Positions 1 through 64,000 of a stretch of 64,000 bases of DNA are shown one piece after another. Position 1 is the stretch's first letter; each line of letters opens with the position of its first letter. Source of the DNA: Isurus oxyrinchus (Eukaryota). The translations under genes and the position numbers were made by a program. Under the pieces are notes generated by a model. It was given only the letters and a program-made list of their open reading frames with translations. It was not told the DNA's origin and made no database searches. The stretch covers positions 2,914,001 to 2,978,000 of the forward strand of contig JANJGN010000049.1 of NCBI GenBank assembly GCA_026770705.1. Direction: 5' to 3'.

Positions 1-1110
1 AACTCTGGCACTGAACTCCAGACCGCAACAACACATCACCTCGTAAAAAAAAGTGTTTCCTGGCCTCAACTGTGTTTCTTTCGCTCATTATCTTAAACCT
101 ATGCCCCGCTGTGGTCCATAATTTCACGGGTGGAAACAAGTTCTCCTTACTTACTCCGTTCAGGCCTCTCATGATTTTGAACAACGACGTTCAAGTCTCC
201 TCTCTGCTGTATCTACTGCAATTGCAGCAGTCACAAATGCTTTAATCTAGCATCATAACCGAAGTTCTTCACCCCTGGACCAATTCCCGTCAATCTTTTC
301 TGCGCTCACTCCAATGCCTTGACACCCTTCACAAAGAGCAGCTCCAAGAACTGGAGGCAACACTCCAGGTGACGCCGGAAATTTGCCTTGTAGAGGTTCA
401 ATATAAACTCTGCGCTCTTTTACTGTATGCCCTCATTGAACAAGAAAACTTTCTGCACGGTTTAATAACCAGGCTCTCAATCTGTCCTGCCACCTTCAAT
501 GATGTATGCAAATATACACCAAGGCCCCTCGGCGCCTGCGCCACCTTCAGGGTTTTATCCATAAGGTACAAAATTTCACCACGTTTTTCTTACATAAATG
601 AATCACTTCACATTTCTCAGCATTGAAATTTATCTGCCAAAAGCTCTTCATTCCACCAATCTGACAGGTTGAGGCTCTATACTTTCTGCCTCAAAGCTTC
701 CAAGTTTCATATCATTCGAAAATGTTGAAATTATGCCCTGTACACCACGTCCTGTGCCATTAACCAATATCGGGAAATAAAAGGCTTACAAATCTGTCCC
801 CTGGGGGACTCCACTACAATACATACTCCAGCCTATTAACCACTGCTCCCAGTGTCCTCCTACTCAGCTAATTTAGTATCACTATTAGTCCTTTCCAATT
901 CTTTCTACGTGGTATAGCTTTGCTCACAAATCTGCTGTGCGACACTGCATCAAATATCTTTTGGAAGTTTATGTCCAACACTTCAACAGCATTTCCCCTT
1001 CAGCCCTTTCATTTACCTCTTCAAAAAAATCAAGCAAGTTACTTAAACAGGATTTTCCCATAATAAATGCATGCTTTCCATTTTTGATTAACCCGCATTT
1101 TTTATGGATA
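1..1110 (-). mobile_element. CR1-type LINE, degenerate RT and 3' region
   Basis: ORF 969..1268(-) contains HAFIMGKSCLSNLLDFFEEV, the CR1 QHGFxKGKSCLTNLLEFFEEV motif. Flanking sequence resembles the CR1 ORF2 C-terminus. Confidence 0.8.
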
Positions 1111-1349
1111 TTTGCTACTCCCCGTGGCTCAGGATGCCACAGGAGTTGGAAGTCTTTGGGATTCACATAATCATGGAGGGTAACATTCAGGCTACACAAT
1201 TTGTTCTTCAAGAATCCTGAAAACATTGGGAAATCCCACATTTCTAAAAACTTTGATGGACCTCTCAATTATCTATGTGGGAGCATTGCAAATTATACGT
1301 ATTAAGCTTTCAATTTAGAGGAGTGCAATAAAATTGGTTCATCTGACTA

Positions 1350-1692
1350 GAATCACCGAATCAGAGGATGGCAGAAGTGGCCGTTCGACCAATCGAGTCT
1401 GCACTGACATGTGAGAAACACCTGACCTACCTACATAATCCCATTTGTCAGCGGTTGGCCCATCGCTTTCAATGTTGTAGCGTGCCATGTGCTCATCCAG
1501 GTACATTTTAAAGGGTGTGAGGCAACCCTCCCAGGCAGTGCATACCAGGCCGTCACCACGCTCTGGGTAAATAAGATTTTCCTCACATTTCCCCTAAACC
1601 TCCTGCCCCCTAACTTGTACTTATGTCCCCTTGTGACTGACCCTTCGGCTAAGGGGAACAGCTGCTCCCTATCCACCCTGTCCATGCTGTTC
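1350..1692 (-). mobile_element. CR1-type LINE 3' end fragment
   Basis: ORF 1431..1694(-) DRVDREQLFPL...TRGHKYKL...FTQSVVTAWYALP is a typical CR1 ORF2 C-terminus. Confidence 0.85.
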
Positions 1693-2139
1693 AATGTTGG
1701 TAGGTGTGATCAGTGCAGCAACAAACAAAGCGAAATTAACCGAATAAAGAATGTTCAAGGTTCATTTCTACGGGCAGTAGTATTTCTCTCAACGTCCCGG
1801 CAAACATTCATCCCTTAACCAATTAACTGAAAATCCTTCAATTGGGCACTAGTCCAATGGCATTTTTCAGTAATCTGTTGCCACTTTGCAAGTTCACCAT
1901 AGTTTTGACTACTTTCAAATCAAACTCTCGATTTATGCAATTCACGATCGAAATACAAGAAAACTAACTTCAACTGCAGAAGATAAATTCAGTTAATAAT
2001 CACATCCTCCTCCAGAATTTACCACATAACTGTGTATATCGAAATAATAAATCTCCAAATATTAAAGCAATTTCCTAACGTGATATCTTTATTCTCGGTC
2101 TGAACAGCAGTTACCCTTTATTTTATGGTCCCGAAAAAA

Positions 2140-2980
2140 TGAAAATGGTTGTCCTTTGCGGTTCTTTCTCGTGAGGTGGCGTTTTTTCCAGGTGCATCAC
2201 TCATCATTCATGGCAGCGACCAAATTGCTGGTTTTATAGCTGCTTTTTGTATTCAATGAGTGGTATTTATTTGTGGGTTAGTTTGGCATTTACCACTCCA
2301 GCCAGTGACGTCAGTGCTCAATCTGCATTGTTCTGTCTGGTTATTCGTCAGTCTCACCTTCGATGACTACATATGTGTTTGTTACCCAAATATGAAGTTG
2401 CGATTTTTCTCTAGGAGAAGTGCCAATATGTTCGCTTTTGTGCTTTAAAAAATTGAACAACAATAAACCAGAGGTACATTGTGCATGAATCAGTGAGGGT
2501 AAATAACAAACTGCATCATTTTGAAGTATAGAATTAGACTTCTACGTTTCATTTTCAGGAATAAGAACTGACTAGATCGATCATGTTTTATCCACTTAGT
2601 TCCATTTCTTGTGTTATTTATCTCAAGGTTTTAAATGTTTCATGCATTCAATTCGTGACTGTGAAATCTGCAGGACTCTCTGGGACCAAGGACAACGGGG
2701 AGAATGAGAAAGGGCCAGAGACGCAGAGTCAGACAAATTCCAACATTTTACTCTTCAGGTAGTCTCTTCCCACCAGGGGCAGTATGATTGTAAACATTAT
2801 AATATTAACACACTGCAGTAATTCATGTTTCGCAGCTTATAAGTTAATTACCCCAACTTTAATGCTGAAGGAAGCAGGGCAATGCAGCTGCTCCTGAGCC
2901 GCTGCATCAACATGTGTACTTATGGATACACCCAGTGTAAGTTGCAAAAGGGACTATGGCATGTGCTGGAATGTTCAATG
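2140..2980 (+). pseudogene. Highly decayed GPR139-like GPCR exon-2 relic (copy 0)
   Basis: tttccaggtgcatcactc at ~2186 is identical to the intact gene at ~37852. SVWLFVSLTFDDYICVC matches SAWLTVAFTFDRFVAIC. There is an ICL3-like stretch at ~2670-2755 and a TM7-like gctgcatcaacatgtgtacttatggatacacccagtgtaagtt at ~2901-2943. Many indels. Confidence 0.75.
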
Positions 2981-3880
2981 ACTCTCCTTTACAAATTTAG
3001 AACGTGGAATGCGGGCTTCACTGACAAAGGCAGCATTAATTGCCCCATCGCTTAATGTCCCTGAGACACGTAATTTTAGCTCTGTTTTTCCCTCTCCACA
3101 TGCGTTGCCAGGCCAGCCGGGCTGTTCTACTTTTTGATTCATATTTCCAGCAGCCACAGTTTTTGGTTTTGCACAATGCGGAATAATTTGAGGAAAAGGC
3201 ACTGCTTGATCCTGCCTTGTTGCATGGCAAACATGACAACGTCTAGAACAATCAGAACTGACTTACCAACCAATCACAACACATTAGCTCATGCAGTACA
3301 CCATGTTGTTCCCTTTGAAAATTAATATTCTTGCGTTTGCCCTGATGAGTGCACAACAGAAAGTTTCGACAGCCTCTCTCTTTTCTCAGCAACACTCATG
3401 TTCAGTACTGCCAAGCATCTACCTATATTCCTCCTTGTGTAACTATACACTGTTCTACTCCTTCATACCATTCTGCAAGCTGACCACCAATTGACATTTT
3501 TAATGCATTTGTTGCTGATTATTCATTAACTGGACTGTTTCCCTCCAAACTTGACAGGCAAGGATTGCAGTGCATGTGGTGTGGCCATCACTTGATAGGC
3601 AGGGTTAGCGGAAGTTTTCAGCTGGGAAGTGGCTAACTGTTCCGATATGACACCCGCAATGCACTGTACAGGCCATGGGACACTGCTCGACTTCCCACAC
3701 TTATGTCCTGAACACTACTCAGAATTTTAATTTTGGTTCACCCCATATTTTGTTCCAATTCACCACATTAGATAAAAGTTGCTTCAGATTCTCCTCTATA
3801 AACCCCAGAAACCAAGCTGCCTCTTCAGATAAAGACATCCAACATCTTCAATACCATCCACTCAATCCCACCAACAGCCA

Positions 3881-3929
3881 CCACCCCCCTCCCCCCCCCC
3901 CCAGCCCACCCCCCCCCCCCCCCCCCCCC
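3881..3929 (+). repeat. poly-C tract (G-rich on minus strand)
   Basis: About 45 nt of near-pure C. Confidence 0.9.
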
Positions 3930-4639
3930 ATTAAAACCCGGACATCTGTACCAATTAGATTTTCGAAACAATTCCCGGAAATGCTTCTTCTTTGGGGGGT
4001 TCTTATTCTCTTGTAATTTTGTCATCCCTCCTCACAAATTGTGACACTGCCAATTTGGAATCACGAAAGAAACGCCCTTAAAATTCTTCAGGGAAATTAC
4101 TTATGTCCAACTTCATATCATTGGAAATAGCACAAGCCAAAAGCAACGATCTGAGCAACTGCCATTTATTCCAAAGTTTCAATTCTGTCTACTCTATTTA
4201 ACCTGCTCTGTCCACTCAGTCGCTTTCAGTTGCCCTTTTTCTCCAAGCTACCTCTTCCAGCTTTCACCTATTCTCATGTGTGCCATTTCGCTTTTACCCA
4301 TTAAATCCCTTCTTCCCCCTCCATTTAACCATTACATGTTCCCTCTTCTTCTTCTAACTTACTCCACCTTTCTGTCCCTGCATCTTCCATTTAATCCACT
4401 GTCTCCACTCTGCCTCTTCCAGTTACTCACCTATCTCCTTTCTTCGTCTTCCCTTTTACGTTATTCTACCCAGTCTGCTTCTTTCAATTCCTCCTCCTGT
4501 CCACCCTCTTTGCATTCAAATTAACCGCCTGTCAGCATTTTGTCGTTTTAATTAAATAGCTGTAAGTAGGCTTCAGAGGATCTGTTGAAGGGAACAGAAA
4601 TTACAACATTAAAATTTCACAATTGCCACCATAACAACA

Positions 4640-4985
4640 TAACAATGTAGAGAGTAGAAACTGGAGTTGACCATTCAACCCCCAGGCTCCCCTTCAATAT
4701 TCAATGAGATCGGCACTGATCTTCTACCTCAGCACTATTTTCTTGCACTACCCCTGTATCCTTTGATGTTTGTAAGATGTTGACATTTATCGATCTCAGG
4801 CTTGAACATACGTGAGGACTGAATCTCTACAGCCCTTTGGGGCAGAGAATTCTAAAGATTCATCACTCAATCAGTGAATAAATTCCTCCTCATCTCAGTC
4901 CTAAATGGCATGTCCCTTATTCTGACATGGTGTCCTCTTTTTCTAGGCAGCCCAGCTTGGGGAAACATGCCATAAGAAATCTATA
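4640..4985 (-). mobile_element. CR1-type 3' tail/UTR fragment
   Basis: Resembles other CR1 3' ends in the window (e.g. 15660-15930). Confidence 0.55.
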
Positions 4986-5593
4986 GTTTTTGCACCTCTC
5001 CTTAATTTTCCTCAGATATGTTCCAGCTATCCAAATATCTGGTTGCCTATAGAATACATAGAGTAATAATACCTTTTTGTTAATATAAAATCTGTTTTTC
5101 GGTAATTATTGGATGTTATAATGAAGGAGAGGCTGATATGCGCTTATGGATTGCTCAAATGGATTTTTAACGCGCATGTCATGTCTATTGAACTTCTTTG
5201 AAATTTCTCAGGAGGAATCTATATTTGTGGAACGTGGCATGAGTATGAAAAGATTACACAAGGAAATTCCGGCATGACTGAACATGGAAGTTTCAAGCGG
5301 GATTTGATTGAGGCTCTTAGGGTTTATAATGGAATTGAACGGGATCAGATAATCTGATTGCAGATGCGTTACCAAGAGTTTGAAGCTTAAAGGGAAAAAT
5401 AGATATTTAAAAAATTTGGCACTGAACTGGAATGATTCCTGCTGATACAAAGGAGTTATGTAGGTATGTTGCGATGTTAATGCATGCATCTGGTAATATA
5501 ATCGTGTTATAGCAGAGGAAAAAGTGCAAGATCCTTTACTAAAAATGAAGCCGTCTCTTAAAATTATGATGGTTCATTTTTCAGTGAGGGGGA

Positions 5594-6407
5594 TGTGATG
5601 AAGTGATCTGTTTAATTTAAATATAAATTATTTTTAAAAAAATAAGATTCCAATGTGGTTCTGTGTCTAGGTTTGTGTCTGCGTGTGTCTTAATTGGATA
5701 AATGCCAGCTCGCCTGGGTGCTTTGATGTAAAGTCGTTTTGAGATGTTCATTCGCTGAACTGTAAGGAGAACAGGAAGGAAAAGTACTCATTTGCATTTG
5801 TTGAATAAACCATTCAAGATTGTGGTTAAAATCGTGCAATATCTAAAAGAAACCAAACAGTGTGTTGATTTTCCTTTTCGTCTTACCAGTTGAATTGGTG
5901 CTATGAAAGGGGTTTTGTTGTTAGAAGAGCTGAAGTTCAAAGAATCTAGTCATGTAATGGAAAGTTAACATTGAAAAAAAAGCTAGCTACCTAAATAAAG
6001 GAATTTGTGTACAAGGTAGAGGCATTTAAGAAATCACTAGCCTGTAAGCATAAGCACCTCATTTCGAATTTGTAATGTCAAATCTTTTTTGCCTGGTGTC
6101 TTTTTAAACTCTATGGGCTAGAGCTGCCTTTGTAGAGATCTAGCAGGGCGTGATTGATTTGGAAACGAGTTAAAAGTTATTTTCATGGTAATTTGTAGCC
6201 ACGTGTATGTGTCTAATTTTCTGTTAAATTAATAAAGGTTTAATTTTGTTTTCTTTCAAAATCACGAGACTCTGTGGTCTTATTCCTACTGAATGAAAAG
6301 TCTGCATTTCGAAAATATAAATTGCAAACAAATGGTCATGACAGTTGTTTCAATATTCCCTCTGGGATTTGCACAATTCAGCCATTATCATTGGCAGTGA
6401 CATAAAA
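5594..6407 (+). mobile_element. Probable solo LTR
   Basis: TG start, internal AATAAA, and a 3' end (ctctgggattt...cataaaa) similar to the LTR-like segment ending at 14518. Confidence 0.4.
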
Positions 6408-6429
6408 ATGTTATGAAATTATTTGGCAA

Positions 6430-6550
6430 GAACTAAGTCATATGGACTGAAAACGTTACCTATATTTCTCTCTCCACAGAAGCCCTCAAACCTGCTGAGA
6501 TTTTCCAGCATCTTCTGTTCTTATTTCCGATTTTTAGCATGCACAGCAAT
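6430..6550 (+). mobile_element. Single arm of Penelope-type palindromic repeat
   Basis: gtcatatggactgaaaacgtt...ctctccacaga...cctgctgagattttccagca matches the right arms of the palindromes at 19.3, 36.7 and 62.0 kb. Confidence 0.6.
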
Positions 6551-7289
6551 TTTTTACACATCTGCTCCTACTTCGTTTTTCTAGTCATAAGATGGTGGCT
6601 GATCACTATTTTCTCATTTGCTATTACCGATAAAGAATAAATGCTCGCTTTGCCAGTGGTGCCAGCATTCCGAGGTAGAACAAGAAAATGCAGCTCAACA
6701 GCTATTGTGGACAAAAATGGGAAGGCAAAAAGAAAATCCTTTACGCCTGCCAGGGAACTAAACAGATGGCTAAATCCACAGTAAAAAATGCAGACATAAG
6801 CACCAAGTTTAAAGGAACCCAAAACAGTGATGCATACAGAAAAAGATAGAGCGTCACCAAATTGTTTCATTGTTGCTCCGTTTGTGACAGAAAAAATCGA
6901 AGTGCTTGCAAACGACTTGTCATGAGAAAAGACAGGAGTCAGCAGAAGTTTAATTTTTTAACCAATATTTAGCATTCTACATGCTCTGTATCATTTGCAT
7001 TTCTGAGCATATCGTGTCCAGCTGACGAAAGATTCAGACATTCCAATGCCATTTGCCATTTGCCATTTTCTGAAACCCTGAGAGTGCAGACACATTTATT
7101 CAATCACTCCCACTTACACTAAATGTCTCATTCCTTGAATCATTCCGCTCCAGCTCTGTTATGCTCAGACATTCAATGAAGCACATTGGTCCAATTAAGT
7201 ATGGTATGATTCCATAATCCCTGGGCCCATTTTGGGTGCTCCATTGGCATTGAAGTTGCAACTATAATGTTGGGGTTTAATGTGCAAAA

Positions 7290-7980
7290 CTATGAACTTG
7301 ACCACTTCAGCAGGAAGATTAGTAAAGCAGCATGATATCTATCTGGAGAGAAACTACAAAAGTCTGAGGTACAGAGGGGTCCAGATGCCCTGCTATATGA
7401 ATCCCCAAAATGTTAGTATGCAGCTACAAACAATGATTAGGAATATACATGTAACTTTGAAGTGTATTGGAAAGGGAATGCGATATAAATGTAATGATGT
7501 TTTTCTGCAGTTCTACAGGACATTGGTAAGACCTTATACAGACTGTTGTGTACAGTTTTGGCCTCCATATTCAATAAAGGACATTATTGAACCAGGAGTA
7601 GTTGAGAGAAGGCACAGTGATTTCTGGGAGGAGAGGGGTGTCTTGTGAGGGATGGTTGAACGGGTTAGGCCTCTATCCATTGGAGTTTAGAAGAATGAGA
7701 AAAAATAAGACCCTGAGGGAACATGAAATGGTCGATGCTGAGAACATGGTCGAGACCGGAGCAGCGGGACACCTTTTAAATTAATGGTTCTGCTCTTTGA
7801 GATGTAGCTGACGAGGTTGATTTTCTCTTTCAGAGTCTAGTTAGCTTGTGGACCTCCCTTCCCCAGATATCCACAGAGGCAGTCACTGAATACTTCTTTT
7901 AAGACAGAGGTAGATGGATTAGTGAATAATAAGGGTGTCAAAGGATCCATGACGTAGGAAGAAAATTTCCAGAGCTGTAG
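7290..7980 (+). mobile_element. CR1-type LINE 3' fragment
   Basis: LQFYRTLVRPYTDCCVQFWPP (CR1 LYKTLVRPHLEYCVQFWSP motif) and LGLYPLEFRRMR. Confidence 0.8.
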
Positions 7981-8044
7981 GTAACTCTGCTACGTGGCAA
8001 AGGAACTATTTTGATCACCTCTGGGCAACGCACCTGATGTATGA

Positions 8045-8300
8045 ACTCAGAGAGAGAAGTATTGACGAATTTACAGTGAGACAGGCAGATCGAACGGGAG
8101 CGTGATGGAACGAGTGAAATTGTGTGAAAGACAGGCAGATTGAGAGATATAAACTGTGAGAGAGAAGGAGAGACACAGAAGGAGGCAGAAATTGAGATAA
8201 AGGCAGGAGAACAGGAGGAGGGGAGAGACTGAAAGGGAGATAGAGAAAAAGCTGAAGAACAGCATTAGAGGGAAATGGAAGGAGACAGTGAGAGAATAAT
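8045..8300 (+). repeat. GA-rich low-complexity repeat
   Basis: Purine-rich GAGA/ACAG runs. Confidence 0.7.
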
Positions 8301-8699
8301 ATTACACCGGCTGTCTGCCATAAACTGAGTGATGGAGTCATATAAACGGGGAAAATATACCTCCAGCAATCATAAGTTCAGGCATTAATTTTTGGTTCAG
8401 GGTATCTTTAAGTTTCAGGCATCTGTTTGTCTCATAGGACTGTGTGGTTCCGTGTGTTAGTGAGGTTCAGGGGCCTGTGCGGTTAAGGATTATATTCAAG
8501 ATTTGTTTGTTTCGGGCAGTCTGCATTGTGCTGGGTGCCTGTGAGTTTAAGGAGGCAAGTGAGATCAGGTTGGCCTGTTTTATCAGAAACGTTAACCGCA
8601 TTAAGACTTGGAAAATATAAGCTGGTCATAGAGAGAAGGACAATGAAAGTGTAACAGGCTACGCCATGTCCAACAAACAATGCTTAATTTGAAAAGGTT

Positions 8700-9850
8700 A
8701 CTATTATGGTTGGTAAGGGAATATCCATAGATCTTACTTGTATTGCCTTGCAGGAGGCATTCAATAAGGTTCCACACAAGAGGCTTTTAATGAAAATGAA
8801 AGTGCCTGGAGTGAGCAAGAACCGATTACTTGTGCAGATAATTGACGTGGAATTATGGTGAAGAGATCGGATTTTGGTGATCTACTGCAGTTGGCATGAT
8901 GTGGCCCGCATTGTCACACAGGGTTCTCTATTGGGGCCTTGGCTTTTTAATGCATTTATCATTGACTTCGATTAAAGAATTTGCATGTCTATATCGAACT
9001 TTGTTGTTGCTGTTATATTATGTGGCACATTGTTAATCGGAGAACAAAGTTGCGAAGGAATATTGATTAACTTAGAGAGTGGGGGTGACAGAGGCTAGAG
9101 GTTTAATCAAATGAATATGAAACAGGGTTTTATCAAAGTGATTATAAACTTTTGAGGAGGCAGAACAATATAGGTTTTAAAGGACAAGATTCATTTAGAA
9201 CTGGTGGACAGGTAGAAAAAAGAGTTAAGTGGCTCCTGCAATGTTAGTCCTTATCTGAGGAGAGCGGGGGCAGAAAGGGATGAAAGAAATGCTACAATTT
9301 GGATAAAACACTGGCTACAGCTCATCTGGATTAACTGGGCTCAAATCTGAGCCTCTCACCTCAGGCAGGATGTATCGGCAGTGGAGGGGATGGAATACAC
9401 GTTCTGTAGAGTGATATCTGGGCTAAAACAGGAGGGGCAGTCAGCTAGATATTGCATTCGAGTGAGTATAAAAGATTAGGGAATGCTCAAATTCAGGTAT
9501 TCAATAAATTAAAGAATGTAATAATGTGATAAATACATGTAATTTTATACACTGGGGGAGCCCAAGAGCAAAGTGGAAAAATTATAATGCTCAGGAGTGA
9601 TATTAGGATAAATTTGGTTATGCAAATGGTTGTGGATATCTGGCATTCCCATCAAAATGTCTGATCATGCTACTGGCTAATTTAAAATGCCTAAACCGCT
9701 GATGTATTTTTGTTTGGGGAATGTTATTAAGGAATATAAGATCATAAAGAACAATTGTAGTCGAGGTTCATATAAATTATTATGTAACTGAATAGTATAG
9801 CAGACGCTAGGTAGAGAATGGCCACCAAACGTTCAGATATTCTGGTTTAC
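8700..9850 (+). mobile_element. Old CR1 RT remnant
   Basis: gcattcaataaggttccacacaagagg (AFxKVPHKR) and cacagggttctctattggggcct (PQGSxLGP-like). Confidence 0.65.
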
Positions 9851-10279
9851 ATGATCACAGTTAACTGATGCCCTGAGGCACCAATCACAATACCCAGACC
9901 TCTATTTCTCAGAGTTCTGGAGCAACTTTTTTGATAGTTGTGCGGAATGGACTGGGATATCCCCTTCACATCCACATGGTTCCAGACATGAATTTATGGT
10001 GAGTCTGAAGTGAACAATGGGTGGTTATTTCATGTTTTGTCTTGTTCATGATAATTAAACAAAGCGCTCTCATGAGTAATATATGGTCGTTCAATTAAAC
10101 ATGGAATTTAATTTACAGCAAATCAGGCCCTTGAGTCACTTTCTCACACATGGATGCGAACGTGGCCCATGTTATCCGGCTGATGGTTTTGGACATGGCA
10201 TGACCCTGAACGCACAGTATAGGAGAGGAAACTCTGCTTTGATATAAGGCCAAAAAACAAAACACGACTGTACGATTAT

Positions 10280-12610
10280 CATTGTTTCCTTAATCTTAAA
10301 ATAATACCGTGGATATTTAATCCCATTTTTTAACTCCTGCCTGAATTTACTGTGTGTCAATGCTTAAATGCACTTGTTGGTGCAAGAACTTAAAAATTGA
10401 GGAGTACTACCTGTTTCTTGGAGAATGAATCTTGGGTCATTGAAATTGGAACCTGAAAAACAATTATTGTTTGTAATTTGAACATAAAAAACGTTTAGAA
10501 CGTACACCATCCATAACAGGATGAAACTGCCCGAAATACGTAAGAGTAACATAATGCACTCGTCCTGTTCTCTAACTCTGGTTCACGCTGATTGGCTCCA
10601 TTGCTGTGGGCCTCGAGTCTCCTTCGGGATCGACTGGCCACTAGAATGTGTCTAACTGTCAGAGCATTCAGTAGTAACAAAAGGAATGATGGAACGCACG
10701 GCGTTGAAATTCGGTCAAGCCAATCATATAGTGTCCGTCCAAGAGAGGTTTAAAATGTTTATTTGATGTTGCACAGCCACTCAACACTGTCAACTGGGAA
10801 CATCGGTTCGTAAGTGAGATAAGACGCAGTGTTTTTGAAACAACTCAAGGCGCAGACTGTTTATATCACTGCCGCTGCCGTTTTCTCTGCAGTATTTTGT
10901 TTTCTGTTTCTGGCAACAAATAGCCACAAACCTATCAAAGGTGAAAGCGACCGTTAACTACACAGAACTCTCTGTGGCAGCAGAAATTAGGATAGAGGTT
11001 ACTGTGCAGCCCGGAGTGGTGGAAAGCACACTGCATCTGTAATATATACCAGCAACCCTGTTTAATAGCACAGCAGTGATAATGACCAGGAGATCCGTCA
11101 CCGCCATGGACACTAGGTTAAGAGTGATGCATCTGGAGAGACCGCATCTTCCTCTGGACAGGATCACAATGAACGCAAAGTTCGCTCTAAGAAAGAGAAA
11201 CAAATATTCAGGAAAATAGGACATTGCTCCCATCAACGGTTTCTTTAATCTTATGCCTTTAGTTTTGAACCATACAAGGGGAGTTTGATAATTCCTAATG
11301 GAGAGATTGATCTGGTAGGAGGTGGACAGTAGCTGAGGAAATTTAACAGGAACAGCTAATGTAAAGGAGCATGGACGAATCGCGGCAATGATTGAGGATC
11401 ATTGGATTGAGAACATACCTTGGAGCTCTACGTACAGTTTCATGAATAAAACCAAAAAAATATCATTCACGAAATGGCAGCAACTGACTGACTGTGAAAT
11501 CATTTTTCAATAAAAATGCTGGTTATATACCCACTTCAGAAAATGTTTTCCCACATATTTCATTATTTCATTTTCGGGTTTGAAATAGCAGTCTGAGAAA
11601 CCTAAACACATATTGTACATGTAGTCAGAATTTCAGAAACTCTGTCCATAGGAGAATGTGTAGTGACCTCTGCCCATGTACTTAATGTCTGGGGTTCTGT
11701 TCGAAGTCAGAATGCCTGGGCCTCTAATTTTAAAAAGCAGAATGTTATGGATGCTGGAAATCTGAAAGAAAAGCCAAAAATTCTGAAAATGATCGACAGG
11801 TGAGCCAGAGCCTGTGGTAAGAAACAGAGTTAAAGTTTTAGATCGATGACGTTTGATCAGGAGCGTCTCAACTTTGTTCACATGTGAAATAACAAATTAG
11901 GCTTTCACAGTCGCATTTCCTTCCTCAGCAACTGTCTCCGGGTTCCCTTCATTCCACATGCATTCCAGCTGAAATCCCACCCTTCCTGTTATGATCACAG
12001 ATATCTCCAAGACATCCAGAACTCCTCAAACCACTGTTGTCGCCACATCCGAAGATGGACTTTCAATTCCTTGTGCCAATACACGCAAGCTCTCAATCTT
12101 CCCATTAAGCAACACGGACTCACACAAGCTCAAAGCTGCCCTTGGCCCTAAGGATTCTTCGCCTCATTCAAAGCTGAAAAAAATAACCTTTCACCTTTCT
12201 TTCAGTTGTGAAGGATTGCAAGTGACAGCTAGTCATGGTTACCAAAACATGTGCGCACTCTTTTTCTGATTCACTAAGCCTCCAAACGATCCATTCCTTG
12301 AATCTCACCCTTTGCTCTTTATTCACAATAGCGTTTTAAATTCCCCTATCTCTGCCTGTTTGCTCTGCCCTCAGGAAACACATCAGCTTCATGCAATTAC
12401 CACCGTTCCTGAATGGCGTTCGATCATAGCTCATTCAACTGAAGATATAGTGAAAGAAAGTCTGGATAACACAGTGATACAAGTCAGCTGCAGTGCAGGC
12501 GACAATGTCCTAAAACAAAAAAGTTGCTCTAATAACTTACCCAGCACACGGACAACACATAGAATAGGATAGTAAGTAGGAAGTACTGGATTGTTTCCCG
12601 GGGAGCGCAT
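10280..12610 (-). pseudogene. GPR139-like class A GPCR pseudogene (copy 1); exon 1 12610..12541, exon 2 11184..~10280
   Basis: Exon 1 MRSPGNNPVLPTYYPILCVVRVL+G|gtaagt. Exon 2 ANFAFIVILSRGRCGLSRCIT..DLL..DRF. In-frame TAG at 10958-60 replaces the conserved Trp, there are frameshifts, and TAA replaces the NPxxY Tyr at 10364-66. Confidence 0.9.
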
Positions 12611-13606
12611 TCTCTGCGAGAAACAAAGTGCTGGAGACAACAGCCACATATCAGCTGCAACTCATTCCTATGACACCTTACTTATACCGAATGTGAATGC
12701 TTCATGAGACAATAACATTGCATCAGCTCAGCGTTAGTCATGGTCACCCAAACAAACAAACCATGGCAGCCAACGTCATAAAACCTTAGCTAAATTATGA
12801 TATAGTTCAATAATGTTACACCATTTAAAGGATAAATAACGCTTTTCTGGCATGTTAAAAATTAAATGTCCACCAGATTTTTTCACGGCATCAAAGGAAC
12901 ATATATTGTTCCCAGGCTCAATCTGTGATAATGTTCGTCTTCAACCATCACATTATCACTGACCACAGTGATAATGGTTGTAATTAGACACATCGACTTG
13001 ACTTCCAGAGCACATGATTCATCCCGCAGTAGGGAGAGCTATAATTGGCAAAATGCAGTCCATTCTGCGGTACATGACTCATAAGCCCGTGAGAGGGCAT
13101 TAAGGCAGGGCATTTGTTGTATTGTGCCACATCAGAGAGGGAACGGCTCCTGATAATTCTCTTGTGACTGGAAGTGGTCAGCCTGCATTGTGTGTGTGAA
13201 ATGAAGACAGAATGATACTGAAATGGCCCGTCCACACCTCCAACGAAGTAATACACAACTTGCAGATGGAAAAAAATGAAGGGATATGAAAACTGTGAAA
13301 CGACGATGGTCATCCGACTCTCCTGAAATCGCTCCATTAGCAAGGAGCATCTTGTGCCGGAGAGGAGGGGAAAAACAGAAGTCAAGCTATATGGCACAGA
13401 GCTGATACACCAGATCACTCATAACACATTGTATTAAATGAATGTTGACTCTCTTCTGTCAACTGAACAAACACAGCATGATGCTGAGTGCAGAACCAAC
13501 AGCACTTACGAGACTTGACACCATTCAGGACAAAGCTGCCCATCATCATGCTTCATTATTCACCCCCACCCCCACCCCGCCCCGGCATTTCCTAATATTT
13601 TTTGGA

Positions 13607-14518
13607 TGTTACTGTGGGATACGTTAAAACAGGCTCATGTCTGGGTGCATGTGTGCTCTGTGTGTCTGGCTAATTTCATTAATGTAGAAACCAGTAAACA
13701 GCAAGGCTTAAATTATCGTTGGAGTTATGCATTAGAAATTGAGATAATAAACTTGGTTGAGGTCTCAGCAGAGATGGTGTGAATGAAATTTCATTTTTTA
13801 GATGGGTGCAAATGTTGTTTGATTTTCCGTGGGACGTGGAAAAATGTTTGCAACTGGAAAGTTAAAACTGCAAAAGTTATCACAAAAACTTCTCCCAAAA
13901 GTGGCGTTCATAATGATAGCATGAAAGATTATTATATTTAGGTAAAAGTAAACTTCAAAAGGCAAGTTGAAATAATTGGATTTGCCGGCAAAAAAGGGAG
14001 AAATATATTTAAGGAAGGATGCAAGGCCGTGTGAAGTGTGGCCATGTGAAATCTTTGAATGTGCACCGTCTGAAACAAATGTGGGGGAAGAGCCTGCAGC
14101 CACCCTGCAGCTGTTTACTGCTCCAAGAACCAAAGTTGTGTTGAAAGCCTTTGGAAGCCCTTTGCCCAGTGGGTGCTTGTTGTGATATTGCTACATGACT
14201 TTATACATTATGAATCTATTTGGAGTCTTGCCTTAAATCGGCTGTGTAATTGGGAGACTGGTTAAGTAGAAATTTTGGGAACTGTTGTAATTGCATTACT
14301 GTAATCTTGTGTTTACTGAGGTTTATGTCTTATTTTGTTAATCAATGTTTTAACTTCATCTTTACATTATCCAAAGGTTGTACTGTATTCAATACTTCAT
14401 ATTTTCATGCATTAGGGTACGCGTAAGAAATAGAAATTGCAAAATCGTTGTGATAGAATGGCCACGATTCTCTTGTGGATTTGGTCAGACTGGCAAATAC
14501 CACTGCCATATCATAACA
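13607..14518 (+). mobile_element. Probable solo LTR inserted in a LINE 3' fragment
   Basis: TG...tcataaCA termini. The flanks 13480-13560 and 14519-14900 join into the same LINE 3' end seen intact at 24640-25190. Confidence 0.5.
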
Positions 14519-15559
14519 CCTCCACCATCGACTCACAGCAGCGGCAATGTGCACCACCGACAGGCAACATTGTTACAACTCACCAAGGTTCCTTGGCATT
14601 AACTTTCAAATTTGCTATTTCTACCAGTTTGAAGGACAGGGGCAGCATGTGCATTGGAACTCAAGCATATCCAATCTCTCCTCCAAGAGACACAACATCT
14701 TGCCTTGGAACTATACTGGCCTTTCTTTCATTGTCGCTGCGTTAATATCCTGTAAGTCCCTTCCTAACAGCACTGCAGCTTTAGCTACATCACATGGACT
14801 GCTCTAGTTTATGAAAGCAGCCCACCAGACCTTCACAAGTGGCAATGAGCGCTGAGCAATAAATGGTGGCCTGGCGTGGGACGCCCACATCCAGAGAAAT
14901 AATAAACAAACCAAGAAGAGGATTTACATACGTGGCCCACTCAAAGGCGACATGTTCATATAGTAAATCGGGCTTCGTGTCACTTCCAAAAGTGTAGGTG
15001 CCTGCCTGGGGAGCGTCATAACTTTTAAGATACGGATTTTGTTAACAGTTATAAAGTGGTTAATAGGCGTGTTCTTCAACTGGGCAATGTTCCAATCATT
15101 CACGGCAAGCAAAGTTCCATTCACATTTCAGAAAGGTTTTCCACCAGATATTGTGACTGTTGCATGTGGATCCTTTTTCTGAATTTTTATTGAACCTGAG
15201 GGCCACAAGTCACAGCCAACACCATCTGTGGAAGATTAAACATCCTCCTGGAGGAGAGTGATTGATATTCGTTCTATTCTACCTGATAAGCTTCTTTCCA
15301 TGTTTAATTTTGTAAAAGTTTGTTTCCTGTACTTCTTTCACCCTAAACTCTAGGAATAAGGTCCGATCTATTTGAGTTTGCAAAAGATGCTCAGATTGTG
15401 AAGAATCCAAGGGTAAAAAAAGATTGGGATAATTCTAGACATGATATTGAGCTACATAGAATTGCGTTGCTATTAAAACACAAAAAAAAAATCATTCATC
15501 CCAAGCGGTCGATGGCCACGTTTACACCTATTTAGAGCACCTCTCCTTCCTCACTTTTA

Positions 15560-17600
15560 TCTATCTGCATTTTATTTCCACGACTTGTTCCCACAATCCG
15601 TAACCTCCCTGCAAATGTCCATTGAATTCGCCTCAAACAATCATTAACACAGAAACACAAGGTCAGAAGAAGGAATTGGTCATTCAACCCCACAAGCCTG
15701 CTCCATCAATCGACAAGGTCATAGCTGATTTGATTGTGGCCACAACTCCATTTCCCTGCCTGCCCCAATAACCTTTTGAATCCCTTTTCGATCAATAATC
15801 TGTCTAACTCCGTTTTGAGTACATGCAATGAACCAGCCTCTACTACTCTCTGGGGAAGAGAATTTCACATACTAACGAAGCTGAGAAAGGAATAACAAAC
15901 TCCTCACGCCAGTCTTGAATGGAGGACTTCTAGTTTGTATCTCGGTTATACATATTGTGGTAACCAGACCCACAATTTCAACACTCACTGAGTAAAGCTT
16001 TTTTTTTTCTCTGATCCCTGTATGAATTATTATATTTTGAGTAAATGGGTAACATTAAATTTAAGTTGAAAAATATTCTCTGTACGGTGTCCATTAAAGC
16101 CTTTCAAAATTCTAAAGAGCCCTCGCTGTTTTTTATTCACTTCTAGGAAAAATCAATAGAGCCAGGCTCTTCATATACTTTCCTATTTGACATTTCTTGT
16201 ATCAACCTGTAAATCTTTGTTTGCACGCTCTCCATACCATGTCTGTCTCCTTATGATATGGCGACCAGGTGCGCACATAGCACCACCAGTCTGTCATAAG
16301 AAAAGTTGCTTTCAGATTTTGAATACATTTGTTACTTTGAAATCATCTTCCAGCTGAAATTGCTGCGAAAACGTCCTTTCTTTTCTTATGGTTTCATTTG
16401 GTTATTTCATTCTACAGGGTGACTTATTAACTTGCTCCCCCAGACACATTTTGACTGTTACCGAGCTTACATAGTATTTTCCAAGAAAAGTGCCACCTTA
16501 TTATTTTCTTAACAGATTGAAGGACATCATAATTAGCTGTGTTAAAATTAACTTGCCAATTACATGCAATGCTACCCACGTTTGTTCATGACTTTTTGAC
16601 ATTCCTTGCAGCTATCCGCTGCATTCACAATCTCCCCAATTTTCATCGTTACCAATTTTGCAAATTGTGCTTTTGATACTGAAGACTAGACAATTACGGA
16701 AAGGCTGGAACAACGGTTTCCCCAGCATAGATCCTTGAGGGAGCCTCTTCCCAACACCTCAGACTTATACATGCTCTGGAATTTCTGCTTTGCATCCACC
16801 CAGAGATCTATTATCCGGAATGTCCCGTGACATCCCGAGTTCAGAATATATTCACTGGTGTGTCATGAAGTACCTGATAGAAGGCCTTTTGGTAATCGAG
16901 ATAAATTACTTCCAAGTAACTTCTCCACTCTGCTTGTTTCCTCTTCAAATACGTCAATGTGTTTGTTCAATAAAGGTGTTCCCTTTCGAAATCCAGTTTT
17001 TTATTAATGCAACATGTTTCTCTTATTCCATTACACACCACCCACATCATCTCCCCGCCCCTCGTCATTTTCTCATTTAACAATGGTTTCAATATTTTCC
17101 CCACTGCTACTATGTTAAAGTGACTGATCCGTTGTTCTTAACATGGTGTATGTGATTGTTTTTTTTAATATAGACATAACATTAGCTATCAAGAAATCGT
17201 CTCGCACATTTTTTGCACCAATGAATTTTTAAATATTTCCAATAGTTCTATCTCTTTCCTAGATTGTTTAAAACTGCTTAGACAGACTCCAACTGCATGA
17301 GGTGTTTGCTTCACTTTGTATTTGTTTTTGTAATTTAACAGCATTCTTCTTATTTTCAAAGTTTCGACATAATTTTTAATTGCATTGTTTCATGTCATTT
17401 CCACCTTATTTCTTTCGGTGGCAAACACGGAAGCCAAATACTTGTTTCATGTTCCTGCCACTTTGCAGCTGTTTTCTGAGATTTTATCCTGTGAATCCCT
17501 TAGTGAACCTGTTCCCATCGATAATTCCTGTACTCTAATATTCTTCTTGATCATTTAATTCTGTTGTTCCTTTATGTCTTCTGAATGGTCTTTTCTGCCC
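15560..17600 (-). mobile_element. Decayed CR1-type LINE fragments
   Basis: Antisense similarity to CR1 RT and 3' regions seen elsewhere in the window. Confidence 0.5.
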
Positions 17601-19219
17601 CAATCTTCAAGACCAGGGTCTTCGTATTCTCTTTGTTATTATCTCCGCCGCTGCCCATGTACATAGTTATTTGAGTTAAGCATAAGCAAATTATTCTTGC
17701 ACATTATATTTCAATGATTAGCAGACAATCTTTTACAGTCATTCATACAACTGCCCAGTAGACAATATTTTACACTCATTCATATAACTGTAGTGTTATT
17801 AACGAAAGTGTGTTTCAACCAACAAATACAGTAAATGAAGATGATGGCACTTCCTGCAGATAGAAAGCCTTTCTTCTGCCATGACCCTAGATTGCATGTT
17901 GTCTGGAGAAGAATGAACAATGAAATAAATAAAACATGCATCTTTCTGAAGTAAATGGAAGCGGACTGAAACAAACTGAACAACAAACTGCATGTCTGGA
18001 GTGAGGGAATAGAGAGTTGTATATCCACGTGTACCGACGCCACTGTTAGCCGATACATTAATGTCGATGGAAGCAATATCATAAATACATGTATATGAAA
18101 GAAGGAATTATTATCTGTATTTCCACTAGGTCTCACAAAAATATATTTTGGGCAGCGTTCATTAATGTGGCCATTAAAAATCTCGAACGTGGTGCCCAGA
18201 GGGGAATAGAAAATTATATTTCAGATGAAACAAGCAAAACTTACGAAGACAGTTGACCATAATGTTGAACAGGATAAAGTAAAGGGGAATTAAATGGCTT
18301 GGAAATTGGACAGACAAGCGGCAGATGAAATTCACTTGAGGGAATGGCAAAATATTTCCCATGAAGTGTAGAAATCCCAGAAGAGACTTGGAACACAAAG
18401 GTAAAATAAGTCACCATGCCTGTAAAATGGGACCTTTATGTTTTCGGATTGACAACAAATTGAAGTTATCATAACAATAACTATAAGAATCAAATATTGA
18501 AGTCCATTCAGAGTTCAACATTGAAGCGAGATAATGACATATTCCAGACAGATTATGAGTTTTGTATGCAATGGATTTTAGATTAATGTGCAATATTCTG
18601 TACATTACAACAGATTGCAGCTACTGAATCAAAAAAGAAGAGAGTAAGGAGAATAATTAAATAGATGGATTTGTTTGACTTGGAGGAAATCAAATGCAAA
18701 TTGAAGATGCTCTTCTTTAAAAGTGAAGTTCGAACAATGACATAGATTAAGTTTTTTTAACATACTAATGGGACTAGTTCAGGTGAAGCTCTATAGGCTT
18801 AGCCCAACAAAAGAACGGGAGTGCACGGACAAACCTTGAATGGGGCAAAATCGAAAATAATCTTCTGTAACAATATTTGACCAAGCACTCTATATTTGGA
18901 GCAGCATGTATGGAAATACAATGCTAGCAGTTAATATTGATTCTGGCAATGCAAATTAGGCACACTCCATTCAGAGAATACAGTTTTGGGAATGAGCGTG
19001 TGATTAATTTGAGACATGAAATGTGATAAGTACAGCCTAGCCTGGGCAAAGCAGCGAGCTTTGGCCATATGATTCCAAAAACTCTCCAGCGCTGGCACTT
19101 TCTTGGCCCAATGATTCAGAGTGTTGCAGGCGATGTGGTAGAGATTCATTTCTGGAATTAGTCAACAGCTGAATAACAGGAACCTCAGGATCGTGCAAGC
19201 GAAAGCACCGGAAGTATGT

Positions 19220-19442
19220 ACAAAAAATGTTTGCAAAACTCAGCAGTTGTGACAGCATTTGTGGAGACGACAGAGTTAACATTTCGATTCTGTATGATTC
19301 TTCTTCAGAGCTCTGAAGAAGTTATATGGACTCGAAGCATTAATACTGTCATTCTCTCCTCAGATGTTGTTAGACATGCTGAGCTTTTCCAGCATTTTTT
19401 TGGGCTTCAGATTTCCAGCACCTGCAGTGTTTTGCTTTTATC
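19220..19442. mobile_element. Palindromic Penelope-type repeat with hammerhead-like core
   Basis: Inverted arms around a perfect centre ttcttcagagctctgaagaa (19301-19320). CTGAAGA...CGAAA on the minus strand and a degenerate version on the plus strand. Confidence 0.7.
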
Positions 19443-21619
19443 ACCGGAAGGATAATGCTTGATAGTGCAGTTAATAACATGAAGTAATGTGATACATTAT
19501 TTTTCCGATATATTTTTGTTTATTTTTTGTGCCCCTTTTAATTTGCTGTTGTTGTAATAATTGCAGGAACGATAGAGTAGCAGATTAATTGGATGATGAT
19601 TTGTCTTTTTCGTGCAACAAATCCTCTGTTACATGTTTATAGACATAGTGGTATGCCTGTGGGGGCACAGCCCAGTGAAAGAGAGCCAAAGCATGAGGAA
19701 AGTAGGTCCTCAAACTTCAAACATTCACCGACACTTAAGGTCCAAACTGTTCCCAGAAGGGTGAGTTGGGTCAATTCACTAAACAGCTAAACTTTGGCAT
19801 CCACTGACAGTCTGAGGTCGAAATCCACATCTCCCACATTAAAACATAAATGCTCAGGTGTAATTGGGGATTCATAGGAATGCATCAGGCCTGAGTCTAA
19901 CGGGCAAGACAACTGGAAACTAACTGACAACTGGCAAAAGCATTGAATGGGCACGGCGTTTATTAAATTTTCTCAAACTCACATTTGGTCAGGATCACAA
20001 AATGAGAAAAGATGTAGCTGGGAGGAAAGTCCGTGTCTGACGTGGATAGAACGAAGATCTATGGTGAACTACAACTTTAAATTAATGTTTAATCTAATTA
20101 TTTTTGTCATTTAACTAATTTAAGAATTAGATGCAGCGAATATTTCACCCCATTCTTTAACTCCTCCCTGAGGTTTTTTTTTTCTGAGGCCCTGCATAAA
20201 TGAACGGATTTATGCAGCTACTCAAGAGCTGAAGCATATATCCATTTTCCTCCAGAATGAATGCAGACTCACTGTAATTTGAACCTGAGAAATAAGTGGC
20301 ATTTGCAACTCGGACGTAGAGGATGGTTATAAAAAACAATAAGTATAAAATGATGAAACTGCCTGAAATGGCTAAGAGTAAAATAGCGAAGCCTCTTTTG
20401 GGCTCTACTGGCCAATAGAATATATTAACGGTCAGAGCATTCAGCAGTAAAATCTGAATGACAGGAAGGCAAGGGGTTAAATTACAGTAAATCCAGTGAA
20501 ATGCAACCCATCCAGCTGAGGTATAGAATGTTGATTTTATACCGCAGAACCAAGGTACATTGTTAATTATGGTCAACGGTTCATGCATAAAATCAAGGAA
20601 AGGATTTTTGATGCAACCCAGGGCGCACACAATCATTATGACTCGGGCCCTGTCCTCTAATTGCAACATTTGATTTTAAACTGGTGGCTGTAAATGCCCA
20701 CAAATTTATCAAAGGTGAAAGCCACCATTAACCAAGCGGTTAATAGCTGCAATGGTTACAACAGAACAAAAACTGCATTCTGACGTGATGGGCAGGAAAC
20801 TCAATGGGAAATAGATACGAGCAATCCGGTTCAATATCACAGTGCTGATAATGAGCAGGAGGTCAGTCACCGCCATAGACACCAGGTAGCAGGTGATGCA
20901 TCTGGAGAGGCCACATCTTCCTCGACATAAGATCGCAATTACTGTTAAGTTAGCTGTAACAGAGGGGGGCAAAGTGACTTTGGGAAAAAAAATGACTATT
21001 AGTCTGGGCGAGAATGAGAAGAAAGAAATTTCCTGTGCCAATGCCCTGAAAAATCATCTGAATTGACAGGTTCTGTTAACATTTTCCAGCTTTGTTACGG
21101 GAAAAGAAAACTAGCCTTTAATCTGAGGGCACTTGTTCTTGTGTTTAAAATAAATATTTTGTTTCAAAATAAGACATGTCAGAAACACCAGAAAGTGGTG
21201 TAAAAAATGAAACGTGAAGGGGAAGAAGAAAACCACGAAACATGTCGAATCCAACACAGGAACATACTATAAATCAAATAAACAAGAATAAATACCACAT
21301 CAGCAAATACCTGCAGACGATATTTAAGGGTTACTGAGCAGCGAACCAACAAAGGTTGTGGCAGCTAATTTGAAAATGGGTTATATATGAGGTTGTAAAT
21401 GGCACATTTCTAATAAACTAGTGTAATATTACTCATTGTTACAAAATTCCGCGTCAACTTGCTCAACATATTTTCAGACAGAAAGGAATGATTGAACAAC
21501 AGGTATTTCCTGAATTTGTGGAACAGATTTATTTTTTCAAGGCTGAACTGATACCACCAAATCCTCTTCCCTATAGCAAGCTGGGATTTCCGTGTTTATC
21601 TGAGCGAGGTCCATGCAGG

Positions 21620-23950
21620 GAAGCAGTGGAACTTGTATTTCAAGCCTCTTAAACTGAATAGGCAAAGCATACAAAATAGAATTGATGGATTCGTGGCAAA
21701 GAGAGAGATACATGGTTCTGATCTATTCAACATCACGGAAGGATGTTTCATGTTGAGCAATGTTGAGGAATTAATATGCAAGTGTGCACAACACTTTCAA
21801 GCATCAGACAGAATGGAAAAGAAGGAGGGGTAATCCTGTTAGTAAAGAATGACATAGCACAGTAGCCATGAAGGAGCTTTGTTCAGATGAAAATGAACTA
21901 AAATCAGTATGTGGAGAGCTGGAATGCACTAATGACTTTCGACAATGAGCCGGACCTTTTAATTTGTATTAGATAAAATTCAATCAATCGATATGCAGTA
22001 ATTGTGAGGATATTTAGCCTTGATATAGAATGGAACAATCGATTTGGCAAGTTTGGTCTTGAAGATAAATTCTCAGAATATTATCGTGACAGTTTCCTGG
22101 AGCAATATTTCGTGCAAACAACTGGATAATAAAGCGATATTAGATCTAGAATTGTGTTAGGAGGCAGAGTTAATTTGTTGTCATATAGCAGAATATTCGC
22201 AGAGAAATTCCAAATATAATACAAGTGAATGACATGTCAGGTTTGAAATGACATTCTCTAATTGCAACACTACAAGGTTTAATTTAAATTATGGAAATTA
22301 TATCGCTTGAGAGGTGAACTGTCTCATGTTGAATTGACAAGTAGACTCAAAGGTATGGCATGAAATAAACATGTGGAGACATTTCATGAAATAATTCAGA
22401 ATGTTCAGCAAGAATAAAATCCATTAAGAAATAAAAACTTAGCGTGAAATATTCACCTGTGTCTTAGTCTCTAAATTATGGATAATGTGTGACCTGAGGA
22501 AAATACTTACAATGTCCCAAAGAGTTGTTGCAAGTCTGAGGATTAGAAGCGTTTCCGATATCAGCAAATGAACGACAATAAGTTGCTAAAAAGGCTAAGA
22601 TACATTTTAAAAGAGTTAACTGGCCAGGAATGCAAAAACAAAAATAAGTTTGTGAGAGTTTTTACAGGTATATAAAAGGGAGCAGAGTAGCTGAAATAAA
22701 GGTTGATCCCGTCGAAAACAATAGGCAGTAGGAATCTTTATGCAGAATAAGGAAATGGCATAAGCTATGATCAATAATTTAATGACTGCCTTCACTGTAG
22801 GTGACAAATTTGTCATTCTTGTAAGATAAGTAAAACGGGGAAATTAAGAAAATTATTATCAACTGATAAAAATTATTCTAGAAACTCAATGGATTAAAAT
22901 CCGATAGACCACGAGCACCTGATTTTCTCTATCCTTGTGTTCGAGAAGAGATAGCTGCAGAGAAAGTCGATTGGGCTGCCTAGTATTTTTGAAATTTCCC
23001 TGGATTCTCGGTCAGTCCCAGGTGATTGTAAGTTAGCAATTATAACACTGATATTCATGAAAGGTGCGAGAATAGTCATAACTAAGATATTGTCAAATTA
23101 TAGTTTTTGTCAAATGGGTTGATGCAAGGCACCATGTTTGTTCCTCGATTATTAGTAGTCTGTAATGATGACTTAGACGAAGAGACAGAGATCGATGCAT
23201 GTAGGTTTACAAAAGATACTAGGCTAGTAGAAATTTAAGTTTTAAGAAGGACACAGAGAAGCTGAGTTTTGGAGACTTAGATAAGCTCAGTGACTGGAAA
23301 ACAATGTGGTAGAACGAGTGGAAAGCGGCGAGGTTTCAGGTTATTCACCTGGGTATTAGGAATAGAAAAGGAGGATTGCTTTATGGAGTGGAGTTTGCTA
23401 CTTGTTGATGTTCAGAAAAACATGGGTGCCCTTATACACGCAACATAGAAAGTTACAATGCAAATACAGTTAATTGCAAGGTAATTGGAAGGCAAACTTA
23501 AAGTTGGCCTTTATTTCAAGGGTAGTGGAGTACAAGTATAAATATGCCTTCGCACAATTGCAGGAGGCTTTCGGGCACCAGAGCTGAAACGTTGTATGAG
23601 TTCTTGTCGCCATATTTAAGAAAGGATACATTTGTAGGATACAATATAGCAAAGGTTCACTTGATTGACCCCCGAGCTGAGACGCTTTCCTCTGATGAGA
23701 GGCTGGCTGGACCGATGTTCTCTGGATTTCAGCAGAATGGCGGTTGTCTCATTGAAACATGCAAGGCTCCGAAGGGCCTTCAGACAGTAGACACCAAGAG
23801 GCTGTTTCCAATATCTGAGGAATCTGAACTACAGGGCAGAGATTCGAAATAACGGGAAGGTCATGTAGGATGGCGATGACAAGAAATGTTTGCACTCAAA
23901 TATTTGTAATTCTTTAGACTACTCAATGCATGAAGGTTTTGGGTGCACTT
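21620..23950 (+). mobile_element. Degenerate CR1 LINE ORF2 within intron of copy 2
   Basis: Endonuclease-like start (DRxxKKGG-like), RT-flanking motifs and a CR1 3' end (LIETCK...RLFP). Confidence 0.75.
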
Positions 23951-24629
23951 ATAATTGGGGGAAAATTCATTCATAAACAATTCCCTGTTACATTGAGCAT
24001 ACTTCTTTAAGCATTTCGATACCTAATTAAATCATTTTAACAATTCAATTAATGATTTTCACTCGGCAACTGTTCTATTATTCAGTGCTCAATTAACAAT
24101 GAATGTTTTCTAGGAAACATTCTGCAACCATCAGTGTCAATAACACAATAGAACAGCAAAAAAAACATCCATAGTATCATTGACAAATTCACGCAGTGGT
24201 AACATTGGGGTACTTCATCCCTGATAGCAATATAAGGAATTTAATAAAGTTGCATTTTCATCACAACACTGTAGAACCCCTACTGTAACAATGCTAAAAA
24301 CATATAGGATCTAAATTCTGACCGAGATAACATTTTCGTTATTGAGCAAACGTCACAGTCTGAACAGCAGATTGACATCTATATACTATGGTGAAGATGT
24401 GATGGTTCAGCAACAGAAACAGTGAAAGTTGCATGTTAAAGCTACATTTAACACGCTAGCAATGTGATATTTCACTAAAAGTAATAGTGCCAATAAATAA
24501 CTGAACTGACCAGCTGCTTATGCTATAGGCATCCTGTAGGATTACATTGAGCAGAAATTGACCTGGTGCAGTCATATCAATCCAGTTTGTAGAAGGATCA
24601 GATGCTAAGAATCATGTGGCTAGTAACTT

Positions 24630-25190
24630 ATGCAAAGCCTGTCCACAACCTACAAGGCGCAAGTCCAGATTTTGATTGAATATTCTCCACTTGCCTGGAT
24701 GAGTGTAGTTCCAACAGCACTCAAATTTAACTCATTTGGCAACATGCAGGACAAAGCAGCCCGCTTGTGTGGTACCCAGAGCGCTCACATGCACTCCCTC
24801 TACCACAGATACAAATCTGCAGCAGTGTGTGCACCATCTACAATGTACACTGCAGGAACTCACCAAGCCACGTTAGACAGCACCTTTCAAACCCACAAGT
24901 GCCATCAAGAAGGGCAATGGCCGCAGACATATGGAATACCACGACCTAGAATCCAAGCCCCCAACCCCTAAGCCACTCACCGCCATGACTTGCAACTATG
25001 TCGGCGTTCCTTCACTTTCATTAGGCCAAAATCCTGCAACTCCATCCCGAACAGATTGCGGGTGAACATACACCACACAGACGGTAGCAGTTCAAGAAGG
25101 TAGGTCACCAGGACCTTGTCAAGGGCAATTACGTATGGGCAATAGATGCTGGCCTCGTCAGCCACGCTCGCCCTCCCGTGAAGGAATAAT
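24630..25190 (+). mobile_element. CR1-group LINE 3' end (second family)
   Basis: LSTTYKAQVQILIEYSPLAWMS...QDKAARL; the tail is shared with 14519-14900. Confidence 0.7.
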
Positions 25191-25675
25191 TAGGGTAAAT
25201 GTCGTATTTAGTAGGGGAAAATACACTATTATATGCAAAGAAAATCTATAACGGTAAAGGGATTAAACGTCGCAGTTAAATTTGAGAGATTACAACATAA
25301 ATGACGACAACCTATGTCAGTAAAAGCAAGAATTTATATCGTTAAAACAGAGATTTCATGCTGATGGAACAAGCCAGAAAATCAATATTGGAAAGGAGGG
25401 CAATTTGCAGCAATTCAAATGGAGAAATTCTCCAGTTCAAGGAGCTAATATGCTGAGCAGACGTGATACCATGGAATAGTGCCGCTGGTAATTGACAGCA
25501 GTAATGAAGCTAATGATTCCTGTAACTAAAACTAAAACTCAAGTACAATACTTCACCTGAAACCCCGAGAGCTGCAAGGACAGGGTAGTGAATGGCAAAC
25601 AGCAGGCCCTTTGGTGATCCATGCATTTCTGACGGAATCGCTCAAAGCGTTGAGTATTCAGTCAAAGTTTGTCAA

Positions 25676-25712
25676 ATTTATATTCATTTTCAGGCTCCAG
25701 GGAGATGATGAC
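25676..25712 (-). promoter_or_regulatory. Conserved proximal promoter of copy 2 (O/E-like site + TATA)
   Basis: Minus strand reads TCATCATC-TCCCTGGAG (25703..25695) ... TATAAAT (25682..25676), ~50 nt before the ATG. Confidence 0.5.
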
Positions 25713-26899
25713 ATGATTTGCATTTTTTTAACATTTATTGCGCTGAAGTAAACAAACAGATTTTTTGCAGCTGCTGTCGGACCCTTGTTTATTCTTTGAT
25801 GCAATTGAATTTTTTTTCAAGGGATCTCACACGGCTCTAATTGAAATTCTCCTGGGCGGCAGCACAATTCTGGTGACATATTTATTTTCTAAAAAGAAGG
25901 AAAATCCAAATGGGCGCCTGCAATGGTGAAATTGCGCATTAAGCGGGAGGAACTCGGGTCCTGAACCCCTCAAAGCTGAGGGTGAGAGAGTGAGATAAGG
26001 AAATGCTCCTGCACCTGTGATGCCCAGGCCAGTAACCTGTCGATATGGGAGACAAAACCCTGATGATAGATGTCAAAATTTGAATTGAATTAATAATACC
26101 TGGCATTGAAAGCTACTCAGAGGTATTGGCGGCATTAAAGCCATGACCTATTGCTGTAAAATCCTATATGGTTCGCTAATCACTTCCCCTGAGGGAACAA
26201 AACCTGCCACCCTTAGCCTACATGTGACTCTTGACCCACAACACTGCGGCTGACCCTTAATGGCCCTCTTATTTTACCAGAAAGGCGAAAGTATCAAGGG
26301 CAATTAGGGATGAGCAATAAATTCTGATCTTGCTAGCGATGCCAGCAACCGATGAAACGAAAAAGAAAGGAAAGTTGTTTCAGCAGAAGGTATAGCTGAC
26401 GAGCAGTATCATTTACCTAATGGAAAACGCAGCCAAATTCACCTTCCTGGTCATTATTCAGTCCGTGTGACCATGGATCAACACAATGTGGTTCCAAACT
26501 TCTCTGTGACTTTGCACACCCTGTAGCAGAACTGGTTCTGGACTCATTGTGGGCAGATCCATTTAATTACCACTATTTTCGGCGTTCACTGACCAGTTCT
26601 GCATTAGCTCTTTGATTCCGGTCATTTCCTGGTCATTGCTGATGTATTCAATTTGCACAGCCCCAGTTCCTGGTGATCACGCTCTTTTCAGTACATGTGA
26701 ATTTGTTATGACGATAACTCTTTCAACATTGCTGCATTCAGGTCTTGATCACCCTCTTAAAGTTCATTGCAAGCTGGCTAAGGTCGGCATATATGGATTT
26801 GGTGTGCACAAGCTGAAATATTTGCGGATACATTCACTATGTAATGCTTCATCCCAGCAGATTTTCATGCATTAAGGAGCTGGTCTATTTCACCATGCT

Positions 26900-28070
26900 T
26901 AAAATCAGTATGGAGAGTTCCAATTAACATTCAGTTAGGGCAAATAGATTTCAGAACAGGGAGTTTATAGTCACAGCAGAAAAGTCCAGCTCGGCACGGA
27001 CAAATTTGGAGCAAGTTCAGCAAGGTAAAAGTCATTGTGGACTAATCCCGTTCAGCAAGGTGACTTTTCAGGTCGACTGGAATAGTCCAGTTAATTTATT
27101 TACAGTGTTAAAATAAATCATATTTGTTCAATACGATTTCACCTTGCCCTACCAAGACTAGCATGCAGCGATTGCATTCAGTGCATGCAGTTTCAGTTTA
27201 GCACGGTAACATTCAGCCTGCACAGATCGAGGTCCAAAAAACCATGGCTTAAGTCGATAGGATCCTCTTCAATAATGTGATAAACTCTGCAAGCCACGAA
27301 AAGCCTGCAGTTTTGAGAAATGCCTAGCCAAAGTAAATTTAAGATAATTCTAGAAAACTGGTTTTAACTGGATTTCCTGCTTTGGAATTCATTTGTAAGA
27401 AGTGATCGGCTAACCTGCTGTTCCACTGGAAATGAAGTAGTCCAGCCATTGTTGGTCCACATTACCACGTCCTTTAGCTTTGTTTTTTACCATCATCCAC
27501 TTTGTTATTAATCTCCCCTGCATTCCACTTCATCACACAACTTCCACTTGTGATATTCCCTTCCCACTCCCACCCTTTGACTGCCTAAATAATGCACTTA
27601 AACCTGTTACGTTTCTCATTTATTGAATCTCTGATAAACAATAATGGAACTGAAACGTCAAATTAGTTTCTGTTCACAGAAGATACCTGGTCTCATTTAT
27701 GTTTCCTGGATTTTGTTTCTCATATTATTGCATGTGGCATGGCAACATTCAGTGTAGAAATGACTAGATAGAGAAGGCTATATTCCAGCTGTTAGGCTCT
27801 AAACTCTAGCCTTCAGCGGGTTAGTCCAATTTAGTTCCATTCAGTGTGGACATGCCATGCCTGCCTATAGTGAATGTGCAACGGTACGGTTGTACCGCTT
27901 TACATTTAGTGGGCAATAATCTTTTCAGCATGGCTGTGTTTGGTACTGACTGCTTCACACTGACGTCCAGTGGAGACAGGCCCAACTGAGCATTTTTCAA
28001 ATTGTTTTGCACCAGTCCAGGTTAGTTGGATAGGAACGTTCCATTCAGCATTTTACGTTCATAGAGTACA
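26900..28070 (-). repeat. Degenerate ~35-bp minisatellite upstream of copy 2 (interrupted)
   Basis: Units such as tttcagtttagcacggtaacattcag (~27191) are the reverse complement of the 34.6-35.0 kb unit. Confidence 0.6.
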
Positions 28071-28699
28071 GGTGAAAGCCCCCATTTGCCTCGTCGCACA
28101 AAAACTGGACTTCTGGAGAAAACAGGCCTTAACATAAAAGGACCTGATGGATAATGCCCATCCTCTGAAGAGGGTTCAGAGGAGCAATCAGAGGACGAGT
28201 TGGAGGAGCCAGAACAACTGGCAGCAGATGCCGAGCGGCAAATTGACTGAAAGACCCGGGAGTGTTGCGCGCTGAGACACCTCAGCCTTAGAGTGTAGCA
28301 GACATCTGTAGAAAAAAAATAAATCGTGTTATGGATCTTTGCTGTGTCAATGCAAATTACATGACCAAAAAGGAAGACCATTATTCATACGTCAAATGAA
28401 ATCCAAAGAAAATTGAGCGCCTCTGGGGTAACAAAGGCTTACAAGTTACTGCCTAACAGCCACTCAAGCCAGTATGCTTGCCTGAAACAAGTCACTTAAC
28501 TTAGTTAAACATTTAGTCTTTGATAAAGAGAATCAATAATTAATGTTACATACCAATGGTTGGGGGGATATGTGACACCTTGGAGGCCAAGGTGAAAGCA
28601 TTCAAGTTGCAGCCCTGTTTCAACCAACTCTACCACCACCACGCACAGCAGGTATGGATACAACATTCTCGTACCGCTGATTTGATCAAGTAACAACAT

Positions 28700-31694
28700 C
28701 ATGCCTGAAGACGGAAAGCATTGAAGTCAGAAACAAGGGTTTTTTTCAAGACTGGCATTGCCTGTTATATCTGCTTACGTTGTAGCTGATCAAAACATCC
28801 TTGCTACATTATCCATTGAGGTGCAATGTGATATCCTCCGCCTGCAGGAGACACATACAGGGAGCGAGAACAACTGCCCAAAAATAACAGGAATGTTCCT
28901 GGTTAATGAAAGACCTCATCGACAATATGGCAGTACTGTATTTGTTAGAGCTGGTTCAGTTGTAGAAACCACTTCGAAAACAGAGGAGGACAGCATCGAA
29001 ATTATAACTGTAGAGCTGAGCAAAGTAGTAGTGACCTCAGTGTACAAGCCACCTGGCACAGATATCAGCTTCTCTAACCCTTTACCCAACTGCACAGTAA
29101 TCCACAGATCATCATTGGAGACTTTAATAGCTACAGTACCCAATGGGGGTACAAGGGGTCTAATAGCGATGGAGAAGCAGTAGAAGAACGGATGGACGCT
29201 AACCAGCTTAGCATGATCCTCGATCCGGAAGTACTCGCCCTTTTCCACTGTGCCCGCTGGAAGTGTAGTTATAACCCAGATCTTGCCATTGTCAGCAACG
29301 ACATTGCTGACATCTGCAAGAAGCTTGTCACAGAGACAAAACCACAGACACAACACCGGCCTATTGGTATCTAGGTAATTGCAGCAGTGTTATCAACTGT
29401 CGTACAATTCAAAAGGTGCTTCAGCTTCAAGAAGGCCGATTGGAACGGCTTCATACGAGCACTTGACTGTAAGGTTAACGCATTAAACCATTATCTGAGC
29501 ACTACAACCTGTTTGCAAAAGCTGTTCAGAAAGCAACTAGAAGGAATATCCTCCGAGGTTGTAGAGCACACTACATCTCTGGTCTCACCAAGGAGAATGC
29601 TGAACTCTACTGGGAGTATGCCTCAATGTTTGAATCTGACCCCTTCTCAGAGGATTCAATACCTACCGGTGAGAGGGTAATATTAAGTATCTCCCAAGAG
29701 CGTCAAACCATCTGGGACACCTTGATAGAGACAACAGTTCTTAGAAAAAAACAGCAAGAAGGCATGGTCTCTCATATGCAAACTTGGAGGCAATCCCAAG
29801 AAAGCTGCTCAACATCCAAATGTGCCTGCAAACCAAGTTGCACACCAATTGCTCCTAAATGGAAAAATCAACAAGAAACAACCAAAAGCACAACTAGATA
29901 GGAAGAAGGACAGCAATGACCCTGGATTCACTGGACCATTCACCAAAATGGAACCATTCACCACGCTGTAAAATGGTATATCTACTCTACAACAGGGGAA
30001 AGCAATTGGTCTTGACAACATAGCAATGGAGCAGATAAAGCATTTTGTACAGGAAGCAAAGAAATGACTCCTACAATTGTTTAACCACTGCCTGGCAACA
30101 CACAAGCTACCTAATATTTGACAGAAGGCACATGTAATAGCACTATTAAAGCCCGTAAAAGATCCCTCAGATCCTAAGAATTCTTGGCCAATCTCACTGT
30201 TTTGCCACACCAATAAGCTGTTTGAAAGCCTGATACTCAATAGGATAGCGCCAACTGTAGATGAGAAGATGATTCCAGAGCAAGCAGGTTTCCACCCCGG
30301 CAAATCAACGAGTCAACTGCTCAACCTCACACAGCATATCTAAGATGGTTTTGAGCAAGGGCTGGTAACAGGTGCTGTTTTTGTAGACCTGTCAGCAGCA
30401 TACGATGCAGTGAACCATAGACGTCTCCTCTGCAAGATCCTAGAGATGACAAAAGATATTCACTTATCAGAGCTGTTAGAACGCATGCTTCAGAATCGCT
30501 GGTTCGATGTTGAACTAGGTGGGAAACGCAGCAGATGGCATATTCAGAAGATTGGTCTCCCTCAGGGAAGCGTGCTTGCACCACTGCTGTACAACATCTC
30601 GAATGACCCACCTATAGACGGTGTAACACACCGTTTCATATATGGTAATGATTTATGTGTCACTGCCCAAAGCACTGTTTTAAGACCGTGGAAAAATCGC
30701 TTTCTGTGGCCTTGGAGGGACGAACATCCTACTATGAAGAAAACCAACTTTGCGCAAACCCTTCAAAGACGCAAGTTTGTGCATTCCACCTCAAAAACCG
30801 TGAAGCCAAATGTCAGCTTAAAGTAACCTGATGTGGAGCAATACTGACGCATTTCGAGCACCCAATTTACTTAGGAGTCACCCTTTACAGGTGCCTCACC
30901 TTCAAGCACCACATCGAAAAGACAAAGGCAAAAGTGAGCACATGAAACAACATTCTGAACAAGCTCACTATCACAAAATGGGGAGCAAGCACGAAAACAT
31001 TGCGAACCAGTACACTTATTCTTTGCTATTCTACTGCTAAATACACCTACCCTGCATGGGAAATATCTACTCATGCTAAGAAGATGGATGCCGTTCTGAA
31101 TGCAAGCTGCCGACGTATCACAGGTTGTATAAAATCAACAAACACCAACAGCCTATATATCCTGGCCGGTATCCCCCCCACTCATATAAGAAGAAAGAAA
31201 GAAAGCAAGAAAGAGCGACTTCGTCAAACATCAGAAGAGAGGCACCCTCTACATGGTCATACACCTACAACCAGCCACCTAAAGTCAAGGAAGAGCTTCA
31301 TGAACAGTATTGTTCCATTACAATCAATCCGACCTGAAGCCCGCATCACCTTGTGGAAACATCGACACTCCAGTCTCGAACAACCCCCAGCGATGGAAAT
31401 TGTACCGGATGAAAGCCTTCCGCAAGGGGCTAACTGCAATAGGGCAACCTGGAAGTGCCTTAATAGGCTTAGGACTGGCGTAGGTCGTTCAAAGGCAAAT
31501 GGGGATATACAGCCAGCTCGACAACTTGTGAATGTGGAACTGAACCACAGACTGTGCAACATCTCCTGCAATACCTACCGCTACGGGAACCCTGCACTGT
31601 TACAGAGCTTGCCGAATTCAACAACAGGCACAAAAATGTGTCCAGATCTGGCTGGGCCATGCACAGACTGTCCGTAGACACAATAAGTAGAAGT
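28700..31694 (+). mobile_element. Near full-length decayed Vingi/Ingi-like non-LTR retrotransposon (APE endonuclease + RT)
   Basis: LQETH, TSVYKPPG and IIGDFN (APE); QAGF, VDLSAAYD, GLPQGSVLAP and FIYGND (RT, YADD degraded); RTSTLILCYS..P.W..S.H, WKCLNRLRTGVGR; 3' tail gacacaataagtagaag. Multiple stops and frameshifts. Clade assignment is from motif recall. Confidence 0.8.
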
Positions 31695-31849
31695 CACACA
31701 GAAACAAAAGACATAAACTAGCCATTCTCCCCACGTGCGTCCAATGTGTTTCATGAACTTACGAGCATACGAAATAGGAACATGATTAGGCCACTCGGCC
31801 TCTGGACACCTGAAAGCATCAGTTATGTTTCAACCAACTGACCTCTTGC

Positions 31850-33120
31850 TCTTAACATGTAGCCGGGTAGATGCCAGAGTGTAGCAATATGGAACTAGTT
31901 GACTCGGGGCGGGGCAAGTTCTGGAGCACAAGTCTGGCTGAGGATGGTTGCAAAATTTTCAGCATTGTCTTTAACACTGATGTGCTGGGTTCTCCCATCA
32001 TCAAGGATGGGGATACTTGTGGTGCCTCCTTCAGATAGTTATTTAATGGTCCAGTACCATTCACAACTGGATGTGCAGGACTGTGCAGTATTTTCTACTG
32101 CTAAACCTGTCATGCACAGATGCAGCTGGGAGACATATGTTTGTAAGGGCGAAGTAAAATAATTCCTTCAGCATCTGCTGCAGACCCAATAGAGCAATTA
32201 TATCCTTTAGCACTCTGCCAGTCCGGTCAATATTGGTGCTACAGAGACATTATTGGTGTTGAACACTGAAGTCCCCAACGCAGTCAATTATGTTCTCTTT
32301 CCACCCTCAGTGCATCTTGCAAGTAATGTTCAACATTGAGTAGTACAAAATGATCAGCTGAGGGGTTGGGAAGTGTGAGGGTGTTGGGTTGGTGGTAATC
32401 AAAAGGAGTTTTACTTGAACATGTTTGGCCTGGTGCCATGAGACTTCATGGGGCCCGGAGCCGATGTTGATGTTTCCCAGGGAAAGTCCCACGTGACTGT
32501 TTAGCACCGGGCAGCCACCTCTGGCAAGTCTGTCCTGTCGGTGATACAAGACATACACAGGGATGGTGTTGGTGCTGCCTGCAACAAGATGTGAAGTGTG
32601 GTCAGTGAAGATCAGTATGCCAGCAATATGTTCCTTGGCCGGCCTGTGGGACAGCTCTCCCAAATTTGTTACAAGCCCCATATATATATATGGACGACTT
32701 TGCAGCGCCGGCAGGGCTGGTTATGTTGTTGTTCTTTCTGGTTCGCAAGTCGATGCAAGGTTGTCCGTCTGAGTTCAGTCATTATAGACTTTCTAGCTGT
32801 TCTGATACAGCTAAGTGAATTGATGAATTATTTCAGAGCGCGTTTAAAAGACAACCCCATTGTTATGGGTCGGGAGTCACATGTACTTCAGATCAAGGAG
32901 CGGCGGCAGATTGCGTTTCATAAAGGACATTTGTGATCTAGATGGGTTGTTTTAAAAGGCAAACAGCAACAGTGCCTTGATGACCATGTGGTTAGCTTTT
33001 CCTTCCAGATTTATTAATTGCATGAAAATTCCACTAGAACTCTTGATGAGATTTCAATTCGTGTCCTGCGTATATTTGCTTTGGTCTTTGGATTAGTAGT
33101 TCAATGACATTATCAATACT
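31850..33120 (-). mobile_element. CR1-group LINE fragments (endonuclease region)
   Basis: YVLYHRQDRLARGG...SGPHEVSWHQ in ORF 32307..32681(-). Confidence 0.6.
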
Positions 33121-34607
33121 CTTCCAACACCTGCGTGGTGAAAGCTGGGTCTTCGGGGCTGTCAGCTGCATGTTCCATGGATCAGCTTTTGGAAAACAAA
33201 TGCAAGGCGCCAGAATGACTTCATGCTCACACGTGGTCTCCAAGGAGAAAACCGTTTCTTTCCATATAATCTCGGCATGGAAACCGTTGACCAGTGTCAC
33301 AACCTTCCTTATTTCAGCGGACACACCAACATTCCTCCCTCTGCCAATGCTCCAAAGTGGTAAGTGCTACACGCAGGACCTCAAAACAACCAGCGGCCCT
33401 CATATGTACCTCTTTCCCTAAGCAAAATGGTGCCCCTCACAACATCCAGCCCAAGCGCCGAAATCCAGCCTCTGTCCGGCCAAATGTTCTGCAGTCTTAA
33501 AGATTGGGCAGCTCAAGAATCTGCTTCATCATGAAGATCAGGATAGTCATGTTGTTCTCACCTGCACTGGGTATCCACTGCTCCCGGCTGTCATGTCTCA
33601 TTTTCTCTTGCAGAGGAAAGGACAGATGGTATGTGAGACGGAAATTTATATTTCATTTATGTACTCAACATGCCGGCCTGTAGATCTAAACTTTTTTTTT
33701 TATTATCACGTCCTTTCATCTTAAAGTCCTTTTCCTCCCTGAAGCAACACCAGGTGGCTTGGCTGCTTAGTGAACACTTCTGAATTGTTTAAATCTGAAC
33801 CCAGAACACAGTCGCCACCCATTGACCAGGACCACCAATTCCTGATATGTGTGCTCAAATCAGGAAGAAAATGCTAGCCAGGGGCTTTAACTGAATGTAT
33901 AAGCTCATTCAGGACCTTACAGAAATGCTGACCTCCTGTCCGAACTCCATCCAGCCTTGCATGATCTTATGGCGAGGCTATCTTTTTTTAATATTCTTTC
34001 ATGGGATGTGGGTGTCGCCGGCTAGGCCAGCATTTACTGCTCATACGTAATTGTCATTGTTCAGAAAGCATTTAAGAATCAACGACATTACTGGTGGGCC
34101 TGAGCCAGGAGTCATCCGTAGGCCAAGCACGAGCTAAGGGCGGCCGATTTCCTTCCCTAAAGGACATTAGTAAACCAGATAGGATTTTACAACATCATCA
34201 GCCTTTTAATTTCAGATCTTTATCGAATTCAAATTTCACTGTCTGTCAGGGTGGGTGCGGACCTGGTTCCCGCGTCCCAACAGCATTAACTTGGGTCTCT
34301 GAAACACGAGCACAGAGACAATGCCACAGCAACACGGCCTCCCTGTGCTGGGTCTTCATGGAGATCCGGTATTTAAAAAAAAACTGTAACATGATGGAAA
34401 CACTCAGATGGTCTGAAAACATCTCTACTGAGAATTTCAAGTAACTTGCACTTTATTGCTGAAAAGCACAATCTCTCTGACGTGGGATCAACCATTCTGC
34501 CAATAACGGTGAGGAGTTAGACCTGCCCACGCTCAAATTAAAGGCAGTGAATAGAGCATTTTCAACACAGAATGTCAGCGTGTGGATCTTGGGCTGTATC
34601 TGAGACG

Positions 34608-35010
34608 TAATGTAACCACACTGAACTGAAAGTGTAAACGCTGATTAGAATCATGTTCATCTGGACTTGTCAACACTGAATGTAACCGTGCTGAACTGGA
34701 GCAGTCCAAGCTCAATGCAGCCGAGCTGAACTGGAGCAGGACACCATGAATGCGACAGTCCTGAACTGAGCCACGGCAGAAGAATATAAACGCGCTGAAC
34801 TGGGCCGGGACACAATGAATATTACTGCTCTGAACTGAAGTGGACTCGTCATTACTGAATGCAAATTTACTGACTTGGAGCTGTCCAGGAGAAATATGCC
34901 AATGGCGAACTGGACAATTCTACACTGAATATAATTATCCTGAGCTGAAACTCGACCTTTCCGTTTTAAATATAACCATACTGAATTAAACATAGTTATG
35001 CTAAAGCTGA
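34608..35010 (+). repeat. ~35-bp degenerate minisatellite upstream of intact GPCR
   Basis: CTGAAC-type anchors at 34621, 34691, 34726, 34761, 34795, 34830, 34870, ~34905, 34940 and 34981; unit ~ctgaatgtaaccgtgctgaactggagcagtccaa. Confidence 0.8.
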
Positions 35011-35397
35011 TGCACAATAATTGCTTTCCATATGTGCGGTGATCACACGGACTGAAAAAATGATTTGGTTGGGGTTTTGACTGTGTTAATTTTTCGGACT
35101 GGAATATCTCTGATCAGTTCTCTTTTGTGCTGAGACCGCGTCACTCAGCACTAAGGAGCTTGAACCCGCTAATTCATAATGTCCAACGTTCACTTTAATC
35201 ATTGCAACTGCTTTTAAAGCTTTTTATTACCGTTCATGGACAAATAAACATGACATCGTTAGAAAGCCTCAGCTATTTCAGTATTAAACTGATCTCTTAA
35301 AAAAAATCATCCCATCAAAAGACAAGCATACACCTGGTAACAGCTGCAATTATATATTCTTTTCAATCAATATAATTAATTAAAAATAATAATGCAT

Positions 35398-35434
35398 CTA
35401 ATTATGTCCCTGGAGCCTGGCATTTAGCATAAAT
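35398..35434 (+). promoter_or_regulatory. Proximal promoter: homeodomain site + O/E(EBF)-like site + TATA-like box
   Basis: TAATTA 35399-35404, TCCCTGGAG 35407-35415, CATAAAT 35428-35434; similar arrangement in paralogues. Confidence 0.55.
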
Positions 35435-35484
35435 GTGACAGTTTTGCAGAATAGTAGAGAATGCGCTCGAAACTTCTGTCAGAA

Positions 35485-35554
35485 ATGCACGGAGCACCAA
35501 AAGGTCTGGCTTTTGCCATTTTCTATCCTTTCCTGGCAGCTGTCGGGATTCCAG
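35485..35554 (+). CDS. Exon 1 of intact GPR139-like class A GPCR (copy 3)
   Basis: MHGAPKGLAFAIFYPFLAAVGIP+G, donor gtgaag at 35555. Homologous 70-nt exons occur in three paralogues. The in-frame upstream ATG at 35461 is not conserved in copy 4. Confidence 0.85.
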
Positions 35555-36569
35555 GTGAAGTATTGTTGGCAGTTACTACCTTACCGTATCACTGAATAGC
35601 TATTTTAATGGTTCCATCCAGCAGCAACTCTTCCTCCATGGTACAATATGCTTCCTCCATTTAAAGTGATAATTTACCTGTCTTTTATTTACTTTTTAAC
35701 TGAGCACTTTCTCTCCTTATAGCGGGCATAATTGGGCTTAATTTAAAGTATAATTTTAACACTTTAAATATTAATGCTAACTTTCTCAATGTTAACGCTA
35801 TAATTAATTTCTTTTGATGACACGATTTCTCACCTTTAACGGTGTCCTTTCAAACAATTCACCAACATGTTTTTCTTCACCCTACTGGTGTAACATTTTC
35901 CTTTGTAATATTATACTGTCATTCTTAACCAATACCACTCCGCCCCTTTAATTATACAATTCCTACTATTACCATTGCATCACACGTGTAAATATATTTT
36001 CTTGCGTTATTGGCATTGTTGCTGTGGGTAAAGTGTCACATTATTAACCAAATGTAAGCGTAGTTTGATTATGTTATTAGCATTGTTAGTTTTGGTGGAT
36101 TAACACATGGTTATCTCGGTGTACAAATAGCTCTCAAGCGTCTTTTTTTGTATCGACAATAATTAATATCCACAAATACATTTCTGATTTAAATTGTTTA
36201 ACCATTAAATTATTCTCGGTTGAATTTTAGGCATGAATTTATTAACAGAACATTATTCGATATCGATGTTTAACAGAAATCTAAGCTATGTGACAATTAT
36301 CCATTTTCTCAGTCAGTCTGTGTTGTTTTCCCAATCTCACAGTCGCTGTGCTTTTGCTCCCAGTTTCTAACATTCAATAGTTAAGGCCAGCTCTTGCTTT
36401 CCGCATTACTGCTGCTGAATGTTCCAAAATGAGCCCTGCTGGATTCTAGTGTTCTTTCTGTTCCTGACACCAGGAAAGTTCCGGGAATATATCCGTTTCA
36501 CTATTTCATCAACATTACGTGGGGTTGTTTGAATTTCAGCATCTCTCTTATCCGAGTTAAAAAATATTA

Positions 36570-36805
36570 AAGACAAAATGTGCTGGAAAAAGCTCAGCGG
36601 CTGTGGCAGCATGTGTTGAGAGAGAAAGAGGCTTAATATTTCGAGTCTGTATGACTCTTCTTCGGAACAGCAGTCCTATTGAACTCGAAGCCCTAGCTCT
36701 ACTTATCTCTCCACACTTGCTGCCAGGCCGGCTGAGTTTTTCCCAGCATTCCTTTTTTTCCCTTTTAATTCAGATCTCCAATGTCCGCAGCATTTTGTTT
36801 TTTTT
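36570..36805. mobile_element. Palindromic Penelope-type repeat (intronic)
   Basis: Arms tgctggaaaaagctcagc...ggcagc and gctgcc...gctgagtttttcccagca are inverted. Confidence 0.7.
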
Positions 36806-37806
36806 TAAATTAGTATTATATTCAATACCCACTCTCTGTGAAGCTGAACATTAATCCACGGAACATAAGCCAGGATGATGCATTATAGGAAGAGCTTTTC
36901 TCTGATTAAGATCCCCTCTTTTGCCACTCCATTTGGTTCAAATCGAACTGGCGATTCTTTATTCTGTCATAGAGTGTGGTGGAATTGGCAAGGAAAGTGT
37001 TTCTTCTCTATCCCTAATTATCCTTGAACCAATTGGCTTATCAGACCATCATATAGGGCAGTCAATCGCATTGCGGTGAGTCTGCAGTCACATGTGCAGA
37101 CCAAACCAAGTAATGGTAGATGCCATTCTAGTGATCCCAATGAGGTTGTATGATAAACAACAATAATTATTGCATCATTATCGGAAGTAGCTTTCAATTA
37201 CAGATTTCTTATTTAATTAATTCTTCCCGGATTATTTGCCCAGTGATATAATTACTTTGCCACTATCTGCTGGTTGACTACATAAGCAGGCGGCCGGTGA
37301 TTTAACTTGTCTTCGCCAACATGCCCTCGCAAATTAGGGATACGATAATTGTACGTTCACTTCTCGGTGATGCTTTCGAACATGATTATTGCCGTGGATT
37401 CGAGATGTGAGTATTTTTACATATGTTGATCGGACGAGGACGCTCTAGGCCCTTAGTGGGATGTGACCTTTGAGAAGTGCATGTTTTTGTATGTCTTTGA
37501 TTGAACTAACTTCCGATGGCTCCTTGTTTTCCATTATCTTCCATTTTATTATTGTTCACTCTGATGTCTTTACGCCACCTTATTGTGAATAAGGATGATA
37601 ATTTTACTTGCAGAAACAGTGCCCGGAGAAGGAGCCGTAGTTTCCAACTCAATATCACGGATAAAGATACAGATATCAATGAAATTGCTGCAACGCCAAT
37701 GGTTTTGTTTGATGTCGGTTTAATAACGTTTCCTTCCTCGCTGTGTCACACACATACGTTCTCCAAATTTCTTCATTCTCTCTCTGCCTCTCTGTCTGTG
37801 TTCCAG

Positions 37807-38717
37807 CTAATTTGGTGGCCATTGCTATTCTCTCCCGAGGAAGGTGTGGTCTTTCCAGGTGCATCACTCGGTACCTGGTAGTCATGGCAATGGCGGATCT
37901 CCTGGTCATTATTACCGGCGTGATCTTAAACAGGATTGTTGGCATCTATTTCCCAGTGAGTTTCTTGTCCATCACGCCGTTATGCAGCCTTCGCGCCGTA
38001 CTGAACTCTGCAACATTTGGCACTTCTGCCTGGTTAACAGTCGCTTTTACCTTTGATCGATTTGTGGCCATTTGCTGCCAAAAGCTGAAAATAAAATATT
38101 GCACAGAGAAGACGGCGACGTACGTTATATGTGTAGTTTGTACAGTGAATTGTTTCAAATCTTCGTTCTTGTATTTTATATATGAGCCCATGTACATAAG
38201 TAACAATATTCCCTGGTTCTGCAGCGTAGAAATTGCTTTTTATACATCACCTGCATGGGCTGCATATGACCTGATTCTTCACATTTTAATGCCTTGTCTC
38301 GCATTCATTCTAATCTTACTGCTCAATGCTCAGACCGTCAAACGCATTCTAGAGGCCAGTAGAGCCCGCAGGAGACTCCGGACCCAGAGAGATGGAGAGA
38401 ATCAGAGTGACCCAGAAATGGAGAACAGGAGAAGGTCCATCGTCTTACTATTCTGTATCTCGGGCAGCTTCATCCTGTTGTGGATTTGGTTTCTAATTAA
38501 TTGTCTCTATGTCAGAATTGCGAGAGTCACGTATTTCTCTGGTTCAGATTTCAATGGGCTAAATTTTATTCTGGAGGAAACCGGAATAATGCTTCAGCTT
38601 TTGAGTTCCTGCATCAACCCGTTTATTTATGCAGGGACCCAGAGTAAGTTCAGGGAGGATTTAAAGAATGCGCTGAAATTACCATGGATTCGCATTGTAA
38701 AATTTATTCAACAATAG
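37807..38717 (+). CDS. Exon 2 of intact GPR139/GPR142-like class A GPCR (326 aa spliced)
   Basis: Polypyrimidine tract + ttccag acceptor; the phase-1 splice gives P-A-N-L. Seven hydrophobic segments in the spliced protein, with ADLL, TSAWLTVAFTFDRFVAIC and MLQLLSSCINPFIY. Open to TAG; resembles GPR139 (GLPANILT, TSIWITVPLTIDRY). Confidence 0.92.
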
Positions 38718-39289
38718 CAACATGTGCACGTGTGTTTAATTACAGCCTATATCACCTTTCATTGGGACCATCCTGTTCTGCCGGCGGTGGGTCAGGCCGT
38801 GTGCAGATCCACAAGCCACGATATCAAGGACCGTTTTAACAAGCTTGAAAAAAGCTTGAGCCATGATGTGCAGTAAATTAAATTTCGTACTTAATTGAAG
38901 GGCGTTATTTCATTCGTGTCGCTGTTTATCGTTTGAGTAAAATATTACCATTAAAATGACAACACTATGTCGTCTCATCGTTCTCCATTGCTCTAACCGC
39001 ACATCTAGTTCAAGTGTCCATGAAGGGGATAGAGAGGCCCTGTTTAGGGCATTGTGTGCACCCTTGCTCCATACTCTCAGAGAAAGTACCGCGAGAGGAG
39101 CCTTTGGAATCTGGGATCCTATGAAATAGAGGATAACAAGGGCAAGAAGAGACCATTCAACCCCTCCAGGCAATTTCACCATTCATGCATATCGTGACTG
39201 ACCTGCGTCTAAACCAGTTTCTCATTTGTGCTTAGGATCACTTAATATCCAACACTATATACTAATCCATAGATTTGAAGGAGAGGCTA

Positions 39290-39450
39290 TCTGCCTCTCA
39301 CTCATAGTTTCTCTCTCATTTTGTACTCTCGCTGTCTCCGTCTTTACCATCTTTAGTCCTCTCTGCCGATCCTTCTCGTTTATCTCACGTTTGGTTTCTG
39401 TGGCCGTCTCTCTCTCTCTCTCTCCCTCTCTTTCTGTCTCTTGACCTCTA
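39290..39450 (+). repeat. CT-rich microsatellite
   Basis: (CT)n runs at ~39405-39440. Confidence 0.75.
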
Positions 39451-39749
39451 AGACAAACGCAATCATTCTGTTTTTCATTCCTTATCCATTTCAAATTGTG
39501 TTTCCATCTCTGGTTAAGTCCCTTTCTCTCGTATTCTTTAAATGAAGCTAAAATCAATACTTAACTTCGGAGACAAAATAGCTTCCACTCCAATGTCAAC
39601 ACAACACCGAAGAATCAATTGAGTTCAGATCTAGGTCTTCGTGGAGGACACAACGGAACCAGCGTTGCGAATGTTTGTTTTCATTTGTGTCAACGAAGCT
39701 GCCGCTCCATACGCACAACATTTAACAGAATGGAATGAAATCGGGCTTC

Positions 39750-40262
39750 CGTTTTATGAGCAAAGTTTGGGCAGACTAGGTTTGTACCCGCTGGAGCTCA
39801 GAAGAGTAAGAGGCTACTTGATTGGAACATATATGGTTCTGAGGAATGTACGTGTACGTGGAAAGTTTGTGAGAGAATCTAGAACTTGGAGCCACCATTG
39901 TAAATTAGGCGGTCACCCATTTCTGTGGGAAATGAGTTTTGTTTTTCTCGCAGAGGATTGTGAGTCTTTGGAACAATTTCCCATAAAAGACGGTGTAAAC
40001 AGAGTCTTTGAAATGCTTCAAGGCGGAGATAGATATATTCTAGATGAACAAGGGCTGAAAAGTTGCCGCGGGGAGGCTATAGTAAGAAACAATAGCAGAA
40101 AATGTTGGAAAAACTCAGCGTTTCAGATTTCAACCATACGCATTATATTGCTTCTCTCTTGGGCTACAGTCAAGCCAGGTATGATATCGTTGAATCGTGG
40201 AGCAGGCCGGAGGGGCCGAGTGGCCGACTGCTGCTCCTAACTCGGATGTGCATATGTTCTTA
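39750..40262 (+). mobile_element. CR1 3' end fragment with a small Penelope-type insert (~40085-40135)
   Basis: LGRLGLYPLELRRVRGYLI...SRTWSH; tail gaggggccgagtggccgactgctgctcct. Confidence 0.75.
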
Positions 40263-41049
40263 TGTTTTACCGAGGTGTCGGCTAAATGCTTTAAATTCAA
40301 ATTTCAAATGCAATATCTTCCCTTCTTGAGATATAATTTTCCTTAAGGATGTCAGTTTCGCTTAAAGCAGTGCTAGGCAAAGGCTAACTGCCGTAGAGCT
40401 GATCTTCTGATTTAGCCGGGTCTGTAAAAATGCCACAGCGTAAACCTAAATTTAATTTTGAAATTTTGAATAAATTAATTCCAATTTATTTTCACTGATT
40501 TAATACGGGATTTATACTGTTGGAAGCCGACGTTCTTATGAAAAATCTGAATTGATTTCCAAAATGAAGTTCAAAGTTTGAAATTCGGATCTGGAAGCTA
40601 ATAATCTCTGGATTTCCCGAAGCGCCATATACTGGCGAGATTAAGCAGCGTTCAATGCGTGGCTTCAGGATTGCGGCAGAAGGGACGGCTTCCAATTACG
40701 ATCAATTCTGAAGGAAGAGCCACCGATACAAAATAGACGGATTCCACCTGAACAGGACTGGGGCTCATATACTCTTCGGAAGGTTCACTGCTTCAGTTGG
40801 GTAGCGGGGAGGGGGGAAGTTAAATTAATTTAGCAATGACTGGCCACTATCCCATAGAAGTAATGAATCAGAAATAGCATCCATGCAATGTTAGCGTTTT
40901 ATTGGACGGGAAAAGGAAATAATATCAGTTAGATCGGGAGCAGAGAAAAAAAGGACTCCGCGGAATACGAGTAAAGGTTTAGCACCCACGTTTGTCATTG
41001 CACAATTCGAGGTGGATAATCTTGCTGAGTTACAAACACAAACAGCCAC

Positions 41050-42200
41050 ATGGTAAATTACAAGCACAAACAATGATATGGGAATATGCTACAGGGGCAA
41101 TAATGCAAACCTGGCTGAAATATTCTGAGGACAGGAAACTTATTATTCCACTTTAAAAATGTTCTTAAAAGGCAGACGTCCAAAAACGAATGGTGCTAGC
41201 ATAACTGATTGGAGAAGACGCCGAGAATATTGAAAGAAAGGATATTATTAAAGTGGCAAGAATATAAAGCATCAGGTTAGAGTTCAGAAGCCAAACCGGT
41301 AGAATACCACTTCCTGGGGTTGCTTTATTGGTCTTAAGCAAATGCGAATGAGAGAGAGGTTGGAAGAGAGAGAGAGAGAGAGGATGTGAGAGGTCATAAA
41401 GGGGTGAATTCAAAAGAGGTAAGTTTTATATGGTGCATATCATAATGCAAGACCTATAAAGTGCTGATATTGACGAAACTTAAATACCCAAATGTCGTTT
41501 GCAATAATGTTAAAACAAAGGGTAAGGATGGGGGAGGATTTCTGCAATTTGTTCAGGGGAATATCCTTGACCAGCAAGTTCTCAGTCCAAATAGAAAGGA
41601 ACGTTGCTTGGCCTGGCACTGGGGAATCAAGTGGGTCAAGTGAGCCAAATAACGTTAGCAGGAACTTTTGAGTAAAAGCGACCATCTTGTAGCAAGGCAT
41701 AGATTATTAAGAGAGATGCACACAGGGCAATGAAGGCAGATTTTTAAAATTATCAGACAGCTAAATTCAATGTAAGAAGAGGAATCTAGAAAATTGAAAA
41801 CACATCCAAGGTTTAATGAGGAAACTCTAACGTAACAATAGGTGACATTTCAGGAAGAGACGTCTCAGCACAGGTTTGGCCCATTCCAACAAATGTTGAA
41901 AGCCAGGTCTCCAAATATGACGATGGAGATGGAGAATGAGATGGTGGAAAATAGAACCTGCAGGTGGCATGTGAGTGGAAATACTCAAGTGAAAGGCAGG
42001 CTAAATATAATAAGTCCAGTCATCAAGTAAAGAGAAAGTAAAACTGATAAAGAGAGAAATGAGAATAGAATGTGAGTGAACATAAAATAGAACTAAACAA
42101 AATGACTGTGCCAGCTGCCAAAGCCAGCGGGGCCGTTCAGGATGATCCATGATACATGTCTTTCCGTACATGAAAAGGCAACCAATGATGCCATTGGACG
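41050..42200 (+). mobile_element. Decayed CR1 endonuclease region
   Basis: FLQFVQGNILDQQVLSPNR resembles the CR1 FLxCxQxxFLxQxVxxPTR motif. Confidence 0.5.
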
Positions 42201-43379
42201 GAGACACAGTGCCAGTGAAATACGTTACTTAAAGAAAGAATTCTGGAGAGGGGAGTGGGGCAGGGCTTCTCGTTCATATACACAGCTCAGGCAAGATGTA
42301 CTGCTGCGTGATTTGTTTTCCATTTTCAAATTAAACAATTTGAGTTCAAAAGCTATAGTTGTTTTCAAATCTCTGAAATTTAATTTTATAGATTCCGCTA
42401 CACTTATGAAAAAAAGGTCCACGAGTTTGCATGTAACGGAGAAAAGTGAAATTGTTTGATTTCTGATCTTCCAGACATATCAATAAATGTAAAGTTTGAC
42501 TGGCAATGCCCAACAGCGTTTTAAAGCTACGGAGGAGACTGAACTTGATTTCCTTGTCACAAAAATAGTAACGTCAATGCAAAGATTTTGATCATCGATT
42601 GAAAAAATAGCTGCCTCCCCAGTTTTGACTGCTCTAATTGTTACATTTTCAAATTTTTCAGACTGTGCACACCGATCTTAGGAGCAGGAAAGGTCCTGAA
42701 GATCACTTTAAATGCCAGGGATGACAATGTGTGGAATGTGAGGCACAATGTGAGTTTTTCTTTAAACTGTTTTGGAGATGGGATATCGGCCGTTGTTTAC
42801 TTACAGGTCTGCATTGGCGCGAAATATCTTTCAAAATTGATGGCAAGATGGCTTCATTAACTCTTTCATTGGCATCCCTGCTCCTGGCTGCTGCATCTTT
42901 TGTCGTTCGCAATGATGTCACAGAGTAACTCAATGCAACGTTGCATGCACCACAATGACAGCAAACGCAGTTCCCCTCAACCCTCGAACACAACCCATAG
43001 CACTCGGCCTTTCCCTCAATAGATTTGAGCTTATCTGCTCTCTCCCCTGATACGTTCAAGCTCTGCAGCAAAGAAAGATTGTATTCCCTATGGCGCAGTA
43101 TTTGTTCAAATTTATAGATACCCTGGGATGGCCGAACATCATGGCATTCTTTTCCTCTGCAGTTGGATGAAAAGTAATGCAAAGCATTATGAATCACATT
43201 AGCTTGCTGGAGTTTCCGGATAGATGATATATTGCGAATTCGGTTCAGCTTTGGGCTCCACTCAACACTTACTTGGTCAGCCTGCACTCCATTGGCCTCT
43301 ATCTCTCCCGAGGTATCCGCACGCAGTTGTGTTTTTCGCTCAAAGCTGGGTGCTCAGTTCATCAGCCGTGTCCACCTGC

Positions 43380-46300
43380 ACACTGCTTATCACAGAATCA
43401 CCGAATTTTAACGGCACTGAAAAAATCCATTCAGTCCATTGTTTCTGCACCGGCTCTCCAGATTAGCATTAGGGCCTAGTGCCATTGTTCTGCCTTTGCC
43501 CTGGACCCCTGCATATTTTCTCTACTTAAATAGTCATCGAACGCCCTCTTAAATGCCCTGATTGAACCTGCTTCCACGACACTTCCAGGCACGGCATTCC
43601 AAACCTGAAATACTCGTTGTTTGATAAAGCTTTTCTCATGTCACATTTACTTATTTTGCTAATCACTTTAAATCTGTGCCCTCTCGTTATTGCTCAATTT
43701 GCGAACGGGAACAGCTTATTCCTGTCTACTTTGTCCGCCCCCCGCCACCCGCCCCCCTCATGAATTTGAAAACTTCTATCAAGCCTTCTTCTTCCCAAGG
43801 AGAACAATCTTTACCTCTCCAATCTGTCCTCACAGCTGAAGTTTCTCATCCCCGGACATTTTCCTGTAAACCTCTTCTGCAGTCTCTCCAATGCATTCAC
43901 ATCTTCCTTATAATGTCGCAGCCAGAACTGTACACATTATTCCAGCTGAGGTCTAACGAGTGTCTTCCTTAAACTCAGCATAATCCCCTTGCTTTTGTAC
44001 TAAATTCTCGTGTTAATAATACCCAGGTAACTTTGTACTTTATTAACTGCTCTCTCTACCTGTCCGGCCACCTTCAATGATCTATGTACAAAAACGCTGA
44101 GGTCGTTTTGCTCCCTGCACCTCCTTTATTTTATTTTGTCTGTCAATGTTCTTCCGACTGAACAGCATCACCTCATACCTCTCCACATTGGACTTCATCT
44201 GCCACTTGTCTGCCCACTCTACCAAATTGTCTATGACCTTTTGAAGATCTAGACTGTCCTCCTCGCAGTTTGCGACATTCCCACGCATCGTATCATCCAA
44301 CAACTATGAAATTCTCCCCTGCAACCAAGGTCGAGATCATTAATATATATTAGGAACAGCAAGGGTCCCAAATCTGACCACTACAAACCAACATCAGTCC
44401 AAAAAATATCCATTGACCATTATTCCCTGCTCCCTATTTTGCTACCAATTTGTATCCATGTCGCCACTGTGCCTTTTATTCAATGAGCAATGACGTTTCT
44501 CACAAGTCTGTTGTATGGCACAGTATCAAGTGCTTTTTTCAAATCCCATCTACAGCACATGAACAACATTACCCTCATTGACCTTTTCTGTAACCTCTAC
44601 AAAAAACTCCAGCAAGTTATTTAAACATGACTCTACCTTTACAAATCCATGTTGCCCTTCCTTGTCAACCCACATATTTCCATGTAACGACTAATTATAT
44701 CCCGAATAATTTTTTCTAGAATCTTGCCCACCACTAAGGTTAAAGTTACTGGTCTGTAATTCTTGGGCTTATCCTGACAACAGAATAAGGGCGCAATGTT
44801 TGCAATTCTCCAGTCCTCTGGCACATCCCCTGAGTTAAGGAAAGACTGAAAATTTATTGCCAGTGCCCCTACAATTTCTATTCTCCTTCGCTTCAATATC
44901 CTTCAATGTACCTTGTCCAGTTCCGTCTCTTGTCACCTTTAAGGACCGACAGTCTATTCGCTAATCAATTTTGAACCCTTCAAATGACAGAGTTTCTTCT
45001 TCAGCATGGCCTGGGTAGAAGCTACGTCCTTGGTAAAGATGGATGCAATGTAATCATTTAATAACTCAGTAATAGCCCCTTCATCGAAGTGTAAATTGTT
45101 TAAGTCCCTAATTAGTCAGACTGCTCACTTTACATCCCTTTTCTAATTCTTATGACTTTGTGATTCTCCTTTATGTTGGCTGCCAGTCTTTTTTAATAAT
45201 CCCACTTCGATTCTCTAATATGCTTTTCTCACCTCCCTCTGAACCATCTGCATCCATTTTAGTTCTCAATTATATTTTCTACCAGGCACCTGTCATAAGC
45301 ACAATTTTTATTCATTATCTTAACATCTATATCCTTTTTCACCCAGGGACTTCTGGTTTTGTTTTCTATACCTTTCCCTTTCGATAGAACATACCTTGAC
45401 TGTACACGAACCAATTCGTTTTTTTTAAGGTAAGCTATTATTCAGCTGCAGATCTCCCCGTCAATCTTTCATTCCCGTCTATTCAGCTCATCTCCGTTCA
45501 TGCTCCATCGAGGTTGGCTGTTGTGCCGTTAAATATTCTTACCCAACCAGTCGTTTCTACCATTTTCTTAAAATGTACAATGCAGTGATCACTGTCCCCA
45601 AAAGTTTCCACCAAAGATACTTGATCTATTTGGCCCACCTCACCTCCAGGCCCAGAATCAGGTCCAACAGTCCATATTGTACTTGATCAATTGGACACAA
45701 ATTGCTCTGGAAAATTTTCCTGAACACAATATAGGAACCTTTGCCCCTTTCTGCCCTTTAAACAACCACGGTCCCAATACTTACGCACAGGTAATTGAAG
45801 TCCCCTACAGTAACTGCTCTATAATGCTTGCATTTCCCCCCAATGTGCATGCAGATTTATTCTTCTACATCTTTCTCATTAGTTGGCGGTCCAAAGACCA
45901 CACTAAGCAATGTAATTGCACACTTTTCTTTCTTAGATCTTGCCAAATTGATTCAATCCTTGAACTCTCTGAGACATCCTCTTTCTATGGCACTTCAATG
46001 CCTACCTTAACCAATGCCACCACGCCTCCTCCTTTCTTTCCTTTCTTATCTTTTCTGAACACCTTGTACCAAAGAATATTTAACACCTAGTTCTGCCATT
46101 CCATGAGCCAGGTCTTTGTTATCGTCACAACATCATGTTTCCACATAGCAGTCTGCGCCTGTAACTCCTCAATCTTATTCACTATGCTCTGTGTATTCAA
46201 AAAAGCATAGTAATACTGACCTAAATATTATTACTTTCCCCCGCAACCCGATTCTACCTGTTAACTTTCTATTCTCTATTCTAGTGCTATCGTCCCCCTC

Positions 46301-46900
46301 CCAGTATTTTGTGCACTCTGGCTTTGTGTACCTCTCTAGTATCTTCTCTTGGTTCCCGCACCGTCCCAACAGCACTAGTGAAAAGCCCCGGATGGAACTC
46401 AGTCCCAGATCTGTACAGGTGTTACCTATCCAGCTTGTACAGATTCATCTCCCCGAGAGCCAAATCCAGTGTCCCAGCATTCGAGAGCCCTCCCTCTTGC
46501 ACCATCTTTCCAGTCACGTATTCATCCTATTTCTGTGCTCACTGGCACAAGCCCCTGGGAGTAATCCAGAGATTACTACATTTGAGGTCCTGTTTGCTAA
46601 TTTTCTACCGAGCTCCTGATTGCAGGACCACATCCTCTCTTCCTACCTAAGTCATTGGTAGCAATGTGGACCACGACCTCTTTCTGTTCACCAAGCCCCC
46701 TACACCCGACCCCCACGCCGAAGAATATTTTGCAGCCACTCTGTGATATCCTTGACCCTAGCATCAGGGCGGTAACATGCCACCCTAGAGTCATATCTCC
46801 TTCTACTTCCTCTGACCCTTTAGTCAAAGGCCACGAAATCCCATGTGTCTTCATGAGCAGGAACAGACAAGGACTTGTCAATGGACAAGCTGTTTACTAA
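43380..46900 (-). mobile_element. Long CR1 LINE (ORF1 esterase remnant, ORF2 EN/RT, 3' end), degenerate
   Basis: EVVVHIATNDLG (SGNH-esterase ORF1 motif); VPEDWRIANIAPLF..NYRPVTLT.VVGKILE; WADKWQM. Confidence 0.88.
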
Positions 46901-47052
46901 CAGACTTACACATTTGATTCTCTGCTAACCAGCAGCCTGTCTTAAAAATCATTAATAAACCAGCATGAAGAAGCAAAGAGCATGTCAACTCCCTTCGCTC
47001 ACATACTGGAGGGATAACGTCGGTCAATTGGTTAACCTAGTTAGTTCCAAGT

Positions 47053-47110
47053 TATTGTAGTGGTTAGCACCTACACCAGTTAAGGTGGAGACCCGAGTTC
47101 AAATCTCCCA
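47053..47110 (+). mobile_element. tRNA-derived SINE head / tRNA-like fragment
   Basis: A-box-like gtagtggttagc and B-box-like gagttcaaatc; no complete cloverleaf. Confidence 0.45.
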
Positions 47111-47199
47111 GTACTGAATCGTTACTGCCTTAATGCCTTAGGATCGAAATTGGGTAGCTTTGATATGCTGAATGTCCAACAATGTATGCTATTTGGAGT

Positions 47200-47362
47200 A
47201 ACTCGCATTCGTAGTGAATGGAACCATGATGAACAGAATTTCCACACACACAGGATGTGACGCTGCTGCGCTTGGCGAGTTAATGCTGAATTCGCACATG
47301 CTGAACATGATGAATGGGCACCGAATGTAACTGTGCTGAACTGGAGACGGAATGTAATCAGG
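47200..47362 (+). repeat. Remnant of ~35-bp minisatellite upstream of copy 4
   Basis: ccgaatgtaactgtgctgaactggag (~47321) closely matches the 34.7 kb unit. Confidence 0.65.
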
Positions 47363-47593
47363 AAGAAATCGGCCTGTCACTAGTGCAATTGGCTGATATG
47401 GCCAAAATGCATGCCTACCTATTTTTGTTTTAATGCGGACATTTACCTGTGATCACCTTGTACATTTCAATTTAGATCTGTGTCAGATTCCATGAAAAAC
47501 ATTCCATCCAACTGCAATAAAACAAACACCAGTCCCAGCAGCAGATTCACTAATTTGTTTCTTACAAAATTAATTAAAGTTATTGCAAACCAG

Positions 47594-47626
47594 CTAATTA
47601 TCTCCCTGGTGCCATCAGGTATAAAT
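47594..47626 (+). promoter_or_regulatory. Proximal promoter of copy 4: homeodomain + O/E-like + TATA
   Basis: TAATTA 47595-47600, TCCCTGGTG 47603-47611, TATAAAT 47620-47626. Confidence 0.55.
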
Positions 47627-47675
47627 TTGTCAATTTTTGGTGCAGTGCTGAACGCGCTCAGACCTTCTCATTGAA

Positions 47676-50600
47676 ATGCATGGATTACCAAAAGGCCTGC
47701 TCTTTGCCATTTACTGTCCCGCCATTGCAGCTATCGGGGTTCCAGGTAAAGCTAGTAAGTAGCTGCATGAATTATTGGTGAGCTATATCAGTGCTCCCAT
47801 TTTAGCAGTAGCGCATCTCCATGTAACCGATGTTGTTTTCCAATCTAATGGAATATATTTTCTGTTTTCTTTTCAATTAACTGCCTTAATTTCTCTTCCG
47901 CTATCATTCTTCCACTTTAATGGTATTATCTCTCCATTTGACACAATATTTTCTTCAATTTACCTGCATAATTCCGCAGTATTAATGCTATAATTCCTCC
48001 CCTTCAACAGTCTTACTTAATCCTTTTACCAGCGAAGTATATTTACATTACCTGCATATTTTCAACCCTTTAACTGATTTTCTCGTGTTAAGCATCATTT
48101 TATCACATGAATTGAATAATTTGTCCCAGTTATCACGCCATTTCGAGATGAGTACAATTGGATTGCTCTTTTGGACGTTACTGTGTTTAAATTAATACAA
48201 TATTATCATGATATGAAGGCAATTCTATTGCATGTTTGACAATGCTATTGTGGGGGGATTGCCATTAAGTTATTCTGGTGCAAAGAGTGTTCAATTGTGA
48301 CATTGGTACTGTTCCTGTGGCTACATTTTCAAACCGTGATAACAGTGTAATTGGAGTTCTAATGTGCCATTGTCTGTGACAGAGAGAGGAGTATTACAGT
48401 ATCATCCCTGTGAACACGTAGATCAACTGAGCTACAGACATTGTGTTTGTGAGTGAATTAAGTCGCCGTTTTCACTGTGTGATTGCAACTCAGTTGTATT
48501 GTTGCCACTGTTACTGTGGGCGAATTATGATAGCGTGGTCACTGTGAGTGTAGATCTATTGACTTCGATAATGGGGGGATAATTCCCACATGTACTTCAT
48601 TGATTGAGGTGTGAACACTTTCTGACTGGGTGGTCTTGTGGTGTAGCGGGTAGCGTCTCTGCCTGTGAAGCAGATATTCTGGATTCAAGCCAGGGCCTGA
48701 TGATCTCGGGAGGTGCGGACATAAATGGCTAAATAGGTTGAAAATTAAGCTGCAACTCCTTCCAACACATAGATGACAGCCGCTAAGCCCAGTAGAGGCT
48801 CCTGGTCAGCCAGAAGATGTGGCAGTTGTGGCGCAAGAACCTCCTGACGTTAAAAGGCTGCGCATTCACCTTCTTCCCACGGGATGTACTTCATCGCCAT
48901 CGCCCTCATCGCTTCAACGGGCAATCACTCAACAAATTCCTGAATGATTTCATTGAAAGGAAGCTATTGGGCAGTGAAATGCTCAAAGATGTATAAGTAA
49001 AGTAAAGAATTGTCCATGGATGACTAATTGGCATATGTCTCTCACTCACAGAGCATGGTGTTTCTGCACTCAGTCTACCCCACTCACTTCTTCATCCGGC
49101 TCTCCTCTTCCTCATGCACTATTGCTGTTTGTTCTAAGTTGATGACTGCTGCAGTGGGATTCCCTTCTGTTCCTAGCACGCGGCAATGTCTCGGAATTTC
49201 TCAGCATTAATTGAGGACCCGTAAGTGGCTGTACCCTCTCGGAAAATATATAATATTTTTATTCCAAATATTCGTCCTTGGCTGCACATGGCTGTTATAC
49301 GGACTGTGGAGTGCAGGACGGGGGAAGTGTTGCATCGTGGAAGATTATTTCTCTAAAGGAGACCACGTCAACTGCCAATGGTTCTATTAGTTGAGATCGA
49401 CACCCAAAATTATCAGGTGATTATCAGGTGAAGAGTTCCAACATACTCTGCATCCTGCATAAAATGTCCACCGCATAGTCGGAAGTGCTAATGTTCCAAA
49501 CGCTTCATTCTGTTTGAGAGTATGTTTTACACTGTTCATTACAGACATTTTAAACAGTGAATAAGTTCACAGAATTTCATTTGTAGGACCAACTTCTGAT
49601 CCTCAGTGAGACATAATCCGTGTTCTTGTTAGATTTCACACTTGTTGGATGCTTTATTTGTCTACTTCAATAGTTTCTATAGCTCTTCGATGATGGGTTT
49701 TCATTTTTGTGTGTTCCATTATTCTGTGTTATAGACAAGTTTTGATTTCCTTTTCATTCTCTGTTAAGTTTCATGAGAATATATTTTATTCGCAAACCAT
49801 TGGCTCAATTTCTTTTGAAACAGAATCATTATTTCAAACCCAAAATAACCGCCCATAGAATGAAAGATAATTTCCAACTGAGTATCAAGTCTCGAAGCTA
49901 TACGTTTCACACACAACTGTAAAAAGAATGATTTTGTTTGAAGACAAGCAAGGCATTTTCCTGTTCTCAACCTAACTCACACACATTGTCTCTGTCTCTC
50001 TCTCTCTCCCTTTCTCTATTGCAGCTAATTTGGCAGTGATCATGATCCTGCCTCGAAGAAGATGCGGCCTCTCTGGATGTATCACTTATGACGTGGTGTC
50101 CGTGGTGATGGATCTCCTGGTCATAGTTACAGCTGTAATATTGAACCGAATTGCTGGGATTTATTTCCCATTCAGCTTCCTCTCTGTCACACCAATGTGC
50201 AGTCTCCTTTCTGCACTAACTTTTGAAGCTATAGACAGTTCTGCCTGCTTAACAGTTGCTTTCACCTTTGATCGATTTGTGGTCATTTGTTGCAGGGAGC
50301 TGACACGAAAATATTGCACCGAGAGGATGGAAGCATGAGTAAAAGGAATCGTATCCGCACTGAGCTGTGTAAAAAATGCTTTCTTGTATTTTATATAACA
50401 ACCGAGATACACAATTAAAAATATACCCTGGTTCTGCACTGTAAAAATAATATTTTACAAGTCGCCAGCATGCGCCACATATGACTGGATTTGTTTCATT
50501 GTAACCCTTTTTCTCCCATTCATTCTGATCTTATTCCTAATGCTCTGACTGCCAGGTACATTCTAGCGGCCAATAGTGCCCGCAGGAGACTCTGTATCCA

Positions 50601-50935
50601 GAGTATTGGACAGAATCAGAGTGACCCAGAGATGGAGAAGCGGACAAAGTCCATACTTTTACTTTTTGCCATCTCGGGAAGTTTCATTCTTTTATATTTG
50701 CTCTTTTTTGCAACTATCCTCTATGTCCGAATTGCGAAAGTAATCTATTTCTCAGGATTCACTTCTACTCAAGGAACATTTACTCTTGAGGAAAAAAAGA
50801 TTTATGCTTTAGTTATTGTCCTCCGGTATCAACCCGTTTATTTATTCAGGGACCCAGAGTAAATTCAGGGCCGAGTTAAAGAATGGGCTGAAATACCCAC
50901 TGAACATTTTGATTAAATTATTTAAAATTGGATAG
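47676..50935 (+). pseudogene. GPR139-like class A GPCR pseudogene (copy 4); exon 1 47676..47745, exon 2 50025..50935
   Basis: Exon 1 MHGLPKGLLFAIYCPAIAAIGVP+G|gtaaag; acceptor ttgcag|CTAAT. DRF and INPFIY are present. Stops at 50336-38 and 50396-98; frameshifts at ~50535 and ~50795. Confidence 0.9.
48630..48820 (+). mobile_element. tRNA-derived SINE in intron of copy 4
   Basis: A box tggtgtagcgg, B box ggattcaagcc. Confidence 0.55.
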
Positions 50936-51174
50936 TAGGTAAATTCTGCTGAACTGTACGTTATTTCCCAATACTTCATCTCCTACTCTGTGCCACGTAA
51001 GACCACGCATCCAAGATCCTCTCGGTTTCAAATCCATTCCCAATGTGTCAATATAAAAATGAATAAGGAAAACAGCATCACTGCAGGATTAAGTGAGAAA
51101 AATCATCACAATTAGTTTCCTGTTCTCTTACCGGTACTTACTCAGGCCTGGTGCATCCCAGCAGCCTCGATGGC

Positions 51175-51445
51175 ATCTTCCATCCATCCCTCCATCCATC
51201 CGTCTTTCGATCCTTCCTTCCTTCCTTCCTTCTGTCAATCAGTGCATCCCTCTATTCGACTATCTATCTATCCATCTATCTATGTATCTATCTATCTATC
51301 TATATATATATATTTAGTTATCCATCTAACTCTCTATATGCCTATCTCTCTATCTATCAATCTCTCTATCTATTTGTCCATCTATCTGTCTATCAGTCTG
51401 TCTGCATGCCCATTTGTCTGCTCATCCATTAGCTAATCTATATAC
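51175..51445 (+). repeat. Compound tetranucleotide microsatellite (CATC/CTTC/TCTA)
   Basis: Directly visible. Confidence 0.9.
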
Positions 51446-54400
51446 CTGCATGCCTCATTGTCTCTCTGTCTTTCTGCATGCCTCTGTGTTTGTTTGCTTT
51501 TTTGTCTTTATTGTGTTATTTATTTATTTTTCATGAGATTTGAGCATTCCTGTCGAGGGCACCACTCCGTTCCCATCTCTGATTTTCCCTATCATGCCAG
51601 TGTTCTGTCTGTGCTTTTCACCTTCATTGTCTCTTCTATTGTTCACGAATAGGAATGCACAGCCTCTTCTATTCGTTCCAGACTTCCGCTGCAGCACCTG
51701 CATCTGTGGCCTTGCTGATGACTCCAGAGACACGTCATCAGTCTGAAGCTGAGCTGAACTCAACAGCCTTCCGAGTGTGAGTGGCCTCAACTGTCAAAGC
51801 CCCTCTCAGTGCTTTAATGAGTCTGCCGTTTCTTCTCGGAATTGCGACCCTGCTACTGCAGTCATTCCACCAACCACCAAACTGAGAGTACCTGCTCTGC
51901 TGCATGGCGGTGGGGTGATGTGACGTGAACCCTGTGAGATCTCTTTTTCTTCCTCAGTGTTGGAGGAATGTTTCCCAGTCAACACAGTCTGGCTGCTCTC
52001 TTTCATGCTCTCCAAGATAAAGAAGAGAGATGAGAGAACAGCATTTCCATCTGACTACTCATCATTTGGAGCTCTGTCTGACCAGTCGAGCACATGTGGG
52101 CATGAAGTATTGTGCTCCATCCTTTGGGCATTCATTACTCAGGGGTTTCACACCCGCCACCACCATGAGTGAATATCCACCCTGCTTCCAGCTCCAGAAC
52201 CTCTCTCTCCCCGCTTTGTGGGTGGCCATGCCTGGCACACCACATTCAGTTCTTGCCGTGTCCTATATGTTTTGAGCTACCTTTTCCTGCAGGCATGTAG
52301 CCTCCCATTCGTGATCGCCCATCAAAAACTGATTAAATGATCAAAATGGTGGATATGTAACATCCTATCATGGTACCAATGGCGTGGCTCCTGCATTTCC
52401 ATATTCAGCGCAGAGCAAGAATCACCAATGCCTCATTGGTTGTTTTCACAGAGAGGCTTACAGTCCTCCGGCAGCCAATGTTGATATCTGGGAATCCTTT
52501 GAATGGGCAGCCCCTTCATTGTTCCTCGGATTTATGGTTGAAGTTTTATTACTATTCAATTGCCTTGACAGCAAGCTTCGGCCCATCGATACTCTTTCAT
52601 CATTGCAGCCACGTAAGTACATGGGATCATCAGAAAGCTTCTCAAGTCCTCCGCTATCGCCACGGTGCTCAGTTTGGCGAAGCAATCTCCTCCAGCTGCC
52701 CCCCGGGTTAACAGAACATTCCTCTGGGTCTAATGGCCTGATAGAGAACGACCAGGGGCGCATCATTGAGCCTATGACGCAATCCTTCCCCTGCCATCTT
52801 CTATAACGCTACCAGTTGTGTTTCTTCCGATGCTGCTGCCTTTGAAAGTCCTGCTGGCTGCACTTAAACATGGAGCGAGCCTTGTGTTCGACGGTACTTC
52901 CAGCCACAAACGAGGCTTAACTGCCCGAGTCCCCCACATTGCAAGTGTTAATTAAATGGCCTGAGAAGATCACGTTCCCACTTCTACACCTGTGCCTCCC
53001 CTTTGTGGCCACTGACAAAACCCTGGCCATCACAACATGAAGCACCTTTTCTCAGCAGGGGACTGGGTGATTGTGATTTCGATCAAATTTCGCTTTTGCT
53101 TTCGTGCCCCTCATCCAACACTATCAGACAAAGAGAATATTTCTAGAAATGAAAAATCAGATTCCATGTTTAAATATAATTCTGAAATTTTTACCTGCGA
53201 CTTTCTGAATCTGTATTTCTCTTTTAACTCTGTGATTAGATTACAATGCGTTTCAATAACGTGAAAATACTCCCCTTGGTGTCAGGCGCATGCTGAGTTA
53301 AATGGCTTTCTATTTTAATTTCCAAAAATCTAATCGAGTCTCTTGCATGCATTACAAGGTATAAAATGTGCCACTCGCCAACACTATCGAATGCCACTGT
53401 TCAAGTTATCCTTTGTATGTGGAGATGAATCTTGGAAAAGCAATACAGTGTGTCCAGAGGACAGACTGGTGAATTAGAAATTTCGGTTTAACGCCCGCGG
53501 GGAAAATGTCCAATCGCACTGGTAATGCTTCAGACAAGGTTAGGTTATACATCTTGTGATAGTTTCAGGTCGCTGCCCGATCTGAGGCTCCATTGGTGAG
53601 TTCCTACCTAGCGAGGTCATCCCCTGGTCAGTCTGCGGAAAGGAATTCACCCAGTCCCCTAAACTTCTGAGACACGAACTGTTCCTTTCAGGAGATTGTT
53701 TTTGCGATTGTATGACTTCTTAAAGAGCTACTTGAGTTGTTTGTAGAACATAAAGAGAATGTACAACATTCTAGTATTTGTTAGCTGAAGACAGTTTAGA
53801 GACCCGACCCTTTGGGACACACTTTTTGGGAACACTAAACGAGTGAAATTGCAATTGAGCAGCATCTGAGAACTCAAGAAACCATAACAACTGCTGCATC
53901 TACATCAGGCAAAGAGATGATGCAGAAAGAAAGATTCCATACTTGTAAATAATTCCTGAGGCTTCTTTAGGCACCTGTCGATTCTGCATTTTTTCTATAA
54001 CTCCATTACAGCAGTGACAACACTTCAAAAGTACTTACTTGGCTGTTCAGCAATTTGAATTTCTGAGTTAATGAACGGCGCTATGTAAATGTAATTTTTG
54101 TTTTCTATCAGTCACTATAAATAAACAAATGGATGGAATTATGAAATCTAGCTACACCTTCCAGTCTCTGGCTGTCTGTGTCTCAGTGGGTGTATTTGTG
54201 TATTAGCTGTCTGCACCTCTCTCTCCCTTTCGGCAGATCACTGTCATTCTGTCTGTGTCCCTAACTCTGTTTTTCCCACTCGCTTTTCTTCTCTTTCCTT
54301 GATGTCCCCAAGTGATGCAAACTCTCCCTTTGCTATTAGTCATTTAACAAAGGATTGTTTCCAGCTCGATTTGTGCTCTGACGCTTCTGTAAGAAAACCA

Positions 54401-54929
54401 TAATGGTGCAATAGGTTAGTTCAGCTTTAATACACTGATGAAGAACTATATCTATTACTGGTGATTCTGTCTTCAGCTCGCTGATGAACAAGGAATTATT
54501 TTGACGTGTAAAATTGCATTTATATTTCTTGTGTAAATTTTACAGAACGAAACAGATGGTTAAATATGCAAGAGGACTATGTGTCTGTGGTTTTTACCTC
54601 AGTGAACTCCGTTAAACACTAAAACTTAAGCAAAAGATTTGGCAAATTTATTGCAGGCGGGTGGGCTAACGGGAGTATGGACATTAAGCTGCTTTTATGT
54701 AGGGTCTTGTTAACAATGTATTTGCGGTACTCCATTCAGCTTTGTTCTCCTTACCTAGGGAGGGATATAATTACCATAAGTTGCTGCAACTGGGTACACT
54801 GAAGTCAGTAAAAGGCACAGAGGGCAATCCGGCCATCCGGACTATGCTGGGCGTACGCAGAGCAATTCCATCAGTTTAATCTCCCCATTCTATCCCGTAA
54901 CCCTGTAATTTGTTTCTTCCTTAAGTGTC

Positions 54930-55310
54930 CAACATCATTATAATCATCATTAGTATTGTCATCCAAATCATCATCAGCACCATCATATTCAGCACCCTCA
55001 TACACATCATCCTCATCATCATCATTATTATTATCCTCACCCACATGAACATCACCATCATCATCAGCATCGCTACTATTATCATCATCCTGAGCATCAA
55101 CATTATCATTACCATTATCATCCTTATCACTGTCGTCTTCTTGCTCTTCTTCTTCTTCGTCTTGCTCTTCTTCTTCTTCTTCGTCTTGCTCTTCCTCTTC
55201 TTCTTCATCTTGCTCTTCTTCTTCTTCTTGCTCTTCATCTTCTTCTTATTATTATTATTAGTAGTAGTAGTATTACTATTATCATCATTATTCTTTCTTC
55301 TTCTTCCTCT
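54930..55310 (+). repeat. Compound trinucleotide repeat (ATC, TTC, TTA, GTA)
   Basis: Directly visible; includes a higher-order ttgctcttcttcttc unit. Confidence 0.92.
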
Positions 55311-55699
55311 CCATGTAGTCACCCACTTCTCTTGCACTGCCACTGCCCTTATGTCTCTCACATCTGTATCTTTCCATCTGATCTTGATCATTTATTTTCC
55401 CTTTGTTTCCCACAGTCCAACCAACAACACTAAGGTCACCATGCGTCCTCTTGCCCAACGTGACTGCACAATTTCAACGATGACCATGTGAACTCAGTAT
55501 CTTCTTGCCTTTTTTCTCCAATTCCTCCAGAATCTGCAGTGACCTCTGATCCTGTACTTCCTTATCACTTCAAACAACCATCTCCACACCTGCAACACAG
55601 TCGTTTTTCCTCACTTCCTGAAGTTACCTAGTATTTCGCAGGACATAAAAAGTAAGAGTCTTCAATTTCCTATATTCTATACTCAACCTTGTTCTCAAT

Positions 55700-57850
55700 C
55701 ATTTTCTTCCTGACATTTGCCATACGCAAACGTTTTATTTTCATCTTAATGTATATCTATTTTTTTCTTATGGGTATTCTGGCCTTGCTTGATGAAATTC
55801 CTATTTGATAAATAGTACCTTCACACTCCCTGAAATACTCATCTTTGAAGGTATCCAATTGTTCAGTTAGCGTTTCTCCCGACAACCTTTGGCTCCAACT
55901 TACACCATTCAAATCACTGCTTACCCAATTGAAGCTGACTTTCCCCCAGTTAATTAGTCTTACTCTGGATTATTCAGTGTTCGTTTCGAAAGTCAGCCGA
56001 AATCTTACTATACTGTGAACATTCTCCATTAAACATTCTCCCACTGACACTTGATCCAATTGCCCACCTCATTTCCAACAACCGGATCAAGCAGCAACAT
56101 ATTTCTGAATGCAGCAGAAACGAATGCTGTAGAAAATAATACCTGAAGAAAGTCTGGAAATAATTGCCCACCATCCCACACCAGAGCCCCTCCCCCGCAA
56201 ACCCAGTTTAATTAAAGCTACTACTATCCCAGCATATATTCGGATGTTTAAAGTTCACCTTTATATCTGCCCTATAAATTCCTTGATAATTTATTCCGAT
56301 ACACCCTTTCCACCCTTCCCAATGGTGTCTCATTGACCAATGGAATTGTACCTTTATTTTTTTTGTTACCTTGATCTAACCAAATAGATGCTGTAATGAC
56401 CAGCCCAGGACAGTCTCTTTCGCCAGCACTGCAATGTTCCCGCCGCAGTCCTGGCCACTCTGCTAGTTCAACTCCCATCGCTTCTTGGTTCAACTGCTCT
56501 CTGAAAGCTCGCCTTCCTTATGACTTCTTGGCTAGCTGAATAATCGCCCTTTTTTTGGACACTCTGGTCGTTCGAAAAATCGCCACTTTCCTGGCTCATT
56601 TTGCTGAACTCAAGCCACTTTCATGGATCATCCATCCCCGTAACATTTCGTAGTATTTTTTCCCCAGTGACAGTGATTGCTGAAGTTGCACCTGCAACTT
56701 TGCCCCATGAATTTCTTAGATTATGAGTCTCCTCTACTATAATGGCAGATGCAAAATATCTGTTCCAGTTTTCTGTCATTTCCTTGTTATTGAGTCAGTC
56801 TGGTCCACGAGGGAACGCAACACTTACTTTAGCTCAGCACTTCATTTTTAGATGTTTGTAGATGTCTTCCTTCTTTTCTCTGTGTACATTTCTTGATAGT
56901 TAAATGCAATATTACAAATTATTGAACTTGATCATGTTATTATTTTCAACGTTTGCTGCTTTCCTTGTTTCCCCCAGTCTTCTGGCTGACCACTCAACTT
57001 CACAGCATTGCCCACCTTTACATTACATCTTATATTGTCTTTAACTTGCTTAGTTTGTTGTGTTTTGTGGTTTTCTCGTGGATTTTTCTTCTCTTTTTCA
57101 GTGGAATACAACTTTATTGAGAATTATTCAATCCCTTTCCAATGTCTGTCACCACTACTCCCCCTTCTTATTTCCGAATCCACTCTAGCCTTCATAACAT
57201 TCTAATTGCGTTTTTAAAAAATTTATATTTAAGACGCTCGTTTCGGACCATTGTTTTTCACCTTCAAATTAACTGTGAAACCTTGCCATTTTATGATCAG
57301 CCTTGTCCTTGGGATCATGCATATGTTGTCAAAACAATATTTCATTACAAACGTGCATTAAATCAGTATGGTGAAGGTGGGCTGACATTGGATAAAAATC
57401 TTCCAATCCAACATTGGAGAAACACTGGAAAGAGAAATAACCGGTTGCACTTTTTGGCATCTTCAAAATAACAAAATGTGCTACTTCATAACAGAAACAT
57501 TGGAAAGCAAACATGGTAATTAAATAGGTTCGATTCACTAAATACACAACTATGCAAAAATCAAATACAGCGAATCCAATTATTCCAAGCATAATTGCTT
57601 TTGTTCTGAAATAATGCAGTTTTTTTTAATCGATCAATATCTTAGCCTCTGTAATGATCCAAGCTGATGCTATTTGCGGCTACATTTTCTGTTCCCAGAA
57701 AAATATTAGGAACACTCTGAGCCATTTTTGAATTCCAACCCATGTATTGCTTCACAGCAAAATTTGTACCTATGCACAGTAGCTCCAAGTCCTCGTTTCT
57801 TTAAACATCACAGACCCCAATTAAATTGAAGGATTTTTAAATGCCGCAAC
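55700..57850 (-). mobile_element. Decayed CR1 endonuclease-region fragments
   Basis: Antisense similarity to the CR1 EN region at 45.4-46.2 kb. Confidence 0.5.
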
Positions 57851-57861
57851 AGCCCTCATTT

Positions 57862-60800
57862 CCTTCTGATCCCAGCTAATTTTACTACTGGGCAAGTCAA
57901 CCCCCAGGGTGGAAGCTGGCTTGATATATATTTTTTTTGTGGAGTGTACTTACTGGAAGAAAATCACAGGAGTCTCCGATAGATTTTTTTTAACAAAACT
58001 ATAAAACATTCATTAACCAGAAACATTGACTATATTACAGTAGGCAACAGAAAGCTTAGAAATGCTTCAACACAGACATCGAGGAAAAAAGATTCAAACT
58101 CATGCAATTCCTTTTTATCCTGGAATTTCAAACAGACCCAAAACACTAGTGAAGAGGTACGCCTATTTCCACATCAAGGCTAGAGGCGGTTCAGTTGCAA
58201 AGAGGTTTATCTTCTTTTAGACTTCTGAACATTCATTAGAATGCCTTCCACAATTGCTTTCTCCCTTGAGATATCCAGAAAACGCGCCAAGATTGACTAT
58301 ACTTTAAATATTGAACCATGTACATGAGTACCTTCAATTCATTTGCTCGGCTGTCTGTCATCATTTCGAGCAAGACACTGAGTCTGAAACATTTTTTGTC
58401 TGTTTCCGGTAGGATTCACACACCAAGTGAACTAAAACATTCCATTCCTTGCCTCCCCCTGACTCTCTGATGCGTTCTTTCCCATCCATCCCCTGTTGTT
58501 CGTTACCAGCACACTATTCGTTCGTACCTTTCTTGCTGCTTCAACTTTCCTGAAATTTTAAATCCAGGGTAACCAAACTCTTCACTTCAATGGTCATAGA
58601 ACCTGATTAAAAATGTCTTTATACCTAAAGGGCCTGGAGACGTCTTGGTCCCTAAAAAACGAAAAAGCTAAACTGAAACCAAGCCGAGGTTTCAGCTTTC
58701 TTAAACATGTTTTATTTAAATATTAAACTTAAAGTTATATCCTAACATCTCCCCACAAAAAATGAAAATTTATTTTTCAGAAACATTTTCGTTTTAAATT
58801 ACCACCTGCTCTTAATACCAATCCCATCTTATTTAGCAGATTTCACTCTAGCTCTGGCAATGTATTTATAAAAAAAATAATATTTTTCCATAAGAATCAA
58901 CTACTGCACAAGCCCATTTTGATCACGATGTTCATCTTCCTCCATATGTGCTGTTGTTAAAGCACCTGTTTCTTTATTGTCTCTTCCCACTGCTTGAATG
59001 CCTTGTCAAATGTTATATTTGTCGCACTAAACCCCGCCGCAATTGTGTCAGATTCTTGTTATGAAACTGTGGTAAAGTGGTTAAAGCATTATGGTTCATA
59101 CATGAAAAAGTCGCTGCAGATCTGCTGAAATATGGCTTTTAAAGTGTTCTATCGCCAAGATGAAACGCAGACTCTCCTTTTCGATAGTTGAGTATTTCTT
59201 ACGAAACGAATTTAACTTTCCAGAGATGTAACTGACTGATCCACATATCGTCCCCCTGTACCAAAACTGCACCAGCATCCATGTTGGGGGCATGAACAGC
59301 CAATTTAAATGACTTGGAACAATTTGGTGCTGCTAAAACCAGTGCAATGGTTAGTACAGTTTTCAAGCTATCAAAGACACTCTGAGACTCCTCTGGTAAT
59401 TCAAACATTTTGCCATTCTTCAAGAATCCTTTTAGAAAAGCCCCTAAGGTGCTGAAATTCCGAATAAATCTACCCTGCCTGTATACACAAAATCCTCCTC
59501 TTTGTTTTAGAAATTGGAAAATCGAAGAAAGCCTTTATTTTTGCTTGTCTAGCTGTTACTTGGCATTGACAAACAATTTAGACCACATATGCCACTCGTG
59601 CTTTGGCAAATTCACGCTTTGCAAAACTTATGACCAAATTGGCTCTTTGTAATCCATCATTTTTTTTCTCAAGTTTTGTAAATGTTATTCTAAATTATGG
59701 CCTAACATAAATATTTAATCAATATATACAACAACATAGTATGCATGTTGTCCTTTTGACTAACTAGTATACAGATTCATTGCAGTACCTGTCACGATCA
59801 TTATAACGTCAAACCCCAAATACCTTCTAGCAACTTAAACTTCACAGCTGCCTTTTCAAATGAAGTGAAACTACTATTAGCCAAATCCTGTAAATGTAAA
59901 TTTAGCCACGTGCAGAAGATTTCCAGTTAAATCAAATTCCTCGGAGGAATCAACATCATCCTCTGAAAGGCTATCCAGCCTTTCTTCCTTTATTCAAACC
60001 TAATCTCCATTTAATCATGCTTTGTGAGCTCTTCCTCTTTTGGAAACTCAAGTTCAAGATATTGTATTTTCATTTTTTCAATCTTTGCTTTGCTCCTAGT
60101 TACAATCAGGGTTTTTCTATTTCATTCCTCCTCCCTTTTCCAATTCGAGATTGTTTTTTTCATGTCCGTTGATTTTGCTTTTCCCCTTTCTCTCATTTTC
60201 CTTTCTTTCAGATTCATTTTTTGCTAATTTCCCTGTATTTCTATAATTAGAGGTTTTTCATTTCTCTTTCTCGTTTTCTTCTAATCCAAATCTGCTCATT
60301 TCTCTTTCAGTTTATTTTTCCTCCAATGCAAGTTCTTTTTTGTTCATCTGTGTAGGAATCTTATCTAACTGTTGCTGTGATAGATCATTTTAATTCTAAA
60401 TGCCGGTTAAGTGCTTTAATCATATCATCTTTACAAAATGCTGGTTTTCTTTCTGCATTATATTGATGAGTTAACTCTGTCAGTGTAGTCTTAGTTAAGG
60501 ATGTTCAATAATCCACAGTTACATCTTCTGTTCCTAAAAGAAATTAGCAACAATCAAGGCAAACATTGAATTCCAATCTGTGCATTAATTTACAGCAAAT
60601 CTTGCAGAGTACCTCAGCTCCCTCGTTTCTTTAAGGGTTCAAAGATCCCACATAAATTCAAGAATTTTTAATTCTGCTAGAGCCCTCACTTTCTTATGAC
60701 CCCAACTGATGTTATTACGTGACATGTTAGATTCAACAATGGAATTTGGCTTCAGAGACCTTAATTTTTTTTTTTAACTGTGGGAAGTACGTTTTGAAAG

Positions 60801-61563
60801 AGATTCGCAGGAGTCTGCTGTTGACTTTTTTTACAAAACGCTTAAAAGTTCTTAAATAAGCAACATTAACTAAAGTACATTAGTCAACGAAAAATGTTGG
60901 AGATATTTGAACACAAGCACCAAGGAAAAATATTTAAAATCCCGCCATCCTTTTTATGCCAGCCATACCCCATACGGACAGAACATTCCAGTACCACGAT
61001 TCCCGCAATAAGGCTAACACTGGTTCAGTTGCAAAGAGTTTATTTTCTAGTAGACTTCGAAAAGCTCATTCGATTTTTTTTCCACGATTCGTATCTACCT
61101 TGCGTTATCCACGAAACTCACTTTAAATTGAAAATTACTCAGTTTTATACCAATACGTTTCAACTCCTTAGACTCCTTTCCCCAAACACCTGGCAGCTTA
61201 TCCTACTGGAGAGAGAGTCTTAGCTATTTCCTACCTTCACGTTGTTGTATACCTACCAACTGAACTAATATCTGCATTTGTCTATGGGGCTCACTCTGAT
61301 CCCCTGTTGTCGGGCAATACCAGTTTTTTATTTCACTACTTTTTCTGTTTGTTTCAACTTTCTTAAAGTACCAACCGCTTTTTAATGCATCTCTTCAAAT
61401 CAAGAGTCGGAAATCTCACTAAAAAATGCATGTGTACATAGAGGGCCTGGAGACTTCCTGGCTACATCTGAAAAAGAATCTCTAACATGAAAACAAACCC
61501 AGGTTTCACCTTTCTCTACACCCGAATAAAAATTGAACTGAAAGCTATGCCTTGTTCCTAACA
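57862..61563 (-). mobile_element. Internally deleted Gypsy-type LTR retrotransposon (LTRs ~57862-58747 and ~60692-61563)
   Basis: Diverged direct repeats share caggagtct, agggcctggagac and cctaaca ends. PPT-like tract next to 58748; tRNA-Pro PBS-like sequence at ~60672-60690. RT-connection/RNase H remnants FDSLKTVL..VLAAP..KSFKLAV and KYSTIEKE. Confidence 0.8.
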
Positions 61564-61859
61564 TCAACAAATACAAACATACCTTACTTAAACCTATATT
61601 TGGTTCTTAACACATATCAGCATCAATTGTATTTTAAGCATTAGTTCATTTCCACAACCAATAATTCATGCAGGCAAATATTGTCTTAATATCACTGACT
61701 GCTAATACTGGGCCCAAGGTAACTTTACACCATTACTGACATTGCAACAAAATGGATTTGTAAAGTTCCCTTTTTGAAATTCAAGCTGATGGTTTGTTTT
61801 CATGCAACGTCGGAGTTGCATTTGTGAAGACAACATCCACTTCTATATTTGTATTACAG

Positions 61860-62078
61860 AGACAAAAATACCTGGAAAAACTCAGCGAGTCTTACACCAT
61901 CTGCCGAGAGTAATACAGTTGATGTTCCGAGTCCATATGATTCTTCATCTGATGAAGAGTCATACGGACTCGAAATGTCAACTGTATTAATCTCGGCAGA
62001 TGCTGTCAGACCTGCTGTTTGTCCAGGCATTTTTGATTTTGTTTCAGATTTCAGCATCCGCAGTATTTTGCGTTTACA
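61860..62078. mobile_element. Near-perfect palindromic Penelope-type repeat with hammerhead-like core
   Basis: Axis at ~61949; CTGATGA(61949-55)-A-GAGTC-ATACG-GACTC-GAAA(61972-75). Confidence 0.75.
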
Positions 62079-62499
62079 TGTGTATTGTTGTCTGAAACTA
62101 TGGAAAGTGATGGCAGAGGCTCCAAAGTTCTTTCCATCACATAACTGACCAAAATAATCTCCCGATTTACTTTTGCCAATGTTGTGCATGGAAGCGTTTG
62201 CAGTTTGCTAGTCAATTTGTTTGGCTGCATAATGAACTGCCCTCCTTTACCCATCAAAGCCAGTGGGAGGACGGAGCTGGAGGTGTTTTTTTTTTTTGCC
62301 GTTCGGTCACAACAGCGACTGCTTGAAGGCTGGGACGTTACCTATTATATTAAGGTTCATTTCCGAGTTTAAACCAATTGACAGTCGAGGAGCCAGTTCC
62401 AAACTCATTGAACGATTTGAAAAGGCAGATTCGCTAAAACTGACTTGGAAATTCATTTCTTGTTATTTGACAAAAAGCATGATTTGAACTGTGATTCCC

Positions 62500-64000
62500 C
62501 ACGCAGCCATAATCCCGATATACAAATACAAAATTTCATTATTTGCTACATTTGTAACATTCTATGTGACATTAAAGAGAAGTTGGGGCCGGTCGTGTCT
62601 AATGGCATGTTATAGCCTTTGCCTTTCTCAGTGGCAGATGTCGCAGGTTTGGAAGGTTCTGTGGAATGCGGCTTGTTGAGATGCTGCAGTTCATCCACCA
62701 AGGTCCACTCTACTTTGCACCCATGGTGGAGGGAGTGTTTTTATTTTAAAATGATTGGTATGATGCCAATCAAGAGAGCCGAATTTTCTTGAATATTTTC
62801 TGAAATCTTGAGTATAATTGTTCATGCACTCTAGCCGGAAATGAAAGAATATTCATCCACTGTTTTGTTATGTGCATTATAGACCGTGGTCAGGCTTTGG
62901 AGACTGAAGAGAATAATTACTCCTTGCACTTTTCGCAGTTTCTTATCTGCTACTGCAGTGAAAGCATTTATATGTTCTTCCAGTTTATTTTCTAATCAGA
63001 GTTAACCCCCAACATTTTGATGATGAGAGATTCTATGGTTTACTGCTGTTTATTATTTTTTAAATTTACTTCATGGAATGAGAGCATTGTCAGCAAGGCA
63101 AACAATTGTTATCCATTCCTAAGGTACATGAAAAGAGTCACTTGCTGTACCATGTCACTTCCAGCTGCGGTTAAGATTCAACCACATTGCTGTCGGTCTG
63201 GAATCATATGAAAATGCCGCACCGTGCCTTCTCTGAAGGGTATTAGTGAACCAGGTTTCTGTTTTTAATGAAAATTGGCAATAATTTCATGGGCACCATT
63301 ACTGAGACTGGCTTTCAATTCCAGATTTATTAATTGAAATTGAAATCCATCAACGATTGTGGGATTCCAAACCATGCCCACAGAACATTAGCCTTGACCT
63401 TTGGATTCCGAGTACAGTGAAGTTACCACTATGAAACTATCTACACCACTTCGTGTTGCAGTGTTTAGATTTTCTTTCTTGGAGATGCCAATTATCTGAC
63501 TTTTACGTGGTGTTATTGTTACTTGTCACTTCACAACTGAAGCCTGTTGAATATGTGCAAAGTTTGCTTCATTTTCTGTGCAGTCCTGAATGTGCAAACA
63601 TCAACTCACAACACGACTTCCGATATAAAATTGAGGTAATGCCATTTATAGAGCTTTTGGTTGTGGCTCGGCATTGTACACAAACCTGAGCAATACGTGT
63701 AGGGTTTTGACGAGGCTGGGGTGATGAGCTTCCAACAACCAGAAATATTTAATTTACGCTGCCTGTCAGTGGAGAGCTCCCCATCCCCTCCAATTTCCAT
63801 TGACTTCATTTATCTAAGGATACTGCATGCCACACTCGTTTTAATGTCGTCTTAATACCAAGTGTTACCGTCCCTCAATTGTGGTCGTTTGAGAATATTT
63901 GAGCCAAGTCCATAATGGTGAGAGGAGCCGAGTGATACTTGAAGAAATCAGAGAGAGCATCAGGTACACGTTATTTCTGTTTAGTTACAAAATGGAACTT
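62500..64000 (-). mobile_element. Old CR1-group LINE/SINE fragments
   Basis: Similar to the minus-strand tails at 32840-33120 and 34000-34340. Confidence 0.45.

What the first reader, a model, noticed from the sequence alone, without database searches (positions are those of the whole stretch)
2140..50935. Birth-and-death cluster of five GPR139-like receptors: candidate unrecognised chemoreceptor family
Seen: five paralogous 7TM loci in ~49 kb on both strands, one intact and four pseudogenes at different stages of decay, four with the same two-exon structure. Known: mammalian GPR139 and GPR142 are single-copy receptors activated by aromatic amino acids (Trp/Phe). Clustering with frequent pseudogenisation is typical of OR/TAAR/V1R/V2R families, and cartilaginous fishes have very few classical ORs yet respond to amino acids. 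Inference: this may be a lineage-specific expansion of GPR139-like receptors used as a sensory repertoire.
Basis: partly seen in the sequence, partly recalled or inferred. Interest (0 to 1): 0.88.

Follow-up and report, generated by a model that had tools for sequence, protein, structure and literature searches.

The report
Mostly dead shark orphan-receptor gene cluster
This stretch of shark DNA holds one working and four broken copies of a receptor gene from a very large family found in sharks, rays and chimaeras, whose job is unknown but could be sensing chemicals.

Summary
The window has exactly five class A 7TM loci. One is intact: D, exon 1 35485-35554 and exon 2 37807-38717. Four are pseudogenes (A, B, C, E) at different stages of decay. 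C, D and E share exon 1, splice sites and a conserved TATA promoter. B keeps only the acceptor, and A keeps neither.

The genes belong to a very large family annotated 'probable GPR139': 2284 database hits, and 82 of the best 120 come from a single shark species. The family spans sharks, rays and a chimaera.

They are not GPR139 orthologues. GPR139 is only the nearest solved receptor, at about 21% identity. Rooted on amphioxus genes, the family is sister to salamander genes. Together these are sister to a conserved low-copy 'GPR139-like' gene that sharks also keep. I could not obtain true GPR139 or GPR142 sequences, so that clade test is still open.

The paralogues are old (dS about 1) and were long constrained (dN/dS about 0.3). 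Variable residues lie mostly on the extracellular, pocket side.

A chemosensory role is untested: no RNA evidence and no paper found. The scan has already flagged this family on other DNA of this genome.

The parts
2143..3007 (+). Locus A: deeply decayed relic of the receptor's main exon
   Evidence: three collinear family-HMM fragments at 2305-2442, 2475-2768 and 2819-2998, in different frames (i-E 3.7e-07, 3.7e-03, 5.7e-07); 31% identity to D, 3 stops, at least 6 frameshifts. No exon 1 or acceptor recognised.
10286..11184 (-). Locus B: pseudogene, exon 2 only
   Evidence: 56% identity to D, 5 in-frame stops, 2 frameshifts; polypyrimidine tract and acceptor AG (11186-11185) at the homologous codon. 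Exon 1 not found.
20104..20953 (-). Locus C: pseudogene, exon 2
   Evidence: 59% identity to D, 3 frameshifts, about 20 aa of ICL3 deleted; acceptor ttacAG|CTAAC.
25557..25626 (-). Locus C: exon 1 (ATG at 25626), with a decayed promoter upstream (to about 25730)
   Evidence: MHGSPKGLLFAIHYPVLAALGV, donor CAG|GTGAAG. TATAAAT and TCCCTGGAGCC are kept; the proximal TAATTA is changed to TCATCA.
35380..35484 (+). Locus D: conserved core promoter and short 5' leader (TAATTA, TAATTAT, TCCCTGGAGCC, CATAAAT)
   Evidence: In the -100..-41 block 32 of 60 columns are identical in all three paralogues, against 13 of 60 in the intron.
35485..35554 (+). Locus D: exon 1 (23 codons plus 1 base, phase 1)
   Evidence: it matches the N-termini of annotated shark proteins at 64-74% identity. 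Donor CCAG|GTGAAG.
35555..37806 (+). Locus D: intron (2252 bases), holding a dispersed repeat at about 36540-36807
37807..38717 (+). Locus D: exon 2, intact to the stop codon; TM1 (second half) to helix 8
   Evidence: Family HMM score 507.6 bits, E=3.7e-156. D keeps 90 of the 95 family columns that are at least 90% conserved.
47676..47745 (+). Locus E: exon 1, with the conserved promoter upstream (from about 47570)
   Evidence: MHGLPKGLLFAIYCPAIAAIGVP, donor CAG|GTAAAG, TAATTATCTCCCTGGTGCC, TATAAAT.
50025..50935 (+). Locus E: pseudogene, exon 2
   Evidence: 60% identity to D, 3 stops, 2 frameshifts; acceptor ttgcAG|CTAAT; terminal stop at 50933-50935.

Best explanation
What it is. [quoted passage not shown] The family is expanded in cartilaginous fishes. 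Four of the five copies here have died and one (D) still has an open reading frame.

Gene layout. Each gene starts at a TATA-type promoter about 50 bases before the ATG. A 70-base first exon encodes the short N-terminus and the first half of TM1. A phase-1 intron of 2-5 kb follows. A second exon encodes the rest of the receptor.

History. The copies arose by duplications old enough that only exons and the core promoter still align (dS about 1). They were kept under purifying selection for most of that time. They were then lost one by one through stops, frameshifts and a loop deletion.

Relatives. The family is not GPR139 or GPR142 itself. It is a separate branch whose only non-chondrichthyan members found here are salamander genes. 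Its nearest conserved cousin is a low-copy 'GPR139-like' gene of non-mammalian jawed vertebrates.

Inferred, not shown. The cytoplasmic face is nearly invariant and the outer halves of TM3-TM7 and the outer loops vary. From this I infer that members share one transducer and differ in the ligand they bind. The most likely use is a repertoire for many different external or diet-derived small molecules or peptides, in some specialised cell type that is still unknown. I put that function at about 0.4. The structural and evolutionary parts are well supported.
For: Five loci and their state.

Gene structure and promoter.

Class A fold. Pfam 7tm_1 at E=2.4e-20. The AlphaFold model of the 74%-identical P0002 has pLDDT 86.4 and shows seven helices plus helix 8. 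Foldseek hits are all class A receptors.

Family size and range. 2284 hits, 82 of the best 120 from one species. 112 clusters at 50% identity with E<=1e-30. Species named: sharks, skates, rays and Callorhinchus.

Phylogeny (IQ-TREE, rooted on amphioxus):
- Expanded family plus salamander trio: support 100/99.
- Sister conserved clade, including three sharks: 100/99.
- D pairs with a Stegostoma gene and E with a Mustelus gene: 100/99 each.

Age and constraint. dS is 0.96-1.23 and dN/dS is 0.27-0.34 for all six pairs among B, C, D and E. DNA homology is limited to exon 2 and to the promoter plus exon 1.

Pocket-side variability. Mean column entropy is 0.98 bits on the extracellular side against 0.68 on the intracellular side, Mann-Whitney p=7e-5, in 77 close members.

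D looks functional. It keeps 90 of 95 conserved columns.
Against: No expression data. No RNA run holds D, and no contig of D or exon 1-exon 2 joint was seen in four runs guessed to be RNA.

D carries five changes at positions that are at least 90% conserved, including W179L and P189A in TM5. Only 8 of 77 close relatives are as deviant, so D may itself be drifting.

Extracellular-side variability is common to many GPCR families, so it is weak evidence for a sensory repertoire.

D and E have orthologue-like partners in other shark orders. That is slower turnover than in typical fast-evolving chemoreceptor clades.

In the catshark, the 50 most abundant and specific genes of the 'brain & olfactory epithelium' library held no GPCR (PMC11979771, passages read).

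The tree root rests on amphioxus genes only. True GPR139 and GPR142 are absent from it.
Confidence: 0.75

Rival explanations
1. The family is an olfactory receptor repertoire. One gene is expressed per olfactory sensory neuron, driven by an odorant-receptor-style promoter with homeodomain and O/E (EBF) sites, and it makes up for the few classical ORs of sharks.
For: Large family, tandem clusters and 4 of 5 copies dead here. Variable pocket side. The promoter block with TAATTA, TAATTAT, TCCCTGG(A/T)GCC and TATAAAT is conserved at a fixed distance in all 3 exon-1 modules found (3 of 3), and it is more conserved than the intron. Papers state that sharks have very few ORs (PMC11979771 and PMC8455134, passages read).
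Against: There is no expression evidence at all. The O/E-like site matches only part of the palindromic consensus as I recall it, and no binding was tested. The catshark top-50 olfactory-specific genes held no GPCR, though single receptors would be too rare to appear in such a list. The same paper describes V2Rs as the main catshark olfactory family. Pfam reports 7tm_1 only and not the odorant-receptor family.
Confidence: 0.22
2. The family serves internal signalling in brain, endocrine or immune cells. It would detect endogenous amino acids or peptides as GPR139 does, and the many copies would reflect subfunctionalisation or immune-type diversification.
For: GPR139 is the nearest solved receptor and peptide receptors such as NTSR1, PrRPR and TRHR come next. 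Old paralogues have orthologue-like partners across orders, and dN/dS is about 0.3. Some database names given by automatic annotation are chemokine-receptor-like or GPR15-like.
Against: More than 80 distinct members in one species, and a high local pseudogene fraction, are unusual for receptors of endogenous ligands. Similarity to GPR139 is only about 21-25%. No expression data point either way.
Confidence: 0.2
3. The copies are spread by a mobile element or by retroposition and are largely non-functional passengers. On this view the 'family' is an annotation by-product.
For: LINE-type reverse-transcriptase remains lie between the loci (28.7-31.7 kb, RVT_1 E=3.8e-05, below Pfam's cut-off). Another first-stage note of the scan mentions retroviral env relics among such genes elsewhere; I did not check it.
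Against: The copies keep their intron, their splice sites and their own promoter, so they are not retrocopies. No flanking homology between copies suggests a shared carrier element. dN/dS of about 0.3 shows long purifying selection.
Confidence: 0.03

Closest known systems
GPR139 (human orphan class A receptor; PDB 7VUG and 9M42)
   Same: It is the best-scoring solved receptor for the window protein (3e-10), for the family profile (2.6e-18, 69 bits), and for the family's coelacanth-type and amphioxus relatives. It ranks second in Foldseek. Shared features visible in the alignment are a short N-terminus, a D-R-aromatic motif followed by (A/V)(I/V)C at the end of TM3, and helix 8.
   Different: Identity is only about 21%, and the margin over other peptide receptors is small (69 vs 59 bits). 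This family has dozens of members per genome, carries DRF and NPFIY where GPR139 has DRY and NFFLY, and lacks the TM6 proline (alignment). Orthology is excluded. A shared clade was not testable.
Conserved non-mammalian 'probable GPR139' gene (Latimeria XP_005988539 type, here called L-type)
   Same: It is the nearest conserved relative in the trees, as the sister clade (100/99). It has about 30% identity to the window protein, the same length class (about 325-345 aa) and the same automatic name.
   Different: Only one or two proteins per species appear among the best 120 hits, and the gene is found from sharks to turtles and lizards. Sharks have it in addition to the expanded family (P0309, P0312, P0316). 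It is therefore a separate, non-expanded paralogue.
Vertebrate chemoreceptor multigene families (OR, TAAR, V1R/ORA) and MRGPR-type sensory expansions
   Same: Class A 7TM genes in tandem clusters, many paralogues, frequent pseudogenes, variable ligand-pocket side and a conserved cytoplasmic face.
   Different: There is no sequence membership: Pfam reports 7tm_1 only. The coding region is split by an intron in TM1. There is no expression evidence in any sensory cell. Turnover looks slower, since some paralogues are shared between shark orders.

Membership tests
Class A (rhodopsin-family) GPCR | Match to Pfam 7tm_1 above the curated cut-off | tested here: met
   73.6 bits against a cut-off of 30.5, E=2.4e-20, profile positions 2-260 of 260.
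Class A (rhodopsin-family) GPCR | Seven transmembrane helices plus helix 8; structural neighbours are class A receptors | tested here: met
   model of the 74%-identical P0002, pLDDT 86.4, helices 7-33, 41-71, 80-113, 124-148, 172-215, 226-261 and 275-301, with H8 at 303-324; the top 50 Foldseek hits are all class A GPCRs.
Class A (rhodopsin-family) GPCR | D-R-Y-type motif at the end of TM3, NPxxY in TM7, TM3-ECL2 cysteine pair | tested here: met
   D has FDRF, NPFIY and the two cysteines. These cysteines (C83 and C162 in P0002 numbering) are at least 90% conserved in 90 members. The motif names are recalled knowledge.
GPR139/GPR142 subfamily | GPR139 or GPR142 is the closest characterised receptor by sequence | tested here: met
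   GPR139 is first, but only by about 10 bits with the family profile. GPR142 did not appear among solved structures, so it was not compared.
GPR139/GPR142 subfamily | Orthology to GPR139 or GPR142 (high identity, one-to-one) | tested here: not met
   About 21% identity to human GPR139, with dozens of paralogues per genome. The family forms its own clade apart from the conserved L-type gene.
GPR139/GPR142 subfamily | Monophyly with true GPR139 and GPR142 in a tree that also holds other class A receptors | not testable with these tools
   No call returned a true vertebrate GPR139 or GPR142 sequence. PDB chains cannot be passed to the tree tools.
GPR139/GPR142 subfamily | Activation by aromatic amino acids (L-Trp, L-Phe) | not testable with these tools
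   This needs a heterologous assay. The ligand data for GPR139 come from abstracts listed.
Vertebrate chemosensory receptor repertoire (functional class) | Large multigene family in tandem clusters with many pseudogenes | tested here: met
   In this window 4 of 5 copies are dead.
Vertebrate chemosensory receptor repertoire (functional class) | Sequence variation concentrated in the ligand-binding part | tested here: inconclusive
   extracellular side 0.98 bits against 0.68 bits intracellular (p=7e-5), with hot spots in outer TM3, TM4, ECL2, ECL3 and the tops of TM5-7. No coordinates were available to show that these residues line the pocket, and the pattern is common among GPCRs.
Vertebrate chemosensory receptor repertoire (functional class) | Expression in sensory cells of nose, taste buds or skin | not testable with these tools
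   no RNA holder; only pieces 85-95% alike over conserved exon-2 parts, in runs guessed to be RNA, with tissues not given.
Odorant receptor family proper (Pfam 7tm_4) | Sequence match to the OR family profile | tested here: not met
   7tm_1 is the only family reported at E<=0.01.

The most novel reading that the evidence does not exclude
The family is a previously unrecognised vertebrate chemosensory receptor family. On this reading an ancient gnathostome orphan GPCR, still present in salamanders, was expanded to roughly a hundred genes in cartilaginous fishes. It would be expressed in sensory cells (olfactory, taste, solitary chemosensory or somatosensory) and would supply the chemical breadth that their tiny OR, TAAR and ORA repertoires lack.
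Probability: 0.3. Interest if true: 0.85.

Novelty: new variant of a known kind. Interest (0 to 1): 0.6.

Why it matters
Sharks are known for chemical sensing, yet papers describe a paucity of GPCRs and only a handful of classical odorant receptors in them (PMC8455134 and PMC11979771, passages read).

Public gene models already show a class A receptor family with dozens of members per genome across sharks, rays and chimaeras. I found no paper that discusses it.

If it is expressed in sensory cells, it would be a new vertebrate chemoreceptor family and would change the account of how cartilaginous fishes smell or taste. If it is not, it is still one of the largest unexplained GPCR expansions in vertebrates.

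The question can be tested directly with existing tissue RNA-seq. This particular cluster adds a clean two-exon gene model, a conserved promoter and a dated series of gene deaths.

Tried and rejected
Getting true GPR139 and GPR142 for a tree failed four times:
- The window protein's best 120 hits were all chondrichthyan family members.
- The exhaustive search listed only the best 150 representatives, down to E=2.5e-12, which is above the level expected for true GPR139.
- An amphioxus relative used as query returned only amphioxus proteins.
- The coelacanth relative returned the conserved L-type gene, not GPR139.
I did not copy the GPR139 letters printed in the PDB alignments, because that would have been a joined sequence.

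The ESM Atlas gave only automatic names.

Exon 1 of locus B. Weak nhmmer and tblastn hits at 13041-13075 and 16878-16897 were read and rejected: there is no ATG-CAT-GG start and no donor site.

The first, HSP-based read-through of the pseudogenes ran through shifted frames. It was replaced by a frameshift-aware alignment.

The first large FastTree lacked the intended outgroups, because a coverage filter removed them. It was poorly resolved and I do not rely on it.

I wanted it to compare intron position and promoter and to compute dN/dS against orthologues. Supplementary files of papers were closed. The catshark paper's expression tables (its supplementary datasets S7 and S8 and others) may hold tissue values for these genes and could bear on the sensory claim.

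The joined exon 1 + exon 2 protein of D was not made, typed or searched. Searches used the exon-2 ORF by reference (window:37743-38717), which carries 21 in-frame residues translated from the intron at its start.

Full report
THE OBSERVATION

A tblastn of the only long 7TM ORF (37743-38717) against the window finds five loci on both strands. A six-frame scan with a profile of 90 family members finds the same five and nothing else in the 64 kb. The ORF matches Pfam 7tm_1 at 73.6 bits, E=2.4e-20, and no other family at E<=0.01.

The N-termini of annotated shark homologues locate three first exons, at 35485, 47676 and 25626 on the minus strand.

For the intact gene D:
- Exon 1 runs from the ATG at 35485 to 35554 and ends in CCAG|GTGAAG.
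- The acceptor AG is at 37805-37806 and exon 2 starts at 37807.
- The intron is phase 1 and lies inside TM1.
All searches used exon 2 by reference, with 21 intron-derived residues at its start.

C and E have the same donor (CAG|GTGAAG, CAG|GTAAAG) and the same acceptor (YAG|CTAA) at the homologous codon. B keeps the polypyrimidine tract and the AG at the same codon. Its exon 1 could not be found. A has neither. So 'four with the same two-exon structure' is shown for three loci and implied for a fourth.

STATE OF THE COPIES

A frameshift-aware alignment of each locus to D's exon 2 gives:
- A: 31% identity, 3 stops, at least 6 frameshifts.
- B: 56% identity, 5 stops, 2 frameshifts.
- C: 59% identity, 3 frameshifts, and loss of about 20 residues of the third intracellular loop.
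- E: 60% identity, 3 stops, 2 frameshifts.

A is real despite its decay. Three collinear profile fragments score i-E 3.7e-07, 3.7e-03 and 5.7e-07.

D keeps 90 of the 95 covered columns that are at least 90% conserved in 90 relatives. The changes are K165E, W179L, P189A, L199Q and Y315L in P0002 numbering. Only 8 of 77 close relatives keep as few. D is therefore intact but mildly deviant.

AGE AND SELECTION

Self-comparison of the window finds homology between copies only in exon 2 (66-72% DNA identity) and in a 190-305 base stretch covering the promoter and exon 1. Introns and flanks no longer align.

Nei-Gojobori estimates for all six pairs among B, C, D and E give dS of 0.96-1.23 and dN/dS of 0.27-0.34. 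This holds for pseudogene-pseudogene pairs too. The copies are therefore old, and they spent most of their history under purifying selection. The deaths are late events. These alignments were guided by protein similarity, which biases dN slightly downward.

In the trees, D pairs with a Stegostoma protein and E with a Mustelus protein, each at 100/99. So these paralogues predate the split of shark orders.

THE PROMOTER

The three first exons are preceded by a conserved block containing TAATTA, TAATTAT, TCCCTGG(A/T)GCC and (T/C)ATAAAT. The TATA element sits about 50 bases before the ATG.

Columns identical in all three copies:
- -100 to -41: 32 of 60.
- Exon 1: 50 of 70.
- Start of the intron: 13 of 60.

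With dS near 1, the block is constrained. In the pseudogene C the proximal TAATTA is lost. Calling these sites homeodomain and O/E sites rests on recalled consensus sequences, and no binding was tested. Earlier notes of this scan describe the same module on other pieces of this genome.

THE FAMILY

The window protein has 2284 hits at E<=1e-3 among 90%-identity clusters. The best 120 are 63-74% identical except four longer fused models at 52-56%; most are named 'probable G-protein coupled receptor 139' and the rest carry other automatic names or none. By my count of the table, 82 of the 120 are from Heterodontus francisci. None was marked as the window's own protein.

An exhaustive search of 50%-identity representatives gives 530 clusters at E<=1e-3, 162 at E<=1e-10 and 112 at E<=1e-30.

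Names for 30 representatives show:
- Sharks: Stegostoma, Chiloscyllium, Hemiscyllium, Scyliorhinus, Mustelus, Heptranchias, Pristiophorus.
- Batoids: Mobula, Narcine, Hypanus, Leucoraja, Amblyraja, Rhinoraja.
- The chimaera Callorhinchus.
- Outside cartilaginous fishes: salamanders (34% identity), coelacanth (30%), a teleost (32%) and amphioxus.

RELATION TO GPR139

Against all solved structures:
- Window protein: GPR139 is first at 3e-10; the next hit is PAR2 at 1.7e-05.
- Family profile: GPR139 at 2.6e-18 (69 bits); next are PrRP receptor at 4.6e-15 (59 bits) and TRH receptor.
- Coelacanth-type relative: GPR139 first at 1.8e-18.
- Amphioxus relative: GPR139 first at 1.8e-21.
- An unnamed relative from Logan assemblies, P0266: GPR139 is not first.

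The AlphaFold model of P0002 (pLDDT 86.4, pTM 0.84) finds NTSR1 first and GPR139 (7VUG) second, at 21% identity.

GPR139 is therefore the nearest characterised receptor, but the relation is remote.

A search with the coelacanth protein shows that it belongs to a conserved gene, here called L-type. It is present in three sharks (60-66% identity), and in sturgeon, many teleosts, frogs, salamanders, caecilian, turtles and squamates.

In a careful tree rooted on three amphioxus proteins:
- The L-type clade, including the three shark sequences, has support 100/99.
- It is sister to a clade with support 100/99 that holds a salamander trio plus all members of the expanded chondrichthyan family.
- Monophyly of the chondrichthyan part is weak (80/60).

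Sharks and salamanders each have both types. The founder of the expanded family therefore split from the L-type gene before the divergence of cartilaginous and bony vertebrates. It survives outside chondrichthyans, as far as these searches show, only in salamanders. The root is an assumption, and true GPR139 and GPR142 are missing from the tree.

WHAT THE PROTEIN LOOKS LIKE

The model shows:
- An N-terminus of about six residues.
- Seven helices.
- A beta-hairpin second extracellular loop.
- A 13-residue third extracellular loop.
- Helix 8.

Family-wide nearly invariant features include the first intracellular loop SRGRCGLSRC, FDRF at the end of TM3, NQSDPEME before TM6, and NPFIY.

Column entropy in 77 close members:
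- Lowest in the intracellular loops and the inner halves of the helices. ICL1 is 0.25 bits and inner TM3 is 0.45 bits.
- Highest in outer TM3 (1.33 bits), TM4, ECL3 (1.31 bits), and the tops of TM5, TM6 and TM7.
- Overall, 0.98 bits on the extracellular side against 0.68 on the intracellular side, p=7e-5.

I read this as a common transducer face with a diversified ligand site. That is an inference. No coordinates were available to show that the variable residues line the pocket, and many GPCR families show the same trend.

EXPRESSION

No run on record as RNA holds exon 2 of D. The six holders are probably DNA runs from two studies.

I laid the contigs of four small runs guessed to be RNA on 35200-39200. 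The results:
- Two contigs (one each in X8 and X10) were 99% or more alike, but none of the listed pieces lies on D's exons at that level; most laid contigs fall on the intron repeat.
- No exon 1-exon 2 joint.
- Only pieces 85-95% alike, over conserved parts of exon 2. These may be paralogue transcripts or DNA.
Tissues are not given. The sensory claim is therefore untested.

LITERATURE

Searches combined GPR139 (or 'coupled receptor 139', 'GPR139-like') with shark, skate, cartilaginous, elasmobranch, olfactory, expansion and related terms. They found no paper on this expansion.

Passages read:
- PMC11979771: the catshark has 2 ORs and 6 OR-like genes, V2Rs dominate, and there is no GPCR among the 50 most specific olfactory-library genes.
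- PMC8455134: a 'relative paucity' of GPCRs in cartilaginous fishes.
- PMC12208981: GPR139 is highly conserved; the expansion is not mentioned.
- Two preprints had nothing relevant.

VERDICT

The cluster is real and is a textbook birth-and-death array. The family is large, spans Chondrichthyes, is annotated in public gene models, and appears undescribed in the papers I could search. 'GPR139-like' is a label of convenience. A chemosensory role is plausible but unsupported by any expression data. The scan has already reported the same family on other DNA of this genome: 142 notes, some with follow-ups.

Noticed in passing
window 28758-31677 (+): ORFs of a decayed LINE-type retroelement lie between loci C and D. 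The piece at 30410-30826 matches RVT_1 at E=3.8e-05, 23.9 bits, which is below Pfam's cut-off of 29.6.
   Followed up: partly
window 36540-36807 (intron of D); also 61874-62033: A dispersed repeat. Many contigs of four runs pile up here at 85-95% likeness and run on into unlike sequence. It is 69% alike to 61874-62033 on the other strand.
   Followed up: no
window 61863-62035 and 19222-19400: Two perfect-register palindromes: each stretch matches its own reverse complement, at 83% and 72% identity.
   Followed up: no
window 57681-58283 vs 60520-61117; 58578-58701 vs 61391-61515: Two collinear direct repeats (67% and 72% identity) about 2.8 kb apart, downstream of the receptor cluster. This looks like an old local duplication of unknown content.
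   Followed up: no
window 54921-55491, both strands: A low-complexity A/T-rich stretch gives long spurious ORFs on both strands, with runs of K, I, L and M. It is not a gene.
   Followed up: no
proteins P0312 (Stegostoma) and P0410 (Hyla): Gene models of the conserved L-type 'GPR139-like' gene are named 'transmembrane protein 183A isoform' in a shark and in a frog. This suggests the two genes are neighbours and were fused by annotation in both, a possible conserved synteny marker.
   Followed up: no
proteins P0230, P0271, P0274 (Pleurodeles, Ambystoma, Lissotriton): Salamanders keep a gene that groups with the chondrichthyan expanded family (100/99) and not with their own L-type gene. No other bony vertebrate appeared in this clade in the searches made.
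   Followed up: partly
window 38331-38339 region of D (TM5), P0002 positions 179 and 189: The only intact copy has W179L and P189A at positions conserved in at least 90% of 90 relatives. It may be a receptor with altered TM5 or a gene beginning to decay.
   Followed up: partly
proteins P0110, P0121, P0001 and others: Many public models of family members are fused to neighbours, for example with zinc-finger domains or at 554-598 aa. Automatic counts of this family in annotated genomes will therefore be unreliable.
   Followed up: no

Follow-up and report, generated by a model that had tools for sequence, protein, structure and literature searches.

A putative Lhx2/Ebf-type composite in the proximal promoters of tandem shark GPCR genes and its possible role in olfactory expression

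The window analysed here is a stretch of 64,000 nt from the shark Isurus oxyrinchus (GCA_026770705.1, JANJGN010000049.1:2,914,001-2,978,000, forward strand) and all coordinates given below are positions within it. The genes in question are tandem two-exon class A GPCR genes, and 326 amino acids without internal stops are found in copy 3 alone. Exon 1 of this copy (35485..35554, + strand) provides the ATG, a short N-terminus and the first half of TM1 and is followed by a GT donor, and joined to exon 2 (37807..38717, +) it encodes an intact 326-aa class A GPCR (7tm_1). The other four of the five copies are broken, a point absent from the preliminary description. Copy 4 (exon 1 at 47676..47745, exon 2 at 50025..50935 with an approximate end, both +) is a pseudogene with in-frame stops and frameshifts, copy 2 (exon 1 at 25557..25626, exon 2 at 20110..20953, end approximate, both -) is a pseudogene with frameshifts, stops and an internal deletion, and copy 1 (divergent exon 1 at 12541..12610, exon 2 at 10290..11184, end approximate, both -) is a pseudogene with stops and frameshifts. 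Copy 0 (~2190..3000, +) is a heavily decayed exon-2 remnant, for which neither an exon 1 nor a promoter was detected in positions 1-2200 of the window. The intron of copy 3 is 2,252 nt long, has GT-AG borders and lies within TM1, and its position is identical in copies 1, 2 and 4. The divergence of the copies is old, with four-fold sites being identical to copy 3 at 38 of 68 and 33 of 57 positions (56-58%). Introns and far-upstream DNA are hardly alignable between the copies; the proximal 200 bp can be aligned throughout. An upstream in-frame ATG is located 8 codons 5' of the canonical start of copy 3 (35461-35484, +), near the presumed transcription start; copies 2 and 4 have no ATG of this type, and a similar 8-aa extension is present in the database models P0084, P0106 and P0119.

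The DNA around the genes holds several repeats. A broken LINE-like reverse-transcriptase remnant (RVT_1, E 3e-4) lies between copies 2 and 3 (30446-31677, +), and a long trinucleotide microsatellite of ATC and TCT arrays at 54921-55491 gives rise to spurious ORFs on both strands. Positions 57681-58283 and 60520-61117 (+) form a direct duplicate pair of 67% identity, possibly old LTRs, with RNase H-like retroelement remnants (~59100-59400, minus) inside the pair. That these duplicates are decayed V2R exons is unsupported, as a six-frame Pfam search of 51-64 kb revealed no class C domain. An Rfam search gave zero matches.

Upstream of the first exons we examined a motif that the preliminary description had presented as a homeodomain plus O/E promoter shared by the paralogues, and its sequences and coordinates proved correct for copies 3 (35398-35434) and 4 (47594-47626) as well as, on the minus strand, for copies 2 (25676-25712) and 1 (12680-12715). 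The composite of copy 3 (35398..35416, +, 87 nt 5' of the ATG) consists of a homeodomain site at 35399-35404, a 2-nt spacer and an O/E site starting at 35407, and a cluster of additional TAAT/ATTA motifs (35373..35393) is found upstream of it, of which copy 4 has a part and copy 2 none. In copy 4 (47594..47612, +) the homeodomain site is intact and the 3' half of the O/E site reads GTG, so that both copies show TAATTA followed 8 nt on by TCCC-NN-GRG (copy 3) or by the same with a GTG ending (copy 4). The element of copy 2 (25694..25711, -) has an intact O/E site (25695-25703) and a degenerate homeodomain half, and no TAAT occurs on either strand within 200 upstream bases. The putative promoter of copy 1 (12680..12717, -) contains an O/E-like pyrimidine/purine pattern (12700-12709) and no clear homeodomain site, its one TAAT being distant (-187). 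As described earlier, a TATA-like box lies about 50 nt before the ATG, namely at -57..-51 in copy 3 (35428..35434, +) and at -56..-50 in copies 4 (47620..47626, +) and 2 (25676..25682, -); in copy 1 it is located at -76..-70 (12680-12686, minus). Thus, an intact homeodomain site beside an O/E site is present in two of four promoters (copies 3 and 4) and TCCCTGG in three of four, with the strict consensus TCCCNNGRG being satisfied in copies 3 and 2 and not in copy 4. The promoter motif of the tandem GPCR genes is real and its best version is found at the sole intact gene, copy 3. As a motif common to the paralogues it holds in full for copies 3 and 4, but copy 2 retains the O/E half only and copy 1 is unconvincing. 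Copy 1 was rejected as a fourth composite, since a profile built from copies 2-4 failed to recognise its promoter and its score (see below) was low. The same profile detected no additional orphan promoters in the window.

The arrangement of the two sites is sharper than had been claimed. According to the available part of PMC5608512, the mouse Lhx2/Ebf composite has a rigid spacing and is enriched in OR enhancers compared to OR promoters and to genome-wide co-bound sites, and an Lhx2-Ebf fusion protein binds it less well after a 2-bp insertion. The Ebf half-site of the Sfaktiria EMSA probe begins 8 nt past the T of TAAT (PMC5608512 supplement 7), and for HD2 of the J element we likewise obtained an offset of 8 by reversing the stated mutations on a mutagenesis primer in the part of PMC7804114 at hand. 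Orientation and 8-nt offset in copies 3 and 4 agree with those of these two functionally tested mouse elements, and when offsets from 6 to 20 were scanned in the window matches appeared at offset 8 only, these being copies 3 and 4. Also, the OMP Ebf probe carries TCCCTGG as the shark promoters do (PMC5608512 supplement 7). The assignment as a composite was judged on these two mouse examples and a simple 14-point consensus score and not on the published HOMER matrix.

The likeness to known systems extends further. Mouse OR enhancers (Greek Islands, J element HD2) and TAAR enhancers share the step from TAATKR to Ebf at offset 8 in the same orientation, and additional homeodomain sites are close by in mouse OR enhancers as in the shark promoters. 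Mouse OR and V1R proximal promoters are likewise AT-rich and have homeodomain as well as O/E sites close to the presumed TSS. In contrast to the mouse enhancers, the shark composite forms part of the proximal promoter of each gene, 30 nt from the TATA box and in front of GPCRs other than ORs, and unlike in the mouse OR/V1R setting the promoter is immediately followed by the first coding exon, with an intron in TM1 interrupting the CDS. The pair had been described as typical of OR promoters and enhancers; mouse OR promoters are poorer in the rigid composite, which in the available text of PMC5608512 marks enhancers more than promoters, and are usually TATA-less (PMC5318403, as far as accessible), whereas the shark promoters carry a TATA box. 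Both points count against an olfactory reading of the shark promoters. Taken together, the element is a real composite of the Lhx2/Ebf type that is probably functional, and its setting is new.

One alternative is that the motif is a chance resemblance within an AT-rich core promoter that was inherited by duplication, so that it would tell nothing about the tissue and would represent a generic TATA promoter or the site of another factor. The copies are not independent: given their common ancestry, the motif counts as roughly one event and not three, and many motif classes would have been open to such post-hoc noticing. Shared ancestry and post-hoc noticing make the rarity of the motif suggestive rather than conclusive. 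The O/E consensus TCCCNNGRG alone shows no enrichment (11 occurrences in the window compared to an expectation of 8.39, and 26 of 100 shuffles reach 11), which fits such a chance origin, and we dropped it as evidence. The count of TAATTANNTCCCTGG (7 versus 1.85) was also set aside as circular because this pattern had been derived from the copies themselves. With the mouse geometry, about 0.05 composites are expected per 64 kb window in 40 Markov simulations, which give a crude estimate, and the same simulations yielded 0.3-5.7 per window for looser composite patterns. On the 14-point score copies 3 and 4 reach 12, a value attained by 5 of 127,964 positions; copy 2 scores 10 (94 positions at 10 or more) and copy 1 at most 9. 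The other three positions with a score of 12 are non-promoter sites (37237-37254, 48875-48892 and 52120-52137, all -), which again is in line with chance, but the corresponding expectation is at most about 0.004 per 150-bp stretch, which argues against it. The sites 37237-37254 and 48875-48892 fall within intron sequence of copies 3 and 4, respectively, and another high-scoring composite-like site is located at 26177-26194 (+). These extra sites could be due to chance or could be enhancers of the cluster.

Conservation bears on the same question. Of the 18 composite positions 13 are invariant among copies 2-4, compared to 66 of 175 in the remaining -200..-1 flank (Fisher p=0.006 for the named position), but if the position is left unspecified a best-window permutation results in p=0.105 for 18 nt and p=0.38 for 9 nt, of which the former is compatible with a chance resemblance. 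The level of conservation equals that of coding exon 1 (52 of 73 positions invariant) while the four-fold sites are at 56-58%, which speaks against chance. Six of seven TATA box positions are also invariant, and the longest stretches without any difference between these copies are TCCCTGG and ATAAAT. We also searched for read-through of the promoter into annotated proteins among 337 family members, 15 of which have at least 8 aa and 9 at least 30 aa before the canonical Met. Two of the nine models with an extension of at least 30 aa are apparently colinear through the TATA box. Independent support comes from the horn-shark protein XP_067870107.1 (67% identical), whose N-terminal extension is an in-frame read-through of its promoter. 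Six of seven composite codons agree with copy 3 in this extension, compared to five of 19 codons outside composite and TATA box (p=0.02; synonymous positions are invisible in such a comparison), and so do 3 of 4 TATA codons; the spacing between composite, TATA box and ATG is identical. Retention of the composite in this second species counts against a chance resemblance, which we consider unlikely overall. The zebra-shark protein XP_059497707.1, which has a broken C-terminus, keeps the TATA box and a homeodomain-like stretch and lacks the O/E half. Three renderings of the composite were present in one of the 337 family proteins, and no further colinear N-terminally extended models were obtained, as a targeted search returned the query only and a wider search added none. 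The expectation of a motif better conserved than its flanks is thus borne out at the named position and in the horn shark, but neither by the scan nor in the zebra shark.

The two halves of the composite are not equally well kept, since the O/E core is found in three of four copies and invariant at 8 of 9 positions and the homeodomain half in two of four and at 4 of 6. This difference would suit an expansion of immune or barrier receptors, in which EBF1 would act through the O/E site in B-lineage cells, with the TAAT either being incidental or belonging to another homeodomain factor. Immune GPCR clusters do exist in vertebrates (MRGPR, FPR) and Lhx2 is expressed in pre-B cells. Moreover, an OR clade has been reported as immune-expressed (title of PMC13113109). 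An immune role would, however, not account for the fact that the intact gene and the horn-shark member both show precisely the geometry of the olfactory composite, and we regard it as quite improbable.

To which receptors the genes belong can be stated more closely. The sole Pfam match of copy 3 exon 2 is 7tm_1, and a protein search with this exon gave 2,339 matches with a best identity of 74%. The best 120 of these include 119 named elasmobranch proteins, most of them labelled 'probable GPR139', and comprise 82 horn-shark clusters on 5 contigs, to which a wider search added 10 clusters and a sixth contig. The horn-shark family therefore has at least 92 clusters (90% identity) on 6 contigs, and more distant members are found in skates, rays and catsharks. 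The GPR139 label is a loose one because the best match to a solved structure, which is indeed GPR139, reaches only 33.5 bits (E 2.8e-7) compared to more than 400 bits within the family. This weak similarity together with the multi-copy, clustered state in elasmobranchs, in which the family differs from GPR139, argues against orthology to GPR139/142, and family members are probably not GPR139 orthologues. On sequence grounds the shark genes are not ORs either, so that the homeodomain and O/E pair is supported as a pair but does not lie in front of ORs. No OR sequences were among 16 PDB matches, and all 9 of 9 proteins match 7tm_1 and none the OR (E up to 1), V1R, TAS2R or class C Pfam models, which sets the family apart from these receptors. 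OR coding regions are characteristically intronless. The coding sequence of copy 3, by comparison, contains the GT-AG intron in TM1.

In a midpoint-rooted tree of 32 chosen rows of about 290, which came with long-branch warnings and was built without a GPR139/142 outgroup, copy 3 is placed in a shark clade of 13 rows (100/99). This clade is nested in a clade of 24 rows with elasmobranch genes and two salamander genes (100/99) and is separate from relatives in coelacanth, teleosts and crocodile (~30% identity). The P0230 cluster (Pleurodeles, Ambystoma, Lissotriton) falls along with the elasmobranch expansion (100/99, on a long branch). The grouping of salamander and elasmobranch genes suggests a receptor lineage that dates back to the jawed-vertebrate ancestor and may have survived at low copy number in some amphibians. 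The accessible part of PMC6504862 describes orphan 'GPR210' sets close to GPR139/142 in coelacanth and fishes; like the shark family, GPR139/GPR142 and 'GPR210' are class A 7tm_1 receptors, and the coelacanth/teleost/crocodile relatives form a neighbouring clade that may correspond to these sets.

Several features of the family resemble those of chemoreceptors. OR, TAAR, V1R and V2R families all show tandem clusters, birth and death, many pseudogenes and a variable pocket, and the same is seen here: a large clustered repertoire of 92 horn-shark clusters on 6 contigs, with 4 of 5 window copies being broken. A short N-terminus is shared with OR, TAAR and V1R. Among 123 full-length members the 28 positions of the predicted pocket have a mean variability of 1.38 bits compared to 1.00 overall and to 0.31 bits in the 34 positions of the intracellular core, a contrast that is inflated because the core set takes in universally conserved residues. 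Pocket variability is therefore modest, only suggestive and not diagnostic of chemoreception. The tryptophan usual in TM4 and the proline usual in TM6 appear to be missing from the family alignment, which makes the helix numbering in TM4 and TM6 approximate. The alignment also shows about 10 residues before TM1 and a first intracellular loop that is basic, contains a cysteine and is strongly conserved.

Since the composite is a signature of receptor control in vertebrate olfactory neurons, expression in olfactory sensory neurons appears to be most likely. We propose cooperative binding of the composite by a homeodomain protein of the Lhx2 type together with a dimer of Ebf (O/E), about 30 nt upstream of the TATA box and TBP, with transcription presumably starting some 25-30 nt before the ATG, so that the element would be a compact proximal promoter active in these neurons. 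That the Lhx2/Ebf composite promoter drives expression in olfactory neurons, and that the genes thus represent an unrecognised and very large shark chemoreceptor family, is the reading that we moderately favour. TAAR enhancers carry the composite, with mouse OR and TAAR enhancers being active in the zebrafish nose (PMC8213717, in part), and V1R promoters contain O/E sites according to the available text of PMC3247230, so that the olfactory code is not restricted to ORs. This matters because olfactory neurons of the catshark are described as nearly all microvillous, ciliated OSNs being absent and ORs not being expressed in the nose (PMC10116579, accessible part). The shark neurons expressing the family would then be microvillous (TRPC2-positive, Go-positive). 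In the part of PMC11979771 available to us, the top 50 catshark genes for 'brain and olfactory epithelium' include no GPCR, which counts against the olfactory reading as does the lack of ciliated OSNs and of nasal OR expression in this species, although V2Rs are absent from the top 50 as well. In the whale-shark supplement GPR139/142 is mentioned in none of the 12 files examined out of 24.

Alternatively, the composite may be functional in Ebf- and homeodomain-positive cells outside the olfactory system, and the receptors would be neuromodulatory or extra-nasal ones like GPR139, with brain, retina, sensory ganglia and solitary chemosensory or taste cells as possible sites. The nearest relative with a solved structure, GPR139, is a receptor of the CNS (PMC5103216, in part), many Lhx2/Ebf co-bound sites lie outside OR clusters (n=3805 in the accessible PMC5608512 text), and shark ORs themselves are reported to be expressed outside the nose in the parts of PMC10116579 and PMC11979771 consulted. 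On the other hand, the rigid composite is enriched in OR enhancers relative to co-bound sites across the genome, and some 90 clustered paralogues with many pseudogenes would be unusual for a CNS receptor, so that we judge a non-olfactory site to be unlikely.

Despite the large olfactory organs of cartilaginous fishes, the reported number of their olfactory receptors is only about 10-50, which has been explained as a trade-off of sensitivity over discrimination (PMC10116579, part of the text); they are also described as relatively GPCR-poor in the accessible part of PMC8455134. A full-text search of the literature, in which few subscription papers were covered, yielded no description of the shark family as chemosensory or of its promoter, and the family is not treated in the available parts of PMC12294341, PMC13113109 and PMC8455134. 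If the olfactory reading is true, at least 92 horn-shark clusters with an olfactory-type promoter would overturn the accepted number of shark olfactory receptors and would constitute a new receptor class for vertebrate olfaction. We consider it an even call whether the genomes of some elasmobranch species each contain about 100 genes of an olfactory receptor family that stems from a GPR139/142-related lineage of peptide and amino-acid receptors, is larger than OR, TAAR, V1R and V2R combined and was recruited to the nose through one Lhx2/Ebf composite promoter per gene. It would also mean that the Lhx2/Ebf grammar operates in proximal promoters of microvillous neurons and that this rigid grammar is older than the split of sharks and mammals and is used by an unrelated receptor family. 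As L-Trp and L-Phe activate GPR139 according to the accessible part of PMC5103216, small and water-soluble compounds, for instance amino acids or peptides, would be a plausible guess for the ligands of the shark receptors.

The family also shows similarity to nematode Srw/Srx chemoreceptor profiles, which is weak and below the cut-off, and to FMRFamide-receptor-like clusters. In invertebrates chemoreceptors have been recruited from this receptor clade.
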